A stretch of DNA of 64,000 nt. Origin: Burkholderiaceae bacterium (GTDB lineage Bacteria > Pseudomonadota > Gammaproteobacteria > Burkholderiales > Burkholderiaceae_A). Shown one piece after another: positions 1 to 64,000 of the stretch. Each line of letters begins with the position of its first letter. The stretch's first letter is position 1. Where the stretch lies: contig SGYQ01000002.1 of assembly GCA_004214155.1 (NCBI GenBank), positions 17,429 through 81,428 of the forward strand, read 5' to 3'. The notes below the pieces were generated by a model. That model did no database searches and was not told the origin of the DNA. It was given only the letters and a program-made list of their open reading frames with translations. The translations under genes were made by a program, and so were the position numbers.

Positions 1-697
1 TCTGAAGAGCAGACAATAATATTGTAAATTCTTCAATTGGAGTTAGTTCACTTATTGTTGTTGGGTGGTATGCCACTAAAAAAATTTGTTTGTTATTTTT
101 TATCTTTAGAATTCTTTGTAGATTTTCTTTTGATTTTAATTTAATAGACGAAATATTTTCTACCCCAAGACTTCCCACTGAAAATATATTATTTGGATTT
201 TCTCCTAACTGCCGGACTCTATTTTTGTATTCATCGCAGCTAACAAAGTGTAAATGTGATAGCTTTGTTATTGAGTGCCGGATAGCATCGTCGATTGCTC
301 CTATAGTTTTTTCACCACCATGAATATGGGCAATTGGAATTTTATTTAGCATAGCAGATATAGCAACACCAAGCGTTTCAAATCGATCCCCTAGTATAAC
401 GAGAATATCCGGTTTTTTTTTAAAAAAATAATTAGAAAATTCGTTTATGGTATTTGACATTATTAAGGTTTGCGGATTTTCCTTAGAATTTATGTACCCT
501 AATACATTAAATATTTCATAACCTTTAAATCCATCATTGATTATTTCCGATATAGTGTTTCCGTATTCTTTTGACAAATGAGATCCAGAAACAAGTAAAT
601 GTAGATTTAATTCTTTATCGTTATCAATTTCTCGTAATAAAGGATGTAAAATTCCATAGTCCGATCTCGATGTAGTAGCAACTGCTATATTTTTCAT
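1..697 (-). CDS. neuC: UDP-N-acetylglucosamine 2-epimerase (hydrolysing), NeuC/LegG family; partial, C-terminus lies beyond the window start
   Basis: Absent from the ORF track because it runs off the window. Manual minus-strand translation from ATG 697-695 gives MKNIAVATTSRSDYGILHPLLREIDNDKELNLHLLVSGSHLSKEYGNT...ILVILGDRFETLGVA...IPIAHIHGGEKTIGAIDDAIRHSITKLSHLHF...FLVAYHPTT. The frame stays open to position 1. HIHGGE and RH.ITK.SHLHF are motifs I associate with hydrolysing 2-epimerases. The start overlaps the neuB stop (ATGA, 694-697). Confidence 0.8.
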   Translation of the reverse strand, partial: MKNIAVATTSRSDYGILHPLLREIDNDKELNLHLLVSGSHLSKEYGNTISEIINDGFKGYEIFNVLGYINSKENPQTLIMSNTINEFSNYFFKKKPDILVILGDRFETLGVAISAMLNKIPIAHIHGGEKTIGAIDDAIRHSITKLSHLHFVSCDEYKNRVRQLGENPNNIFSVGSLGVENISSIKLKSKENLQRILKIKNNKQIFLVAYHPTTISELTPIEEFTILLSALQ

Positions 698-1731
698 AAC
701 TTATCGATAGGTTCATTTTTTTTATAATTCCGAGATGCTTCTATTCCCATATAATTATCCCAGTTTGATGCACAGACTCCATCTAATGGTCTTTTTACTG
801 TTAGTAAATCTTCTGTTAAGATATCACCTTTTTTAATATTTTCTTTCGCCACAATTGATTTCCTCGCAGCAAATTTATTTCCTTCTTCACTTTTTGTAAT
901 ATGTTTTTCACTACTACCGAGTATGATCTCCATCTCTCTTATTTTTTTTACCAGCAATTCTAGCTCGCTTACCGATAGACTAGCTGAGTGATCAGGACCA
1001 TCGAAAGTTTTATCTAAGGTAAAATGCTTTTCAATGATTGATGCCCCCATGGCAACAGCTGCAACTGATACAGCGATTCCCAATGTATGGTCCGAGTAAC
1101 CCACTCGAATGTTAAACATTTCTTTTATGGAAAGCATTGCACGAAGATTTACATCTTCTAGTGGCGTTGGGTATTCTGAATTACAGTGAAGAACCCAGAT
1201 ATGTTTCCTTGAGAGTTTACCACTGAGTAAAATATCAAGGGCAGACTGAATTTCGTTTATTGAGGACATCCCCGTTGATAGAATAACTTCCTTGTCTAAG
1301 GAGGATGCTTTTTTTAGTAGTGGGATATTTGTAATTTCACCAGATGGTATTTTAATTATACGGACACCCATCCTCACAAGTAAATCTAAACTAGGAATAT
1401 CGAAAGGACTTGATATAAATTCAATTTTCTTCTCCGCGGCATAGTTTTGCAACATTAGCTGATCATTTGCAGATAATTCCAGCTTTTTTAACATTTGGCT
1501 CTGAGTTACATTTTTTGTATTAAGTTCCTGATACGGAGCCATTCTTGCCCGGGGAATGATTAGCTCATCAGTTATATAGCTTTGAATCTTTACTGCATCT
1601 GCTTTTGCGTCAACTGCAGCATCTATCATTTTTTTTGCAATCTTTACATCGCCGTTGTGATTTACGCCAGCCTCAGCGATTATAAACACCCTCGATTCAT
1701 TAATTATGCTATTAGCAATATTTTGTATCAT
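694..1731 (-). CDS. neuB: NeuB-family nonulosonic acid synthase (N-acetylneuraminate/legionaminate synthase)
   Basis: ORF track 694..1749. NeuB-type N-terminus RVFIIAEAGVNHNGD and a C-terminal SAF/antifreeze-like segment (KSIVAKENIKKGDILTEDLLTVKRP). I prefer the internal Met (MIQNIANS, ATG at 1731) because it shortens the overlap with the upstream gene, which stops at 1712. Confidence 0.9.
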   Translation of the reverse strand: MIQNIANSIINESRVFIIAEAGVNHNGDVKIAKKMIDAAVDAKADAVKIQSYITDELIIPRARMAPYQELNTKNVTQSQMLKKLELSANDQLMLQNYAAEKKIEFISSPFDIPSLDLLVRMGVRIIKIPSGEITNIPLLKKASSLDKEVILSTGMSSINEIQSALDILLSGKLSRKHIWVLHCNSEYPTPLEDVNLRAMLSIKEMFNIRVGYSDHTLGIAVSVAAVAMGASIIEKHFTLDKTFDGPDHSASLSVSELELLVKKIREMEIILGSSEKHITKSEEGNKFAARKSIVAKENIKKGDILTEDLLTVKRPLDGVCASNWDNYMGIEASRNYKKNEPIDKL

Positions 1732-2323
1732 TAGATAAGTTCCTATCAATTATAGATCCAGCACTGACTATTACATTATTACCAATCGTTATTCCTTCAT
1801 GGACAACTGTCCCACTCCCAATAAACGTATTGTTTCCGATTTTTACCCCGCCATTTATTTTTACACCTGTTGAAATGTGACAGTGGGACCCAATAGAAGA
1901 ATCATGCTCGACAAGAGACTGAGAATTGATAATTGTATTTTCACCTATCTTGACATTTATATTGATTAAGGCCTGGTGCATAATATTTACACCTTTTGCT
2001 ATTTCAGCGCTCGTTGAAACATATGCCGTTGGTGAAATCAAAGAAACTATCTCAATATCTAGGCTCGACAATTCGTTATACTTTGTTTCTCTTATCTTTG
2101 ATTTTCCAATTTTTCCAATGGTTAGGAGAAAGTTTCTATAAATTTTTGATAATTTCATAATTTCCTGATCTTTGAAAACCGAGACATTATGAAGTTTTTC
2201 CAACTTAAAATTATTTTTCTCGATAACCCCAACGACATTATACAGATTCAATAAACCAAGAATATCTAAGCATGCATTACAGTGCCCTCCTCCACCCACA
2301 AGAATTAGATCTTTTTTTTTCAT
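1712..2323 (-). CDS. Hexapeptide-repeat sugar N-acetyltransferase, NeuD/PglD/LegH-like
   Basis: N-terminal MKKKDLILVGGGGHCNACLDIL (NeuD/PglD-type nucleotide-binding start), followed by left-handed beta-helix hexapeptide repeats (IGENTIINSQSLVEHDSSIGSHCHISTGVKINGGVKIGNNTFIGSGTVV). Sits between the aminotransferase and the synthase. Confidence 0.8.
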   Translation of the reverse strand: MKKKDLILVGGGGHCNACLDILGLLNLYNVVGVIEKNNFKLEKLHNVSVFKDQEIMKLSKIYRNFLLTIGKIGKSKIRETKYNELSSLDIEIVSLISPTAYVSTSAEIAKGVNIMHQALININVKIGENTIINSQSLVEHDSSIGSHCHISTGVKINGGVKIGNNTFIGSGTVVHEGITIGNNVIVSAGSIIDRNLSNDTKYC

Positions 2324-3516
2324 AAAAAAGCGCTGCTCGGTAAATTAATTATTTTTTTCCGAAGAAAAGAAGCGGTATTTAATTCTGATTTAGGACAGGA
2401 TTGAAACATCGGCAATAAATGTAAAGGCTTCCATGATGGTCTCAAAAATATTTTCTCTTTATGGCAGGTTTCTATAAGCCTTTTCTGAAAACAGTCCTCA
2501 TTATTTTTTACTATTACTGTGTTTAGCCAATAATTACTGATCGATTCTTTATTCTCACTTATTAATCTTAACCATGGAATACCATCAAGCTCTTTTTTAT
2601 ATTTCATATGTAAGTTTCTTTTATTTTCTAGAAGGTTTGAAAATAACTCTAGTTGAGCACATCCGAGAGCAGCGTTGATATTCGGCATTCGGTAATTATA
2701 GCCAATTTCATCGTGTGATAACTCCCACGGATGTACAATTTTTGCAGTTGTACTCATATGTCGAATTTGTTTTGCTAACATATCATCATTTGTTAGAATC
2801 GCACCTCCCCCTCCCGTAGTCACAATTTTGTTTCCGTTAAAACTTAAGCAACCTATCTCCCCAAAGGTGCCTGTGTGTTTTTTATTTAAAAAACTTCCTA
2901 GGCTTTCTGCGGCGTCTTCTACAATAGTTAGCTTATATTCAGATGCTATGGATAATAGTGTTTCCATGTCAACTGGTTGCCCAAAAACATGAACTGGCAT
3001 GATTGCCGCGATTCTTTTGTTCGTATATTTATTTATAGAGTGGACATGATGTTTCTCTGCGGTAAATTTTAGATGATCTCGTAGTTTATCTAAATCTAGA
3101 TTAAGGTCATCTTCGGAGATATCACAAAAATGAGGGATTGCATTACAATAACGTATTGAATTCGCCGAACCAACGAACGTCAATGTAGGCAATAGTACTT
3201 CGTCTTTGGATCTAATTCCCAAACAAAGAAGAGAGAGATGTAAAGCAGAGGTACCATTTACAGTTGCAATTACATGTTTTGCCCCTGTAAGCTCAGACAG
3301 CATTTCTTCAAATTTACTAACGAATTTCCCAACACTAGAAACAAAATTTGTAGAGACACATTCCTCTAAATATTTAGTTTCGTTGCCGGAAAAAAAAGGT
3401 TCATGTAAATTCAATACACGATGGTTGCACACCTTTCTAAGTATCTTAATAAATTGGTTGATTCTATCATTAGATTCAGAATCAATTGAACCTAATAAGG
3501 CTTTGTCTTTATTCAT
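2320..3516 (-). CDS. DegT/DnrJ/EryC1-family PLP-dependent sugar aminotransferase (LegC-like)
   Basis: ORF track 2320..3594. Family pattern: FFSGNETKYLEECV, GTSALHLSLL, VEDAAESLGS, SFNGNKIVTTGGGGAI (the Lys in NGNK is the expected PLP lysine context). The start is set to Met27 (ATG 3516-3514, checked in the sequence), which leaves only an 8-nt overlap with the upstream gene. Confidence 0.85.
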   Translation of the reverse strand: MNKDKALLGSIDSESNDRINQFIKILRKVCNHRVLNLHEPFFSGNETKYLEECVSTNFVSSVGKFVSKFEEMLSELTGAKHVIATVNGTSALHLSLLCLGIRSKDEVLLPTLTFVGSANSIRYCNAIPHFCDISEDDLNLDLDKLRDHLKFTAEKHHVHSINKYTNKRIAAIMPVHVFGQPVDMETLLSIASEYKLTIVEDAAESLGSFLNKKHTGTFGEIGCLSFNGNKIVTTGGGGAILTNDDMLAKQIRHMSTTAKIVHPWELSHDEIGYNYRMPNINAALGCAQLELFSNLLENKRNLHMKYKKELDGIPWLRLISENKESISNYWLNTVIVKNNEDCFQKRLIETCHKEKIFLRPSWKPLHLLPMFQSCPKSELNTASFLRKKIINLPSSAFL

Positions 3517-4507
3517 TATAAAGATATGGTTTATAGAATTTTTTATTTGAATTATTTGAAAACCAATTAATCGTTTCCTTGAGAGCCTTGTCAAAGCCCT
3601 CTATTGATGCAAATTCTGGTTTCCATCCAAAGGTTTCGATAGCTAATTTATTACAAGCTAGCAGTCTATCGACCTCAGAGTTTACGGGTCTAATTCTTCC
3701 TTTATCTATCATTATTTTGATATCAGGGTTGATTAATTTTATTATTCGCTCCGCTGTTTGCTGCATTGATATTTCAAATCCACTACCGAGATTAAACGTA
3801 GAGCCGGCCCCTTTATCCGACCTTAGAATTTTTAGGAATCCTGCAGTGGTGTCACTTACATAACTAAAATCCCGGGTTGGTTTCAAAGATCCTAATTTAA
3901 TTGTGTCAAAGCCCTCTAAGCATTGAGTAATTACTGTAGGGATAAATGCTCTAGCGGATTGCCGTGGCCCGAATGTATTAAATGGACGAACTATGACAAC
4001 AGGTAATTCAAAAGATGAGTAAAACGAAAATGCTAATTGATCAGCTCCTATTTTGGATGCTGAATAAGGTGATTGTCCACTAAGGGGGTGTGTTTCGTCT
4101 ATGGGAACATATTTAGCGGTTCCGTAAACTTCGCTCGTTGAGGTATGGAGAAAACGTTCGATACCAAACAGTTTACATGATTGCAGCAAGTTGTGAGTAC
4201 CGATAATATTTGTTTCTAAATACGATAATGTGGATTTATACGAATATGGAATAGCAATAAGGGCAGCCAGGTGTATCACATGAGAGCAATCTTTTACAAG
4301 GTTATTTACAAAAAACGAATCTCTGATATCACCAGGGACAATTTCTAATTCATCGATTATTTGCGAAGGTAGGTTTTCAAGCCAACCCCACGAGTTAAAA
4401 GAATTATACTGAGTTAGTGCTTTAACTGCAAAATCATCAAGAACTAATCTCTCAACCATATGAGAGCCAATAAAACCGTCAGCACCTGTTACCAAAATTT
4501 TCTTCAA
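3509..4507 (-). CDS. NAD-dependent sugar-nucleotide 4,6-dehydratase/epimerase, SDR family (LegB-like)
   Basis: GxxGxxG (VTGADGFIGSHMV) and a catalytic YxxxK (YSASKIGAD). 332 aa. Lies inside the nonulosonic acid cluster. Confidence 0.85.
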   Translation of the reverse strand: MKKILVTGADGFIGSHMVERLVLDDFAVKALTQYNSFNSWGWLENLPSQIIDELEIVPGDIRDSFFVNNLVKDCSHVIHLAALIAIPYSYKSTLSYLETNIIGTHNLLQSCKLFGIERFLHTSTSEVYGTAKYVPIDETHPLSGQSPYSASKIGADQLAFSFYSSFELPVVIVRPFNTFGPRQSARAFIPTVITQCLEGFDTIKLGSLKPTRDFSYVSDTTAGFLKILRSDKGAGSTFNLGSGFEISMQQTAERIIKLINPDIKIMIDKGRIRPVNSEVDRLLACNKLAIETFGWKPEFASIEGFDKALKETINWFSNNSNKKFYKPYLYNE

Positions 4508-5220
4508 TTTAAATCCTTTAGGAATTTATTATTTTGATTTGCAATTACAGCTTCTGCCAATAGGAAATCGTTTAAATCATCTATATCTGTCGCAATGTCC
4601 GAAGATACCTCTACCCCAACTATTTTTCCATCCCAAAAATTCTTACGTTGTATGATTTCCTCTTGCTTGGCAATATATGCAATTGGAGTAATACAAAAAA
4701 TTTCAGGGGCATCTTGTCTTCGAGTAATTTTACTAGGTGAATAAAGATTAATGGAGCTATCTTGCTTGTCTCTTTCTACTAAGTTAAAAAATGGATTGTA
4801 TTTTGTTTTAGTCACCGACACTACAAAAAGATTCTTCTGTTTAAATGTCTCAAAACATTGGGAAACCGAAGTTTTTGTTCTTAAGGGAGCCGTACACGGT
4901 AAGCTTATAAAATTATCAAAATGCCCAATATTATCAACTACCCAGGAAATTGCATGTTTCCATGCATCGAATTCATTTGCATAATCTGAGGCCAATTCAT
5001 CAGGTCTCGGTATCACTGTGACATTATTTTCTTTTGCTATATCCATCGCCTCAGGACTGTCTGTAGATACAAAAATTTTATCGATGAAAGGCAATGTTTT
5101 TGCAAGATGAATTGGGTAACTAAGTAATGGCTTCCCGGCCAATAAGCGTATATTTTTATTAGGTAATCCCTTTGAACCAGAACGTGCAAATATAAAACAA
5201 TAGGTTTTCGTAGTTCTCAT
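4504..5220 (-). CDS. neuA: Acylneuraminate cytidylyltransferase family (CMP-nonulosonic acid synthetase, NeuA/LegF-like)
   Basis: ORF track 4504..5241 (GTG start). N-terminal FIFARSGSKGLPNKNIRLLAGKPLLSY is the CMP-NeuAc synthetase signature. I place the start at ATG 5220-5218 (MRTTKTY); the GTG at 5241 is the alternative. Confidence 0.85.
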   Translation of the reverse strand: MRTTKTYCFIFARSGSKGLPNKNIRLLAGKPLLSYPIHLAKTLPFIDKIFVSTDSPEAMDIAKENNVTVIPRPDELASDYANEFDAWKHAISWVVDNIGHFDNFISLPCTAPLRTKTSVSQCFETFKQKNLFVVSVTKTKYNPFFNLVERDKQDSSINLYSPSKITRRQDAPEIFCITPIAYIAKQEEIIQRKNFWDGKIVGVEVSSDIATDIDDLNDFLLAEAVIANQNNKFLKDLN

Positions 5221-5228
5221 AGCTCGGT

Positions 5229-6290
5229 CTAGATATCCCACTCGTCATTAGCTTTTATAAGTGTTTCAGGGATTCCAACATCTACCCAGTATTCATGAAT
5301 TGGAAAATAATTAATCTTACATTTTTTTTTGACAAGTTCATTAATCAGCGCCGGCATATCACAATAAACACCCTTTTCGAGAAAGTTTGTGAATGTGGGA
5401 TTAAAAATATAAATACCTGCATTTACATAGCACGAGTGATCAGGCTTTTCCAAAATTTTTGTGACATCATTTTTTTCTGCCTGAATAACTCCATAGGGAA
5501 TATTAATAGAATGTTCTCTTGCACATACTGTTCCAAAAGTCTTTGATGTTTCAAAATAGTGCAACAACTGATCAAAGTCCACCATGGACAAAACATCCCC
5601 ATTCAGGACTATGATTGGAAAGTTAGTATCAAACTCGAGAAGCGATAAAGACCCTGCTGTCCCTAGAAATTGTTCTTCTTCAATATATTGAATATCTATT
5701 CCTTTATTTTTGCCATTTCCTAAATAAGATTTAATTTTTTCTTTTAGATAATTGACAGTAATATAATATTTTGAAAAGCCATATGTCCGTAGCCTATCTA
5801 TAATATGTTCTATTATAGGTTTATTATTTACTAGAAGCATTGGCTTCGGACATTCATTTGTGATTTTTCCTAACCTTTTGCCCATACCTCCTGCCATGAT
5901 AACAACACAATTTTCCTTCGTATCATTTTTTGCTTTGATGTCATCCGAAAAAACAATAGAAACTAAGTTCTTCTTGGTATCTAAAATGGGTAGTTGTTTA
6001 ATAGAATGCTTGATAAATAGTTCACTAGCTTTTTGTTCTGAATAATTATGTTTCTTTATAAACAAAAAATCTTTATTCATCACTTTTGCAACAGGATAAT
6101 CAACTGTTATACCATCTAAGAGTGCTCTCCGAATATCACCATCGGTTATAGTCCCCACAACAACATTCTGTGAGTCTAATACAATCACAATTTTACCTTT
6201 TTGTACATTTAAGATTTTTATTGCATCTTTAACTATTGCTCCGGATGAAACACAATATTTCTCGCCTCTCGTTTTATCCACGCTTACCAC
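5229..6290 (-). CDS. CBS-pair-containing sugar-phosphate nucleotidyltransferase (PtmE-like)
   Basis: The N-terminal ~120 aa resemble a CBS pair (VVGTITDGDIRRAL ... LPILDTKKNLVSIV). They are followed by the nucleotidyltransferase motif IMAGGMGKRLGKITNECPKPML. First gene of the sugar operon. Confidence 0.8.
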   Translation of the reverse strand: MVSVDKTRGEKYCVSSGAIVKDAIKILNVQKGKIVIVLDSQNVVVGTITDGDIRRALLDGITVDYPVAKVMNKDFLFIKKHNYSEQKASELFIKHSIKQLPILDTKKNLVSIVFSDDIKAKNDTKENCVVIMAGGMGKRLGKITNECPKPMLLVNNKPIIEHIIDRLRTYGFSKYYITVNYLKEKIKSYLGNGKNKGIDIQYIEEEQFLGTAGSLSLLEFDTNFPIIVLNGDVLSMVDFDQLLHYFETSKTFGTVCAREHSINIPYGVIQAEKNDVTKILEKPDHSCYVNAGIYIFNPTFTNFLEKGVYCDMPALINELVKKKCKINYFPIHEYWVDVGIPETLIKANDEWDI

Positions 6291-6300
6291 CCTTAGAAAA

Positions 6301-7503
6301 TTATTTTATTGATGCAAATAGAAAAGATCGCCTCTGACAAAATATAGCCATAAAAAACATAAACAACATTGTGGTATTCGAGCGCCATAAATAACTTTCA
6401 AAAAATGAGATCACCATAAAACCTATTAATATAGATCGAGCACGATAGTCTCCATATTTAAAACACTTGATTAATAGATTTACCATTATTATTGCACCAA
6501 ATAACCCTAGAGTTGCGAGGATCATAAAGTATTGATTATGGGGATTATTTGTATATGGAAGATTTGCGTAAGACGAAATTACATAGTTTGGATATTCTTG
6601 CATAAAATCTCCAGTACCTACGCCGAAAAATGGATTCTCTAAGAACATTTCGTATGCATGAATAGAAAACACATATCTTAATCCTAGGGACGAATATAAA
6701 TCTTTGTCGAAGGTGAGAATATCGTTAATTCCTGCAGCAATTCTAATTTGCACATCGGGTATTTGGTAAGATAAAAAACAAGCCACTGGAAGAATTAATA
6801 GAACTTTTATGAATCCACGTCCTAGCGATTTACTTGATTCAATCATTAGGCAGATAAATAAAATCAGGAACAATAGAAATCCAGCTCGTCCTGTAGAAAT
6901 TAATAGATTAGACACTAAAGCTAAAAATATAATGATTCTCGCGACAAAAACTTTAATTTCAAAAATATCTGTAGGTATTAATAATTGTCGCAATACAAGA
7001 TATACACCTACAGCCAAAATCGGTGAATACATAACATGCGATAAAAAGGGAGCTGTTTCCATTCCATTGCGCTTTCCGCTAAGAATGCCTTCGGGAAGTA
7101 TTTCTGGAAATAAAAAATATAAATAATTGTAGTGAGCTAATATGCTACATAAAAATAATCCCAAAAGAAAACTATTTATGTATGATTCTTGATGTTCGTA
7201 TTTGGCAGCAACCCAGAAAATACCGAAAAACAAATACGGTATTAATCTTCCTAGAGAATCTAGCCCTGCTTCCACATCCAAAGTCCAAGCCATCCCTATT
7301 AGATGAGCGATAAAAAACAAAATAAAGGCAATCACAAAGGGGGAAATAATCTGGGATTTAAGTCTAAGGAGAAAATCTTTTTGGAACATCTCGGAGACAA
7401 ATAGGAGCAAACAGAATGGGTAGACAAAGGTCATGGTAAATGGCAAAAAAAAGGCAACTGATCGTAAACTAAATTGCTGAATTGCTTCTGCCGGTCTAGC
7501 CAT
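6301..7503 (-). CDS. O-antigen ligase / Wzy_C-family polytopic membrane protein
   Basis: 400 aa, about 10-12 hydrophobic spans, with a central STGRAGFLLFL motif resembling the Wzy_C/O-antigen ligase SRG..(L/W) segment. Adjacent to the sugar pathway. Confidence 0.65.
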   Translation of the reverse strand: MARPAEAIQQFSLRSVAFFLPFTMTFVYPFCLLLFVSEMFQKDFLLRLKSQIISPFVIAFILFFIAHLIGMAWTLDVEAGLDSLGRLIPYLFFGIFWVAAKYEHQESYINSFLLGLFLCSILAHYNYLYFLFPEILPEGILSGKRNGMETAPFLSHVMYSPILAVGVYLVLRQLLIPTDIFEIKVFVARIIIFLALVSNLLISTGRAGFLLFLILFICLMIESSKSLGRGFIKVLLILPVACFLSYQIPDVQIRIAAGINDILTFDKDLYSSLGLRYVFSIHAYEMFLENPFFGVGTGDFMQEYPNYVISSYANLPYTNNPHNQYFMILATLGLFGAIIMVNLLIKCFKYGDYRARSILIGFMVISFFESYLWRSNTTMLFMFFMAIFCQRRSFLFASIK

Positions 7504-7560
7504 ACTCTATCGTTTTTAAAATATTCCCAAAAAAAAAATTAACATTTGGTGCTAGTACAA

Positions 7561-8739
7561 TTAAATATTCTCGAAAATAGTTGTTATTCCCTGTCCGCCA
7601 CCTATACACATAGTAGCTAGAGCATATTTTCCATTAATCCTTTTTAATTCATATAACGCTTTGGTAATTAAAACAGCACCTGTTGCTCCTACGGGGTGAC
7701 CTAAAGCTATTGCTCCCCCATTTACATTAGTTACGGAGGAATTTAACCCAAGTCCTTTTTGAACAGCTAAAGCTTGCGCAGCGAATGCTTCGTTCGATTC
7801 GATAACATCTATGTCCTGCAAATTCAGCCCCGCTTTTTTTAGAGCTAACTCAGTAGCCGGAATAGGACCTTCTCCCATAACATCATTTGGAACACCAGAT
7901 ATTGCATAACTGACTAGGCGTGCTAAAGGTTGTACATTCTCTTTCTTTATGGCTTCCTCGCTACCCATCACGATAAAGGATGCACCATCATTAATTCCAC
8001 TAGCATTTCCTGCGGTAACGGTACCATTTTCCCTTAAAAAAGCTGGTTTCATAGTAGCAAGTTTCTCAGCAGTTGTTGCGCGAGGATATTCATCTGTATT
8101 GAAAATAACGTTTTCTCGTTTCTTTTTGATAGTTATTGGAACAATTTGGTCATTAAACCTTCCCAACTCAATTGCTTTTTGTGCACGAGTCTGAGAAGTA
8201 AGTGCAAATTCATCTTGCATCTCCCTGTTTATGTTCCATTTTTTTGCTAAGTTTTCAGCGGTAACACCCATATGACCAACTCCAAAGGGATCCGTAAGTA
8301 CAGCGACCATCATATCTATCATACTCGTATTACCCATTCGCTTACCAGAACGCAAATCAGAACTTAAAAACCCTCCCTTTGACATAACTTCTACCCCACC
8401 ACCAATTCCAAAGGGGGTATCGCCAAGTTTGATACTTTGGGCTATTGATATAACTGCTTGCATCGCTGAACCACATAATCGATTTACGGTTAATGCGGAA
8501 GAATTATGCGTAAGGCCTGCATTAATCGAAATAACTCGAGCAACATACGGAGATCGGCTCTCAGTAGGAATACAATTTCCCACAACAGAGGCACTGATAA
8601 GCTCGGGATTCACTGTACTTCGTTTAAGCCCCTCCCTCATTACAGTTGTTCCTAGCTCTATTGGCTCTAGTACCGATAGACTCCCATCAAACGAGCCTAT
8701 TGCAGACCTAACTGCGCTCAACACAAATACATCATTCAT
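7561..8739 (-). CDS. phaA: Acetyl-CoA acetyltransferase (beta-ketothiolase)
   Basis: Thiolase signatures: NRLCGSAMQA (active-site Cys), NEAFAAQ, GGAIALGHPVGATG and CIGGGQG. 392 aa. Confidence 0.9.
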   Translation of the reverse strand: MNDVFVLSAVRSAIGSFDGSLSVLEPIELGTTVMREGLKRSTVNPELISASVVGNCIPTESRSPYVARVISINAGLTHNSSALTVNRLCGSAMQAVISIAQSIKLGDTPFGIGGGVEVMSKGGFLSSDLRSGKRMGNTSMIDMMVAVLTDPFGVGHMGVTAENLAKKWNINREMQDEFALTSQTRAQKAIELGRFNDQIVPITIKKKRENVIFNTDEYPRATTAEKLATMKPAFLRENGTVTAGNASGINDGASFIVMGSEEAIKKENVQPLARLVSYAISGVPNDVMGEGPIPATELALKKAGLNLQDIDVIESNEAFAAQALAVQKGLGLNSSVTNVNGGAIALGHPVGATGAVLITKALYELKRINGKYALATMCIGGGQGITTIFENI

Positions 8740-8756
8740 ACAAATCCCTTTAAAAA

Positions 8757-10202
8757 CTAGTTACTAACGATTTTTCCAATGAGGTCATGTTCATTATTTC
8801 CTATAACTTCTACTAGGGAGAAATTTCCAATCTCTACACGAGCGACATTATCCTGATCTGGGTAGACATGAATTACACCGTCTATTTCCGGTGAATCTGC
8901 AGGCCCTCTCCCGATTAAAACCTCTTTTTCGCTGTCAATACCCTCGATGATAACCTCTACACGTTTTCCATTCCATCTTTTTAACCGATTCTCTGAGATT
9001 TTAGCTTGATGCAGTAGCAGTTTAGTTTGCCTAGCGCGACTTATTTCCTCTGGAATATGATCAGGATATTCATTGGCTTTTGCACCAGAAACCGGGGAAT
9101 AAGTGAAGCAACCAACTCTGTCCAACTTTGCCTCAGTTAAAAACTGTATTAGATAGTCAAAGTGAGTTTCAGTTTCCCCGGGGAATCCGACTATGAAGGT
9201 ACTACGAATAGTAAGATCAGGACAGATTTTCCGCCAACTTGAAAGCCTAGTTAAGATATCCTCCATTTTTCCAGGACGTTTCATTTTTTTTAAGATATCT
9301 GGATGGGCGTGCTGAAATGGCATATCGATGTATGGAACAACCCCCTGTCTTGATGGAATAATATCGTTGGTATTCCCCTTTTTCTCCATTAATGGAATTA
9401 GTAAATCTATATTTTTATAGGGATAAATGTAATGTAACCTTAACCAAACCTTAAGCTTTTGCAACTCTTTCACAAGTCCTAAAAGGTTAGCTTTAACAGG
9501 TACTCCATTTACAAATTCTGTCTGATACTTTGTGTCGGTACCATATGCTCCTGTATCCTGGGAAATGATAATAATTTCCCTCACACCAATGGACACTAAG
9601 TTCTTTGCCTCCTGAATTATTTCACTGACTTTACGAGAGACCAGTTTTCCACGCATTGAAGGAATGATGCAGAAAGTACATGATTGATTACATCCTTCAG
9701 AGATTTTTAAATAGGCATAATGTGAAGGAGTTAGGAGATAATTTCTAGAAGATGTGGTGGAAGACTCTGAACTTGTTTCTTGTTTAAGAGATAATTCCCG
9801 TTTATTTCTAATTTCACTATCAAACCGATCATTCCTATTTAGTTGTTTTTTGATCAATTTTGCTGTGTGTATCGGATTATTCGGCCCTGTAACCTCCAAA
9901 ACACCAAGATCCTCTGGGGTGATTAATGGAGCCCCATGTGAATTTTTTTTTGCACCCAAACAACCGGTGACAATAACCTTCCCATTTTTTTTTTTCGCCT
10001 CTTTAATGGAATCTAAGCTTTCTTTGATTGCTGCATCAATAAAACCACATGTATTGACTACAACCAAATCTGCCTCTTGGAAGGAAGGAGTAATTTTAAT
10101 ATTGTCAGAAACTAGTAGATTAACTATCCGCTCTGTATCAACTAGCGCTTTCGGACAGCCCAAAGAAATAAATCCTACAGAATGAATATTTTCCTTTTTC
10201 AT
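8757..10202 (-). CDS. rimO: Ribosomal protein S12 methylthiotransferase RimO
   Basis: MTTase N-domain (VGFISLGCPKALVDTE, VVNTCGFI), radical-SAM CxxxCxxC (EGCNQSCTFC) and a C-terminal TRAM-like segment. Carries a Ser/Thr-rich insertion (KQETSSESSTTSSRN) between the N-domain and the radical-SAM core. Confidence 0.85.
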   Translation of the reverse strand: MKKENIHSVGFISLGCPKALVDTERIVNLLVSDNIKITPSFQEADLVVVNTCGFIDAAIKESLDSIKEAKKKNGKVIVTGCLGAKKNSHGAPLITPEDLGVLEVTGPNNPIHTAKLIKKQLNRNDRFDSEIRNKRELSLKQETSSESSTTSSRNYLLTPSHYAYLKISEGCNQSCTFCIIPSMRGKLVSRKVSEIIQEAKNLVSIGVREIIIISQDTGAYGTDTKYQTEFVNGVPVKANLLGLVKELQKLKVWLRLHYIYPYKNIDLLIPLMEKKGNTNDIIPSRQGVVPYIDMPFQHAHPDILKKMKRPGKMEDILTRLSSWRKICPDLTIRSTFIVGFPGETETHFDYLIQFLTEAKLDRVGCFTYSPVSGAKANEYPDHIPEEISRARQTKLLLHQAKISENRLKRWNGKRVEVIIEGIDSEKEVLIGRGPADSPEIDGVIHVYPDQDNVARVEIGNFSLVEVIGNNEHDLIGKIVSN

Positions 10203-10225
10203 TCTAAATAATTCTCTTAATTTTC

Positions 10226-10777
10226 CTAGTCGCCATCTTTTTTGCGTTGCTTGGTTTCACCCATATTTCTAAAGAACATATCTGAATTTGCTTGCATTTG
10301 TTTTTCTATATTTGAAAAATATTCTCGAGATTTCTCCATATAATCCCCAAAAAAATTTTGAACAGACTGTGGATTAGTAGAAAAAAATTCTGAAACCTTC
10401 TCATTCGAAGCAAAGCCATTATCAAAAAACGTTTTAGAGTTATCTTTAAACTTTTCTTGCGCTTCTGAAAAGATTTGAACATTTTTTTCTAAGAATGAGC
10501 CCATAAAGCTTTGCATCGCATTACCATAAAGTCGAATTATCTGGGCCAATACAGGTTCAGTGAACATGGGAATACCACCGGATTCCTCTTCCAAAATTAT
10601 TTGAAGAAGTATCGTTCGCGTAATATCATCATTTGTTTTTGCATCAATGACAGTAAAATTTTCGCACTCTAGTACCAGAGCTTTAATATCTGCCAGCGTT
10701 ACGTAAGAACTTGTGTGCGTATCGTAAAGTCGTCTGTTTGGATATTTTTTAATAAGTCTTTGTGTTTTTTTATTCAT
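10226..10777 (-). CDS. phaR: Polyhydroxyalkanoate synthesis repressor PhaR
   Basis: N-terminal IKKYPNRRLYDTHTSSYVTLADIKALV is the PhaR signature. Lies in the pha cluster. Confidence 0.85.
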   Translation of the reverse strand: MNKKTQRLIKKYPNRRLYDTHTSSYVTLADIKALVLECENFTVIDAKTNDDITRTILLQIILEEESGGIPMFTEPVLAQIIRLYGNAMQSFMGSFLEKNVQIFSEAQEKFKDNSKTFFDNGFASNEKVSEFFSTNPQSVQNFFGDYMEKSREYFSNIEKQMQANSDMFFRNMGETKQRKKDGD

Positions 10778-10783
10778 TATTTT

Positions 10784-11527
10784 TTAACCCATGTGAAGAC
10801 CACCATTTAATGAAAAGTCAGCGCCTGTCGCAAAGCCACCATCATCAGAGCAAAGCCAGGCAACTATAGAGGCAATCTCTTCTGTATTGCCAAGTCGTTT
10901 AATTGGTATTGTATTGACAATCTTTTCCAATACATCAGAGGGTATTTTTTTTACCATTTCGGTCCCAATATATCCAGGAGAAACTGTATTTACTGTTATA
11001 CCTTTTGTAGCAAGTTCCTGCGCAAGTGACATAGAAAAACCATGGATTCCAGCTTTAGCTGTCGAGTAATTAGTTTGTCCAAATTGGCCTTTTTGCCCAT
11101 TTACGGAGGAAATATTAATTATACGCCCCCATTTTTTTGTGATCATCCCATCTACGACTTGCTTAGTAACATTAAAAAGACTGTTCAAATTAGTGTCTAG
11201 TACTGAACGCCACTGCTCCAAACTCATCTTAGCAAAGGTAGTATCTCTTGTAATGCCGGCGTTATTGACAAGAATATCTACGTCACCGACGGTATCTCGC
11301 ACATGTTCGAAGGCAGTTTTTGTTGATTCCCAATCTGATACATTTCCAACGCTGTGGAGAAAATCATACCCACCTTCTCTCTGTGTGGTTAACCAACTAG
11401 TAAAATCTCTATTAGGACCGCAACCTGCAATCACGACATAATCCAGGCTGTAAAGCTTCCTGCAAATTGCTGTCCCAATACCCCCCATTCCTCCAGTGAC
11501 GTACGCGATCTTTTTTTCTTTTTTCAT
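10784..11527 (-). CDS. phaB: Acetoacetyl-CoA reductase (SDR)
   Basis: TGGMGGIG, NNAGIT and YSTAKAG (YxxxK). 247 aa. Directly downstream of phaC. Confidence 0.9.
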   Translation of the reverse strand: MKKEKKIAYVTGGMGGIGTAICRKLYSLDYVVIAGCGPNRDFTSWLTTQREGGYDFLHSVGNVSDWESTKTAFEHVRDTVGDVDILVNNAGITRDTTFAKMSLEQWRSVLDTNLNSLFNVTKQVVDGMITKKWGRIINISSVNGQKGQFGQTNYSTAKAGIHGFSMSLAQELATKGITVNTVSPGYIGTEMVKKIPSDVLEKIVNTIPIKRLGNTEEIASIVAWLCSDDGGFATGADFSLNGGLHMG

Positions 11528-11550
11528 AAGTATTCTTTCGGTAACTAATA

Positions 11551-13179
11551 CTAAAACTTTTTCGCAACCTCTCGAACATATCTCCCAGGCGCTTTCTCAA
11601 TTACTTTATGGTTTTTGTCGCCGTATTTCCTTTGACGAGAAATTAATTTTCCATTGTTTTTACTCAGCCATTGATCCCAATCTGTCCACCAACTTCCCCG
11701 TTTTTCATTCGTATTTTTGTTCCAGTCAGAAAACTTTAGGCTAGCAATTGTATCGTATTCATTGTTTGTCCAATAGCTTCGTTTATTTTTCGAAGCAGGA
11801 TTTATGCATCCAGCAATATGGCCACTCGCTCCTAAAACAAATCGTATTTTTCCACCAAAGAGACTGGCTGACGTAAAAGCTGACTTGCAGGGGACAATAT
11901 GGTCCTCCCTGGCCCCCATTGCATAAATTGGACATGTGATAGCTTGTAAATCAATTTTTTGACCACAAATGGAAAGGTTATTTGGTCTCTTGAGCCGGTC
12001 TTCCAAGTAGAAGTTTTTTAAATACCAGCAATAAAATGGTCCCGGGAGGTTTGCACCATCTCCGTTCCAGTATAGCAGATCAAAAGGAACAGGCTTCTCT
12101 CCTTTAAGGTAATTAGAAACGTAGTAGTTCCATATGAGATCATCCGGTCTTAGAAATGAAAAGGTTGATGCAAGCTCTGATCCTGCCATGACACCTTTTT
12201 GCCCGATTGCACCTTCTCTAATTGATATCGATGCTTCGTCTATAAAGATTTTTAATATTCCCGGATCGGAAAATTCTAGAAGGCTTGCCATTAAGGTTAT
12301 GGAATTAATAGTATCCTTTTTTTGTTTTGTAATCACCCCAGCAGCACAAGTCAAAAGGGTTCCTCCAATACAAAACCCAAGCGTATTTATTTTTTTAACA
12401 TTAGTGACTTCACGTACCGTGTCTATCGCTTTGATGACGCCATGTTCCACATAATCATCCCAGGTGAATGTACACTCGGAATCATTAATATTTTTCCAGG
12501 ATATAAGGAAAACTTGGTTTTTGTTTTCCAACGCAAAATTAACCAACGAGTTCGATTCAGTTAAATCTAAAATGTAATACTTATTAATACAAGGAGGTAC
12601 AAAAAGAATGGGGGTTTGCTTTACTTTGCTAAATTTATTTTTATATTGAATAAGTTGGAAAATATCATTTTCAAATATAACTGCCCCCTCGGTTACTGCT
12701 AAATTTTTCCCAACTTCAAAAGCCGTTTCGTCAGTTTGTGAAATTTTTCCTTTGCCAATGTCAGATAAAAAGTTTTCCATGCCAGATACCATGCTTTTCC
12801 CCTTGGTTTCAAAAAACTTTTTTTGTACTTCAGGGTTTGTCGCAATAAAATTCGCTGGGGACATTGTGCTCAAAAAATTATCGAGGAAAAAATTCATTTT
12901 TTGCCTCTGATCATCTTCTAAAGACATTTTCTCTGTCATATCACAGAGTGTTTTTGCATTTAACAAATAAGTAGCAGCAAAAGAGGAGTACAATCCTCCG
13001 GTGGTCCATTCATTTGAAGAAAAACGACGATCGGCAGCTAAAACCTCTTTAGCTTTTTCGGGTTTCGACCAAATTTGGAAAAATTCAGAAAGATATTTCT
13101 CTTGAATTTGGGTTAAGTCGCTGGGTTCTATAAATTCTTGTAACTTATTTTTTTTTCTCATAGTTTTCCGATCAATCAC
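11551..13179 (-). CDS. phaC: Class I poly(R)-hydroxyalkanoate synthase
   Basis: Lipase-box-like GFCIGG with the catalytic Cys, alpha/beta-hydrolase core, 542 aa. Neighbours are phaB and phaR. Confidence 0.9.
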   Translation of the reverse strand: MIDRKTMRKKNKLQEFIEPSDLTQIQEKYLSEFFQIWSKPEKAKEVLAADRRFSSNEWTTGGLYSSFAATYLLNAKTLCDMTEKMSLEDDQRQKMNFFLDNFLSTMSPANFIATNPEVQKKFFETKGKSMVSGMENFLSDIGKGKISQTDETAFEVGKNLAVTEGAVIFENDIFQLIQYKNKFSKVKQTPILFVPPCINKYYILDLTESNSLVNFALENKNQVFLISWKNINDSECTFTWDDYVEHGVIKAIDTVREVTNVKKINTLGFCIGGTLLTCAAGVITKQKKDTINSITLMASLLEFSDPGILKIFIDEASISIREGAIGQKGVMAGSELASTFSFLRPDDLIWNYYVSNYLKGEKPVPFDLLYWNGDGANLPGPFYCWYLKNFYLEDRLKRPNNLSICGQKIDLQAITCPIYAMGAREDHIVPCKSAFTSASLFGGKIRFVLGASGHIAGCINPASKNKRSYWTNNEYDTIASLKFSDWNKNTNEKRGSWWTDWDQWLSKNNGKLISRQRKYGDKNHKVIEKAPGRYVREVAKKF

Positions 13180-13206
13180 TACTGTACTGCGATATGTGTC
13201 TTTTTA

Positions 13207-14004
13207 TCAAGTTTTATTTTTAAAAATAAGCGATGCTTGTCTACCAGTTCGATTTTGCCGACGATGTGAAAAAAATAAGTCCTCATTTTTGTAGGTGCAC
13301 ATATCATGAGAATTAAATTCGCCATTAACTTTGTTCAACTCAAGCACTTCTTTTATTTGATATTCCGCTACATGTCTGATGTCCATACAAATTTGTTTTT
13401 CAAATACCTTGAATGCAAACTTGTATTTTCTCTTATAACTAACAAATTGTTTTTCTAATTCAGGACCAACGGGATAACATTTCTGACTTATGCAAGGACC
13501 TAACCAGATATAAACAAGGTTTTCGCTAGGTTTTTTGATTTGGTAAAGTTTATCGAAAAAATTTTCAAAAAAAACATTTATAACCTTATTTAACAATCCT
13601 TTCCATCCACAATGTATCGAACCGATCAAAGTCCCTTCTTGACTACTAACCAAAATTGGTAAGCAGTCAGCAGTCATCACGGCACAACATCGAAACATCT
13701 TAGAAGTGATACTGGAGTCAGCGATCGGTGGATCTTGTAGAGTATTCGAAAATTCGTGTTCAACAAATGAGTCAATATCAAATATTTTATTACTATGTAC
13801 TTGCTTAAGCCATACAACTTTACACTTAATATAATTCAGTAGAAGTTTTCTGTTATGTTTCACGGCATCAGGATTGTCGCCAACATTATTAGCAAGATTA
13901 AAATGCGAATATGGGTGTTTTGAGAACCCACCAGTACGAGTTGTATAAAAAGCTGTAACGTTTTCAGGGAAAAAATCTTTTATTGCAATAATTGATGGAG
14001 ACAT
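13207..14004 (-). CDS. pgeF: YfiH/PgeF laccase-domain (DUF152) protein, purine nucleoside phosphorylase-like
   Basis: Motifs TTRTGG.S..PY..FNL, MTADCLPI and HCGWKG. Conserved position downstream of rluD. Confidence 0.8.
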   Translation of the reverse strand: MSPSIIAIKDFFPENVTAFYTTRTGGFSKHPYSHFNLANNVGDNPDAVKHNRKLLLNYIKCKVVWLKQVHSNKIFDIDSFVEHEFSNTLQDPPIADSSITSKMFRCCAVMTADCLPILVSSQEGTLIGSIHCGWKGLLNKVINVFFENFFDKLYQIKKPSENLVYIWLGPCISQKCYPVGPELEKQFVSYKRKYKFAFKVFEKQICMDIRHVAEYQIKEVLELNKVNGEFNSHDMCTYKNEDLFFSHRRQNRTGRQASLIFKNKT

Positions 14005-14963
14005 ATTCCTGCTTCTTTTATCTGTTTTTTTAAATCATCTGGCGGCAATACTTGAAAGGTCATAGGATATTTCTTTATTGGGTCAAAGAAAGCTAGTGAA
14101 AAAGCATGTAAAGCCTGCCTTGGCATGACTTTTTCCCTAAGGTGTCGAGGAGAGCCTCGTTTATACAAAACATCTCCTACAATTGGGTATCCAACACCTT
14201 CCATATGTACTCTAATCTGATGAGTTCTACCGGTATTTAGAATGCATTTCACAAGGGTAACTTTTTGGTTTTGCAAATGACCTGTTCCAATCGGGATTAC
14301 GGTCGTATGCGCAAATTTTCCTTTATCAGTTTTTGAGATTATGAAACGCAATCGGTTTACCCTATCCCTCTCTATTTTTCCCTCTATTTCAATCTTTGTC
14401 AGAACATTCCCCCAGACTAGCGCCAGATAATTTCTACGAATGTTTCTTTTTAAAATTTGGCTTGACAGAGAATCGAATGCAAGCCTATTTTTTGCCACAA
14501 CAACAAGGCCAGTAGTATCCTTGTCCAGTCTGTGCACGATGCCTGCGCGTGGTAGTTTCCGAGATTCAGGGTATTTGAAAAGCAGACCATTCAAAATGGT
14601 ATTCTCGTAGTTCCCATTACCCGGATGCATTACTAAATTCGCCCTTTTGTTCATAACTAAAAGATTATCATCTTCATAAACCTGGTCAAAAGGGATTTTC
14701 TGGGGTTTCAAATTAACAAATTCGGGTTCTGGTAAACGAATCTGTATAATTTCTCCAATTTTTGTAATATGGCTTGGTTCAGTTCGCCTTCCATTTAAAC
14801 AAATATATTCGGAATCAATTAATTTTTTCAACCTTGACCGTGATACACCTTCGATTACATTTGAAAGTAGCAGGTCTATCCTTGCATTAGAGTATGTTTT
14901 AGTAACAACTATCTCAAAATAATCAATATCTGTGTATTCAATATCTAAATTTTCCATTACCAT
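13980..14963 (-). CDS. rluD: 23S rRNA pseudouridine synthase RluD
   Basis: N-terminal S4-like domain and the RluA-family catalytic motif HRLDKDTTGLVVVAK. Divergent from bamD, as in many proteobacteria. Confidence 0.9.
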   Translation of the reverse strand: MVMENLDIEYTDIDYFEIVVTKTYSNARIDLLLSNVIEGVSRSRLKKLIDSEYICLNGRRTEPSHITKIGEIIQIRLPEPEFVNLKPQKIPFDQVYEDDNLLVMNKRANLVMHPGNGNYENTILNGLLFKYPESRKLPRAGIVHRLDKDTTGLVVVAKNRLAFDSLSSQILKRNIRRNYLALVWGNVLTKIEIEGKIERDRVNRLRFIISKTDKGKFAHTTVIPIGTGHLQNQKVTLVKCILNTGRTHQIRVHMEGVGYPIVGDVLYKRGSPRHLREKVMPRQALHAFSLAFFDPIKKYPMTFQVLPPDDLKKQIKEAGICLHQLLQ

Positions 14964-14991
14964 AAGAACATCATTGAGTTTGCCAACTATT

Positions 14992-15864
14992 ATGCAGATC
15001 TACACATTTATAATATTAGCTTCATTTTTGTTAATTGGGTGCGCATCTAAAGGCCTTGATAAGACGGATGGATGGAGTGCACAAAAACTGTATGAAGAAG
15101 CTCGCTCCGAATTAAACGTAGGTAATTATGAAACGGCTGTTTCTGTTTACCAAAAATTATCATCTAGATTTCCATTTGGAAAATATGCCCAACAAGGATC
15201 TCTCGATATTGCGTATGCTCACTGGAAAAATGGAGACTCGGGTATTGCCCTTGCAAGTTTGGACCGCTACAACAAGCTTTATCCAAGCCAGGATGGGTCG
15301 GACTATGCCCTTTATTTGCGTGGCTTGATCAATTTTAATGAAAACCAAACTCTTTTTAGCTCTATAACGGGAGAAGATATGGCAGAAAGAGATGCAGAAG
15401 CTGGAAGAATAGCGTTTGCATCTTTTAAGCGATTAGTTAAAAACTTTCCAGACACTCCTTACAAAGAAGACGCGATTAAACGCATGAGGTTTTTACGTAA
15501 TGTACTGGCTGAAAATGAAGCGCACGTAGCGCGATATTATATGCGTCGTAAAGCCTATATTGCATCATTAAATAGGTCCAAAGTAATTCTTACCCAGTAT
15601 CACGGGACACCGGCTACAGAAGAGGCACTTGCACTCATGGTTACCATCTATGATATTCTCGGACTACAAGATTTATCAAACGATTCGCTAAGAGTATTAA
15701 AACTAAACTATCCTCTAAGCCCATATTTAGATTATACATATAACCCCCGAGAACGAGGTGGTTTGCCAAGAAGTATCAGGCGAAAAACAAATACGACCTG
15801 GAATGAGTTCAACTTTATTAAAAGTTTGAAAGGTATCGTACCTAAAGGTCTTATCGAGGATTAG
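14992..15864 (+). CDS. bamD: Outer membrane protein assembly factor BamD (YfiO)
   Basis: ORF track 14932..15864. Start set to the internal Met (MQIYTFIILASFLLIGCASKG), which gives a lipoprotein signal peptide with an LIGC lipobox. TPR-like BamD pattern (LYEEARSELNVGNYETAVSVYQKLSSRFPFGKYAQQGSLDIAYA). Confidence 0.85.
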   Translation: MQIYTFIILASFLLIGCASKGLDKTDGWSAQKLYEEARSELNVGNYETAVSVYQKLSSRFPFGKYAQQGSLDIAYAHWKNGDSGIALASLDRYNKLYPSQDGSDYALYLRGLINFNENQTLFSSITGEDMAERDAEAGRIAFASFKRLVKNFPDTPYKEDAIKRMRFLRNVLAENEAHVARYYMRRKAYIASLNRSKVILTQYHGTPATEEALALMVTIYDILGLQDLSNDSLRVLKLNYPLSPYLDYTYNPRERGGLPRSIRRKTNTTWNEFNFIKSLKGIVPKGLIED

Positions 15865-16189
15865 TTTTTTCCAGTTTTTCCTTTCTCCTTAGCCTTTTTT
15901 TTTCTCGTATATCCGCACGAAATTCTCGTCTCTCTAGAAGGATGTTCTGACGCCTTAATTCAAAGTCTCGCATTCCAATCTCATAGTCGACATCAAGATT
16001 TTCCAGACATTTTCCTGAAAAAAATTTAGCTAGGCATTCACTCTCCCTTAAAGAAATTTCGTTTAAAAATTCCCCCCTTTCTTTTTTTAGTTCTTTAAGT
16101 TCTTCGAGAAATTGTTTTTCAACTGAATTTGCATATGCACCAAGATTAAGGCACATGAACATCGAAAATAAACAAAGAATTAGTCTCAT
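15851..16189 (-). CDS. Hypothetical exported coiled-coil protein
   Basis: 112 aa. N-terminal signal-like MRLILCLFSMFMCLNLGAYA, then a charged K/E/R-rich helical region. No recognisable motif. The start overlaps the zapE stop. Confidence 0.45.
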   Translation of the reverse strand: MRLILCLFSMFMCLNLGAYANSVEKQFLEELKELKKERGEFLNEISLRESECLAKFFSGKCLENLDVDYEIGMRDFELRRQNILLERREFRADIREKKRLRRKEKLEKTNPR

Positions 16190-17292
16190 GTTCGTAATGC
16201 AGTAATCTCATGAAGTCTGCTTTTTGTTCTGTCGAAATCCATAGCTTTAATAGTTTTAGAGAATAATATATCTAAATCAACATCAGCAGTAAGAATTAAA
16301 TTTATTTTTCGATCGTAAATGATATCTATGAACCATGTGAACCGTGTGGCCGCAGATAAATTATCTTTTGTTAACATTGGAATTCTTTCAATGATAAATA
16401 CCTTAAAAAGCTCACTTAAATCTAAATATTCCTCTTTAGATCGAAAAGAAGAGCACAATGCATCAAATTTAAACCAACAAACATTTTCTGCCATGGCAAC
16501 TATGCTTATTCGCCTGTTATTCAGAGTAATAAAATCCGCAGATTGCACAGGCCCATTAGTTATAGCATTAAATTGTGCTTGTAGAATTTGTTGGCATTCA
16601 TCATTATGGGGATAATGATATTTTTTTTGTAATAAGTTTTTTCTTTGAAATATGGGGTTAGCTGATTCCATAAACCTTGCTCTTCTGTGATCCGGCCCGT
16701 CAGGGATTCGAATTATTTCCAATATTGTTTTCAGTAACAAAATCGCAGGAATAAAAGTTTCTCTTTGGAGACCATCTTTGTACAACTCATCGGGATGAAA
16801 ATTTGATGTAATGACAAATGACACATTAAATTCGTTTAGGTACTTGAAAAGTGACTCAAATATCATAGCGTGCGCAATATCTTGTACGTGAAACTCATCG
16901 AAACAAATTAAGTCATGTTTTTGAGCCAATTTTTTTGATACCTTTATCAAAGGTTCTTTGTGACCTTTAAGAAGAATAAGCTCATCCTGAATGTTTTGCA
17001 TGAATTCATGTAAATGGATTCTTAATTTTCTCTTTATTGGAAGGGATGTATAAAACAGATCCATTAGAAATGTTTTTCCTCGACCAACCCCTCCATAAAT
17101 ATATAAACCCTTGGGAACTAAAGGATTGCGTAATAAAAACTTATTTTGTTTTTCTGAAAATATTTCCCATTCAATGATTAGCTGATAAAGAAACCCTAAA
17201 ACGTTTTTCTGACCCTTGTCACTAGAGTAACCATTTTTTTTTCTTTCCTTCTCGTAGAGCTCTAGGATATTCAAACTCGAGTAGCTGCTCAA
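16186..17292 (-). CDS. zapE: Cell division protein ZapE (AFG1-like ATPase)
   Basis: Walker A YIYGGVGRGKTFLMD, Walker B LICFDEF, AFG1-family length of 368 aa. Confidence 0.85.
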   Translation of the reverse strand: MSSYSSLNILELYEKERKKNGYSSDKGQKNVLGFLYQLIIEWEIFSEKQNKFLLRNPLVPKGLYIYGGVGRGKTFLMDLFYTSLPIKRKLRIHLHEFMQNIQDELILLKGHKEPLIKVSKKLAQKHDLICFDEFHVQDIAHAMIFESLFKYLNEFNVSFVITSNFHPDELYKDGLQRETFIPAILLLKTILEIIRIPDGPDHRRARFMESANPIFQRKNLLQKKYHYPHNDECQQILQAQFNAITNGPVQSADFITLNNRRISIVAMAENVCWFKFDALCSSFRSKEEYLDLSELFKVFIIERIPMLTKDNLSAATRFTWFIDIIYDRKINLILTADVDLDILFSKTIKAMDFDRTKSRLHEITALRT

Positions 17293-17307
17293 TTGAATAA
17301 TTTAGAA

Positions 17308-18618
17308 CTAACGAGTTTTTAATGGTTGAACATCACGTTTTACAGAACCGACAAACGCTTGCCTAGGACGACCAATCTTATATTCTGAATCAGTTATCAT
17401 TTCTTTCCACTGTGATATCCAACCAATAGTTCGTGCCAACGCAAAAATACATGTAAACATTTCTTTAGGTACTCCCAAGGCGCGCAAGGTAATCCCAGAG
17501 TAAAAATCAACATTCGGATAAAGCTTTCTTTCAACGAAATAAGCATCTTCAAGGGCAATTTTTTCGAGCTCAAGCGCCAGTTTAAACAGAGGATCGTTTT
17601 CCAAGCCCAACTCTGCCAGTACCTGTCGACACGTCTCCTGCATTATTTTTGCCCTCGGATCAAAATTTTTATAAACTCTATGACCAAAACCCATCAATCT
17701 CACGCCCGAGTCCTTATCTTTAACCTTTTCCATAAATTCGCCAACTTTGTTTACGCCACCATCCTCGTGTATTTTTTCTAACATTTCTAAACAAGCTTGA
17801 TTAGCTCCCCCATGCGCAGGACCCCATAGACAAGCTATTCCGCTCGCTACCGCGGCGTATGGACTGGTCCCAGAGGACCCACAAAGCCTAACAGTGGACG
17901 TAGAGGCGTTTTGCTCGTGGTCTGCATGCAAAATGAAGATTCTATCCAAAGCTCGGGTGAGTATTTTTTTTTCTTGAAATTCACTCAGGGGAGTGCCAAA
18001 CATCATGCGCAAAAAGTTCCCTGTATAGGACAGGTCAGATCTTGGGAACATAAATGGTCTACCTTTAGAGTAGGTATGTATCATCGCAATTAAAGTGGGC
18101 ATTTTTGCAATTAATCTAAGCAAACTCAACTCGTGTTGCTCCTCTGAATTTACATCTAAGCTGTCTGGGTAAAATGCGGCCATTCCTCCTATTAACCCAG
18201 TTAAAACAGCCATTGGATGTGCGTTCCTTGGGTACCCGTTCATGAATTGCGCCATGGACTCATGAACCATAGAGTATGATTTGACTAATTTTTCAAACTC
18301 GTCTTTTTGCACGGCGTTAGGCATGTCGCCATTTTGCAACAAAAAACACACCTCCAGAAAATCACATTCGAGAGCAAGCTGCTCTATTGGATATCCACGA
18401 TAAAGAAGAATTCCCTTATCACCATCAATGTATGTAATATTCGATTGACAGGACGCTGTTGATAGAAAGCCAGGGTCATAAGTAAACTTGCCAGTAGTCT
18501 TATACAAACTACGAATGTCAATGACATCAGGACCAGCCGTTCCTGCAAGAACTGGCAGTTCGACGGGGTCGGTTCCGTCAGAAAAAGATATAGTAGCTTT
18601 ATTATCACCTACCACCAT
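17308..18618 (-). CDS. gltA: Citrate synthase (type II)
   Basis: [14 protein letters not shown] and [14 protein letters not shown] motifs. 436 aa. Confidence 0.95.
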
Positions 18619-18644
18619 ATGCCTCCTTTTCTACAGATTACTGA

Positions 18645-18887
18645 TCAGCAAGATCTTAGTTTAAATAATAAAGAAAGTGTTTCCGGAGAAAGAGCATTCT
18701 CATTTAGCTTCTCTATACCCAAGATGATATCGAGTAACTCATTGTCAGTTTTTTCGAGCAGTTTTTCCAGAGCTAACCACTCGCCTTCACTTAAATCTTT
18801 CTGATATTTTGAAAAAAAACGTTTTAGGATTATATCATTTTCAAGAAGGCCTCGGCGAGCTCTCCAAATTATTTTTTTTTTTATCAA
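18645..18887 (-). CDS. sdhE: Succinate dehydrogenase FAD assembly factor SdhE (YgfY)
   Basis: The ORF track gives 18645..18986, but that overlaps sdhB by ~100 nt. The SdhE-like part begins at [19 protein letters not shown] (RGxxE motif). A TTG at 18887-18885 overlaps the sdhB TGA (TTGA) and gives an 80-aa product, the normal SdhE size. Confidence 0.75.
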
Positions 18888-19600
18888 ACATTTCGTTTGA
18901 CCATAATTTCCTTTATTTTTCCTATCGCCTTCGTCGGATTGAGGCCTTTCGGACAAACATCTACACAGTTCATTATTGTATGACATCTAAACAAACGATA
19001 AGGATCTTCTAAGTTATCCAATCTTTCAGCGGTATTATCGTCTCTGCTATCCGCAATAAATCTGTATGCCTGCAATAATCCCGCAGGACCGACAAATTTG
19101 TCAGGGTTCCACCAAAATGAAGGGCAGCTAGTTGAGCAACAAGCGCACAAAATGCACTCATAAAGCCCGTCAAGTTCCTCTCGCTGCTGTGGACTCTGCT
19201 TACGCTCTTTTTCCGGCGGAACAGAAGAATTTTGTAGATAAGGCTTGATGGATTCGTATTGCTTGAAAAATTGCGTCATGTCAACTATCAAGTCTCTGAT
19301 AACAGGGAGCCCAGGTAATGGTTTTAAAACAATGGGTTCTCTCAAATCATTCAAGTTTGTTATACAAGCTAGCCCATTTTTCCCATTTATGTTCATTGCG
19401 TCAGAACCGCAGACACCCTCTCGGCAAGATTTTCTAATGGCTATTGAATCATCAACTATTCCTTTAATCTTTAACAAAGCATCAAGTAGCATACGATCAG
19501 TACTCTCAAGCCCAACCTTAATATCTTGCATATAGGGTTTTTCGTCCTTGTCAGGATCGTATCTAAAAATCTTGAATTTCGTTTCTCTAATTTCTGACAT
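18884..19600 (-). CDS. sdhB: Succinate dehydrogenase iron-sulfur subunit
   Basis: Three Cys clusters: [33 protein letters not shown] and [12 protein letters not shown]. Confidence 0.95.
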
Positions 19601-19611
19601 ATAACCTTCCC

Positions 19612-21414
19612 TTAAAACGTTCTCTTTTTTGGCGCAAACGACTCTACTGAAGAAGGTTTCAAAATTACAGGTTTGTAATCGAGTCTGTTATCTTTTGAGA
19701 ACCACAAAGTGTGTTTCATCCAACCTTTGTCATCTCTCTCAGGAAAATTGTCGTGCGAATGCGCCCCTCTGCTTTCTTTTCTGGCATCAGCTGAAATAAT
19801 GGTGGCTTTTGCAACTTCGATCATATTGAAAATTTCTATTGCTTCAATTCTAGCTGTATTGAAAACAGATGACTTATCTTTCATGAAAAGCTTATCCATG
19901 GAACTATCGATATCTAATATTTTTTCTACGCCTTTCTTTAATAGATCTTCATTTCGAAAAACTCCACAATATTTCTGGGTCGTTTCCCTAATGAGATTGC
20001 CAGTTTCCATTACATCCTCTCCAGAATTATTACTATCTAGACGCTTTAGGCGTTCGATAGTTCTGTCTGCACCATCCGCTGGCACTCTTCTATGACCCTC
20101 TGCCGAAATATTTTTGTTAACTAAATATCTACCGGTCGCTCGACCGAAGACGATAAGGTCCAATAACGAATTCGTTCCTAGTCGATTGGCTCCATGCACA
20201 GATACACAGGCGCATTCACCAATAGCATAGAGACCCTCAACAACTGAGTGGCTTCCCTGCATTCCGTCTTGTGAGTCTGGTATTATCACCTGGCCATTGA
20301 TGTCAGTTGGTATTCCACCCATTTGGTAATGGATGGTTGGAACTACCGGTATTGGGTCTTTGATGGGGTCTACATTTGCGAACTTTATTGCAATTTCTCG
20401 TATGGAAGGTAGCTTTTTTAATATCTTCTCCTCGCCCAAATGATCTAACTTTAGCAACACGTGATCTTTATTTTCGCCGCAGCCTCTTCCTTCATTAATC
20501 TCCTGTCCCATAGAGCGAGAAACAAAGTCTCTGGGTGCTAAATCTTTCAAGGTTGGTGCATATCGTTCCATAAATCTTTCACCATCACTATTTAATAAGA
20601 CCCCACCTTCTCCTCTCACGCCTTCTGTAATCAAAACACCAGCCCCAGCAACTCCAGTTGGATGAAACTGCCAGAACTCCATATCTTGCAACGGTATGTC
20701 TGCACGTGCCGCCATGCCTGCTCCATCACCAGTATTGATAAAAGCATTGGTGGATGCTGCCCAAATTCTACCTGCGCCTCCAGTTGCTAAAACAGTCGCT
20801 TTACTCTCAAAAAACATCAAATTTCCTGTTTCCATCTCGAGCGCTACAACACCAACACAATCCCCCTCATCATTCCTTACAAGATCAAGCGCCATCCACT
20901 CTATAAAAAATTGAGTTTTTGCTTCGACATTTTTTTGGTACAACGTGTGCAATAGTGCGTGGCCCGTTCTGTCGGCAGCAGCGCAAGCTCTTTGTACCGG
21001 CTTTTCTCCGAGATTTGCAGTGTGCCCACCAAACGGTCTTTGATAAATTGTCCCATCCTCATTTCTGTCAAAGGGCATACCGAAGTGCTCAAGCTCATAC
21101 ACGGCACTGGTTGCCTCTCGACACATGAACTCGATAGCGTCTTGATCGCCCAGATAATCCGAGCCCTTGACTGTGTCAAACATGTGCCAATACCAATTAT
21201 CCTCGCTCATATTGCCTAGAGAAGCACCAATTCCTCCCTGAGCTGCGACGGTGTGGGACCGAGTCGGAAAAACTTTTGACAAAACAGCTACATTAACCCC
21301 TGATTGCGCAAGTTGAAGAGAACATCTCATTCCTGCTCCCCCAGCTCCCACGATTACCGAATCGAACCGCCTTCTAGGAAGACCTGAGATTTTGTGAGAT
21401 ATAATTTCAGCCAT
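19612..21414 (-). CDS. sdhA: Succinate dehydrogenase flavoprotein subunit
   Basis: VGAGGAG FAD fold and [10 protein letters not shown] (covalent FAD His). ORF track start is GTG 21429; I prefer ATG 21414, 2 nt after the sdhD stop. Confidence 0.95.
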
Positions 21415-21416
21415 AG

Positions 21417-21794
21417 TTAAATTTTCCACATAATTTCAAAAACCCAAATACCGCAAACCAACAACCAAACGATAGTAAAAATCTGTAAGGCTAATCTAAC
21501 ACTGACCGGTTTTATGTAATCCATCCAAATGTCTCTCACCCCGACCCAGGCATGATAACAAATTGCCACGGTCGCTAAAAGTGTTGCAACCTTCACCCAA
21601 AAAACTTGAAATAGCGTAGACCATCGTAAAAAACCGTTGTTCCCAGATAATAAAAAAGTGACAGATAAAATTATGGAGTAACTAGCTAAAACAACTGCAG
21701 TTATCCTTTGCGCTAACCAGTCTTTCAGCCCATAATGAGCGCCAACAACAGTGCGCTTCGTACCAAATTCAGTGTTTCTGAAATCGTAACCCAT
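21417..21794 (-). CDS. sdhD: Succinate dehydrogenase membrane anchor subunit
   Basis: 125 aa, three hydrophobic helices, located between sdhC and sdhA. Confidence 0.85.
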
Positions 21795-21810
21795 TTTTTT
21801 CTCTTAACTC

Positions 21811-22209
21811 TTAAAAATACAACATTTTTAACGATAAGATTGCTAATATTATCGTAACCAGGATAGCCGATACATTAACAACTAGACCCCACTTAGATGC
21901 GCTTTCTTTGGATAGACCAAAATGCAGGTCACAAATTAAATGTCGTATACCTGCAAAGAAATGATGTGAAAAAGCCCAAACTATCCCAACGTAGATGACA
22001 AAAAACATCGGGTGAGACAGTAACGCTAAAACTTCCTTATATCCTTGCTCTGACGATAGGCTTAGATCAAAAAAGTAAACTATAAAAGGGAACATTAGAA
22101 ATAATGAAGCACCACTTACCCTATGAAGAATAGACATTATCCCAGCTGCAGGCAGGCGATAACTTAATATTTGATCTATACGTATGTTTCGAAATTTTTT
22201 TCTACCCAT
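21811..22209 (-). CDS. sdhC: Succinate dehydrogenase cytochrome b556 subunit
   Basis: 132 aa, three helices, SILHRVSG heme-ligand context. First gene of the sdh operon. Confidence 0.85.
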   Translation of the reverse strand: MGRKKFRNIRIDQILSYRLPAAGIMSILHRVSGASLFLMFPFIVYFFDLSLSSEQGYKEVLALLSHPMFFVIYVGIVWAFSHHFFAGIRHLICDLHFGLSKESASKWGLVVNVSAILVTIILAILSLKMLYF

Positions 22210-22311
22210 AAAAGCAAAAATTGTTTACCATTCTGATTAAATTAACTGCTTATTGTTTCATTACTTAACCTGCAAGTAAACCTTAAAAACCTAGTATTTT
22301 GGAGTGACATT

Positions 22312-23301
22312 TTGCCAGCATCAAATGAAAAAACCGTTAAGGTAAGTGTAACGGGAGCCAGTGGCCAAATTGGTTACGCTATTTTATTTCGTATTCTTAA
22401 TGGAGAAGTCTTTGGAAAACACGTCAAGATCGATCTGCAACTAATTGATATCAATGTAGATAAAATCCAAAGAGCTCTTCATGGTGTAGCTTTAGAGTTA
22501 GAGGATTGCGCGTTTCCCTTGCTAAACAATTTAACTTTACACTCAGACCCCCACACTGGTTTTACAGATACAGAGTACTGTTTCTTAATTGGAGCTAAGC
22601 CTAGAGGACCGGGTATGGAGAGGAAGGATTTGCTGCAAGCAAATGGGGAGATATTCAAAACTCAAGGGGTCGCATTAAATGAAAGAGCCTCGAGGAGAGT
22701 TAAAGTTGTTGTGGTGGGCAATCCTGCCAATACAAATGCTTATATAGCGATGATGTCTGCGCCAGATCTTTCAAAGGAAAACTTTTCTGCAATGATGCGT
22801 CTCGATCACAATAGAGCCTTGAATCAGATAGCGAGTAAGCTTGATTCAAATGTAAATAGATTGTCAAACATCTGCGTTTGGGGAAATCACTCTCCTACTA
22901 TGGTGGTAGACATTAATAATGGATTGCTAGATGGTTCAAATAACTTAAAAGATTTGCTTAATAAGGAATGGATTGCAGAAACTTTGCAGCCAACTGTTGC
23001 GAAACGAGGTGCGAAAATTATCGACCAGCGTGGGTTATCATCCGCAGCTAGTGCAGCTAACGCAGCTATTGACCATATGCACGATTGGGTTAACGGGACA
23101 ACATGGACCACTATGGGAGTGCCGTCCCAGGGTGAATATGGCATTCCTGAAAATATTATTTCTGGCTTTCCGGTAAACTGTAACGGCGAGAGGTATTCGA
23201 TAATTCAAAACGTGGATATCGATGATGTGTTGCAAAAAAAGATTGAGGTTTCAATAGCGGAGCTTAAAGATGAACAGGAAAATATTAAAGGCCTTCTGTA
23301 G
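22312..23301 (+). CDS. mdh: Malate dehydrogenase (LDH-like type 2, ~329 aa)
   Basis: VTGASGQIGY NAD fold, GNPANTN and MRLDHNRA motifs. TTG start at 22312, preceded by ggag. Confidence 0.95.
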   Translation: MPASNEKTVKVSVTGASGQIGYAILFRILNGEVFGKHVKIDLQLIDINVDKIQRALHGVALELEDCAFPLLNNLTLHSDPHTGFTDTEYCFLIGAKPRGPGMERKDLLQANGEIFKTQGVALNERASRRVKVVVVGNPANTNAYIAMMSAPDLSKENFSAMMRLDHNRALNQIASKLDSNVNRLSNICVWGNHSPTMVVDINNGLLDGSNNLKDLLNKEWIAETLQPTVAKRGAKIIDQRGLSSAASAANAAIDHMHDWVNGTTWTTMGVPSQGEYGIPENIISGFPVNCNGERYSIIQNVDIDDVLQKKIEVSIAELKDEQENIKGLL

Positions 23302-23321
23302 CGAGCTTTGTTCAGGTAAAA

Positions 23322-23363
23322 AAAAGGCAGTCTGGAAAAGGCAGGCTGGAAAAGGCAGCCTGA
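23322..23363. repeat. Three tandem 14-bp units AAAAGGCAG[T/G/C]CTGG immediately downstream of mdh
   Basis: Read directly: aaaaggcagtctgg aaaaggcaggctgg aaaaggcagcctga. Units 2 and 3 can pair (CAGGCTG/CAGCCTG, 7-bp stem). Confidence 0.8.
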
Positions 23364-23468
23364 TTCCAGTCAGTCATCTAGAAAAATTTTTGTAATTAGC
23401 GGGAAACCTAGTTTTTTAAAGTATTGTAACTGTAGATTTTAAAATAAAGGTTGTTAAAAGGAAATTTA

Positions 23469-24641
23469 ATGAAACAATCGCCCTCTTCAAAAAGAGGCAG
23501 AAGTCATAGAAGCGCAGAGTCCTTAATTAGATTGGCTGAGGGTTTAGCGACTTCGGGAAGTCGTGCCGAGGATGTATATTGGAACAAGAAGCTTGAAGCG
23601 GAAATAAAAAAAGTAATTCTAGAAAAGGATGAGATTTCTTTGAACGTGGCTCTAGATAAACTTTCAGAGAAAGAATCCAGGGCACATGAAGAACTAGCTG
23701 ATGCTATAGAGGGGTGTGTCGAATTTGAAAGAATCATTGTTGGCGAAGAAACATTTGACTCATTACTTATAACAGCCCCAATTTTGGCATGGTCAACTAT
23801 GGGCTTAGCGAATTTTCATGTTTCTCCTGAACAGCTTGAAGAAATAAGTTGCTTGCTTAAAAAACATGTTTTTAATCAAAATGCGCAAATTTCTTTGGTT
23901 AACTATCTATATTCCCCTGACCAGCTTCCCGAGTCATTTATTGAAACAAGGCAGTTGAAAAAAGCTATCACTCACTCCTTATTAAAGAGGCATCATCTGA
24001 TACTTAATGAGGGAGAGATCAAGGAGACAGCTACATTTTTAGCTGATCAAAGGCATCTTCTTGGGGTAGTAGCTGTTGCCACAGGTGAACATATATTTAG
24101 ATGGCAGGACAATTTTATGCAACCTGAAGAAATCGAGGCTGCCTGGAAAAAAGTTAGTGACGAAATATTCTCAAAGATTATGCCTCAGTGTGCTAGGGAC
24201 GTGGTTCTTCCACGGGCGTACTACGTTGCTTGTAGAGACGCTGATAGGCAGTTGCGGAAATTTTCCATTAATGCGTCTGTTTGTTACCTGTCATCTTCTT
24301 TGTCTATAACCAACGAATCCCTACTAGTCGTAATAGGTGGTTGTTATGATAGACAACTTGAGGAGTATCGTATCAGTTTTTGCGACAAAAGAACCTTCGA
24401 GGTTTATCACGGTATCGTATGGCCATTGTTGGGGCCAGAGGACGAATACAGCGAGCTTAATGAAATTATTGAGCAGTATTTAAAATCTTGTGGCATATCT
24501 GAGGTGAAATTTTTAACTCAGCGCTTGCCGCTAGAGTATTGTGAAGATTGTGGTTCGCCACTATACCCGAACATCGAAGGCGAGATGGTTCACACCGAGC
24601 AACCCGAAAACGATGACTTCCAACACCAACACATCCATTAA
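23469..24641 (+). CDS. Hypothetical conserved-looking cytoplasmic protein (~390 aa), function unknown
   Basis: ORF track 23451..24641 (TTG). Start set to ATG 23469 (MKQSPSSKRGR). No signal peptide and no catalytic motif that I recognise. C-terminal CEDCGSPLYP...HQHIH. Confidence 0.5.
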   Translation: MKQSPSSKRGRSHRSAESLIRLAEGLATSGSRAEDVYWNKKLEAEIKKVILEKDEISLNVALDKLSEKESRAHEELADAIEGCVEFERIIVGEETFDSLLITAPILAWSTMGLANFHVSPEQLEEISCLLKKHVFNQNAQISLVNYLYSPDQLPESFIETRQLKKAITHSLLKRHHLILNEGEIKETATFLADQRHLLGVVAVATGEHIFRWQDNFMQPEEIEAAWKKVSDEIFSKIMPQCARDVVLPRAYYVACRDADRQLRKFSINASVCYLSSSLSITNESLLVVIGGCYDRQLEEYRISFCDKRTFEVYHGIVWPLLGPEDEYSELNEIIEQYLKSCGISEVKFLTQRLPLEYCEDCGSPLYPNIEGEMVHTEQPENDDFQHQHIH

Positions 24642-24651
24642 GAATTAATGC

Positions 24652-26484
24652 CTAGTAATTCGCATTTACCCCAATCGAAAATTGTTGCGGGATAGTATTG
24701 TAGCCATAAGCGAGTTGATACTTTTTATTTGTTAAGTTTTGCATAGTTACAAAAACATTAACAGCTTTGTTCAATTTGTATTTAACCGAGCTATTCACTA
24801 CAAAGTACTTTGGTAAGCTTTGCGAAGAATAATCACTATCCTTTCTAGCTGAAGACCCTGTACCACGTATTGAAAAAGCATACCTATCCTTCTTAAAGCT
24901 AAACCCAACAGATCCAAAAAAGTTTGCTCTTCTAGCGCTCTGGATTAACGCGGACGGATTTAAACCATCAGGAGATTGAGGGTTTTGAAAAGTAAGAGAA
25001 ACATTAAAGATTTTTTTATCGGCAATATTTTTTAATGAAACTTCAAATCCCGAATTATTAAGACGAGAAAAATTTTTCGCTTTGTATCCGTCTGAGGGGT
25101 CGTAAGTAATAGGGTTAGTTGTTTTCGTATCAAAGTAAAATAACCTAAACATTAGAGAATCTTTTAAAAAAGTATAACCAGCCTCGAATTGATCGTGTTC
25201 TTCAGGTAAAACTTCAGAGTTTGTTGATAAAGCATATGCGTTTGGCGAAACAAATCCCGTGGAGTGGTTTGCATTGAAGGAATGTTCGGGTGTTATTGAA
25301 TAACCAACCCCCATTAAATAAGTGACTCGAGATTTAAATCGATTTGTATTGTCATTTCTAAGATTTGCTTGCAAAGCGACAGGGCCACGCTGACTAACAT
25401 ATGCCAAGAATACTGATTCGAAGTCTCTACTCTTAATGCCCGATGACGAAGGGTTTCGGCTTACCGATCTTTTTTCAACCCCTAACAGAAGGTTACTATT
25501 GTCATCTAACTGAATATCATTTTGGAAAGCGACTTTATCTTCTTTTGTTACAAAAAATTGTCCGTAATTATATCGTAGGTTAATCTTCGAACTATCAACC
25601 GAGATTTGTGCATTGTTATTGTTGGCTAAATCAAAATTATATACAAAATTTATTTGTTCTTGATCTGAGTTTTGTTTTGGGTTGTTACCAAAAAATGAAT
25701 TATCAAAAAAAGTTTCGGAATCGGTTTTGAAGTATGTAAAGTTTGCTAAGCCATCTTTTAGACGTTTTGAAAAGCTTAGGTTAATCGTTTCGTTTTTGTG
25801 TTTGTCGTTATCACTATCTGTTGAATCAGAGGAAAATGTTTGATTAGGGTTTGTTGCTGAGAAACCATTTGTTTGCAATAGATTTCCAGAAATTAATGCC
25901 GTTAACGAATCATCGATAGACGTATCTATGTTAAAACTTATATTTTTAGTTCCAAAGCTTCCAGTTTCAAGCCGGATTAATTTGTTGGCTCGCTTATCCA
26001 CGCTATAACCAGCTTTTGTTGTACGAATATTTATTACTCCACCAATTGCTCCTTCTCCATAGACAGAGGACAAATTGCCGGGAATAACTTCTATTCTTTC
26101 AACTAAATCCAATGGTATGTTTTCAGCAAGAGAAGATTGAGTTAGTTCATCTCGCAAACGCACGCCATTTAACAACACTAAAACATTGCGGCTTTCCGAA
26201 CCTCTTAAAAAAAAGGACGTTACGCCACCGAGACCTCCATTACGACCCACCTGAACGGAAGATCTGTTTTGCAGCAGATCAGCCAATGATTTAACACCAG
26301 ATTGTTCAATATCTTCCCTATCGAATACAGAGATATTCGAAAATGTTTTTGATAACCTTTGTTTTAAACCTGAGCCACTAACCGTTATGGGATCAAGTTG
26401 CGTTGCTTGCAGGTTGCCTTTTGTAAAAATAAGGCCGAATAGAATAAGTAAAATTGACCAAAATACGTGATAACAGATCTTCAT
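24652..26484 (-). CDS. btuB: TonB-dependent outer membrane receptor, BtuB-like (cobalamin)
   Basis: Signal peptide, TonB-box-like DPITVSGS, plug domain (SLADLLQNRSSVQVGRNGGLGGVTSFFLRGSESRNVLVLLNGVRL), ~22-strand barrel length and a terminal aromatic residue (..NANY). Start set to MKICYHVF (ATG 26484). Preceded by a cobalamin riboswitch. Confidence 0.85.
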   Translation of the reverse strand: MKICYHVFWSILLILFGLIFTKGNLQATQLDPITVSGSGLKQRLSKTFSNISVFDREDIEQSGVKSLADLLQNRSSVQVGRNGGLGGVTSFFLRGSESRNVLVLLNGVRLRDELTQSSLAENIPLDLVERIEVIPGNLSSVYGEGAIGGVINIRTTKAGYSVDKRANKLIRLETGSFGTKNISFNIDTSIDDSLTALISGNLLQTNGFSATNPNQTFSSDSTDSDNDKHKNETINLSFSKRLKDGLANFTYFKTDSETFFDNSFFGNNPKQNSDQEQINFVYNFDLANNNNAQISVDSSKINLRYNYGQFFVTKEDKVAFQNDIQLDDNSNLLLGVEKRSVSRNPSSSGIKSRDFESVFLAYVSQRGPVALQANLRNDNTNRFKSRVTYLMGVGYSITPEHSFNANHSTGFVSPNAYALSTNSEVLPEEHDQFEAGYTFLKDSLMFRLFYFDTKTTNPITYDPSDGYKAKNFSRLNNSGFEVSLKNIADKKIFNVSLTFQNPQSPDGLNPSALIQSARRANFFGSVGFSFKKDRYAFSIRGTGSSARKDSDYSSQSLPKYFVVNSSVKYKLNKAVNVFVTMQNLTNKKYQLAYGYNTIPQQFSIGVNANY

Positions 26485-26527
26485 TTTTTCTTTTCCCAGC
26501 CCAGCCCCCAAGGCTTTAAAGTTTACA

Positions 26528-26691
26528 AAACGGCCGGTATCCAGGCTCCGAAGATCGATTTAAAATCGGAAGAAACTCAACCTTCCCAAAAATTTTCATT
26601 TTCAGTGGATAATGAGCTCTCTCTTCGCTACTGTTTTGGGGAAAGCATTGGATTTTGACCAATTTCCCGTTTAACTGTTTAAGCACCGTTT
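26528..26691 (-). promoter_or_regulatory. Cobalamin (B12) riboswitch in the btuB leader
   Basis: The minus-strand read gives aaacggtgcttaaacagttaaacGGGAAattGGTcaAAATCCaatgctttccccaaaacagt...ggAGCCTGGATACCGGCCgttt. The GGGAA..GGT..AAATCC core and an AGCCTGGATACCGGCC B12 box are present. aaacgg (26691-26686) pairs with ccgttt (26533-26528) as P1. Confidence 0.8.
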
Positions 26692-26702
26692 CTGATAAAC
26701 CG

Positions 26703-26731
26703 AGTGTAAAGTAAAACTGACAGCTGCGCAA
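26703..26731 (-). promoter_or_regulatory. Putative sigma-70 promoter for the riboswitch-btuB transcript
   Basis: Minus strand: TTGCGC (26731-26726), a 17-nt spacer, then TACACT (26708-26703), ending ~10 nt before the P1 stem. Hexamer match only. Confidence 0.3.
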
Positions 26732-27065
26732 CTTTTTTATGTAATAAAGATCTTACAGTAAGAGTTACTTCAAACTGTTATCCACTTGACAATCATAATT
26801 AGTGACGTGTGACACGATATTCACATAGTACGAGTTACTGGCAATAATAAGTACGGTAAAGTTGTATTCCAGAATGCTCCCAGATTTAGTGGGAAATGAC
26901 ATAAACCTGGGGGTGTATAGTCCGTATTGCCGTATAATAAAAAAAATTGTGACCAATGGTCTATTACTTACTCAACAAACGCTAGGCAACTAAAACTTTA
27001 CAATAGAATTACAGTCACAGTTGCTTTAAACAAATATTACACAAGCAATACTTGTTTTTTCCTTT

Positions 27066-28160
27066 ATGTTTTTATTTTTATTGACTTCGTTCTGTATTTT
27101 TTCCGGTGTAGCTATTTACTTGTATAGACTTTGGGGTTCCTCATATACATTCTCGTTATTTTCCGTAGCGACAATCTCCGCTATTATGTACTCGGTAGTG
27201 GGTACACTTAGCGAAAACGCTATGGATGTTTCTTTTTCAGCACAAGAAAGCCTGCTGACGGAATCTATTTTTGGAAATACTTTAGTTGCAGACCAAACAA
27301 CAGATACAAGTGGTCTAAGTGAGTACATACAATCTCTTGAAAAAGATTTAATCGACGACAGTGACGATGTTAATAAATGGGTGTTGCTGGCCAGGTCATA
27401 CATGAAAAAACAAAATTTTAAACAAGCATCTGACGCATATGAAGAAGCATTAAAAATACTACCTGAGCAAACCGATTTGATGACAGAGCTAGCAGATTCG
27501 CTAGCGATGATCGATGATGGGAATCTAAACGGAAGACCGATGAATTTGATTAAACGGGTTTTGGAAGTAGAACCAACTCATCAAAAAGCATTAGCTTTAG
27601 CTGCAACTAATGCTATGAATAACACAGAAATAGGAAATGCAATCAGCTACTGGACCAGACTAAAGGACACCCTGCCGGAAAATTCTGATGATGCAGAAAA
27701 AGTGTTAAAGATAATTCGGGCTCTAAAGGGTGAGAATCCGCCAAGATCTGATTTCTCATCTACAAACAATCTCGCAAAAAAAGTACTAGAAGGAAAATTA
27801 AGCATAGACAAAGACTTATTTTCCTTAATTCAAAAATCTTTGACTGCAAGTTCTGCAATTTTTTTAATTGTAAAAGAAAGAAATGGAGTTGCAATGCCGA
27901 TCGCAGTTAAAAAGATTTTGTATGATGAGTTTAAGGAACCTTTTATTAATAGCAAGGTTATCAATTTTAAGATTTCTGATGTCCACAGTATGAGGACGGA
28001 AGTTAAACTCAGCGATTTTGGCGAAGTTATGGTTTCAGCAAGACTGTCTTTGTCTGGCGAGGTTAAACCACAAGCTGAAGATTTGACAACAAATGTGTCC
28101 CTGGTAAAAAGTGATAATAAGTTTGTCAAACTCCAATTTCTACAAAACACAGATAATTAA
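27066..28160 (+). CDS. ccmI: Cytochrome c maturation protein CcmI/CycH (TM + TPR)
   Basis: Two N-terminal hydrophobic helices, then TPR-like repeats (WVLLARSYMKKQNFKQASDAYEEALKILPEQ...). The stop overlaps the ccmA start (TAATG). Confidence 0.65.
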   Translation: MFLFLLTSFCIFSGVAIYLYRLWGSSYTFSLFSVATISAIMYSVVGTLSENAMDVSFSAQESLLTESIFGNTLVADQTTDTSGLSEYIQSLEKDLIDDSDDVNKWVLLARSYMKKQNFKQASDAYEEALKILPEQTDLMTELADSLAMIDDGNLNGRPMNLIKRVLEVEPTHQKALALAATNAMNNTEIGNAISYWTRLKDTLPENSDDAEKVLKIIRALKGENPPRSDFSSTNNLAKKVLEGKLSIDKDLFSLIQKSLTASSAIFLIVKERNGVAMPIAVKKILYDEFKEPFINSKVINFKISDVHSMRTEVKLSDFGEVMVSARLSLSGEVKPQAEDLTTNVSLVKSDNKFVKLQFLQNTDN

Positions 28161-29518
28161 TGCTCACTGTAACTAAAGTTACCCTTGAAAAAGGTAAGAA
28201 AACCTTATTAAAGGAATTAAGTTTTTCCCTAAATGGTGGCCAGATACTGCAAGTTACAGGCCCTAACGGTGTTGGAAAAACTAGTCTTCTAAGATCTATT
28301 TCTGAAATCTCTTTGCCGATTAAAGGTTTCATCCACTCAACCTTTTTATCCACTTTGTTCATACCAACGAATGGTGGCTACCGGCATGAACTTTCCGTAT
28401 TGCAGATACTAAATGATATGTCAGACGAACGAACAGACACAATTTTGAAAAGACTCGACGAGTTCAGGATTACAGATATCCAAGACAAACCCCTCGCTTC
28501 AATTTCTGATGGGCAAAAAAAAAGGGTAATGTTCGCAGGCATTGACATAAAAGAAAATACACTACTAGTAATAGACGAACCTTTTAACACTTTAGATAAC
28601 GATGGTTTGCTGTTATTGCTGAATGTTTTTTCCGAAATATGTTCCAAAGGAGGTGCCGTTGTACTTTCTACCCACACATCAATAAAAGAAATTATATCTG
28701 CTGTTAATAACAAAGGCTTTTTTAAAGAATTGGAAATTCGTTCGCTTGAGATTTGTCCGCATGATCCCAGAGACTGGAAACTTTCAAAAGGTTCTGAAAG
28801 CTTGAGTGATCAGGGATTAATACAAATTGAAGCGAAAAAAAAATATGGAATTACTAACGAATTTGTCAAAAACATAACCCGCGAATCTCAACTTTTAAAA
28901 AAAGAATTATCAGACCTGAGTTGGCCAATCGTTTTATTTTTGATGATTGTTTGCGTAATTCCTTTAGGGACAACGCTTAATCAAAACGATTTGATAAATA
29001 TCGTAAGCGGTGTTTTTTGGGTCTCCATATTACTCGTAATGATCTTTGCATCAAATAGATTGCTCTACCCAGAGTTCAATCAGGGTGTACTTGACCAACT
29101 GATTGTAAAGAAACGGTCACTTAGTATCTATTGCTTTATAAAGGCTATTATTAACTGGATTTTTGTTGGTTTGCCGATATCGGTTTTATCACTCCCGCTA
29201 TCAATGGCTTACGGTCTACCAGGCCCTTCTGCGATGGCGATGGGTACTAGCCTTGCTATTGGAAGTTTATTTATCTCAGGCGCCTTGATCTTTTTTTCAT
29301 CGTTGGGGCTTATGGCAAGACAAGCACAGACTGTCATATCCCTACTGTCTTTGCCTATTCTTATCCCGCTGATGATATTTGGTTCTGCTATAGTGAGGGG
29401 TACGTTAGATGGAGCATCCGTAAATAATTTATATTTATTACTTACCGGTATGTCGTTGTTTTGTATACTCACCGCCCCTTTTATATGTGAAAAGTTAATT
29501 GTTCTCGCTTCGGAATGA
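28160..29518 (+). CDS. ccmA: Fused heme exporter ATPase and permease, CcmA-CcmB in a single 452-aa ORF
   Basis: Residues 1-~200: Walker A GPNGVGKTS, signature-like ISDGQKKRV, Walker B LLVIDEPFNTLD. Residues ~235-452: six-helix CcmB-like permease (WPIVLFLMIVCVIPLG...). There is no stop or frame change between the halves. Confidence 0.8.
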   Translation: MLTVTKVTLEKGKKTLLKELSFSLNGGQILQVTGPNGVGKTSLLRSISEISLPIKGFIHSTFLSTLFIPTNGGYRHELSVLQILNDMSDERTDTILKRLDEFRITDIQDKPLASISDGQKKRVMFAGIDIKENTLLVIDEPFNTLDNDGLLLLLNVFSEICSKGGAVVLSTHTSIKEIISAVNNKGFFKELEIRSLEICPHDPRDWKLSKGSESLSDQGLIQIEAKKKYGITNEFVKNITRESQLLKKELSDLSWPIVLFLMIVCVIPLGTTLNQNDLINIVSGVFWVSILLVMIFASNRLLYPEFNQGVLDQLIVKKRSLSIYCFIKAIINWIFVGLPISVLSLPLSMAYGLPGPSAMAMGTSLAIGSLFISGALIFFSSLGLMARQAQTVISLLSLPILIPLMIFGSAIVRGTLDGASVNNLYLLLTGMSLFCILTAPFICEKLIVLASE

Positions 29519-29522
29519 CTAA

Positions 29523-30248
29523 ATGTTGCAAAAGATAATTAAGTTATCATCCCCCCCAGTGTTTTATTCGTTTGCCACACGTTCAGTTTACTTGATCGCT
29601 GGGGCAGGGCTTCTATGTCTGTCCTTTGGAATTTGGTACTCATTGTTTATAACTCCGGTGGATGCCCAACAGGGTGAAGTTTACAGGGTTTTATATGTCC
29701 ATGTGCCTGCGGCATGGTTATCAATGTTTATATACGTTGTTGCATGCGCGTATGCGGCAATTTATTGGATTTGGCGCACAGATGTTTCAGCAATCATGTT
29801 GCGCGCTTCGTTACCAACTGGAGCGTGGATGACAGTTCTTGCATTAGTGACTGGCTCGTTATGGGGAAAACCGACTTGGGGTACCTATTGGGTTTGGGAT
29901 GCAAGACTAACCACAGAACTAATATTGCTGTTCATATATTTGGGCCTGATAGCAGTTGGAAAAATGGTTGACGATAGTACAAAAACGGACAGAGCTCTAT
30001 CTCTCATTACTTTGTTTGGTTTTATTAACATTCCCCTAATTTATTTTTCCGTCGTTTTTTGGAACACCCTTCATCAAGGATTTTCTCTTGGTGCAACTCA
30101 GGCAGAAATGGCTCCTGAAATCAAAATCGGGTTGGTTATCTGCACTATAGGGGTTTGGTTAATGTGTTCCTCCACAATATTGGTTCGTGCGAAGGCGCTA
30201 ATATTGGAAAGAGAATGTGATGCTCAATGGGTCAGAACAGCTGTCTAG
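29523..30248 (+). CDS. ccmC: Heme exporter/heme lyase component CcmC
   Basis: Trp-rich WWD motif WGKPTWGTYWVWDARLT. 241 aa. Confidence 0.9.
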   Translation: MLQKIIKLSSPPVFYSFATRSVYLIAGAGLLCLSFGIWYSLFITPVDAQQGEVYRVLYVHVPAAWLSMFIYVVACAYAAIYWIWRTDVSAIMLRASLPTGAWMTVLALVTGSLWGKPTWGTYWVWDARLTTELILLFIYLGLIAVGKMVDDSTKTDRALSLITLFGFINIPLIYFSVVFWNTLHQGFSLGATQAEMAPEIKIGLVICTIGVWLMCSSTILVRAKALILERECDAQWVRTAV

Positions 30249-30258
30249 TGGAAATCAA

Positions 30259-30405
30259 ATGAGTCATGAGACTATTGTTTGGATTTGTTTTACTCTCACA
30301 CTTGTAGTGATTTTCTTCGATTTCCTGTTGGGGCTGATTAATCTTAAACGAAAGGAACAAAATATTAAGAAAGACCTCAAACTTAGTGATAATGACTCCG
30401 TGTGA
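30259..30405 (+). CDS. ccmD: Heme exporter protein CcmD
   Basis: ORF track 30217..30405. Start set to Met15 (MSHETIVWICFTLTLVVIFFDFLLGLINLKRKEQ), giving a 48-aa single-TM protein with a basic tail, located between ccmC and ccmE. Confidence 0.7.
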   Translation: MSHETIVWICFTLTLVVIFFDFLLGLINLKRKEQNIKKDLKLSDNDSV

Positions 30406-30414
30406 GATGTTTAA

Positions 30415-30837
30415 ATGCTTTTTAATGAAAATAGGATAAAGCGGCTTTTTTGGGTTTTTCTGATCGTGTTGTCTGGCGGGCTAATAATCTTTGCTGCCCT
30501 CAAGACTTTTGAGAAAAATTTAGTGTTTTTCTATACCCCCTCTCAAATTCTTAATGGAGAAGCTCCAAAAAATAGACCGATTCGAATAGGGGGCATGGTA
30601 GAACCAAACTCCATTAATAGAGACGAACACTCATTAGCAGTTGAATTTAATGTTGTGGATGATAAAAACTCACTGATAAAGGTTACATACAGCGGTGTTG
30701 TTCCAGACCTATTTAAAGAAGGAAAGGGAGTCGTCGCTCAAGGAGAATATGTAGATGGAATTTTCCAATCTACAGAGATTCTAGCGAAGCATGATGAAAA
30801 CTACATGCCCCCTGACCTTTCGATTGCAACCAAATAG
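30415..30837 (+). CDS. ccmE: Cytochrome c-type biogenesis heme chaperone CcmE
   Basis: N-terminal anchor, OB-fold length, heme-binding His in LAKHDENYMPP. Confidence 0.9.
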   Translation: MLFNENRIKRLFWVFLIVLSGGLIIFAALKTFEKNLVFFYTPSQILNGEAPKNRPIRIGGMVEPNSINRDEHSLAVEFNVVDDKNSLIKVTYSGVVPDLFKEGKGVVAQGEYVDGIFQSTEILAKHDENYMPPDLSIATK

Positions 30838-30845
30838 AAGGTAAG

Positions 30846-32918
30846 ATGTTCGCCGAAATCTCCCAATTATTACTTTGTTTGAGTCTTTCATTAAGCTTAT
30901 ATTTCGGAATCAAAGGATTAGCATTATCCTATTCTGCAAATTTTCAAACATGCTCCCATCTCATCTCTAAGAGTTTAGCCCGAACTTCTGTTTTGATTAG
31001 CGTGCTGATATTGTCTTGCTTTCTTTTATTAATGCAACTTTTCATTGTTAGTGATTTTTCCGTACTATTAGTTGCTACACATTCGAATGCCCTTCTTCCA
31101 ATTCAGTATAAAATCGCAGCAACATGGGGCTCACATGAAGGTTCGTTTTTACTCTGGGTGTTAATGTTAGCATGTTGGAATACATCAGTGACATTATTTT
31201 CTCATACAAAAGATGATTTTTTTTATGTTCGTACGACCTCCATAATGCTACTTTTGATAGGCGTTTTTCTGTTGTACTTAATTTTCGCTTCGAATCCATT
31301 TACTAGGATTTTTCCAGCTCCATTGACTGGACAGGACCTCAACCCTTTATTACAAGATCCGTTTATGGTGATTCACCCTCCCATGCTTTATATGGGGTAC
31401 GTAGGTTTTGCAGTTTGTTTTTCAATGGCTGTTGCTGCTCTAACAACGGGTGAGGTTAATTCTCAATGGGCAAAATTGTCAAGACCATGGGCTAATGCAG
31501 CCTGGGCTTTTTTAACACTCGGAATTTTATTAGGAAGTTGGTGGGCATACCGAGAATTAGGCTGGGGCGGCTGGTGGTTTTGGGATCCAGTAGAAAATGC
31601 CTCCCTTATGCCATGGTTTGCAGGCGCAGCTCTCGTTCACTCTCTTGCAGTAACTGATAAAAGAAATGCTATGAAAAGCTGGGCAATACTTTTAGCAATT
31701 ATAGCCTTTGGGTTCTCTTTACTCGGGACGTTTTTAGTTCGCTCAGGCGTGCTAACGTCGGTGCACTCGTTTGCAAGCGACCCAACAAGAGGCGTATTCA
31801 TTTTAATAATGACTGCTGGTATTATTGGAGCAGCTTTAATTCTCTATGCACTCCGAGCAAGCGAGTTTAAGCTAGGTCAAAAATTTTCACCAATCTCCAA
31901 AGAAAGTTTATTACTTGTAAATAACGTCGTTATGACAGCCGCTTTGTCTGTTGTGATGATAGGAACCCTTTACCCCCTTATTGCTGAAGTTTTAACCGGA
32001 AGAAAAATGTCCGTGGGCCCGCCCTATTTCAATTCGGTCATCACTCCAATATTAGTGCCGGCAGTTTTTTTAATGAGTCTTGCTCCATGGATGCTATGGA
32101 AAGATTCCAAGTTACTTCCTGCGCTTAAGAGTATTGCCATCCCGGCTTTTGTTGGAGGTTTGGTTGCAATTACCTTTATGTTGATTAATGAAAAAACGAC
32201 AATATCGACAGCGTTGGGGATTCTGTTTTCTGTTTGTTTGTTATTAGGTACGATTTACTCGGCCATTCATAGGTTGCATCTGCTGAAAATCAATGCCAGA
32301 CAAAACAAGGATCCTGATGGAGTTTTACTGCAAAAAAGAGTTAGAAAGCTAGGGTCATCCTACTGGGGTATGTTTATTGGTCACTGTGGTTTAGCGATCT
32401 TTGCTCTGGGAGTAACGTTCGTTATGTCCTTTCAGGTCGAAAAAGACATTGTATTGAAACCCTCAGAGGTGTATCAGTTGGGAGGCTATTCCGTTAAATT
32501 TGTTGGAGTTCGTCCTATATCTGGAGTGAATTTTAACGGTGTAGAGGGAATATTCGAATTAAGAAAGGATGGTGAAACAAAAGCGCGTGTATTAAATCCC
32601 CAAAAACGTAAATACATAAGATCAGATGATCCTATGACAGAAGCTGCAGTGGATTATGGATTTTTTGGTGATGTTTACTTGTCGTTGGGAGAGGCTACAA
32701 ATTTGCAAAATATTGAAGAAACGTCGTGGACTATTCGTGCTAGTTATAAGCCACTCATGGTTTGGGTTTGGATCGGTTGTTTGTTTATGGCAATAGGTGG
32801 TTTTGTAGCAATTTTTGGAAAAAAACAAAGCCTTGCAATGCCATCAAAAAATGAGAGACTTGCTATGAATACGAATTTAGCTAACAAACAAAATGAGAAA
32901 ACAGTAAAACCTACATGA
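30846..32918 (+). CDS. ccmF: Cytochrome c heme lyase subunit CcmF
   Basis: 690 aa, polytopic, WWD motif WGGWWFWDPVENASLMPW. Confidence 0.9.
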   Translation: MFAEISQLLLCLSLSLSLYFGIKGLALSYSANFQTCSHLISKSLARTSVLISVLILSCFLLLMQLFIVSDFSVLLVATHSNALLPIQYKIAATWGSHEGSFLLWVLMLACWNTSVTLFSHTKDDFFYVRTTSIMLLLIGVFLLYLIFASNPFTRIFPAPLTGQDLNPLLQDPFMVIHPPMLYMGYVGFAVCFSMAVAALTTGEVNSQWAKLSRPWANAAWAFLTLGILLGSWWAYRELGWGGWWFWDPVENASLMPWFAGAALVHSLAVTDKRNAMKSWAILLAIIAFGFSLLGTFLVRSGVLTSVHSFASDPTRGVFILIMTAGIIGAALILYALRASEFKLGQKFSPISKESLLLVNNVVMTAALSVVMIGTLYPLIAEVLTGRKMSVGPPYFNSVITPILVPAVFLMSLAPWMLWKDSKLLPALKSIAIPAFVGGLVAITFMLINEKTTISTALGILFSVCLLLGTIYSAIHRLHLLKINARQNKDPDGVLLQKRVRKLGSSYWGMFIGHCGLAIFALGVTFVMSFQVEKDIVLKPSEVYQLGGYSVKFVGVRPISGVNFNGVEGIFELRKDGETKARVLNPQKRKYIRSDDPMTEAAVDYGFFGDVYLSLGEATNLQNIEETSWTIRASYKPLMVWVWIGCLFMAIGGFVAIFGKKQSLAMPSKNERLAMNTNLANKQNEKTVKPT

Positions 32919-33466
32919 AACGTATTGCGATATGGCTTCCCATTGGACTATTAGCCGGATTGATTGTCTTATTTGTGTTTGGACTGCAAAATGATCCTAA
33001 ACGCATTCCTTCTGTCCTGATTGGAAAAGAAGCCCCCAAGTTTGCTCTAAACACCCTAAATAAAGACGGTTCAATCAGTCAGCCAAAAATTAGTAGCACA
33101 TCTTTTAACGGGCAAGTTTGGCTTTTAAATGTTTTTGCCTCATGGTGTGTTACTTGTCAAATAGAGCATAAACATCTGATGGAAATCGTAAAAATGAATC
33201 CCAATTTAATGCTTGTCGGTCTGGCTTATAAAGACGACCCACCTGCAACTGCAAATTGGTTGAAGAAATTTGGAAACCCTTATTCTACGGTGTTGATAGA
33301 CCGTGAAGGTTTAGTAGGTATCGACTGGGGAGTTTACGGAGTACCTGAAACTTTTATAATCAATAATAATGGGGTGATAGTTTATAAGAACATCGGTGCA
33401 ATTGATGGCAATTTTTATAAAAACGAAATAGAACCGTTTTTAGGAAAAGCAAACCAAATTAATTAA
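32915..33466 (+). CDS. ccmG: Thiol:disulfide oxidoreductase CcmG/DsbE
   Basis: N-terminal anchor, thioredoxin CXXC (WCVTC) and GVYGVPETF. Confidence 0.9.
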   Translation: MKRIAIWLPIGLLAGLIVLFVFGLQNDPKRIPSVLIGKEAPKFALNTLNKDGSISQPKISSTSFNGQVWLLNVFASWCVTCQIEHKHLMEIVKMNPNLMLVGLAYKDDPPATANWLKKFGNPYSTVLIDREGLVGIDWGVYGVPETFIINNNGVIVYKNIGAIDGNFYKNEIEPFLGKANQIN

Positions 33467-33484
33467 AAATCACGAAATAATTTT

Positions 33485-33847
33485 ATGGAAAATAGTGCTT
33501 CGAAAACCGTAAATTCTGATGCTTTTCAAACTGTCGTTAATGAAGAGCGTTTTCAAAATTTAACAAATGAATTGAGATGCCTAGTTTGTCAGAACCAAAC
33601 GATTGCTGAATCCAATGCAACGCTGGCGGTTGACTTAAAAAAGCAGGTTGCTAAGCAGATTACCGAAGGAAAGAGTGATCAGGAAATTCTTCAATTTATG
33701 GAAGAGCGATACGGCGAATTCGTATTGTACAATCCTCCCGTTTCTGCAGAAAATTCTTTTCTCTGGTTGGGTCCATTTGTCGTACTTGTTATTGCAGTAT
33801 TTATTTTATTTGCTGCTCTTAAGCGTCAGAGTAAATCGAAGGAATAG
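33485..33847 (+). CDS. ccmH: Cytochrome c maturation protein CcmH (CcmL/CycL type)
   Basis: LRCLVCQNQ (LRCxxC) motif and a C-terminal TM helix. 120 aa. Confidence 0.85.
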   Translation: MENSASKTVNSDAFQTVVNEERFQNLTNELRCLVCQNQTIAESNATLAVDLKKQVAKQITEGKSDQEILQFMEERYGEFVLYNPPVSAENSFLWLGPFVVLVIAVFILFAALKRQSKSKE

Positions 33848-33849
33848 AC

Positions 33850-34209
33850 TTACCGTTTATTAAAAGGATATCCTTTTATTCTAAGATCGTTATGCATATA
33901 TAGTTCTAGCAAGATAGCTTCGAATACAGGTTGAATAATTCCAGGACTTGATCCTAATAACTTTCGCAATGCCTCTGCGGAGATTTCTATACAAGTAACT
34001 TCACCTTTGGCTTTTGCAGATACTGCTCGAACTCCGCCATCTAGGATTGCTTGTTCTCCAAATGATGCTCCTGGTTTTAGGATTGCAACCTGTTTATTCG
34101 TATCGGGATCAAAAAGCTCAACTTCGCCAGCTTTTAAAACAAAAAAGTTTTCGGCTCGATCCTTTTTTTGGAATAACATCTCTCCATCTTTATAGGTGAC
34201 ATCAGCCAT
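33850..34209 (-). CDS. Stand-alone cyclic-nucleotide-binding (cNMP) domain protein, no output domain
   Basis: 119 aa: LFQKKDRAENFFVLKAGEVELF...LKPGASFGEQAILDGGVRAVSAKA. This is a beta-barrel with an FGE...R.A phosphate-binding-cassette-like segment. Confidence 0.7.
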   Translation of the reverse strand: MADVTYKDGEMLFQKKDRAENFFVLKAGEVELFDPDTNKQVAILKPGASFGEQAILDGGVRAVSAKAKGEVTCIEISAEALRKLLGSSPGIIQPVFEAILLELYMHNDLRIKGYPFNKR

Positions 34210-34223
34210 TGACTACTATCGTT

Positions 34224-34718
34224 TCAATCATTTTTTAGATAATTTGGAATATTGATTCCCTGCCCTAATATTCTTTCTATTGTCATTCGACAAACAGCTT
34301 TTAAGCCGGTATTAGTCAACTGCAGTTCTCTCATCGCATTTGGAATCGGGATAATTTTGCAATTTATAAATTCTTTCACTTTATAAGTGTGGCGCAAAGG
34401 AGTCTCCGATAATCCTTCAGCTAACCCAAGTACGGAACCCGGCCCCAATGTATATTCATGTTCACCATCAGTACACTCAACCGAGCCCATTGTGATGGCA
34501 TAAGCGCTCAATGGGACATCTCCTTTTTTTAGAATTTCGATGCCTACATCAAAAACTCCAATTTTCAATTTATCGGATGCCCATACCTTAAAGAAAAGTC
34601 TTTCCTGACTAGACATCTCTTTTTTTTCAAAAAGTTCAATGGTGCTTTTGAGCCTAGCATCCGCAAGGCTTAGCTCTTTGTATAAATCTCTGTTGATTTG
34701 GAATTTTGCCTGCGCCAT
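34224..34718 (-). CDS. Hypothetical protein, possibly a degenerate cNMP-binding-like domain
   Basis: 164 aa. ILKKGDVPLSAYAITMGSVEC...LGPGSVLGLAEGLSETPLRHTYKV follows the cNMP barrel spacing but lacks a canonical FGE..R(S/T)A cassette. Co-oriented with, and 14 nt upstream of, the 119-aa cNMP protein. Confidence 0.45.
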   Translation of the reverse strand: MAQAKFQINRDLYKELSLADARLKSTIELFEKKEMSSQERLFFKVWASDKLKIGVFDVGIEILKKGDVPLSAYAITMGSVECTDGEHEYTLGPGSVLGLAEGLSETPLRHTYKVKEFINCKIIPIPNAMRELQLTNTGLKAVCRMTIERILGQGINIPNYLKND

Positions 34719-34787
34719 TTTGTTTTGGAGATCTCAATTTGGTAGAATAGAGGTTGAATTATAGCGCAATTGAATTGTGAGGGGCTA

Positions 34788-35669
34788 ATGTTAAAAACCC
34801 GTTTTTGGGGAGTGCGAGGCACAATAGCCTGTCCTTATGACAGCTATATGAAATATGGGGGTAATACCTCATGCGTAACTGTGCAGTGTGATGACACGTT
34901 ACTGGTTTTTGACTCAGGTACTGGCATTCTTCCGTTGGGAAATAAACTCATGGCAAATGGTAATGTGAATGGAAGTGGGAATATCAGCGTTTTTTTCTCG
35001 CACACACATTGGGACCACATAAGCGGGTTTCCATTTTTCAAACCTGCTTACGCACCAAACTTTAATCTTGATCTATATTGCGGCAATCTCAAAAAACACG
35101 GAAGCTCAATTTTTGAAGTTTTATCGCATCAAATGGCGAACCCAACGTTTCCCGTGCCTATTGATATCCTGCAAGCGAAAATGCAATATCATGATTTCGA
35201 TGCAGGAGAAAATATTAAGCTATCTGATGAGATTCATCTTGACACTTGCTTGTTGAATCACCCGAAAGGTGCTACTGGATATCGTGTGAATTTCAAGGGT
35301 ATATCCGTTTGTTATGTTACAGATACGGAGCATAAAAAAGATGGACTTGACGAGAATATTCTTAAGCTAATAGAAAATACCGACCTTTTCATTTATGACT
35401 CGACGTATACAGAAGAGGAGTATCCAAATTTTGAAGGTTGGGGGCACTCTACCTGGCAAGAAGGGGTTCGATTATCCAAAGAGGCAGGTGTGAAAAATTA
35501 CGCAATTTTTCATCATGACCCCTCTCATGATGACGATTTTATGGACGAGGTGGAACTTGATGCAAAAAAAACGCTTGCGAGTGCATTTGTTGCTAAAGAG
35601 GGCATGGAAATTGAGTTTAATGGCACTTGTAGTGGTATTAAGTTTGGAAAATTTGATGACAAACCCTGA
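34788..35669 (+). CDS. MBL-fold metallo-hydrolase (HxHxDH); candidate phosphodiesterase
   Basis: ORF track 34770..35669. Start set to MLKTRFWGVRGT (ATG 34788). Motif FFSHTHWDHISGFPFF plus downstream His/Asp ligands (LLNHPKGATGY, VTDTEH, IFHHDPSHDD). Confidence 0.75.
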   Translation: MLKTRFWGVRGTIACPYDSYMKYGGNTSCVTVQCDDTLLVFDSGTGILPLGNKLMANGNVNGSGNISVFFSHTHWDHISGFPFFKPAYAPNFNLDLYCGNLKKHGSSIFEVLSHQMANPTFPVPIDILQAKMQYHDFDAGENIKLSDEIHLDTCLLNHPKGATGYRVNFKGISVCYVTDTEHKKDGLDENILKLIENTDLFIYDSTYTEEEYPNFEGWGHSTWQEGVRLSKEAGVKNYAIFHHDPSHDDDFMDEVELDAKKTLASAFVAKEGMEIEFNGTCSGIKFGKFDDKP

Positions 35670-35784
35670 TTTTAGAATAATAGGATTAGGTATTGCTGAT
35701 ATGAATTTTGTCTACCTGATGGCAAAAGGTGGTAGTTATGGAAGTTATAGCAGGACCTATAAGAACACTCGGGGATAGATAGAC

Positions 35785-38700
35785 TTGAACAAAATTTTTA
35801 AAACAAAATATTGTGAGAAACGGCAAACCTATCTTGCTACTCATGAAAAGGCAAAAATTGGTGTGCCGGCAACTAGTTCTGCTTCAAATGGACGAATTTG
35901 TCTAAAATATAACGTAATTGCATTAGCCATAAGCGCTTTGTTTACACAACCTCTGTTAGCACAAGGTTTAGTAAATCCCAATGTTGTCGCTGGTCAGGCA
36001 ACTATCAATGCAGTCAATCAAACCAATACCGTAATTCAACAAACAACAAATAAGGCTGTAATCAATTGGGAAAAATTCACAATCCCAAAGGATAACTCGG
36101 TCAATTTTCAACAACCGGATACAAGTAGCATTACGCTCAATCGTGTTTTAGGTAGTCAAAAATCAGAGATTCATGGACGTTTAAAGGCAAACGGTCAGGT
36201 TTGGCTACTAAATCCAAATGGCACATTGATCGGAGAAAATGGTTCTATCAATGCTCATGGCTTTATGGCAACTACGCATCAAATCTCCAATGATCAGTTT
36301 ATGAATGGAAACTATTCTTTACAAAAAAACAATAGGTTAAGCGGAGATATTCAGAATTTAGGTGTAATTGATATTTCTGATGGTGGATATGCGGTTTTGT
36401 CAGCAGATAAGGTTGTAAATGAAGGTGTAATTGGAGCGCGACTAGGAACTGTTGCTTTGGCAGCAGGAGAGGCAATTACCATTGATTTGGTTGGGGATCA
36501 GTTATTGAGCTTTCAAGTAGATTCGGCAACTTCTGATGGGTCGCGAAAAAGTGTAACAAACTCTGGAACAATTTCCGCACATGGTGGACATGTTCTATTA
36601 ACTGCAAAAGCAGCAAGTAATATTGTGGAAAGTGTGGTGAATTCTACTGGAGTCGTAGAAGCAGTTTCTGTTGAAAAGAAAAATGGAAAGATAGTATTTT
36701 CATCAGGCAGTAAAGGCACAACATCGATTGAAGGAACTGTAGATGTTTCTGGAAAAAACAGCGAAGAAACAGCAGGTTCGGTTGAGATCTTCGGAAAAGA
36801 CGTAAAGGTTGCAAACGCAAAAATTGATGCAACTGGAAGTGCTGGTGGAGGAAATGTATACGTAGGTGGTGGTTGGCAAGGAGCAAAGGTAGGAGATCAT
36901 GAGGCGGCGAAAACTGTAACGGTTTCTTCAGATTCCCTGATTGATGCAAGTGCTATTTCTGAGGGCGATGGAGGGGAAGTTGTGATTTGGTCGGATGTTC
37001 CAGACCCCTCTTCCGTGACTCGAGCCCACGGGGTACTCAAAGCAGAAGGGGGAGAGCATTCGGGAGATGGAGGAAAGGTAGAAACCTCAGGAAATGCTCT
37101 CCATACACAAAATATTCAGGTTAGTACACGGGCAAAAAATGGTGAATTTGGATTATGGCTTTTAGACCCAACTACGATCACCATTGGGAACGGAACAGAC
37201 AACAATACTCTTGTAAGCGGTGAGTATACCTATGATGGAGGCGATGCAAATGGCTTCATAGATGGACCCACTCTAAACGCATCCTTAGATGGTAATAATG
37301 TAGGCATTACTGCTGATAATATTACGTTGGCAGAAAGTTATAGCGATTCCTATGCCACTACCCTAACTTTAAATGCTACATCCGTTATCACTCTAACAGG
37401 TTCTTTTAATCGATCTGCAGGCACCATTATAGCGAATGCCGGGACCACATTAACCGGTGCTGGAGGACTTGCTTGCGGAGCAGCTTGTACCGTTTCCATA
37501 GGATCTGATAGCACGACATACACAGGGATAATTAATACTCCAAGCTTTACAAAACAGGGCTCTGGGACATTAACCCTTTCAGCAATAAATACCATGGAAG
37601 AGTCCACGGTTCTTAATGGCGGAATCAAAATAAGTAATGGTGGCGCATTAGGAGCAGGAGCTGTAGGCGTACACGATGGAGCTTTTGTAGATTTGAATGG
37701 ACAAATTGTATCGAACTCATTTGAGGTGCAAGGGGGAGTCAGTGGAGGTGGAGCTCTCAAAAACACAAGTGGAACACTTGCCCGGATAACTGCTACAAAC
37801 AATGGAACCGTTGCTATAAGGGGTGTTGGTAATGATACAAGGACAAAAATTGGAGGAAGTGGCGATCTTTCGATAGAAGTTCCGATTACCAATGCAACCG
37901 GTGTAACAACAGCAAAATTATTAAAAGGTGGTGGAACAGGAAAACTTTATTTAAAAGCTGCGAATACCTACAATGGGGGCACACAAATATACAGCGGTAC
38001 CGTAGTCGCTGACCATAGTGCGGCTTTGGGAAGCACTGGTAACATTGAGTTTACTGGAGGGATCCTTGGTATAACGGGAAACACTCAGGCCTTGGGCTCT
38101 GATCGAATTGGCAGTGGTTCGACGGCTACTGTAAATCTTGATGTTGGTGATGGTGTCAATTATGGGTTAACCGGTATCGCTTATTCGGGCGGATCATCTT
38201 CCTCATTAATCAAAACGGGTTCAGGAAATTTAGCCTTTATTGGAACTACTGCATTTCGAAATGGTGTGGATGTTCAGGCAGGTGATGTTGCCATAGGTGA
38301 TAATTCCACCGCAACAACTTTTAGCGGAAATTTACAGATTGCAAGTGGCTCAAATGTAAATTTCTTACCCACTTCCTCTATGACGTATACAGGGGCAATC
38401 GCAGGTTCTGGTTCTATAAATATTCAAGGAACCGGTAGCCAACGATTAATTTTCAATGGAAACACTGCAAGCTATAGTGGAACCACAAATGTTACTTCTG
38501 CAGTTTTTCAGGTAGGAGATGGTACAGCAAGGAGCTTTCAGGACCATGCTGGCACAGTAAATATCGATACAAATAGTGCACTAGAATTAAACCCTGGTAC
38601 ATCAGGCACTATCACAACATTAATTAATAGCGAAGGTTCAATCCGCAACATTGCCGCACAAGATATTACGTTCAGCAATATTAGTGCTCACACCGGCTCG

Positions 38701-41700
38701 ACAAGTGTTGCCTCAAATGGCTCCATAACCTTCAATGTTGCATCGGGCACACTGGCTCTTAGTGGCAATATAACGGGTGACGGGCAAATTATAAAAACAG
38801 GGTCTGGACAACTTAATTTGGAAGGAACAAATACATTTACCGGAGGCCTTCGAATTGCAGATGGAAATGTACAACTAGGCTCTTCACCCCTCCCCACTAC
38901 AGGAACAACTTTGCAACTGGGGGGTTCTGCAGTATTAAAAGTAAGTTCTGCAACACCGGATTATTCGGGAATCATGACCTTTGACTCCAATAGCTCGTAT
39001 CTAAGAATTTCAGTGCCTGCTGGGGACACTTATACGATGGCAAGCCCTATTACGTCGCAAACCGGCGGAATTCTATCCAAAAGAGGAGATGGAAAACTTA
39101 TCCTGAACGCAAATTTTGACTTTGGTGGCGGCGCTACAATTTACGGAGGCGATTTAGTTGTTGGGACTGGAGGAACATCTGGCAGGTTAAATTTAAGTAA
39201 TTCTAATTTCACATTCCATAATACCGGAGGCCGATATATATATAATCGCTCCGCTAATGTAACCAAAACACATCCTTTTAAAGTTGCTAATTCTTCAGCC
39301 TCAGGTTCTATAGATAATATTGGTGGGGGTACTCTGACCCTCACAGGTGCTATTGATGCAGGAATAACGATTCCCACGAATCCAACGAATGGTACGATAG
39401 TTTCATCTTCAAGCTCAAGTTCTAGTTCCGGGTCAACCGCCGGACCAACCAATACAGCTGCAGATTTTGGCACCCTAAGTATTTCTGGCAGTTTAACTGA
39501 AGGCCAGACGATTACCGCAAATTATACAATTACAGACGATAACGGGTTTTCCGGTACGCCACTGGTTCAGTGGTATCACGTAAGTGATCCTAGTACATCG
39601 ATTGCATCGGGCGGTAATACTTATGTACTTTCAGGAGCAGATGTTGGAGAAAGAATCGCTTTTGAAGTTACGTTTTCCGACAATGACGGGTTTTCGGAAA
39701 GATCTACGGTGTTTACTACTGAGGCAGCTGTGATTGTCGCAAGCAACGCAAACAACAATCAACAACAACCAGTAGAGCAACCAGTACAGCAACCAGTAGA
39801 GCAACCCGTAGAGCAACCAGTTATTTCGTCACCAGTTCAAGACACAACGCCGGAACCGAATTTCGATGTTCCAGCTGGTATCGGTCCAGGTGTTATTGAA
39901 GATTTACTTGTGGTTAGCGGTACTGAACATAATGTTGATTTCACTGATCCAGGTTTTGATCCTAATTTGCTCTTTTTTGACCAGACTTCAGAGACACCGC
40001 TAGGCCCGAATTTCAGTGGTCCATTCGACCCAATGTTGGATCCGAATTTCAATGGTCCATTTGACCCAACATTGAATCCAGGTATTGACGGCACATTTGT
40101 TCAGGACCCGTTCTACGAACCTCCTCCCGAATACAGCTCTGGCGATTTCTTTGAGGCTATTGCAAACGTAGGTTTATCTGGTGAAGAATTGACGGGCTCA
40201 TTTGAATTTTTTAAATCACAGGATCCATCAATACCGAATGACCCATTTTATGACCCGTCAGCTTATTTCATAGAAGCTGCAAATTTTGCAGGAGAAACGG
40301 GGTTAGGATTCGACCAGATTGCGGAATTTGCCGGTGAAGTTGACAGGCAAGTTTTCCTTGAAGCGGCAACCCTTACGGGAGAAATGGGGTTAGAATTCGA
40401 TCAAATTGCGGAATTTGCCGGTGAAGTTGACAGGCAAGTTTTCCTGGAAGCGGCAGAACTTACCGGTGAATATCAGCTAGATTTTTTTGAAGTAGCTCAG
40501 GTTGCTGAAAAAGTTGATGTTCAAATTTTGGATGATCTGGCAGTTCTGGCAGGAGAAGGCGGAAGTGTAGTAAAGGTTTTAGATAATGCGATCGAGGAAG
40601 CTTATGATGTTGTGCGACAAGTAGGCAACGTACCTCCACCCGGGGATTTCGGTCCTCCACCTGCAGACTTTGGTGAAGTGGCTGGTAGTCCTCCACCTGG
40701 AGACTTAGCTGCTCCTGGCGGAGATTTAGGAGGTCCTGAGGTAGCAGATGTGGCTGGAGACCCTGGATTAGAGCTCGCCCCTCCACCGGGAGATCTTAAT
40801 GGACCTCCTCCAGGAGATTTTGGACCTGGCCCAGGAGACCTAGGTGATGTAGCCGGTGGACCTGGCCCAGGAGAATTTTTAGCCCCTGCTCCAACCGATT
40901 TTGCACCTCCAATTCCAGGAGATTTAGCAGCTTTGCCAGGAGACTTTGCGCCTCCACCAGGACTAGACCTTGGGGAAATTGGAGAGTTTGGTGCTGAAGC
41001 TGCTAGTTTCGGAGATTTTACCGAATTTGGAGATGTAGGAGCACCTCCAGGAGATATTGGCGGACCACCACCGGGCGATATTAGTCCGGGTCCTGGTCCA
41101 GGAGGTGATTTGGGTGCTCCGCCACCAGGAGATGTACCTCCACCTGGAGATGGGCCTGATGGGCCTCCCCAGGGAGACGAGCCTCCTGCTGGAGATAGTC
41201 CACCGCCTGGGGACGAACCTGCACCAGGAGAATTAGCTGATGGTCCCGCAGGAGATGATGGATCCCCACCCGGAGATGAGCCTGCGCCAGAAAGCGCAGA
41301 GGCTCCTGGAGATGATGTTGGCCCTGGTGAAGAACCCGCTCCAGAAAGTGCAGATGCGGGCGGACCCGCTCCAGAGGTTGCTACAGATGGACCTGCTTCG
41401 GCAGATACTCCACCTGCTGGGGATACTGCTGGTGCAGGAGATGCGGTTGCTGCTGGAGATACTCCTCCTCCATCTGCTGGTGCTCCGCCTGGTGATGCAC
41501 CAGAAGCTCCAGCGCCTGCAGCAGCACCAGCTCCCATTACGGCAGATGCAGCTCCACCCCCACCACCACCGGTAGAGCCACCTCCTCCATCACCTGTACC
41601 TACCCAAAAAGCACCAACTCCGGTTGATAGTGCAGATGCTGGGGATAAAACTTTAGCTGCAGTTGCACCACCAAGCCCTCCAAAGCCTGCTTCTCAACCA

Positions 41701-41838
41701 CAGGCGGTATCAGTAAAAACGGTTTCTGTTGTGCCTGGTGGAGTTGTAAATGTTCAGGTACCTGTACCACCTAGACCTCCTGCTGGTCTTGCTGGAGCTC
41801 CTAAAATTCCTAGTGTTGGAAATAGCTCGAATTGGTAA
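35785..41838 (+). CDS. Two-partner-secretion exoprotein (TpsA; filamentous-hemagglutinin-type N-terminal domain) with beta-helix repeats and a proline-rich C-terminal tail
   Basis: TTG start. ESPR-like N-terminus MNKIFKTKYCEKRQTYLATHEKAK followed by the hydrophobic segment ALAISALFTQPLLAQG. TPS domain: TINAVNQTNTVIQQTTNKAVINWEKFTIPKDNSVNFQQP...LNRVLGSQKSEIHGRLKANGQVWLLNPNGTLIG (NPNG motif). At least five autotransporter-type beta-strand repeats (KQGSGTLTLSAINT.., KTGSGQLNLEGTNTFTGGLRI.., KRGDGKLILNANFDFGGGATIYGG..). An Ig-like module (TEGQTITANYTITDDNGF..). Then the repeats and the PPGD-rich tail. Confidence 0.85.
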   Translation: MNKIFKTKYCEKRQTYLATHEKAKIGVPATSSASNGRICLKYNVIALAISALFTQPLLAQGLVNPNVVAGQATINAVNQTNTVIQQTTNKAVINWEKFTIPKDNSVNFQQPDTSSITLNRVLGSQKSEIHGRLKANGQVWLLNPNGTLIGENGSINAHGFMATTHQISNDQFMNGNYSLQKNNRLSGDIQNLGVIDISDGGYAVLSADKVVNEGVIGARLGTVALAAGEAITIDLVGDQLLSFQVDSATSDGSRKSVTNSGTISAHGGHVLLTAKAASNIVESVVNSTGVVEAVSVEKKNGKIVFSSGSKGTTSIEGTVDVSGKNSEETAGSVEIFGKDVKVANAKIDATGSAGGGNVYVGGGWQGAKVGDHEAAKTVTVSSDSLIDASAISEGDGGEVVIWSDVPDPSSVTRAHGVLKAEGGEHSGDGGKVETSGNALHTQNIQVSTRAKNGEFGLWLLDPTTITIGNGTDNNTLVSGEYTYDGGDANGFIDGPTLNASLDGNNVGITADNITLAESYSDSYATTLTLNATSVITLTGSFNRSAGTIIANAGTTLTGAGGLACGAACTVSIGSDSTTYTGIINTPSFTKQGSGTLTLSAINTMEESTVLNGGIKISNGGALGAGAVGVHDGAFVDLNGQIVSNSFEVQGGVSGGGALKNTSGTLARITATNNGTVAIRGVGNDTRTKIGGSGDLSIEVPITNATGVTTAKLLKGGGTGKLYLKAANTYNGGTQIYSGTVVADHSAALGSTGNIEFTGGILGITGNTQALGSDRIGSGSTATVNLDVGDGVNYGLTGIAYSGGSSSSLIKTGSGNLAFIGTTAFRNGVDVQAGDVAIGDNSTATTFSGNLQIASGSNVNFLPTSSMTYTGAIAGSGSINIQGTGSQRLIFNGNTASYSGTTNVTSAVFQVGDGTARSFQDHAGTVNIDTNSALELNPGTSGTITTLINSEGSIRNIAAQDITFSNISAHTGSTSVASNGSITFNVASGTLALSGNITGDGQIIKTGSGQLNLEGTNTFTGGLRIADGNVQLGSSPLPTTGTTLQLGGSAVLKVSSATPDYSGIMTFDSNSSYLRISVPAGDTYTMASPITSQTGGILSKRGDGKLILNANFDFGGGATIYGGDLVVGTGGTSGRLNLSNSNFTFHNTGGRYIYNRSANVTKTHPFKVANSSASGSIDNIGGGTLTLTGAIDAGITIPTNPTNGTIVSSSSSSSSSGSTAGPTNTAADFGTLSISGSLTEGQTITANYTITDDNGFSGTPLVQWYHVSDPSTSIASGGNTYVLSGADVGERIAFEVTFSDNDGFSERSTVFTTEAAVIVASNANNNQQQPVEQPVQQPVEQPVEQPVISSPVQDTTPEPNFDVPAGIGPGVIEDLLVVSGTEHNVDFTDPGFDPNLLFFDQTSETPLGPNFSGPFDPMLDPNFNGPFDPTLNPGIDGTFVQDPFYEPPPEYSSGDFFEAIANVGLSGEELTGSFEFFKSQDPSIPNDPFYDPSAYFIEAANFAGETGLGFDQIAEFAGEVDRQVFLEAATLTGEMGLEFDQIAEFAGEVDRQVFLEAAELTGEYQLDFFEVAQVAEKVDVQILDDLAVLAGEGGSVVKVLDNAIEEAYDVVRQVGNVPPPGDFGPPPADFGEVAGSPPPGDLAAPGGDLGGPEVADVAGDPGLELAPPPGDLNGPPPGDFGPGPGDLGDVAGGPGPGEFLAPAPTDFAPPIPGDLAALPGDFAPPPGLDLGEIGEFGAEAASFGDFTEFGDVGAPPGDIGGPPPGDISPGPGPGGDLGAPPPGDVPPPGDGPDGPPQGDEPPAGDSPPPGDEPAPGELADGPAGDDGSPPGDEPAPESAEAPGDDVGPGEEPAPESADAGGPAPEVATDGPASADTPPAGDTAGAGDAVAAGDTPPPSAGAPPGDAPEAPAPAAAPAPITADAAPPPPPPVEPPPPSPVPTQKAPTPVDSADAGDKTLAAVAPPSPPKPASQPQAVSVKTVSVVPGGVVNVQVPVPPRPPAGLAGAPKIPSVGNSSNW
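39766..39822 (+). repeat. In-frame 12-bp tandem repeat (QPVE/QPVQ x ~5) inside tpsA
   Basis: caaccagtagag caaccagtacag caaccagtagag caacccgtagag caaccagtt, encoding QQPVEQPVQQPVEQPVEQPV. Confidence 0.85.
40291..40551 (+). repeat. Three tandem 87-bp (29-aa) units inside tpsA; units 1 and 2 nearly identical, unit 3 diverged
   Basis: Unit 1 (40291-40377): GETGLGFDQIAEFAGEVDRQVFLEAATLT. Unit 2 (40378-40464): GEMGLEFDQIAEFAGEVDRQVFLEAAELT. Unit 3 (40465-40551): GEYQLDFFEVAQVAEKVDVQILDDLAVLA. The nucleotide identity of units 1 and 2 is visible by eye. Confidence 0.85.
40630..41838 (+). repeat. Low-complexity Pro/Gly/Asp/Ala-rich coding region (PPGD-type repeats), locally GC-rich
   Basis: PPPGDFGPPPADFG..SPPPGDLAAPGGDLGG..APPPGDLNGPPPGDFGPGPGDLG..., ending in PPPPPPVEPPPPSPVP. 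I counted 38 G+C in 41461-41520 versus 15 G+C in 48001-48060. Confidence 0.9.
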
Positions 41839-41843
41839 CGGTT

Positions 41844-44800
41844 ATGTTAACGATCATAAGAAATTATCTTAAGTTACTATTCTTAACTATATGTTATAGT
41901 GCAATTTTTTCTCAAAGTGTTGCTCAAAATAAACCGAAGATTCAGCAACAAGAACTTTATGACAACCTCATCGACGAGAAATGTGTTGCCCGTCCGCGAG
42001 TTGACATGCTTCCTCCGCCAGGATTGCCAGTAGATAAAATGGTTTATTGTAATGACCAACTGGTTGCGTCAGTTTCCGCAGCAAAACTAACGGCTATTGA
42101 AGAGGGAGAGGATTTTAAAACAAAGCTTACAGACACCTATGCGAACAGCCGTGTATACAATTTGAATTCGAGAAGAATGCGTTGTGATGACAAAACAACA
42201 AATCTTGCTAAAATTAAATGGGAAAATGCACTTGCCTACCCTTGCAAGCTGAGCAACGGTGGCTGGCCTCATTTGGTTGTGTTATTGCCTCGAAAAGATA
42301 AGCTTTATATTGCAGAAGGAGCGCCGTCACTCCTACCAACGCTTATTTCTGCAGTTTATCCAAAAAGAAAAGAAGAGCCTACAAAATCTGCTTACACGGA
42401 AAGCTTGCAGGAGATTTTTGGAGGGCCCGTTCCCCTGGCTTCATCAAAGGATTTGAAAAATTTCGATAAAATTTTAGCAGATGCAAGAACAGCAAATACG
42501 CAAGGTCGCTATCAAGACTCGGAATCATTATTTAGAAAAGCATTAGATTTACAAACTAAATTATTGAATGAAAGGGATATTTCTATTGCGGAAACTTTGA
42601 TGGACCTTGCTCTAAATGTAAGCAACCAAGGTCGCGACGAAGAGGCGTTAGCACTATTTAGAAGAGCTGAGCCGATTATCCAGGTCTCACCAGTTGACTC
42701 CGACAGAGCTCGATTTGCCTCTTATCAAGGATACCATGAGGCAAATTCCAAACGCTATGATAAGGCATTACAGTTTGCCTCAGGAGCTGTTGTCTCCTGG
42801 CGTAAAATTGCTACAGGCCCGAGTGTTGATTTTTCAAGCCTTTTTGGAGAGAGTTCAGATGCTGATCCTAGAGCAGCAGAAAAAGGAGAGCTAGCCCTTG
42901 CTTTAAATTTACAGGCAAATATGGCACTTCGATTAGAACAAAATGAACTAGCGCAGGCTGCTGCTTCCGAAGCATTGCAGATATTAAATGATACAGATGG
43001 ACTGCCACGCTGGTGGAAAGCAGATATTCTATTAACTTTGGGAAAAATAGCTTCCGCACAAGGAAGACTTTCTGCTGCTGAAAAATTTCTGAATACTGCA
43101 CTTGCTGAGCGTGGGATCTCTACCGGAGATGGACCACATCTTCTTCCAATTCGGTTTGCTCTTGCAAAAGCTTATACAAGCGAGGCTATGCACACATCCT
43201 CAATAATCACATACCGTCAAATTTTTAAAAAAATAAAAAGTTTTCCGGTTGGAACAAAGGTAAATATTAAGAAAGAAGATATCCTTCCTTTTGCCGCCTC
43301 GATTGTGCAGCATGCAAAGACAATTAAAGATGATAAGGAAAAACAGGGTCTCTTTAATGAGGCATTTGATGCATTTCAGCTTTTAAGACCATCAGTTGTA
43401 GAAGATACCATTGCGAAAGCCTCAGCAAGACTTGCTATAGACGACCCAGATTTAGCGAAACTACTTGCAGATATTCAAAATGCGGAAAGAGAGCGTGATG
43501 CGGCAAATGTGGAATTATCCTATGAGTCTTCTTTACCAGATGATCAACGCAGTAAGTTAATAGAAGATCAATTGACACTGCGAAAAAAAACAGCGTTTTT
43601 ACAACTTCAAAAATTAAATAAAGAAATCAATACAAAATTTCCCAATTACGCTACTTTGACTGCACCTAAACCCTTAATTACGCTCGATTTTCGAAACCGA
43701 ATTGGGGCAACCGAGGGAGCTGTCTCTTTTATAGTAGGAGAAAATAAGTCTTTTATTCAACTGATTAGACGAGACGGTATCTTTATTGGGGAAATCAAAG
43801 AAGGTGAGGAGTCTTTAAATGAATCTGTTCAGGCCTTACGAAGTGCTCTTGAATTAAAAGGAGGAACGATTAATGAATTTGACTCCCCTCTTGCTTATTC
43901 TCTATACAACCGTCTATTTACCTCTGTTAAAGACAAGTTGCTTGATTTGAACCACTTAATCATCATTCCATCAGGCCCCCTTGCAAGCCTACCTTTTTCC
44001 CTTCTAATAGAGAAAGACCCTAAAAACAAAGGTTATGACGGAGTCTCCTGGATGGTCAGCCGAATGGCATTTTCCTATTCACCATCATTGAAAACATTTT
44101 ATTCTCAGCGAACTGCAGCAAAGAATTCCAAGCCAACGAAGAAACTTTTCGCACTTGCGAATCCATTGCTGACCGGAGAAAAAGTCCAAACGAAAGATAC
44201 CGAAAAAGGTTTGTCAGCGCTTTCTACAAGTTGCAGACAGGCTGGTCCAGCTTCCTCTGATTTAATTCGCTCACTTGCGCCATTACCCGATACAGAAAGT
44301 GAAGTAAATAACGTGAAAAACAGTTTAGGGAAAACAGAAAAATCCGAGATTCAAATTTTCACAAAAAAAGATGCTAATGAAAAAAATCTTCGAAATGTTC
44401 AATTAGATGATTACAGAGTATTGTATTTTGCAACTCATGGGCTATTGCCCGGAGAATTAAAGTGTCAGGCTGAGCCTGGATTAGTACTTACTCCTCCAAA
44501 AAAAGCAAATTCAAGAAATAACGATGGTTTGCTAGAAGCAAGTGAGATTGCATTATTAAAATTAAACGCTGATTTAGTTGTATTGTCAGCATGCAATACT
44601 GCTGGTAGTGGAGGGAAATTTGGGGGTGATGCCCTTTCTGGTCTAGCAGAAGCTTTTTTCTATGCTGGAGCCAAAAGTTTGGTGGTCAGTCATTGGCAAG
44701 TTCCTTCGAAAGCGACAGCAAGTCTAATGTCTAAAATGTTTGAAGAGCTTGGCACAGAGTTAGAATTGGGCGCGTCTTTAGCTATGAGAAAAGCTCAAAC

Positions 44801-44930
44801 CGAATTAATAAGTAAGAAAGAAACATCGCATCCCTTTTTCTGGGCTGCATTTGTTGTGGTTGGTGACGGAATCGCAGATTCTTGGTTACCGATCCCTAGA
44901 GGTGAAAAACTTGCGAAAAATATAAATTAA
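41844..44930 (+). CDS. Exported TPR-CHAT protein (caspase-like cysteine protease domain)
   Basis: ORF track 41832 (TTG). I prefer ATG 41844 (MLTIIRNYLKLLFLTICYSAIFSQSVAQ, a Sec-type signal peptide). Central TPR-like repeats (GRYQDSESLFRKALDLQTKLL.., NQGRDEEALALFRRAEPI..). C-terminal CHAT domain with the His context VLYFATHGLL and the Cys context DLVVLSACNTAGSGG. Confidence 0.85.
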   Translation: MLTIIRNYLKLLFLTICYSAIFSQSVAQNKPKIQQQELYDNLIDEKCVARPRVDMLPPPGLPVDKMVYCNDQLVASVSAAKLTAIEEGEDFKTKLTDTYANSRVYNLNSRRMRCDDKTTNLAKIKWENALAYPCKLSNGGWPHLVVLLPRKDKLYIAEGAPSLLPTLISAVYPKRKEEPTKSAYTESLQEIFGGPVPLASSKDLKNFDKILADARTANTQGRYQDSESLFRKALDLQTKLLNERDISIAETLMDLALNVSNQGRDEEALALFRRAEPIIQVSPVDSDRARFASYQGYHEANSKRYDKALQFASGAVVSWRKIATGPSVDFSSLFGESSDADPRAAEKGELALALNLQANMALRLEQNELAQAAASEALQILNDTDGLPRWWKADILLTLGKIASAQGRLSAAEKFLNTALAERGISTGDGPHLLPIRFALAKAYTSEAMHTSSIITYRQIFKKIKSFPVGTKVNIKKEDILPFAASIVQHAKTIKDDKEKQGLFNEAFDAFQLLRPSVVEDTIAKASARLAIDDPDLAKLLADIQNAERERDAANVELSYESSLPDDQRSKLIEDQLTLRKKTAFLQLQKLNKEINTKFPNYATLTAPKPLITLDFRNRIGATEGAVSFIVGENKSFIQLIRRDGIFIGEIKEGEESLNESVQALRSALELKGGTINEFDSPLAYSLYNRLFTSVKDKLLDLNHLIIIPSGPLASLPFSLLIEKDPKNKGYDGVSWMVSRMAFSYSPSLKTFYSQRTAAKNSKPTKKLFALANPLLTGEKVQTKDTEKGLSALSTSCRQAGPASSDLIRSLAPLPDTESEVNNVKNSLGKTEKSEIQIFTKKDANEKNLRNVQLDDYRVLYFATHGLLPGELKCQAEPGLVLTPPKKANSRNNDGLLEASEIALLKLNADLVVLSACNTAGSGGKFGGDALSGLAEAFFYAGAKSLVVSHWQVPSKATASLMSKMFEELGTELELGASLAMRKAQTELISKKETSHPFFWAAFVVVGDGIADSWLPIPRGEKLAKNIN

Positions 44931-44933
44931 AAT

Positions 44934-45680
44934 ATGAGAATGAAAAAAAAACTACTTTTATATGTATTACCTCTAACGTTGTTCTTGCATTTTGGAATAG
45001 TCAGTGCTGAATTAATCGTTCTTCAGGCACGTGGTGGCGGTCTTAAAGTAGGTCAGAGTGTATCTGCTACTAAGAAAATTGTTTTAAAAGAAGGTGAACG
45101 CGTGACATTGATTGGACCTGATGGAAAAAGTATTAAATTACGAGGCCCATTTGATGATGTTCCTGTCAAAGATGGTGGCAAGGGTACTGACCCGAAAAAA
45201 GCACTAGCTGCATTAATCGCAACACGCGATGCTCGCACGAGTTCCGTAGGTGTTGTGCGATCTGGTACTGCAGATGTTAATACACCTGACCCTGCTGCCA
45301 TTGACATTACGAGAGGTGGTCCACGTTGCCTAGATGAAGGGGCTAAACCTGAATTTTGGAGACCCGATGCAACAAATGAACAGCCTTTTGTAATGTATCC
45401 AATTGATCGTTCTTGGAGAGCGGATTTACTTTGGGAAAAAGGTCAGAGCAGAATGACAATGCCAGATCTTAGTAAATTTGATGGAGTTACAACTGTTCTT
45501 GTAAATATTGACCAACAAGAGTTTGTAATTAGTTTCTCAGTAATACCTAAATCAGTGAAGGACCCATTTATCCTAACAGCCTGGCTACTTGAAAAAGGTT
45601 GCGTACAACAAGCTAATGCTCTTTTGCGAACAATAGCTTCTAATCAAACACCTCCCACCGAACCCATTCCAGTTAACTAA
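44934..45680 (+). CDS. Hypothetical exported protein (248 aa), operon-internal orphan
   Basis: Signal peptide MRMKKKLLLYVLPLTLFLHFGIVSA. The N-terminal segment LKVGQSVSATKKIVLKEGERVTLIGPDGKSIKLRGP has the look of a FecR-type beta-sandwich (weak, by eye). Two Cys residues. The stop overlaps the cyclase ATG (TAATG). Confidence 0.5.
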   Translation: MRMKKKLLLYVLPLTLFLHFGIVSAELIVLQARGGGLKVGQSVSATKKIVLKEGERVTLIGPDGKSIKLRGPFDDVPVKDGGKGTDPKKALAALIATRDARTSSVGVVRSGTADVNTPDPAAIDITRGGPRCLDEGAKPEFWRPDATNEQPFVMYPIDRSWRADLLWEKGQSRMTMPDLSKFDGVTTVLVNIDQQEFVISFSVIPKSVKDPFILTAWLLEKGCVQQANALLRTIASNQTPPTEPIPVN

Positions 45681-47698
45681 TGAAAACAAATACAAAACAA
45701 TATTTATCAGCTTTTGGAGTCGTAATCATTGCAACACTAGTGGGAGCATTTGCAACCTTAAATTTGACATTTTTAAAGGGATTTGAAAATGCTGCAAGTG
45801 ACATAAGAATATCTGTCCTGCAATCTCCTGAAGAGCAATCACAAAAAATTGTTCTTGCCACAATTACTGAAGAAACAGTTGCTCTGTTTCAGTATCGCTC
45901 GCCAGTTGATAGGGAATTTCTTGCTAACTTGATTATGTTACTGCAGGCAAAGGGAGCAAAGGCAATTGGTATTGACGTACTTTTAGACTCACCTACTGAA
46001 ATCGAAAAAGATAAATATCTAAAGGAAACTCTCAGAAATGCCACTGTTCCATTATTTCTTAGTTACACAAATTCACCAGGAGTTGTAACAGAGGATCAAC
46101 TTGAATATCTAAACGACTTCGTACCAGAAAAATTTCGAGCAGCTGCGAATATGGCAACCGACCCGTTCGATGGTACCGTTAGGTGGATTTTTCCCGGTGA
46201 GACAAATGCTGGGATGCCTGTAAGCTTTCCTAGAAAAGGTGCGGAGATTTATGGTGTAGATACTTCGAATCTATTTGAAAAAGAAAAGGAGGCTCAAACA
46301 AACCTTCCGATAGCATGGAGACCCAAAAAAGATTTGGAAACGCCGGCATTTCCCGAATATCCTGCTCACGCCGTTGCTGTGCTGCCAGCTGAATGGTTTA
46401 AAGATAAGATTGTGCTTGTGGGTGCTAAATTGTCGCTAGAAGATCGACATCGAACCCCGATGGCAATTATAGATGATGAATGGGAAGGAAGGATGCCTGG
46501 AGTCACCGTTATGGCTCATGCAATGTCCCAACTAATTGAAGATCGCAAACCGCATAAGGTAACTCAAGAATTAACTTTCGGTATTTGTGCCGTCTTAGGT
46601 ATTATAGGAATATTAATTGGTCTTGCAAAAAAAGGTATTCTATTTAGCGTTATAAGCGGTTTTTTCGCCGCATTAACTTTATGGCTCGTTGCCTTCTTAG
46701 GATTCTCAGAAGGGCTGCCAATGATTCCAGTAGTTGCTCCCACAATCACATTAGCTTTTGCCCTATGGATGATGGATTTATTAATTGGCAAAGCAGAACG
46801 TCAACAAAGGCAATTTGTGCAAGGAGCATTTTCACGCTATGTGGAACCAGCAGTAGTAGAGAAACTTGTCGAAAATCCTGAATATTTAAATGTGACAGGA
46901 GTTAAGCAAGATACTACTTTTATCTTTACGGATGTTGCTGGATTTACTACGTTATCTGAAAAGCTAGAGTCCAAGGTTTTATCGGACGTTCTAAACGCTT
47001 ACCTCGATGGAGCATGTGAAATCATATTTAAATATGGAGGAACAGTTGATAAATTTATTGGCGATGCAATCATGGTGGTATTTAATGCTCCTATCCCACA
47101 AAAAGACCATATAGAAAGAGCAGTAATGTGCGCATTAGAACTCGATGTATACTGTGAAAAGTTTCGCGAAGAAGAAAATGCGAAGGGAATCCCGATCGGT
47201 GTTACCCGAATTGGGATACATACCGGACCAGCTACCGTGGGAAACTTTGGATCGCAGTCCCGAATGGATTTTACAGCCCTTGGAGATACGGTTAATACTG
47301 CTGCCAGAACAGAAGGTGTAAACAAATATTTTGGAACGAGGATTGCTGCAACAGAAGAAATTGTCAGCAAGTGTGCAACAAACCTCTTTTTTCTTCCAAT
47401 TGGCGATATAGTTTTAAAAGGAAAAACTGTACCAGTTCCTTTGTATAACCCAGTTTCCGAAGATTTTTTCAATAGCGAGTATGCGAGAGAATATCGGGAT
47501 GTCTATAAAGAATTACGAAAAACTGATATCGAAATAAATCTAAAAGATAGAAATGATAATGAATTGCAGGGGCATCCTGTTGGAAATAAAATGATAGAGC
47601 TTCACAAACGATTTTCAAGTGAACCCTTAGCCAAATTTCATACTGATAGAATACAAAAAGGATTAATTACAACCAAAGTAATTATGGACAGTAAATGA
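45680..47698 (+). CDS. CHASE2 sensor domain-containing class III adenylate cyclase
   Basis: Topology is TM - ~290-aa extracytoplasmic domain - 3 TM (typical CHASE2). Cyclase core: TFIFTDVAGFTTLSE (metal Asp), VDKFIGDAIMVVF (Lys and second metal Asp), RIGIHTGPATVGNFGS, MDFTALGDTVNTAARTEG (Asn/Arg). Confidence 0.85.
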   Translation: MKTNTKQYLSAFGVVIIATLVGAFATLNLTFLKGFENAASDIRISVLQSPEEQSQKIVLATITEETVALFQYRSPVDREFLANLIMLLQAKGAKAIGIDVLLDSPTEIEKDKYLKETLRNATVPLFLSYTNSPGVVTEDQLEYLNDFVPEKFRAAANMATDPFDGTVRWIFPGETNAGMPVSFPRKGAEIYGVDTSNLFEKEKEAQTNLPIAWRPKKDLETPAFPEYPAHAVAVLPAEWFKDKIVLVGAKLSLEDRHRTPMAIIDDEWEGRMPGVTVMAHAMSQLIEDRKPHKVTQELTFGICAVLGIIGILIGLAKKGILFSVISGFFAALTLWLVAFLGFSEGLPMIPVVAPTITLAFALWMMDLLIGKAERQQRQFVQGAFSRYVEPAVVEKLVENPEYLNVTGVKQDTTFIFTDVAGFTTLSEKLESKVLSDVLNAYLDGACEIIFKYGGTVDKFIGDAIMVVFNAPIPQKDHIERAVMCALELDVYCEKFREEENAKGIPIGVTRIGIHTGPATVGNFGSQSRMDFTALGDTVNTAARTEGVNKYFGTRIAATEEIVSKCATNLFFLPIGDIVLKGKTVPVPLYNPVSEDFFNSEYAREYRDVYKELRKTDIEINLKDRNDNELQGHPVGNKMIELHKRFSSEPLAKFHTDRIQKGLITTKVIMDSK

Positions 47699-49416
47699 GG
47701 CAAATAAACCTATTTCTTTTATATGTAGTGACAAATTTTTTTTTTTGCAGTGTTGCTTACAGTCAGGTTCCGTTACCAGGGGACGCCGACACATCGCGTT
47801 TAAGACCCCCTAGATTACCTCTGCCTACAACGCCTAAGTTTGACTTACGAATAGAATCGCCTGAAAAATCGCCCGTTCCAAAAGCAGTTGACGATATCAC
47901 ATTTGAAGTTAAAGCTATTGATCTTGATGGAGCAGAATATTATTCGAGAAGTGAAATTGATAAAATTTTTTCTCCCTTGATTGGAAAAAAAATTAGTTTA
48001 AATGAATTACGAGATGCCACAGAAAAATTAGAGAAAAAATATAAGGATGATGATTTTTTTCTAGTAAGAGTTATTATTCCGCCCCAAGAAGTAGAAAATG
48101 GAATTTTTAAAGTTAAGATAATTGAGGGTTATATAAATAATGTTTTTGTTGAGGGGGGGAATAAATATTCACGAGAAAAAATATTATCAGTTGTAAAAAA
48201 ACTTGAAAATAAAAAACCAATCGATTTGAAGAGCTTAGAACGGGCTTTACTATTGCTAAATGATCTTCCGGGTATTTCAGGAAGTGGTGTCCTCAGACAA
48301 GGTTCAGACATTGGATCATCCGAATTACTGGTTACAATTAACCCTCCTCCTCCTACGAGCTATATATTAACGCTTAACAATGGAGCATCTAAAACTATGG
48401 GGCAGTACAGTACAAATATTAATGCCACATTTAATAATCCTGACTACCCCAGTTCTGTGAGTGTAGGCTTTTCATCTGCACTAAAAAATGATGACGATCA
48501 ACTTTTTAACCCCATCTTAAAAGCATTCAATGGCACGTATTCTACCTCATTAGGGGATGATGGCCTCATTTTTTCTCTGGCTGGTGTTTTCGCTAATGCA
48601 AAACCACAAGGTAGTATTAAATCACTCGGAATTCTTAGCCAATCATATTCTGTAGCGCCTCGATTACGTTATTCAATCAAAAGAACAAGAGATGAGTCAT
48701 ACTACTTGGAAGGTGGATTGAATGTTGCTCGCAGTAAAACCTTTTTATTAGACTCAAGTACAACGAAAGACAAACTAACTGTTGCTGATTTTGTATTCTC
48801 GGTTACCAATGATGTTTGGTTTGGAGGAAGCACTCAATTAAATTTTACTCTTGCACAGGGCTTAGATTTGTTTGGGTCTAGAGGAGAGAGTACAAGTTTG
48901 CCAGGTCCTTCAGTAGCAAATTTCAAACAAACATTTTTAAAATATAAATTCTCAGGAAACCATTCATTGCCTGTAAAAAAGATCAATGGGAGTCTCAAAT
49001 TATCTGCTCAAGCGCAATGGACAAATGATAAGTTATTGGCTGGTGAGCAAATCACCTTTGGTGGTCCTGCTATTGGCAGAGGATATGACGGAGGAGCTAT
49101 TGCAGGCGAAAAGGGATTTGGTTTAAGTGTTGAGCTATCAAGGAAGCTTAAAAGAAAGAATTTGTTAGGACTAGACCTGAGTAATTTTGAATTGTTTGGA
49201 TTTATTGACTATGCGGAGGCAAAGATCCTTAAAGAGCCAATCAGTGGGACACCTGAGAAAAGTAGTTATATCGGCTCACATGGTATTGGCGCAAGACTCT
49301 CGGAAAGATCTGGTTTAATGCTAGATCTCACGATTGCGAGAGCAAGAAACGAAAAACCAAGTCAAGATGCAAAAAGAAATCCGAGGGTGATTCTATCGCT
49401 GACCAAACCTTTTTAA
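47695..49416 (+). CDS. ShlB/FhaC/HecB-family TpsB outer-membrane transporter
   Basis: Signal peptide, two POTRA-like units (ITFEVKAIDLDGAEYYS...LRDATEKLEKKYKDDDFFLVRVIIPPQEVENGIFKVKIIEGYINNVFVEG; ...LERALLLLNDLPGISG), then a beta-barrel ending in ...LTKPF. The start overlaps the cyclase stop (ATGA). Confidence 0.9.
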   Translation: MRQINLFLLYVVTNFFFCSVAYSQVPLPGDADTSRLRPPRLPLPTTPKFDLRIESPEKSPVPKAVDDITFEVKAIDLDGAEYYSRSEIDKIFSPLIGKKISLNELRDATEKLEKKYKDDDFFLVRVIIPPQEVENGIFKVKIIEGYINNVFVEGGNKYSREKILSVVKKLENKKPIDLKSLERALLLLNDLPGISGSGVLRQGSDIGSSELLVTINPPPPTSYILTLNNGASKTMGQYSTNINATFNNPDYPSSVSVGFSSALKNDDDQLFNPILKAFNGTYSTSLGDDGLIFSLAGVFANAKPQGSIKSLGILSQSYSVAPRLRYSIKRTRDESYYLEGGLNVARSKTFLLDSSTTKDKLTVADFVFSVTNDVWFGGSTQLNFTLAQGLDLFGSRGESTSLPGPSVANFKQTFLKYKFSGNHSLPVKKINGSLKLSAQAQWTNDKLLAGEQITFGGPAIGRGYDGGAIAGEKGFGLSVELSRKLKRKNLLGLDLSNFELFGFIDYAEAKILKEPISGTPEKSSYIGSHGIGARLSERSGLMLDLTIARARNEKPSQDAKRNPRVILSLTKPF

Positions 49417-49417
49417 A

Positions 49418-51097
49418 TTAAGTAATCACAATAACAAGCAATAACGTGAAGAAAATTATTTGCATACTCAAAACCATTATATTGGTTGGCATCCCCATGG
49501 TTATCTTCACTATTTTCCTTGCATCCAAAATCTTTTTCACAAAACGGCGATTGAGTAACCCACTTACAGATTCCTTTGTCTGGCATAAGAATTGGTCAAC
49601 AGCCCTTTCTGCAATAAGAAAAATCTTTCGTAGCGCTTTCCTAGCAATCCAATCAGAGTCAAGACTTATAGTTCGAGTTCGTTTGAGCAACGGCAACATT
49701 ACGAAGAAAGCGAAACCGGCAAATAGAAGTAACTGTAATTGGAACAAGACATGTGCGACTGTGTATGGTTCATAATCTACCTCGTAGGGCAAGATTGAGT
49801 ATATTGCACCTGGAAATACTCCCAATAAAATGCACAATGCAGACAAAATATACATTGCTAGTCTCATATTACCGGGTGGATCCGGTGGGCGTAAGCCAGA
49901 ATCCTTTTGAAAAAAAACGAACCATGGAAATTTAATTCCAGCATGAAGAAAAACACCAGCTGATGCAGCCACTAAACCTAACCATACATAAAACAAATGT
50001 TCATCAGCGGCAGCATAGGAAATCATAGATTTTGTTACAAAACCAGAAGTAAACGGAAAAGCAGATATCGCGAATGCTCCTATCACCCCACAAATCATCG
50101 TAATAGGCATACTCTGAAAAAGTCCTCCTAACTCAGTACAATTTCTCCTCCCCGTCATATATAGAACCGAGCCAGCAGACATCAAAAGAAGAGCTTTGTA
50201 AAGAATATGTGCAAAAGCATGAGAGCTAGCACCATTTATCGCCATCTCGGTACCAACGCCGGCACCAACCAACATGAAACCCACCTGATTAACAATACTG
50301 TAGGACAAAATTCTTCTCATATCATTTTCTAATAAGGCATAAATAATCCCATAAAATATCATAATCAGCCCTAAGTAAATTAGTAACTCTGTGCCTGGGA
50401 AGCCTCTAAGAATAGAATAAACTGCAGTCTTCGTGGTGAACGCTGAAAGGAAAACGGAGCCAGAATAGGATGCTTCTGGATATGAATCTGGAATCCACGA
50501 CGAAAAAGGATAACAACCTGCATTAATTAAGAAACCAACAAATATAAATTTCGCGTAGACATTTTCAAAATCTAATTGATCGAACGCAATATTACCTGTT
50601 TCATTAATAACACCAGCTATACCAACCAAAATAAGGATACCTGCGAAAAAATGCACTAGTGCATAACGGAAGCCCGCAGATCGTGAAAGTTCGGTTCTTG
50701 TTCCAAGAATCAAGAAAGTAGAGGCAATTGCCATAACTTCGCAAAACACAAAAAAAGATAATAAGTCACCAGTTAAAACTGCACTTATCCCGGAGCCAGC
50801 ATAAATTAAAGCCCATGAGGTCTCTTTTTCGTTCCTTTGATTAATGGAAAAAATTAAACCACAAAAAGTCATTAAAAGGAAGACAATTGAGAAAACTCTC
50901 GATAAACCATCAATTCGCAGCAATATCAGATCGTAGCTAAAAAGATTCACAGATAGCCCGGTTTGATTACTGACAAACAATGAAGCCACCAAAAGTAAAA
51001 GGCTAATTGGCAAAGATATATATCGATGGAAAGTTTTAGATGTGAAAAAACCAAGAAAACCAAGAACTATGATAAAAAAGCCAGAATGAATTAACAT
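49418..51097 (-). CDS. Proton-conducting antiporter-like subunit (NuoL/MrpA-N/MrpD family)
   Basis: 559 aa, ~14+ TM. Family pattern SHAFAHILYKALLLMSAGSV and FPFTSGFVTKSMI. Confidence 0.8.
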   Translation of the reverse strand: MLIHSGFFIIVLGFLGFFTSKTFHRYISLPISLLLLVASLFVSNQTGLSVNLFSYDLILLRIDGLSRVFSIVFLLMTFCGLIFSINQRNEKETSWALIYAGSGISAVLTGDLLSFFVFCEVMAIASTFLILGTRTELSRSAGFRYALVHFFAGILILVGIAGVINETGNIAFDQLDFENVYAKFIFVGFLINAGCYPFSSWIPDSYPEASYSGSVFLSAFTTKTAVYSILRGFPGTELLIYLGLIMIFYGIIYALLENDMRRILSYSIVNQVGFMLVGAGVGTEMAINGASSHAFAHILYKALLLMSAGSVLYMTGRRNCTELGGLFQSMPITMICGVIGAFAISAFPFTSGFVTKSMISYAAADEHLFYVWLGLVAASAGVFLHAGIKFPWFVFFQKDSGLRPPDPPGNMRLAMYILSALCILLGVFPGAIYSILPYEVDYEPYTVAHVLFQLQLLLFAGFAFFVMLPLLKRTRTISLDSDWIARKALRKIFLIAERAVDQFLCQTKESVSGLLNRRFVKKILDARKIVKITMGMPTNIMVLSMQIIFFTLLLVIVIT

Positions 51098-51352
51098 TTA
51101 AGAATTTCCTTCATTTTTTTCATAATAGTCTTCTGGTTTTTTTACAACTAAAGCTAAAAGTTTCGAAAAAAGAATCATTAAAACACATGCAATAAAACCA
51201 AACCATGCCCCAAATCCTATCCAACTCTCTACCTCAAAGTGACCTTTAATTGGAAAAATGAGTTGAACTAAAACTAGGGAAACTAATAATACAATTGAAC
51301 AAACCCAAAGTTTCTTAATATTTTCTTTTTTAAGTATCCAGTGCTGACTCAC
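51098..51352 (-). CDS. Small 2-TM membrane protein within the antiporter operon
   Basis: 84 aa, two hydrophobic helices. Flush with its neighbours (1-2 nt gaps). Confidence 0.5.
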   Translation of the reverse strand: MSQHWILKKENIKKLWVCSIVLLVSLVLVQLIFPIKGHFEVESWIGFGAWFGFIACVLMILFSKLLALVVKKPEDYYEKNEGNS

Positions 51353-51354
51353 AT

Positions 51355-52893
51355 TTAAACTCCTAAATAATTTAAAAAATAGCTTATATACTCTGCCAAA
51401 AAACTAATCAAAAGAATTCCGGTTGTCGTACAGCAAATTGCTAGCAATATAAAAACTGGAGCTTCAGAATTTCCTAAATATCTATAGTGATAAAATTCCT
51501 TACTTTCTTTCTTTTCTCCGTACATTTCATAACCTAATGGCTTTCGTAAAAAAGCGTCGTAAATTATGGGTAAAAAATAACTGGCATTTAAAATTGTACT
51601 TAGTATTAAAATACTTAATACGAAAAAATCTTGAGCATCAACTGCCCCAGTGATAATAAACCATTTCGACAACAAACCAACTGTTGGAGGCAATCCAATC
51701 ATAGAAAATGCTCCCAAGGCAAAACAAATCATAGTGATCGGCATCTGATAAAAAATTCCTCTCATCTCCTTTATTTCTGTTTTATGAAGAGCAGTATAAA
51801 TTGAGCCCGCCGCAAAGAATAATGTTATTTTCCCAAAAGCATGACTGACCAGATGAAAAATAGCAGCAGCGACAGCTAAAGGAGTCGCTAGTGAAGCAGC
51901 CATTGTTATGTATGAAAGCTGGCTTACAGTTGAAAAAGCTAATCTTTGCTTTAAATTTGTCGATTTCATTGCTTTATAGGATGCAAATATTATGGTAAAC
52001 CCAGCAAGTACAGTTAAAATTGAAACTGCACTAATGCCTTGAAGGTAATCAAGTCCAAATACGTAAACAATAATTTTTATAATTCCGAACACACCGGCTT
52101 TTACAACGGCAACAGCGTGAAGGAGAGCTGAGACAGGTGTGGGCGCAACCATTGCTGCAGGCAACCAACTATGAAATGGAAATAATGCTGCTTTTCCAAC
52201 ACCAAAACAGAAAATTAAAAGCAAAATCGTAATCTCTATATTCGATAGACCGGTTGGCAAAATACCACCTTTAGTAAAGTCTAAAGTATCTGCAAAAGAA
52301 TAAGTAATACAAATAGCTAATAACAGAAAGCAGATCGAAGTAAATAACAAAATCCCTAAATAAGTTTTCCCACCCTGTTTGGCATTACTAGATCCATTAT
52401 GAGTAACTAAAGGATAGGTTAAAAAAGTCAGTAACTCGTAAAATAAGAAAAAAGTAAACAGATTAGAGGCAAATGCGATGCCCATTACAGCAAAAATAGA
52501 TAAGGATACATAAGCATAAAATCTAGTTTGGTTCTGCTCGCTATTACCTCTTAGATAACCGATTGAATATATCGAATTGACAAACCATAATAATGATGCA
52601 ATCGATGAAAAAACTAAACCAATTGGCTCTATATGAAATGATAATCCAACGTTCGGAAATACTTCTATCAATTCGAAATTAAAAGAATTTCCTTCTAAAA
52701 AGGATAAAACCAATGAGAAATTAAAGAAGACCACTACAAGCGATGAAAATATTGAAAAAAACTCTTTCCCAAAAATAAAACGATGAAAGAGAGAAATGCA
52801 AAGAGCGCAAAGAAAAGGGACGGCAATTACAATTAAAAACATTTGAAATGCTATGGAATTCTCTGCTAAAAGAAAAAAATTATTTGGTTCCAC
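51355..52893 (-). CDS. Proton-conducting antiporter-like subunit (MrpD/NuoM family)
   Basis: 512 aa. WLPAAMVAPTPVSALLHAVAVVKAG is the MrpD/NuoM/NuoL signature. Confidence 0.8.
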   Translation of the reverse strand: MEPNNFFLLAENSIAFQMFLIVIAVPFLCALCISLFHRFIFGKEFFSIFSSLVVVFFNFSLVLSFLEGNSFNFELIEVFPNVGLSFHIEPIGLVFSSIASLLWFVNSIYSIGYLRGNSEQNQTRFYAYVSLSIFAVMGIAFASNLFTFFLFYELLTFLTYPLVTHNGSSNAKQGGKTYLGILLFTSICFLLLAICITYSFADTLDFTKGGILPTGLSNIEITILLLIFCFGVGKAALFPFHSWLPAAMVAPTPVSALLHAVAVVKAGVFGIIKIIVYVFGLDYLQGISAVSILTVLAGFTIIFASYKAMKSTNLKQRLAFSTVSQLSYITMAASLATPLAVAAAIFHLVSHAFGKITLFFAAGSIYTALHKTEIKEMRGIFYQMPITMICFALGAFSMIGLPPTVGLLSKWFIITGAVDAQDFFVLSILILSTILNASYFLPIIYDAFLRKPLGYEMYGEKKESKEFYHYRYLGNSEAPVFILLAICCTTTGILLISFLAEYISYFLNYLGV

Positions 52894-52908
52894 TAGTTTC
52901 CTAATTCA

Positions 52909-54390
52909 TCAAAAAAGTAATTGTTCCGCAGCAATTTTTGCATAGCCAATCGTAAAAGTAGTGTCAAAACTAACGTAAATCATACAAGCTGCAAGCACAA
53001 ATAATAAAATATATACCGGTATAATTTGTATATCATTATCTCTTCGCATTGCACTGTTTACATCTGGTTCCCCAAAATAAATTAACTCAACTATTCTCCA
53101 ACAATACGCTACAGTTAAAATAGATAGTAGAAGGACAGAAAAAGCTAAAATAAAATTGCCACTACTTATGAGACTGGATATTAAAGTAAACTTTGAAATA
53201 AAACCTGGTGTTCCTGGGACACCTATTAAGCTAAGGCAACCAAAAACCAAGAGGCCCGACAAAACAGGATAAACTCTTCCTATACCAGAAAATCTTTTAA
53301 AGGCAGTTCCTCCAAGAGCACTTCCCAGAAAACACACAATTACAAAAATAAACCCTTTTGTAAGACCGTGATTTATAATATGTGCTAGCGAGGCGGTAAT
53401 TCCATCGACTGTTGCAACAGAAACACCAATGAGAATGATTCCGACTTGTGAAATACTCGAATAAGCAAATAATTTCTTTATGTCTGTTTCAAAATATGCA
53501 GCAAATGAACCGAAGAAAATACTGGCTAATGCTAAAAAGAAAAAAATATCTTCGATTATTGGTCTTCCGATTAACGAATTAACGTTTCCAACATCAAATA
53601 ACATTCTTATTAGTAAATATAAGGAAACTTTTGTTGAAATTGCGGAAAAAAAACATGTAACTAAAGCTGGCGCATATTTGTAAGATGCCGGTAACCAAGC
53701 ATGCAAAGGGAAAATAGCAGATTTAATAAGCAATCCTATAATTATGAAGCTCATTGCTGTAAAGTGAGCGGTCGGTTGTTCCAAGCCTTCTAACCTATTT
53801 GAAATATCTAAAAAATTTAAAGAACCAGTTAGAACGAATAAAATACCAACACCCAAAACGAAAAATGTAGCCCCGATCGTTCCAAAGATTAGATATTTAT
53901 AGGAGGCTAATAAAGCTCTCTTATCTTTTCCTAAGGCGATGAGAATATACATACCAAGAGAAGAGATTTCAATAAACACAAATGCATTAAATGCATCTGC
54001 TGTTGCTATAACTCCAGCAAGGCCAGCAAAGGTTAGCAAAAACGCAGTATAAAAAAAATAGTGTCGAGAACCTTTTAAATCCCATCTTAACGAACCCGAG
54101 TATAAGAGAGTAAACAATAATCCAATACCACTAATAAAAAAAAGTAAAACTCCATTTAGGTGATCTATAGAATATTCGATTCCAACAGGAGCATCCCATC
54201 CTCCAAACGGATAAGTCAATTCATCTTGTGTACTAAGTTGCCCTAATGTAAAAAATGAGGTGGCGCAAGATATAACCATCGTAACAACGGTTAACAACCA
54301 ACAAAACAAACTGTGCTTGATTAATAGACAGAGGGGCGCTAACGCAAGAGGAAGAACAGCTGGGATAATTGGAAGAAAGTCAATATTCAC
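52909..54390 (-). CDS. mnhD: Proton-conducting antiporter-like subunit (MrpD/NuoN family)
   Basis: 493 aa. HAWLPASYKYAPALVTCFFSAISTKVSLY signature. Confidence 0.8.
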   Translation of the reverse strand: MNIDFLPIIPAVLPLALAPLCLLIKHSLFCWLLTVVTMVISCATSFFTLGQLSTQDELTYPFGGWDAPVGIEYSIDHLNGVLLFFISGIGLLFTLLYSGSLRWDLKGSRHYFFYTAFLLTFAGLAGVIATADAFNAFVFIEISSLGMYILIALGKDKRALLASYKYLIFGTIGATFFVLGVGILFVLTGSLNFLDISNRLEGLEQPTAHFTAMSFIIIGLLIKSAIFPLHAWLPASYKYAPALVTCFFSAISTKVSLYLLIRMLFDVGNVNSLIGRPIIEDIFFFLALASIFFGSFAAYFETDIKKLFAYSSISQVGIILIGVSVATVDGITASLAHIINHGLTKGFIFVIVCFLGSALGGTAFKRFSGIGRVYPVLSGLLVFGCLSLIGVPGTPGFISKFTLISSLISSGNFILAFSVLLLSILTVAYCWRIVELIYFGEPDVNSAMRRDNDIQIIPVYILLFVLAACMIYVSFDTTFTIGYAKIAAEQLLF

Positions 54391-54402
54391 TCGGCTTCTT
54401 TT

Positions 54403-54765
54403 TTATTCATCAACATCTATGATTTTATCTTCTTCAATTGTTTTAAAAGATTCGTTTATTCTTACAGCAAGGGCTAATCCCAGAGAAAGTGTAGCAACCC
54501 CAACCACAATAGCTGTCAAAATTAAAACATGTGGAAGCGGACTAGAGTACGCGATGACATCCTGGTCTAGAACAGGCACTGTTCCTCCAAAAATCTTTCC
54601 TGGGGCGACAAAAATTAGATATGCAGATGTTTGGAAAATACTCAACCCAACTAATTTTTTTACAAGATTTGGAGTTGAAAGAACGATATATAACCCAGAG
54701 GTTATTAGCAAGATAGCCGCCATGTAATTAATGAGACCAAAATAAGACATTTCAACGAGAGGCAA
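54403..54765 (-). CDS. mnhC: Na+/H+ antiporter subunit C (MnhC/NuoK-like)
   Basis: 120 aa, 3 TM, NuoK-like. Positioned between the MnhB and MnhD homologues. Confidence 0.8.
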   Translation of the reverse strand: MPLVEMSYFGLINYMAAILLITSGLYIVLSTPNLVKKLVGLSIFQTSAYLIFVAPGKIFGGTVPVLDQDVIAYSSPLPHVLILTAIVVGVATLSLGLALAVRINESFKTIEEDKIIDVDE

Positions 54766-55168
54766 AACAGTAAAATATTAATAACAAGACGCTAAAAACT
54801 GAGAGAAATACACCAAATTCAACAAGCAAAATACCTATATGCTGCCCCGCGACCTGAGTATCTCCCAAAACGGAGTAATTCAAAAACTCTCCTCCCAGTA
54901 TCATGCACAAAAATCCAACTCCTATATACAACAGGACGCCTGTTACAGATATTAATTCAAGTAATCTGGATGAAACTACGGCGACCAATTTGTCGAATCC
55001 AAAAATCAACGAATATAAAATAAAACCCGCTGAAAAAATTGCACCGGCCTGAAACCCTCCCCCTGGTCCAAAATCACCGTGAAATTGAACGTAGAGTGCA
55101 AACAGAAGAATTAACGGGATTAGTTTCTTGGAAACAGTTCTTATAATGACTTCACGACTATTCATCAT
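54752..55168 (-). CDS. mnhB: Na+/H+ antiporter subunit B (MnhB domain)
   Basis: HGDFGPGGGFQAGAIFSAG matches the MnhB GH..PGGGFQgG motif. Confidence 0.8.
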   Translation of the reverse strand: MMNSREVIIRTVSKKLIPLILLFALYVQFHGDFGPGGGFQAGAIFSAGFILYSLIFGFDKLVAVVSSRLLELISVTGVLLYIGVGFLCMILGGEFLNYSVLGDTQVAGQHIGILLVEFGVFLSVFSVLLLIFYCFASR

Positions 55169-55652
55169 CCTCTTCCCTCTTTAATAAACAGAGAACACCA
55201 ACGCCAGCAGTAAAAATAACAACTACCTCGCCCATAGTATCAAAACCCCGATAACTAGCTAAAATAGCAGTTACTGTATTTATAACTCCCGTTTCATTTA
55301 GAGTGTTTTCTAAAAAATAACTAGACAGATGCTGGTGTATTGGAGTCTCTGCTTCACCGAAGAGAGGTAAGCCAGCTATGCCAATCACCAGGAGAAAGGC
55401 TACTCCTAAGGATATAAATAGTGAAATATAGGAAACTTTTTTGAAACTATCTGTATTATTCCCTACTAATTTTAATGTTGCAAGAAACAAGGTTGTTGTT
55501 ACTCCAACACCAACAGCCGCTTCAGTCATCGCAACATCCAACGCGTCCAGACTTACAAAAATCGCCGTCAAAAGGGCACTGTAAACCGAAGACAATACAA
55601 TTACCTCGATAAGAAATCGAGCCCGCACAAGAGAAACAGTAACGACTGCCAA
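55158..55652 (-). CDS. MrpA C-terminal-like / MbhD-like (DUF4040) membrane subunit
   Basis: LDALDVAMTEAAVGVGVTTTLF resembles the DUF4040 motif (APDVALTEAAVG). 164 aa, 4-5 TM. Confidence 0.7.
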   Translation of the reverse strand: MAVVTVSLVRARFLIEVIVLSSVYSALLTAIFVSLDALDVAMTEAAVGVGVTTTLFLATLKLVGNNTDSFKKVSYISLFISLGVAFLLVIGIAGLPLFGEAETPIHQHLSSYFLENTLNETGVINTVTAILASYRGFDTMGEVVVIFTAGVGVLCLLKREEDDE

Positions 55653-55672
55653 AGAAATTAAAAGGGCACTGT

Positions 55673-55984
55673 TTATAAATGATTCGATAATTTTTCTCCC
55701 TCTGTCTTTTTCTCATGCAATTTTGCGTACATAGCTAAAACATGAGTTGAGGTAGGCGCAACAATCATCATTAGTATAAATATAAAGAAAAGTTTAATAG
55801 CTAATAACGATGCGCCAGCCAAAATCATCAGGCCTAAGAAAAAGCAAAAAAACCCAAGCGTTTCCATAACGCTTAACGCATGCATACGCTGAAAAATATT
55901 ATTAAATCTTATCAAACCCAAGACACCAATAACCACAAAAAACAATCCAAACGAGATGAACAAATAAGCGAAGAAACTATTCAT
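55673..55984 (-). CDS. mnhG: Na+/H+ antiporter subunit G (MnhG)
   Basis: GVLGLIRFNNIFQRMHALSVMETLG matches the MnhG G..G..R.PD...R.HA motif. Confidence 0.8.
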   Translation of the reverse strand: MNSFFAYLFISFGLFFVVIGVLGLIRFNNIFQRMHALSVMETLGFFCFFLGLMILAGASLLAIKLFFIFILMMIVAPTSTHVLAMYAKLHEKKTEGEKLSNHL

Positions 55985-56273
55985 TTACTGTACTCTTATC
56001 CATCAAATCTTTAGAGGATACGTCAACCTTGCCGTACCTCAATATCCGTAAAAAACCAATTAGGCCAACTAGGTTTAATAACAAGAAGACTAAAACAATA
56101 TCTATAAATTCCGGTCTTCCCATGAAAAAACCAAACGTTAATATTAGCAGTAATAATAAGCTAACTATTACCCCCGATACTTGAATCTTTTTTGCAATAT
56201 CTTTTGTAAACAGTAGAAAAAATAATGCGATAAAAATACACATTGAAAGCACAATCAGAGAGAAACCTAACAC
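55977..56273 (-). CDS. mnhF: Na+/H+ antiporter subunit F (MnhF)-like
   Basis: ORF track 55977..56315. I prefer GTG 56273-56271, 1 nt after the mnhE stop, giving a 98-aa 3-TM protein between the E and G homologues. Confidence 0.6.
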   Translation of the reverse strand: MLGFSLIVLSMCIFIALFFLLFTKDIAKKIQVSGVIVSLLLLLILTFGFFMGRPEFIDIVLVFLLLNLVGLIGFLRILRYGKVDVSSKDLMDKSTVNE

Positions 56274-56274
56274 G

Positions 56275-56736
56275 TTATTTCTCCAGATAAGAAACTCTTT
56301 TGTCCATTTCTCCAACCTCTAATTCATTTAAAGAATTGTTACAAAGAGCATGCACAAATAAATCACCTTGACCTACTTCAATAGTCACTGTCCCGGGCGT
56401 TAGTGTTATAGAATTTCCATAAATCAAGATCCCTAAAGGAGTCCTCTGAGATGCTTTAATTTTCTTCGCATTGGATTTAAATTTTCTAAATCCCAAAATA
56501 GCACTAGAAGTTTTTATTCCGGAAACAACTATTTCTTTTAGTATCCAGGGCAGGTAGCTAACAAAAAATTTTTTATACGAAAAACTGGCTTTGGAGTCGG
56601 AAGACATCATAAGAAACGAATTTATCGCTGTAACTATTATCACCGACACAACTCCAAATGATAATGTTAGCGGCTCATAAACTCCTGAAAATATAAGCCA
56701 CAAAATAGCAAAAAGAGAAAGAGAAATATATGGCAT
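56275..56736 (-). CDS. mnhE: Na+/H+ antiporter subunit E (MnhE)
   Basis: N-terminal LWLIFSGVYEPLTLSFGVV and NSITLTPGTVTIEV..LFVHAL match the MnhE pattern. Confidence 0.75.
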   Translation of the reverse strand: MPYISLSLFAILWLIFSGVYEPLTLSFGVVSVIIVTAINSFLMMSSDSKASFSYKKFFVSYLPWILKEIVVSGIKTSSAILGFRKFKSNAKKIKASQRTPLGILIYGNSITLTPGTVTIEVGQGDLFVHALCNNSLNELEVGEMDKRVSYLEK

Positions 56737-56766
56737 CGATATTTTTAAAACCTGTTAATAAAGTAT

Positions 56767-56844
<78 letters not shown>

Positions 56845-56865
56845 CATTGCGCTAGTTTACAATAA

Positions 56866-57258
56866 TTACGTTTCAATTTTTCCATCAAGAACATCAATAA
56901 CTAATCTAATTTCCTTCTTCAGGTTCTCATAATCACCAGTTGAAATCCTGGCAGTGTGGGCTTTATCAGTTACCCCTTTTGTATTTTTCGAATTCAAAGT
57001 GTCAACGTCTCTTGTTATAGGTTTTTCCTTTAAACTCAACTTAGCCCCGTATATTGTAAAGCCTTTTTCATATAATAAGAATTTTATTTTACTCACTAGC
57101 AAGACATCATTTGCTTGATAGTACCTACGGTTACCTTTCCGTTTACCTGGTGAGAGCTGCGGAAACTCTGTTTCCCAATATCTAAGGACATGAGGTTTCA
57201 CATTGCACAGAGAAGCAACCTCTCCAATCGAAAAATATTTTTTGTCGGGTAGTTCCAT
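56866..57258 (-). CDS. MerR-family transcriptional regulator
   Basis: HTH FSIGEVASLCNVKPHVLRYWETEFPQL...RRYYQANDV. Conserved position downstream of ihfA. Confidence 0.85.
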   Translation of the reverse strand: MELPDKKYFSIGEVASLCNVKPHVLRYWETEFPQLSPGKRKGNRRYYQANDVLLVSKIKFLLYEKGFTIYGAKLSLKEKPITRDVDTLNSKNTKGVTDKAHTARISTGDYENLKKEIRLVIDVLDGKIET

Positions 57259-57345
57259 TACTATCTAAACAGTACCAATCGTTCTACCAAGTGCCGAATC
57301 TTCCCAGTCTTGGATGCTGGAGTATGAATAAGCAGCAGTTAAAAA

Positions 57346-57669
57346 TTATTGCATCCTTTCTTTTAATTTTTGACTAGCATGGAACGTGACAACTTTTCTC
57401 GCGCTTACTGGAATTTGCTGTCCAGTTTTTGGGTTCCTACCAGGTCTCTCAGATTTTCTACGCACATCAAAATTACCAAAACCAGTGAGCTTGATTGATT
57501 CTTCAGATAACAGTGCACTCCTGAGCTCTTCAAAGAAAAGGTCCACAAACTCCTTGGCTTCACGCTTATTTAATCCAACTTTTTCGCATAAGTAATCCGC
57601 AAGATCAGCTTTTGTAATGGTCTTATCAATAGATAGAGATTTATCTGCTTCAGATTGTTCGATACTCAT
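57346..57669 (-). CDS. ihfA: Integration host factor subunit alpha
   Basis: [43 protein letters not shown]. 107 aa. Downstream of pheT. Confidence 0.9.
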
Positions 57670-57724
57670 TTCTAAATCACCATATTTTATTCATCAGAAA
57701 AACCAACGGGAATAGTTTCATTAA

Positions 57725-60220
57725 CTAGGTTCTGATATTAACACCCTCGACGGCCTCCGCCAACTTCACTATACCTGAGCAAGCAACTTCTAGCTCCGAC
57801 TCTTCTAGCGTTTTCCTCGGATCCTGCATTACCACACTAAAAGTAATGCTTTTTTTTCCTTCTGGCAAGTCTTCTCCAACATAAACATCAAATGGAGTAA
57901 CTTTTTTCACTATACTACAACCTTTTGTTTGTTGAAGATTGGATTTAATTGCTTTCAGAATAGTGGCAATCGGACAGTTTTCATCGGCTAAAAATGCCAA
58001 ATCTCTTCGGACCACAGGAAAACGTACAACTCCGGTGATGTTGATTGCTCTTTCTTGACTCAAGTAATCCATACTCACTTCGCAAACAATAGTTGGGCTA
58101 GGAAGTGATAAATCGGAACATAATTGAGGATGTAGTTCTCCAATAAACCCCACAGCTTCCTCATTAAAAAAATTTAGTCCAACAGTTTTTGTTTTTCTTG
58201 TTGTTAATTTCGGCACAATCATTCCTGAGCGCCCAGGATGAAGAACATCGTTTTCCTGTTTTATTTTTTCTATATTAATAGGGGTGGGGGACAGCTCTTC
58301 AATGATCATTTTGATATCGTAAAAATCTAATAAATCATTACTTAAACCCCATTGCTGTTGATAACGTGAGCCACAGCCAATGAAAGAGAGCGTTTTATGT
58401 TGGATGATAGACTGGTTTGATTTAGGCATCCCTGACGATGAATTAATAAATATATTTCCTATTTCAAATAAATTTATCTTTTCCTGCTGATTCCTGTGAT
58501 TTTCCGCTAAAATTTTCAACATTCCTGGAATCTGACTTGTTCTCATTGTGGAGCAGTGCACCGATATTGGGTTTAAAACATTCACCGTATTTGCTTTTTT
58601 ATTGTGTTGAAAAAGAAACCGCTCAGCCAATTCTTTTTCTATGAATCCCATTCCAATGATTTCAAAAAAAGAAACAGCTGTTAAGTAGTCCCTTATTCTT
58701 TCAGTATTTATCATTGGAGCATTTCGTAAACCTGGTTCAATAACACCGGTTGGAATAGTAGCTGGGATATCATCATAACCATGTATCCTAGCAACCTCCT
58801 CTATTAAATCTTCTTCAATTTCTATGTCATAGCGATAAAAAGGCACGACAACATCAAAAGCATCACTATTCGAAGATACATTATTCGCAACTTTAAAACT
58901 CAAATTTGTAAATATGCGGTTAAATTCTGCATTAGTTATATTGATACCCAGCATTTCATTACATCTTTTTTTACTGAAGGTAACTCTCTTCCCATTCTTG
59001 TCAAAAAAAGTTTCAAAATTAATTCTCCCCGGAGTTCCTCCTGCTAGTTCAAGGATTAGATTACAAATGACTTCAAAGTCAGTATCCAAAGTTTCGGGGT
59101 CTACCCCCTTTTCAAATCGGCTCGCAGCTTCGCTAATCACAGAAAATCTTCTCGCCTTGCCTCTGATCAAAGCTGGTAGCCATACAGCAGATTCAACCAA
59201 AATATTGGTAGTATCTGCAGTAACCATAGTCGACCTTCCACCCATTATACCTGCCAAAGCAAGCGGCCCGGTTGAGTCAGCGATTACAATGGTGTCTGCC
59301 AAATTTTCTATCTCCTCGCCATTTAACAGCACGAGCTTTTCAGTAGAATTTCCTTCTCTAATCTCAAGGATTTGTTCTTTTTTATATATTTTATCCAGGT
59401 CAAAAATATGACTTGGTCTGCCTAGCAAAAACATAACATAATTTGAAATGTCAACAAGAGGTGAGATACTTTTCTGTCCGAATTTGTTAAGTTTATGTAC
59501 AAGCCACTCGGGGCTAGAACCCTGATTATTAACTCCCTCAATAACTATACTGGCAAACGCATGGCAAACGTTAGAGCGAACTCCAGCAATAGTGTGGCCA
59601 TGTCCTTCGACCTCGTTCAGGGCCATATTTTCTAGTTTTAAATTTGCCGGATACTTGAGGGTAATAGATTCACTCATAGCGCTTAAATCCCGAGCAATGC
59701 CTCGAACTGAAAAGCAATCGGCCCTATTAGGAGTTGGCTTAATATTAAAAATTTTGTCATTTTTATCCAATACCTCACTAATTTGGGCCCCGAGTTTATC
59801 AGCTACATTACTTTCCAAAACGATTATTCCCTCACCATCATCTGAAAGTCCTAATTCTTTTTCTGAGCACAACATCCCATTGCTAACTACACCTCGAATT
59901 TTAGAGGAGTTAATTTTTAATTTGTTAGATAATACTGCACCCACCTTTGCACAAACTACATATGAGCCTTCCCTAACATTTGGAGCGCCACAGACAATTT
60001 GCAACTCCTCATCAACCAAAACCTTACAAATTTTTAATTTATCCGCATTTGGATGAGCTTTAACACTAAGAACTTTGCCAACAAGAACGGACTTTAACCA
60101 TTTGTCTTCCGAGATAACCTCCTCTACTTCAATGCCACCCATAGTTAGGATTTCAGCTAGCTCATCAGCCGAAAGTTTCGTTTCTATCCATTCACGAAGA
60201 ATTTTTTCTGAAACTAACAT
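57725..60220 (-). CDS. pheT: Phenylalanine--tRNA ligase beta subunit
   Basis: N-terminal tRNA-binding domain (VGKVLSVKAHPNADKLKICKV), B3/4 and B5 regions, C-terminal FDX-ACB-like domain. 831 aa. ATG start overlaps the pheS stop. Confidence 0.95.
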   Translation of the reverse strand: MLVSEKILREWIETKLSADELAEILTMGGIEVEEVISEDKWLKSVLVGKVLSVKAHPNADKLKICKVLVDEELQIVCGAPNVREGSYVVCAKVGAVLSNKLKINSSKIRGVVSNGMLCSEKELGLSDDGEGIIVLESNVADKLGAQISEVLDKNDKIFNIKPTPNRADCFSVRGIARDLSAMSESITLKYPANLKLENMALNEVEGHGHTIAGVRSNVCHAFASIVIEGVNNQGSSPEWLVHKLNKFGQKSISPLVDISNYVMFLLGRPSHIFDLDKIYKKEQILEIREGNSTEKLVLLNGEEIENLADTIVIADSTGPLALAGIMGGRSTMVTADTTNILVESAVWLPALIRGKARRFSVISEAASRFEKGVDPETLDTDFEVICNLILELAGGTPGRINFETFFDKNGKRVTFSKKRCNEMLGINITNAEFNRIFTNLSFKVANNVSSNSDAFDVVVPFYRYDIEIEEDLIEEVARIHGYDDIPATIPTGVIEPGLRNAPMINTERIRDYLTAVSFFEIIGMGFIEKELAERFLFQHNKKANTVNVLNPISVHCSTMRTSQIPGMLKILAENHRNQQEKINLFEIGNIFINSSSGMPKSNQSIIQHKTLSFIGCGSRYQQQWGLSNDLLDFYDIKMIIEELSPTPINIEKIKQENDVLHPGRSGMIVPKLTTRKTKTVGLNFFNEEAVGFIGELHPQLCSDLSLPSPTIVCEVSMDYLSQERAINITGVVRFPVVRRDLAFLADENCPIATILKAIKSNLQQTKGCSIVKKVTPFDVYVGEDLPEGKKSITFSVVMQDPRKTLEESELEVACSGIVKLAEAVEGVNIRT

Positions 60221-61236
60221 CTAAATTGCCCAAGAAATCTCAAGTCATTATCGAAAAACAACCTTAAATCTTTAACTCCGTATTTCAACATGGTAAGCCG
60301 TTCTAGACCCATCCCAAATGCGAAACCCCTTATCTTTTTTGAATTAAGTCCAAAATTTTTAATCACGTTTGGGTGAACCATCCCAGCACCAGCAACCTCA
60401 AGCCATTTGCCTTCCATTGGACCCTCTGAAAACTTAAGATCTATCTCGGCCGATGGCTCGGTAAATGGGAAATAGGAGGGCCTGAATCGAACTGTTAACT
60501 TCGAAGACTCAAAAAATTCTTTTAAAAAGTTTACGTATACACCTTTCAAATTTGAAAAATTAATATTTGGGTCAAGCCAAAGTCCTTCTATCTGATGAAA
60601 CATCGGAGAATGTGTAGAATCGCTATCTACTCTGTAAGTTTTACCCGGACTTATTACCCGTATTGGAGGCTTATGCTCAATTGAATACCTAACTTGAACT
60701 GGGCTGGTATGAGTTCTCAATAAAAGATTTTGACCAAACTCATCTTTATGTTCTACATAGAAAGTATCTTGCATAGAACGAGCCGGATGGTCCTTTGGGT
60801 TATTCAACGCAGTAAAATTAAACCAATCAGTTTCTATTTCGGGACCCTCTGCTATTTCAAAACCCATTCCATAAAAGATTTCTTGTATTCTTCTTAACGA
60901 CTGAGTCAGAGGATGAATTGAACCCTTATTTGCGCCTCTCCCTGGTAGGCTGATATCAATACTTTGTGATTCAAGCTTTTTGCGGATATTATTGTCTAAA
61001 ATTTGTTTTCGGCACTTGAACAAAGCGTTCTCAATTGACTGTTTAGCCAAATTTAACTCATGACCAAATATTTTTTTTTCGGCTGACTCGAGACTCTTTA
61101 ACCGCTGAAAAAGTGAGGCAAGTTTTCCATTCTTGCCTAGAAAAAGCGACTTAGCATTATCTAGATCATGTAACGATTTTGCAGATTCAAATTCCGCCTC
61201 AGCCTGTGAAACAATTAGCTGCAAGTCAGGTTTCAA
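60214..61236 (-). CDS. pheS: Phenylalanine--tRNA ligase alpha subunit
   Basis: Class II motifs [12 protein letters not shown] and [11 protein letters not shown]. The TTG start at 61236 overlaps the rplT TGA (TTGA), and there is no in-frame ATG nearby. Confidence 0.95.
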
Positions 61237-61592
61237 GATTGCGTGCTGGCTTTTGCTGTTTCTACAAGTTGCGCAAATGCCGATTTATCAGACACAGCGA
61301 TTTCAGACAATATCTTCCTATCCAGCTCCACACCCGACTTTTTTAAACCAGCGATAAATTTACTGTACGTTATGCCATTGTTGCGACAACCTGCGTTAAT
61401 CCGAACAATCCAGAGTGCTCTGAAAGTTCTTTTTTTGACACGCCTATCCCTGTACGAAAATTGACCAGCCCTGATCACAGCCTGTTTAGCAACGCGATAA
61501 ACGCTCTTCCTCCTGCCCCGAAACCCTTTTGCTTGCGAAAGTATCTTCTTATGCCTTGCTCGGGCGGTAACTCCTCTTTTAACTCTAGGCAT
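61233..61592 (-). CDS. rplT: 50S ribosomal protein L20
   Basis: [18 protein letters not shown]... 119 aa. Confidence 0.95.
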
Positions 61593-61609
61593 TCAAACTC
61601 TCCTAATGA

Positions 61610-61810
61610 TCATGACGCATACGGCATCATCGACTGGGCACTGCGGGCATCACCTGGAGCCATTTCAACCATTCCACGCAATTGCCTCTTATTTTTTGTT
61701 GTTCTTTTTGTCAAGATATGACGTTTAGTTGCCCTAGCCCTTTTTATAACGCCTTTACCTGTGACTTTAAAACGCTTTGCAGCTGATTTTTTTGTCTTCA
61801 TTTTTGGCAT
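61610..61810 (-). CDS. rpmI: 50S ribosomal protein L35
   Basis: [20 protein letters not shown]... 66 aa. Confidence 0.95.
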
Positions 61811-61834
61811 ATCTATACCCTATTAATTAGTTAG

Positions 61835-62353
61835 CTACTTTTTTTTCGGTGCCAAAACCATTACTAACTGCCTACCTTCAAGTTTTGGTACCTGCTCAAC
61901 AACAGCGTCATTTTCCAAATCAGCCCTAATTCTTTCCAACATTTGCATCCCAAACTCCTGATGAGCAATCTCTCTTCCCTTAAACCTCATTGTTACTTTC
62001 GCCTTATCGCCTTCGCTTAAAAAACGAACTATATTTCTTACTTTGACCTGGTAATCGTTTTCCTCTGTTCCCGGCCTAAACTTTACCTCTTTAAGCTGTA
62101 TGGTCCTTTGCTTAAGCCTAGCATCGTGGGCTTTTTTCTGCCTCTGGTACCGAAATTTTCCAAAATCCATCAATCGGCAAACAGCTGGGTTGGCTTGCGG
62201 GGCAATTTCAACTAAATCGACTTCTGCCTCATCTGCCAATTTTTGAGCTTCCCCCAGAGACACAACACCTAAAGCCTCATTGTTCAACCCCAGTAGCCTA
62301 ACTGTTGTTGATACTATGTCCCCGTTAATTTTATATTCTTTTTGCGTACTTAT
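61835..62353 (-). CDS. infC: Translation initiation factor IF-3 (non-AUG start)
   Basis: The ORF track starts at TTG 62287 (150 aa), but my manual upstream translation continues in frame as ..[31 protein letters not shown], which aligns with the IF-3 N-terminus (RINGEIR..VRL.G..GE.LG). An in-frame TAG at 62362-60 bounds it. ATA at 62353-51 (GGGAAG 9 nt upstream) or ATT at 62329 are the candidate starts; ATA gives 172 aa. Confidence 0.85.
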
Positions 62354-62384
62354 TTTAAGCTACTTCCCATTCCATTCATTACCA

Positions 62385-64000
62385 TTATGTATCTTGCTCC
62401 AATTCTCGTGTCATATCTTCTAAGAACTTGCTTAGTAACATGGAGTTAGACTCCTTATTTCCCCTCCTCCGCACGGAAACTAAGCTCTGCTCTACTTCAG
62501 CCCTCCCAACTACTAATACAACTGGGAGTTTCATTAGACTAAACTCTCTGATTTTATAGGTTATTTTTTCGTTACGCAAGTCTTCTACTACCCTTATGCC
62601 TCTCGAAACTAATTCTTTTTTAACTTTTGACGCATATTCATTTTGATCACGCGAAATCGTAGCTATTCCAACCTGATTGGGCGCTAACCATAACGGAAAA
62701 GCCCCACCATAATTCTCTATTAATATACCTATAAATCTTTCCAACGAACCCAAGATAGCCCTGTGTAGCATTACCGGGGTTTCCCTCCTATTATCCTCTG
62801 AAACATACTCTGCCCCTAATTGCTTTGGCATATTAAAATCAATTTGAATAGTCCCACATTGCCAAACTCTACCGATACTGTCTTTGAGAGAGTATTCAAT
62901 CTTTGGGCCGTAAAACGCACCCTCACCAGGAATAATTTCCCAATCAACCTTCGATTGAACTAGTGCATTTTTTAACGCTTCCTCCGATTTGTCCCATATT
63001 TCGTCGGACCCTACCCTTTTTTTTGGACGGGTTGATAATTTATAAATTATTTTTTCAAACCCGAATTTTAAGTAAACCTTCTTCAGCTGACTGGTAAATA
63101 GATATACTTCCTCCTGAATCTGATCTTCAGTACAAAATATGTGACCATCGTCTTGAGTAAAATTTCGAAGACGAAACAAACCATGAAGAGCTCCAGATGG
63201 TTCATTTCGATGACATGAGCCAAATTCTCCAAGCCTCAAGGGTAAGTCCTTGTAGCTTCGTAATTTTCCATTAAACACCTGAACGTGGCCTGGGCAATTC
63301 ATAGGCTTGATTGCATATTCTCTATTTTCTGATGCCGTAAGAAACATATGCTCTTTATAATGTTCCCAATGGCCTGACTTTTCCCAGAGGCTTTTATCTA
63401 GCATCATTGGACATCTAACTTCTTGAAATCCGCTTATTCTATATATATCCCGCATATACTGCTCAACGATATTCCACAAAGCCACACCGTTTGGGTGCCA
63501 AAAGACCATCCCAGGAGCAAAATCCCGATAGTGAAATAAGTCTAATGACTTGCCTATCTTTCTGTGGTCTCTTTTCTCAGCTTCTTCAAGTCTAAAAAGA
63601 TAGTCACGTAATTCGCTTTTGCTAGCCCACGCGGTTCCGTAAACTCGCTGTAACATCTCATTTTTACTATCACCTCGCCAATAGGCTCCAGAAACCTTTA
63701 AAAGTTTAAATGCTTTCAATTTTCCTGTTGAAGGCACGTGAGGTCCTCTGCACAAGTCAACAAAAGTCCCTTCCCTGTATAGAGTGATATCTTCACTCTC
63801 TGAGATGTCCTCTATGATCTTAGCTTTATAATACTCACCCTGCGATTTAAAGAAATCTATAGCCTCGTCTCTTGACCATACCTCACGAATTACTTTTTCA
63901 TTTTTCTTCGCAAGCGCAATCATTTTGTTTTCTATTTTAACTAAATCTTCTGGAGTTAATGGACGGGAATATGCGAAATCGTAATAAAAACCGTCCTCTA
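62385..64000 (-). CDS. thrS: Threonine--tRNA ligase; partial, N-terminus lies beyond the window end
   Basis: Class II core ([35 protein letters not shown]) and the anticodon-binding domain. My translation upstream of the track Met stays open to 64000 ([26 protein letters not shown]...), matching the ThrS editing/second-additional domain junction. Confidence 0.95.

Follow-up and report, generated by a model that had tools for sequence, protein, structure and literature searches.

The locus described here raises the question of why the genes of a two-partner secretion (TPS) pair, TpsA and TpsB, are separated by three others, which code for a TPR-CHAT protease and a small protein (g3), both exported, and for a CHASE2 receptor adenylate cyclase. 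All coordinates refer to positions within the window, i.e., the whole 64,000-nt stretch of DNA that was analyzed. The open reading frames (ORFs) of the window sequence place the five genes on the plus strand in the order TpsA-CHAT-g3-cyc-TpsB:

35785..41838, plus strand: TpsA exoprotein, 2017 aa, TTG start (ORF; Pfam TPS and PATR; TIGR01901)
35995..36714, plus strand: TPS domain of TpsA, residues 71-310 (PF05860, 9.6e-33; conserved in the alignment)
40486..41625, plus strand: low-complexity Pro/Asp/Glu/Gly-rich TpsA tail, approximately residues 1568-1947 (composition)
41626..41835, plus strand: extreme C-terminal element (ECT), the last 70 residues of TpsA (17-locus alignment and HMM)
41844..44930, plus strand: exported TPR-CHAT caspase-fold protease, 1028 aa from its ATG (Pfam CHAT 1e-60, TPR_12 2.5e-16)
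44934..45680, plus strand: g3, exported 248-aa protein of an unnamed family (homologues, alignment, AF2 model)
45680..47698, plus strand: CHASE2 receptor class III adenylate cyclase, 672 aa (Pfam CHASE2 1.6e-31, Guanylate_cyc 4.5e-19)
47695..49416, plus strand: TpsB of the ShlB/FhaC type, 573 aa (Pfam ShlB 1.5e-24, POTRA_2 2.4e-16)

The domain calls for these genes in the original prediction were verified by Pfam and NCBIfam profile searches, and the junctions that it had claimed (5 nt, 3 nt, TAATG and ATGA) proved exact when the sequence was re-checked. The TAA stop codon of TpsA ends at 41838, 5 nt before the CHAT ATG at 41844, and the end of the CHAT gene at 44930 is separated by 3 nt (aat) from the g3 ATG at 44934. 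The g3 and cyclase genes overlap in TAATG (45678-45682) and the cyclase and TpsB genes in ATGA (47695-47698), which bears out the description of a single, tightly packed unit. The program-called ORF of the CHAT protein opens earlier, at a TTG at 41832. Scans for promoters and terminators identified none above the shuffled expectation. As tight junctions are possible in any operon, it is instead the conservation of the gene set (80+ loci, four orders) that excludes chance.

This conservation was assessed in a census of 80 g3-seeded loci from Burkholderiales and Sphingomonadales, in which the denominators are the testable cases. Around g3, CHAT was found at 70/70, the CHASE2 cyclase at 73/74 and TpsB at 64/65 loci. 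TpsA was adjacent in 34 of 36, and two loci with ample flanks (L019 and L050) have no adjacent TpsA. The orders TpsA-CHAT-g3-cyc-TpsB and CHAT-g3-cyc-TpsB-TpsA occur in the census, Niveispirillum exhibits TpsB-TpsA-CHAT-g3-cyc, and a second, strongly diverged type of cassette (type 2) in Sphingobium and Novosphingobium retains all five genes as CHAT-cyc-g3-TpsB-TpsA. The small protein of type 2 is remotely homologous to g3 (hhalign probability 98.5%, E 3.9e-15) and the N-terminus of its large protein is TPS-like (probability 88%). The five-gene set thereby spans Betaproteobacteria and Alphaproteobacteria (Burkholderiales, Sphingomonadales and Rhodospirillales). The number of species that keep the five genes together is well above one hundred.

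Co-conservation across genomes, on which the original prediction had been made to depend, was thus strongly positive. The CHAT/CHASE2/ShlB neighborhoods that it mentioned for cyanobacteria were not reproduced in a light test, in which two cyanobacterial plasmid CHAT matches had neither CHASE2 nor ShlB neighbors. That unrelated genes were inserted by coincidence into a TPS operon of this lineage has nothing in its favor except that mosaic operons occur; it is refuted by the census and by the order variants across Burkholderiales, Sphingomonadales and Rhodospirillales, and carries practically no weight. Because the five genes stay together despite their reshuffled order, they most likely constitute one device, and it is highly probable that the five parts form a single functional module. 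The cassette is best explained as a conserved five-component envelope module rather than an accidentally interrupted TPS operon, and its most likely role is to couple the cell surface to a signal inside the cell.

Signal peptides and membrane topology were assigned by visual inspection of the translations rather than with a predictor. TpsA starts with an extended signal peptide (MNKIFK..., then ...ALFTQPLLAQG), and its Pfam matches comprise TPS (9.6e-33), adhes_NPXG (1.4e-21) and PATR repeats, with the NPNG motif at residue 143. The body consists of a PATR-repeat beta-helix, an acidic repeat region and the Pro-rich tail; an 87-bp tandem repeat lies within the gene at 40266-40470. By composition, residues 1568-2017 contain 24% Pro and 16% Asp+Glu; for the low-complexity segment (approximately 1568-1947) the values are 24% and 16-18%, and GC rises to 0.51 across it. 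The tails of L002 and L003 are similarly Pro-rich, those of other loci less so. The ECT reads DSADAGDKTLA ... VVNVQVPVPPRPP ... PSVGNSSNW-COOH, and among 17 diverse loci the pattern D-x-A-D-x-G-D … PPRP … GNxxxW at the C-terminus is kept across classes. An HMM of this element matches 41 loci at the ends of ORFs, in most cases within 0-2 residues of the stop. The suggestion that the TpsA tail is relevant to periplasmic partners thereby gains independent support. Type-2 TpsA proteins carry a separate conserved C-terminus with a Cys-x7-8-Cys pair, which is not matched by the ECT HMM; consequently, any mechanism of recognition cannot rest on one sequence common to all cassettes.

The TPR-CHAT protein has a signal peptide ending in ...SQSVAQ|N, TPRs at approximately 215-430 and a CHAT domain at approximately 683-1008. 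The His and Cys contexts described as intact were found on translation (YFATHG and LSACNTA), and the dyad formed by His865 (44436-44438) and Cys917 (44592-44594) is invariant in 59 orthologues. A periplasmic TPR-CHAT domain is also found in DdvA (PMC11506125). In TpsB, the signal peptide ends in ...VAYS|Q and is followed by a POTRA domain (70-145) and a barrel (207-510); the loop-6 GRGYD motif is present, with G461, R462 and D465 invariant in the alignment.

The cyclase is composed of one N-terminal transmembrane segment, a periplasmic CHASE2 domain (residues 21-306, nt 45740-46597), a transmembrane bundle and a cytoplasmic cyclase domain (residues 410-582, nt 46907-47425). It was predicted to possess all catalytic residues and is complete here; 67 orthologues invariably retain D418, K458, D462, N539, R543 and K582. 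Defense systems often include CHAT proteases and class III cyclases, and the cyclase domain matches Pycsar PycC models at 4.8e-29, a match that reflects general class III homology. A CDI-like contact-dependent toxin system, or an anti-phage defense combining a caspase-like protease with a nucleotide cyclase, is nevertheless very improbable. The adenine-specifying Lys is retained and the nearest solved structures are the adenylate cyclases CyaB (3r5g, 4.8e-33) and CyaC (1wc0). The cyclase sensor is extracytoplasmic, CHAT and g3 bear Sec signal peptides, and PADLOC gave no match for CHAT, g3, TpsA or TpsB. Moreover, the C-terminus of TpsA is conserved rather than polymorphic and lacks a toxin domain, and TpsA is not followed by an ORF of the size expected for an immunity protein.

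Candidates for handling the cAMP are encoded upstream of the cassette, the MBL gene ending 115 nt before TpsA:

33850..34209, minus strand: stand-alone cyclic-nucleotide-binding (CNB) domain protein, 119 aa, divergent from the cassette (cNMP_binding 2.1e-19)
34224..34718, minus strand: 164-aa protein with a marginal, diverged CNB-like domain (Pfam E 0.0094, under the cutoff)
34770..35669, plus strand: MBL-fold hydrolase, a lineage-specific accessory gene (Lactamase_B_2 5.2e-15)

Two divergent cNMP-binding proteins had been proposed. The assignment holds for the 119-aa protein, which is conserved in L002 and is a candidate cAMP reader, but is marginal for the 164-aa protein, whose PDB matches are all weak and all CNB domains (PKG, HCN; best E 0.007). 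A BLASTP comparison of the two was not significant. Similarly, the MBL fold of the supposed cAMP-clearing enzyme stands, but its placement as a cyclic-nucleotide phosphodiesterase, although possible, is weak: the protein scores far under the cutoffs of NCBIfam RNase Z and cyc_nuc_deg_phdiest (39 bits vs 400 for the phosphodiesterase family) and yields only weak RNase Z matches in the PDB. All three genes are limited to the closest relatives (L001-L003). Local reading of cAMP finds its support in the recurrence beside the cassette of cNMP-binding proteins of three non-homologous architectures, namely Crp/Fnr regulators, a Pyr_redox-2xCNB-4Fe4S protein and small CNB proteins.

The best explanation, to which we assign a probability of about 0.4, is a specific relay of tail, protease and cyclase. 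TpsB would thread TpsA outward, N-terminus first, such that the tail and the ECT remain periplasmic, where the ECT would be bound by the TPRs of the CHAT protein. CHAT may then cleave TpsA near the invariant D-x-A-D motif, this site being a guess. With g3 as a CHASE2 co-receptor, cyclase activity would change when the tail is engaged, cleaved or withdrawn. Cytoplasmic cAMP would thereby report whether the surface filament is in contact, under load, released or has failed to be exported, and would be read by neighboring cNMP-binding proteins (the small CNB proteins here; Crp/Fnr or the flavin/Fe-S CNB enzyme elsewhere).

Considered an orphan in the original prediction, g3 belongs to a large family (1208 cluster representatives) for which Pfam holds no model, and g3 itself has no Pfam or NCBIfam match. 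Its signal peptide ends in ...IVSA|E, Cys132 and Cys223 are invariant among the aligned homologues, and the AF2 model (pLDDT 84.7) predicts two beta-rich domains and C-terminal helices, with no fold match. In the census g3 nearly always adjoins the cyclase, the two genes overlap translationally in both cassette types, and in L090 and L091 the pair occurs alone, without CHAT, TpsA and TpsB. Since the pairing persists when these genes are absent, g3 looks like a co-receptor of the cyclase rather than a bystander, and the signaling pair should be able to work without the TPS half.

The same two loci favor separate halves in a shared operon, in which CHAT only matures or releases TpsA, the g3-CHASE2 cyclase senses an unrelated periplasmic or external cue, and cAMP times adhesin operon expression. 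FHA is matured or released by the proteases SphB1, CtpA and DegP, and TPR-CHAT would play their part for TpsA. Transcriptional feedback would fit the Crp/Fnr regulator located directly upstream of type-2 cassettes, and CHASE2 sensors with FecR-type periplasmic partners are known without a TPS system (PMC5192318, PMC9239204). However, co-regulation alone fails to explain contiguity through four orders and two diverged types, and leaves unexplained why the cyclase and g3 genes are enclosed by tpsA and tpsB and have stop codons that overlap the following start. This explanation is unlikely, though it is the strongest competitor.

Known TPR-CHAT proteases such as Craspase are activated switches, each with a dedicated protein substrate. 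A receptor-side proteolytic switch can be modeled on these, on what is proposed for the periplasmic part of NsrA and on regulated-proteolysis cascades: TpsA would be an extracellular sensor activating TPR-CHAT, the true substrate would be g3 or the CHASE2 ectodomain, and the cyclase would be kept inhibited by g3 until g3 is degraded. The near-invariable position of g3 beside the cyclase is compatible with this, as are the autoproteolysis proposed for DdvA (PMC11506125) and the proposed inhibition of membrane cyclases by an NsrA-type module (summarized in PMC9239204). Yet L090 and L091 retain g3 and cyclase in the absence of CHAT, no motif for cleavage could be recognized in g3, and ECT conservation is explained no better than by the relay, which renders such a switch rather improbable.

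The tail-protease-cyclase relay has precedents. TpsA C-termini are retained in the periplasm in the case of FhaB prodomains, the HMW1 C-terminal anchor and arrested CdiA, and the proposed periplasmic tail may be likened to these by analogy. A literature search identified no paper describing the five-gene module, which is apparently unstudied; its closest studied analogue is NsrA–CyaK of Sinorhizobium meliloti, where an outer-membrane protein is placed upstream of CHASE2 cyclases (PMC7529298, PMC13001267).

The five plus-strand genes of the cassette, TpsA, TPR-CHAT, an exported 248-aa protein (g3), a CHASE2 cyclase and TpsB, follow one another closely in the window, where the ORF listing gives the following arrangement:

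33850-34209 and 34224-34718, minus strand: two small ORFs divergent from the cassette
34770-35669, plus strand: MBL-fold gene
35785-41838, plus strand: TpsA, 2017-aa ORF
41844-44930, plus strand: TPR-CHAT, 1028-aa ORF from the ATG at 41844
44934-45680, plus strand: g3, 248-aa ORF
45680-47698, plus strand: CHASE2 cyclase, 672-aa ORF
47695-49416, plus strand: TpsB, 573-aa ORF

Read base by base, the tpsA/CHAT junction consists of TAA, 5 nt and ATG, the CHAT/g3 junction of TAA, 'aat' and ATG, the g3/cyclase junction of TAATG and the cyclase/TpsB junction of ATGA. These four tight junctions match those proposed when the five-gene block was described in the original prediction. The MBL-fold gene is separated from tpsA by 115 nt. 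On one side, the block is flanked by a cytochrome c maturation operon (ccmA/B-C-E-F-G-H, 28160-33847) and on the other by a convergent Mrp-type antiporter operon starting at 49418. Promoter and terminator scans of positions 33400-50000 returned counts inside the shuffled expectation and thus gave no basis for delimiting the operon. The head of the ccm operon carries an apparent CcmA-CcmB fusion, a 452-aa ORF with ABC ATPase and CcmB domains (28160-29518, plus strand). A cobalamin riboswitch is located at 26515-26705 (minus strand; 71.5 bits, E 1.2e-15), and the sole tRNA gene of the window, tRNA-Pro (GGG), at 56767-56843 (minus strand). Two antisense ORFs opposite tpsA, of 311 aa (40602-41537, minus strand) and 180 aa (37350-37892, minus strand), are very likely not genes: their Pro/Gly/Ser-rich translations mirror the repetitive, GC-rich coding strand.

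All major domain assignments made from the bare sequence (TPS, CHAT, TPR, CHASE2, cyclase and ShlB/POTRA) were confirmed by Pfam and NCBIfam. The hallmarks of two-partner secretion (TPS) are present: TpsA contains a TPS domain (Pfam 9.6e-33, residues 71-310) with NPNG at residue 143, the filamentous-haemagglutinin N-terminal domain TIGR01901 (1.4e-21) and PATR repeats, while TpsB combines POTRA_2 (2.4e-16) with the ShlB barrel (1.5e-24; both Pfam) and an RGY motif in loop 6 (GRGYD), whose G461, R462 and D465 are invariant in the TpsB alignment. The leaders were read by eye from the translations; that of TpsA is extended and ends in ...LLAQG, and the signal peptide of TpsB ends in ...VAYS|Q. 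The product of gene 2 exhibits an N-terminal TPR array (TPR_12 at 2.5e-16 and further TPR families, residues 215-430) and a CHAT domain (1e-60; Pfam). It is a soluble, Sec-exported protein, as judged from a signal peptide read by eye, and its CHAT dyad His865/Cys917 is intact, with motifs confirmed by translation, and invariant in 59 orthologues. A phmmer search of this protein against PDB sequences gave generic TPR matches only. In the cyclase, CHASE2 (1.6e-31, residues 21-306) is situated between hydrophobic segments read from the translation and is followed by the class III cyclase domain (Guanylate_cyc, 4.5e-19, residues 410-582; Pfam). Residues D418, K458, D462, N539, R543 and K582 are invariant in 67 orthologues, the catalytic set of two metal Asp, substrate Lys and transition-state Asn and Arg is complete, and the nearest solved relatives of the domain are the adenylate cyclases CyaB and CyaC.

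The distribution of the cassette was followed by means of g3. A scan with an alignment of 23 g3 homologues, one genome per species, yielded 126 confirmed loci, 80 of which were kept; these belong to Burkholderiales and Sphingomonadales. The nearest relatives, at 98% and 93% identity, are uncultured marine/aquatic Burkholderiaceae and betaproteobacteria. For a neighbour census, six-frame ORFs of the 80 loci were searched with the window proteins, and only sufficiently long contigs were counted. CHAT was a neighbour of g3 in all 70 testable loci, the CHASE2 cyclase in 73 of 74, TpsB in 64 of 65 and TpsA in 34 of 36. Where the cyclase or TpsB was missed, the coordinate rule was at fault, owing to a fused ORF or a duplicated g3; two loci (L019 and L050) have no adjacent TpsA. 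Most other loci that first seemed to be devoid of TpsA exhibit a long plus-strand ORF (up to >2000 aa) that leaves the fetched flank.

Four gene orders were identified. The order TpsA-CHAT-g3-cyclase-TpsB occurs in the window, in Burkholderiales and in some Sphingomonadales, CHAT-g3-cyclase-TpsB-TpsA in many Sphingomonadales, and TpsB-TpsA-CHAT-g3-cyclase on a Niveispirillum megaplasmid. The fourth, CHAT-cyclase-g3-TpsB-TpsA, belongs to a much more diverged cassette (type-2, the window-like cassette being type-1) carried by Sphingobium herbicidovorans, S. chlorophenolicum L-1, Novosphingobium sp. Chol11, Sphingobium sp. SCG-1 and a metagenome contig. Its CHAT and cyclase share no more than about 28-31% identity with the window proteins. 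Its small protein is remotely homologous to g3 (hhalign probability 98.5%, E 3.9e-15), with both cysteines in register, and its large protein has a TPS-like N-terminus (probability 88%) missed by Pfam. Just downstream of the Niveispirillum cassette lies a gene for a 1300-aa protein with RTX repeats, a subtilase (S8) domain and a P-domain (L082, 15544-19446, minus strand).

The association of the five genes is real and far beyond chance, and their co-conservation in other genomes, anticipated from the window, extends across 80 loci and all four orders. The main evidence that the parts work together is that membership persists through rearrangement and divergence, and it is highly probable (about 0.9) that they constitute one functional module. 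CHAT alone was rejected as a marker: plasmid-borne homologues that lie outside any such cassette, in Agrobacterium vitis, Oscillatoria, Nostoc and Pseudosulfitobacter, are located in unrelated contexts and consequently do not predict the module. Cyanobacterial CHAT/CHASE2/ShlB neighbourhoods, which had been suggested at the outset, were not reproduced in the two cases examined.

The small exported protein g3 had been regarded as an orphan, a description that did not survive, as it has hundreds of homologues, all unnamed. Among 1.84 billion clusters, 1208 representatives were found at E <= 1e-3, all of about 240 aa, and g3 has no match in Pfam, NCBIfam or PADLOC. An AF2 model (pLDDT 84.7) predicts two beta-rich domains and terminal helices; a Foldseek search of this model against the PDB gave no match with E < 1e-3 (TM <= 0.24). 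The possibility that g3 is FecR-like was rejected: no FecR match was obtained when 23 members were scanned with Pfam at E up to 10, hhalign against the FecR region of the presumed NsrA of Sinorhizobium meliloti gave a probability of 0.7%, a PDB profile search returned nothing meaningful, and the resemblance is limited to a short 'GPDGK'. As a family of about 1,200 representatives that Pfam does not model, it is worth registering in any case. Two loci (L090 and L091) retain a reduced form consisting of cyclase and g3 alone, which suggests that the CHASE2 receptor has g3 as its partner. Since g3 both survives alone with the cyclase and is translationally coupled to it, it is likely a CHASE2 co-receptor. 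In L063 (8789-10717) and L064 (9023-10723), two tandem g3 paralogues, not one, are located between CHAT and the CHASE2 cyclase. A main rival reading, an operon composed of two co-regulated but separate halves, appears somewhat unlikely.

The local GC peak is due to the Pro-rich, acidic tail of TpsA encoded there, residues 1568-2017 comprising 24% Pro and 16% acidic residues. An 87-bp tandem repeat of 2.4 copies (window 40266-40470, plus strand) encodes the repeated ...GLEFDQIAEFAGEVDRQVFLEAA... in the acidic stretch that precedes the Pro-rich tail. A Pfam scan of the tail found no domain. Alignment revealed that the last 70 residues of TpsA, here termed the extreme C-terminal element (ECT), are conserved in 17 diverse loci. 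The start and middle of the ECT are characterized by D-x-A-D-x-G-D-[K/P]-x-L-A, a Pro run and V-x-V-Q-V-P-x-P-P-R-P, and its carboxyl end by [R/K]-[F/Y]-S-x-x-G-N-x-x-x-W; besides this terminal W, the alignment shows classes of loci ending in L/I/F/M. By composition and by the alignment of these 17 loci, TpsA thus shows the FhaB-type trait of a Pro-rich C-terminal region followed by a conserved extreme C-terminus. The ECT is common to Burkholderiales, Sphingomonadales and Niveispirillum, with tpsA located either upstream or downstream, and the ECT HMM matches ORF ends in 41 loci, mostly <=2 residues from the stop. In one gene-order variant (L016, 8325-9710, minus strand), a TpsA-type ECT lies beyond TpsB on the other strand, so that tpsA is convergent. 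Type-2 TpsA proteins possess a distinct conserved end, ...TGAGNEDLW[D/E]R-x-C-GGPGE-...-C, which gave no match to the type-1 ECT HMM and has GN-x-x-L-W as the sole common motif. When the ECT profile was searched against a set of 5.8 billion proteins, only 13 short fragments were retrieved, which carry no domain or context information and are uninformative on its occurrence beyond the cassette. A CDI reading of the cassette was rejected: the TpsA C-terminus is conserved and not polymorphic, contains no toxin domain and is followed at 5 nt by CHAT as the next gene.

TpsB exports TpsA N-terminus first, and the C-terminal part is held in the periplasm, where it is degraded in FhaB, serves as an anchor in HMW1 and awaits a trigger in CdiA. 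In the cassette, the TpsA C-terminus would likewise stay periplasmic and would meet two exported proteins and an extracytoplasmic sensor domain there; this location appears to fit best because the element is under strong purifying selection and is co-inherited with these exported proteins and the sensor. TPR domains usually bind short peptide motifs, many of them at a carboxyl terminus, which makes TPR-CHAT a natural candidate to bind the ECT and cut nearby, and the invariant Asp-containing motif of the ECT might be the cleavage site. The output would be cAMP, read by neighbouring cyclic-nucleotide-binding (CNB) proteins. A relay leading from the TpsA tail via the CHAT protease and g3-CHASE2 to cAMP is offered as a tentative model, with chances somewhat short of even. 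Its other main rival, a switch that has g3 or the receptor, and not TpsA, as the CHAT substrate, seems quite unlikely. The relay from the TpsA tail could also be conceived as a proteolysis-gated outside-in sensor: contact with, or a pull on, the threaded TpsA filament would expose or withdraw the conserved C-terminal tag held in the periplasm, CHAT would cut, and g3-CHASE2 would emit a cAMP pulse. Such a sensor is unlikely; if true, it would give bacteria an equivalent of Notch- or adhesion-receptor-style mechano-proteolytic signalling, and a physiological input would for the first time be defined for a CHASE2 domain. A role in phage defence (Pycsar, CBASS or type III CRISPR accessories) was rejected, as PADLOC matches cover the cyclase and CNB domains only, and a cytoplasmic location is contradicted by the signal peptides of CHAT and g3, read by eye.

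Two divergent cNMP-binding proteins had been proposed to read the signal. The 119-aa protein contains a clear cNMP-binding domain (2.1e-19, Pfam), whereas the 164-aa protein is a marginal case (Pfam E 0.0094; PDB CNB matches at E >= 0.007). The MBL gene, to which clearance of cAMP had been ascribed, matches Lactamase_B_2 (Pfam), but the NCBIfam model 'cyclic nucleotide-degrading phosphodiesterase' scored 39 bits against a cutoff of 400; an RNase Z model also remained far below its cutoff, and no informative solved relative was found for the protein. The MBL enzyme, confined to this lineage, might at most degrade cAMP. Overall, the original prediction is partly supported: the module and its co-conservation stand, the connection of the TpsA tail with the protease gains indirect support, and the part concerning MBL and the small CNB proteins is weakened.

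CNB proteins of several kinds recur beside the cassettes, yet these are non-homologous to one another. Small CNB proteins are found in the window lineage and a Crp/Fnr regulator adjoins type-2 cassettes. A protein of ~820 aa, combining a pyridine-nucleotide-disulfide oxidoreductase with two CNB domains and a 4Fe-4S dicluster domain, occurs in ~15 loci of both classes, namely in Betaproteobacteria (L011, L012, L013, L015, L017, L018 and L022) and Sphingomonadales (L051, L057, L059, L065, L067, L074, L075 and L080), and has no copy in the window. It is a candidate cAMP-regulated redox enzyme. Genes for cytochrome c554-like and HbpS-like haem-binding proteins are located downstream of type-2 cassettes and of a reduced cyclase-g3 locus (L086, 15136-18473; L089, 19872 onward; L090, 12900-16243; L092, 19124 onward), and the window cassette abuts the ccm operon. 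The cAMP module may have a tie to haem or redox functions.

The ligands of CHASE2 have been described as unknown (PMC5192318, PMC10581220). As the CHASE2 cyclase is genetically locked to envelope proteins in the cassette, the TpsA ECT, g3 or a CHAT cleavage product are candidate inputs. A dedicated periplasmic protease with a second-messenger output would make the purpose of the long, discarded TpsA C-termini directly testable and would bring a caspase-fold protease into bacterial envelope biology. The module is widespread, its predictions are clear and cheap, and they can be tested because it is present in cultured strains (Sphingobium chlorophenolicum L-1, S. herbicidovorans MH, Sandarakinorhabdus limnophila DSM 17366 and Sphingomonas humi JCM 16603).

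The secretion part of the cassette resembles FhaB/FhaC, HMW1/HMW1B and CdiA/CdiB in its TPS domain, ShlB-type TpsB, Pro-rich stretch and conserved extreme C-terminus, and the FhaB idea of regulated periplasmic proteolysis of the TpsA C-terminal region is paralleled here. The FhaB proteases DegP, CtpA and SphB1 are encoded outside the operon and are not caspase-fold, and we know of no cyclase or other signalling enzyme in the FhaB, HMW1 or CdiA systems. Full-text literature searches found no paper that connects TPS systems with CHAT or CHASE2, and two TPS/Omp85 reviews, one of them the TPS review by Guerin et al. (PMC5422565), make no mention of CHAT, caspase or cyclase. The cassette would join TPS with C-terminal processing to signalling from the outer membrane to a CHASE2 cyclase, a combination undescribed in the searchable literature.

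TPR-CHAT as a signal-controlled switch is an architecture that the cassette protein shares with DdvA and Csx29. In M. xanthus DdvA, the TPR-CHAT module operates in the periplasm (PMC11506125); DdvA, however, is anchored in the membrane, its active site is incomplete and it acts on an ECF sigma factor, whereas Csx29 is cytoplasmic and RNA-activated. A small exported protein also adjoins a CHASE2 sensor in the 'BiofilmReg' operon of Burkholderia, where a FecR-LysM protein is the presumed periplasmic partner of a CHASE2 kinase (PMC5192318). There, the output is a histidine kinase, the partner combines FecR and LysM, and neither protease nor secretion system is present. A CHASE2-cyclase cluster of Campylobacterota likewise combines the cyclase with an envelope beta-barrel, a TPR protein and a candidate cAMP phosphodiesterase; its cyclase, cAMP phosphodiesterase, FecR outer-membrane protein and TPR were inferred by the authors to form one pathway (PMC9239204). 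Unlike the cassette, this cluster was described as a neighbourhood only, without TpsA/TpsB and with no mention of CHAT, and its small partner is of the FecR type, whereas g3 is not detectably FecR.

The NsrA-CyaK/CyaD1/CyaD2-Clr system of S. meliloti also encodes an outer-membrane protein beside a CHASE2-4TM class III cyclase, and both systems contain TPR, a small beta-rich module in the periplasm and a barrel in the outer membrane. On the S. meliloti replicon, the CHASE2 cyclase is directly preceded by a 1209-aa ORF with FecR and TPR domains, which we take to be NsrA and whose C-terminal half has no Pfam match. Directly upstream of this presumed nsrA-CHASE2 pair, a divergent gene (L081, 3616-4539, minus strand) codes for a protein that contains the Pycsar-effector transmembrane domain PycTM (2.5e-12). 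The S. meliloti system is devoid of a TPS pair, a CHAT protease and a secreted filament, and Pfam found no FecR in the cassette proteins. Homology of the NsrA barrel to TpsB was rejected (hhalign against the NsrA C-terminal half, probability 0.2%). As homology is detectable neither between g3 and the FecR region nor between TpsB and the NsrA C-terminal half, the relationship is one of functional analogy and not of family membership. In S. meliloti, activation of the CHASE2 cyclases by a protein-like signal depends on the outer-membrane protein, and the surface signal is transmitted through cAMP to the cNMP-binding Clr (PMC7529298, PMC13001267); by analogy, NsrA-CyaK is the nearest studied system to the cassette.
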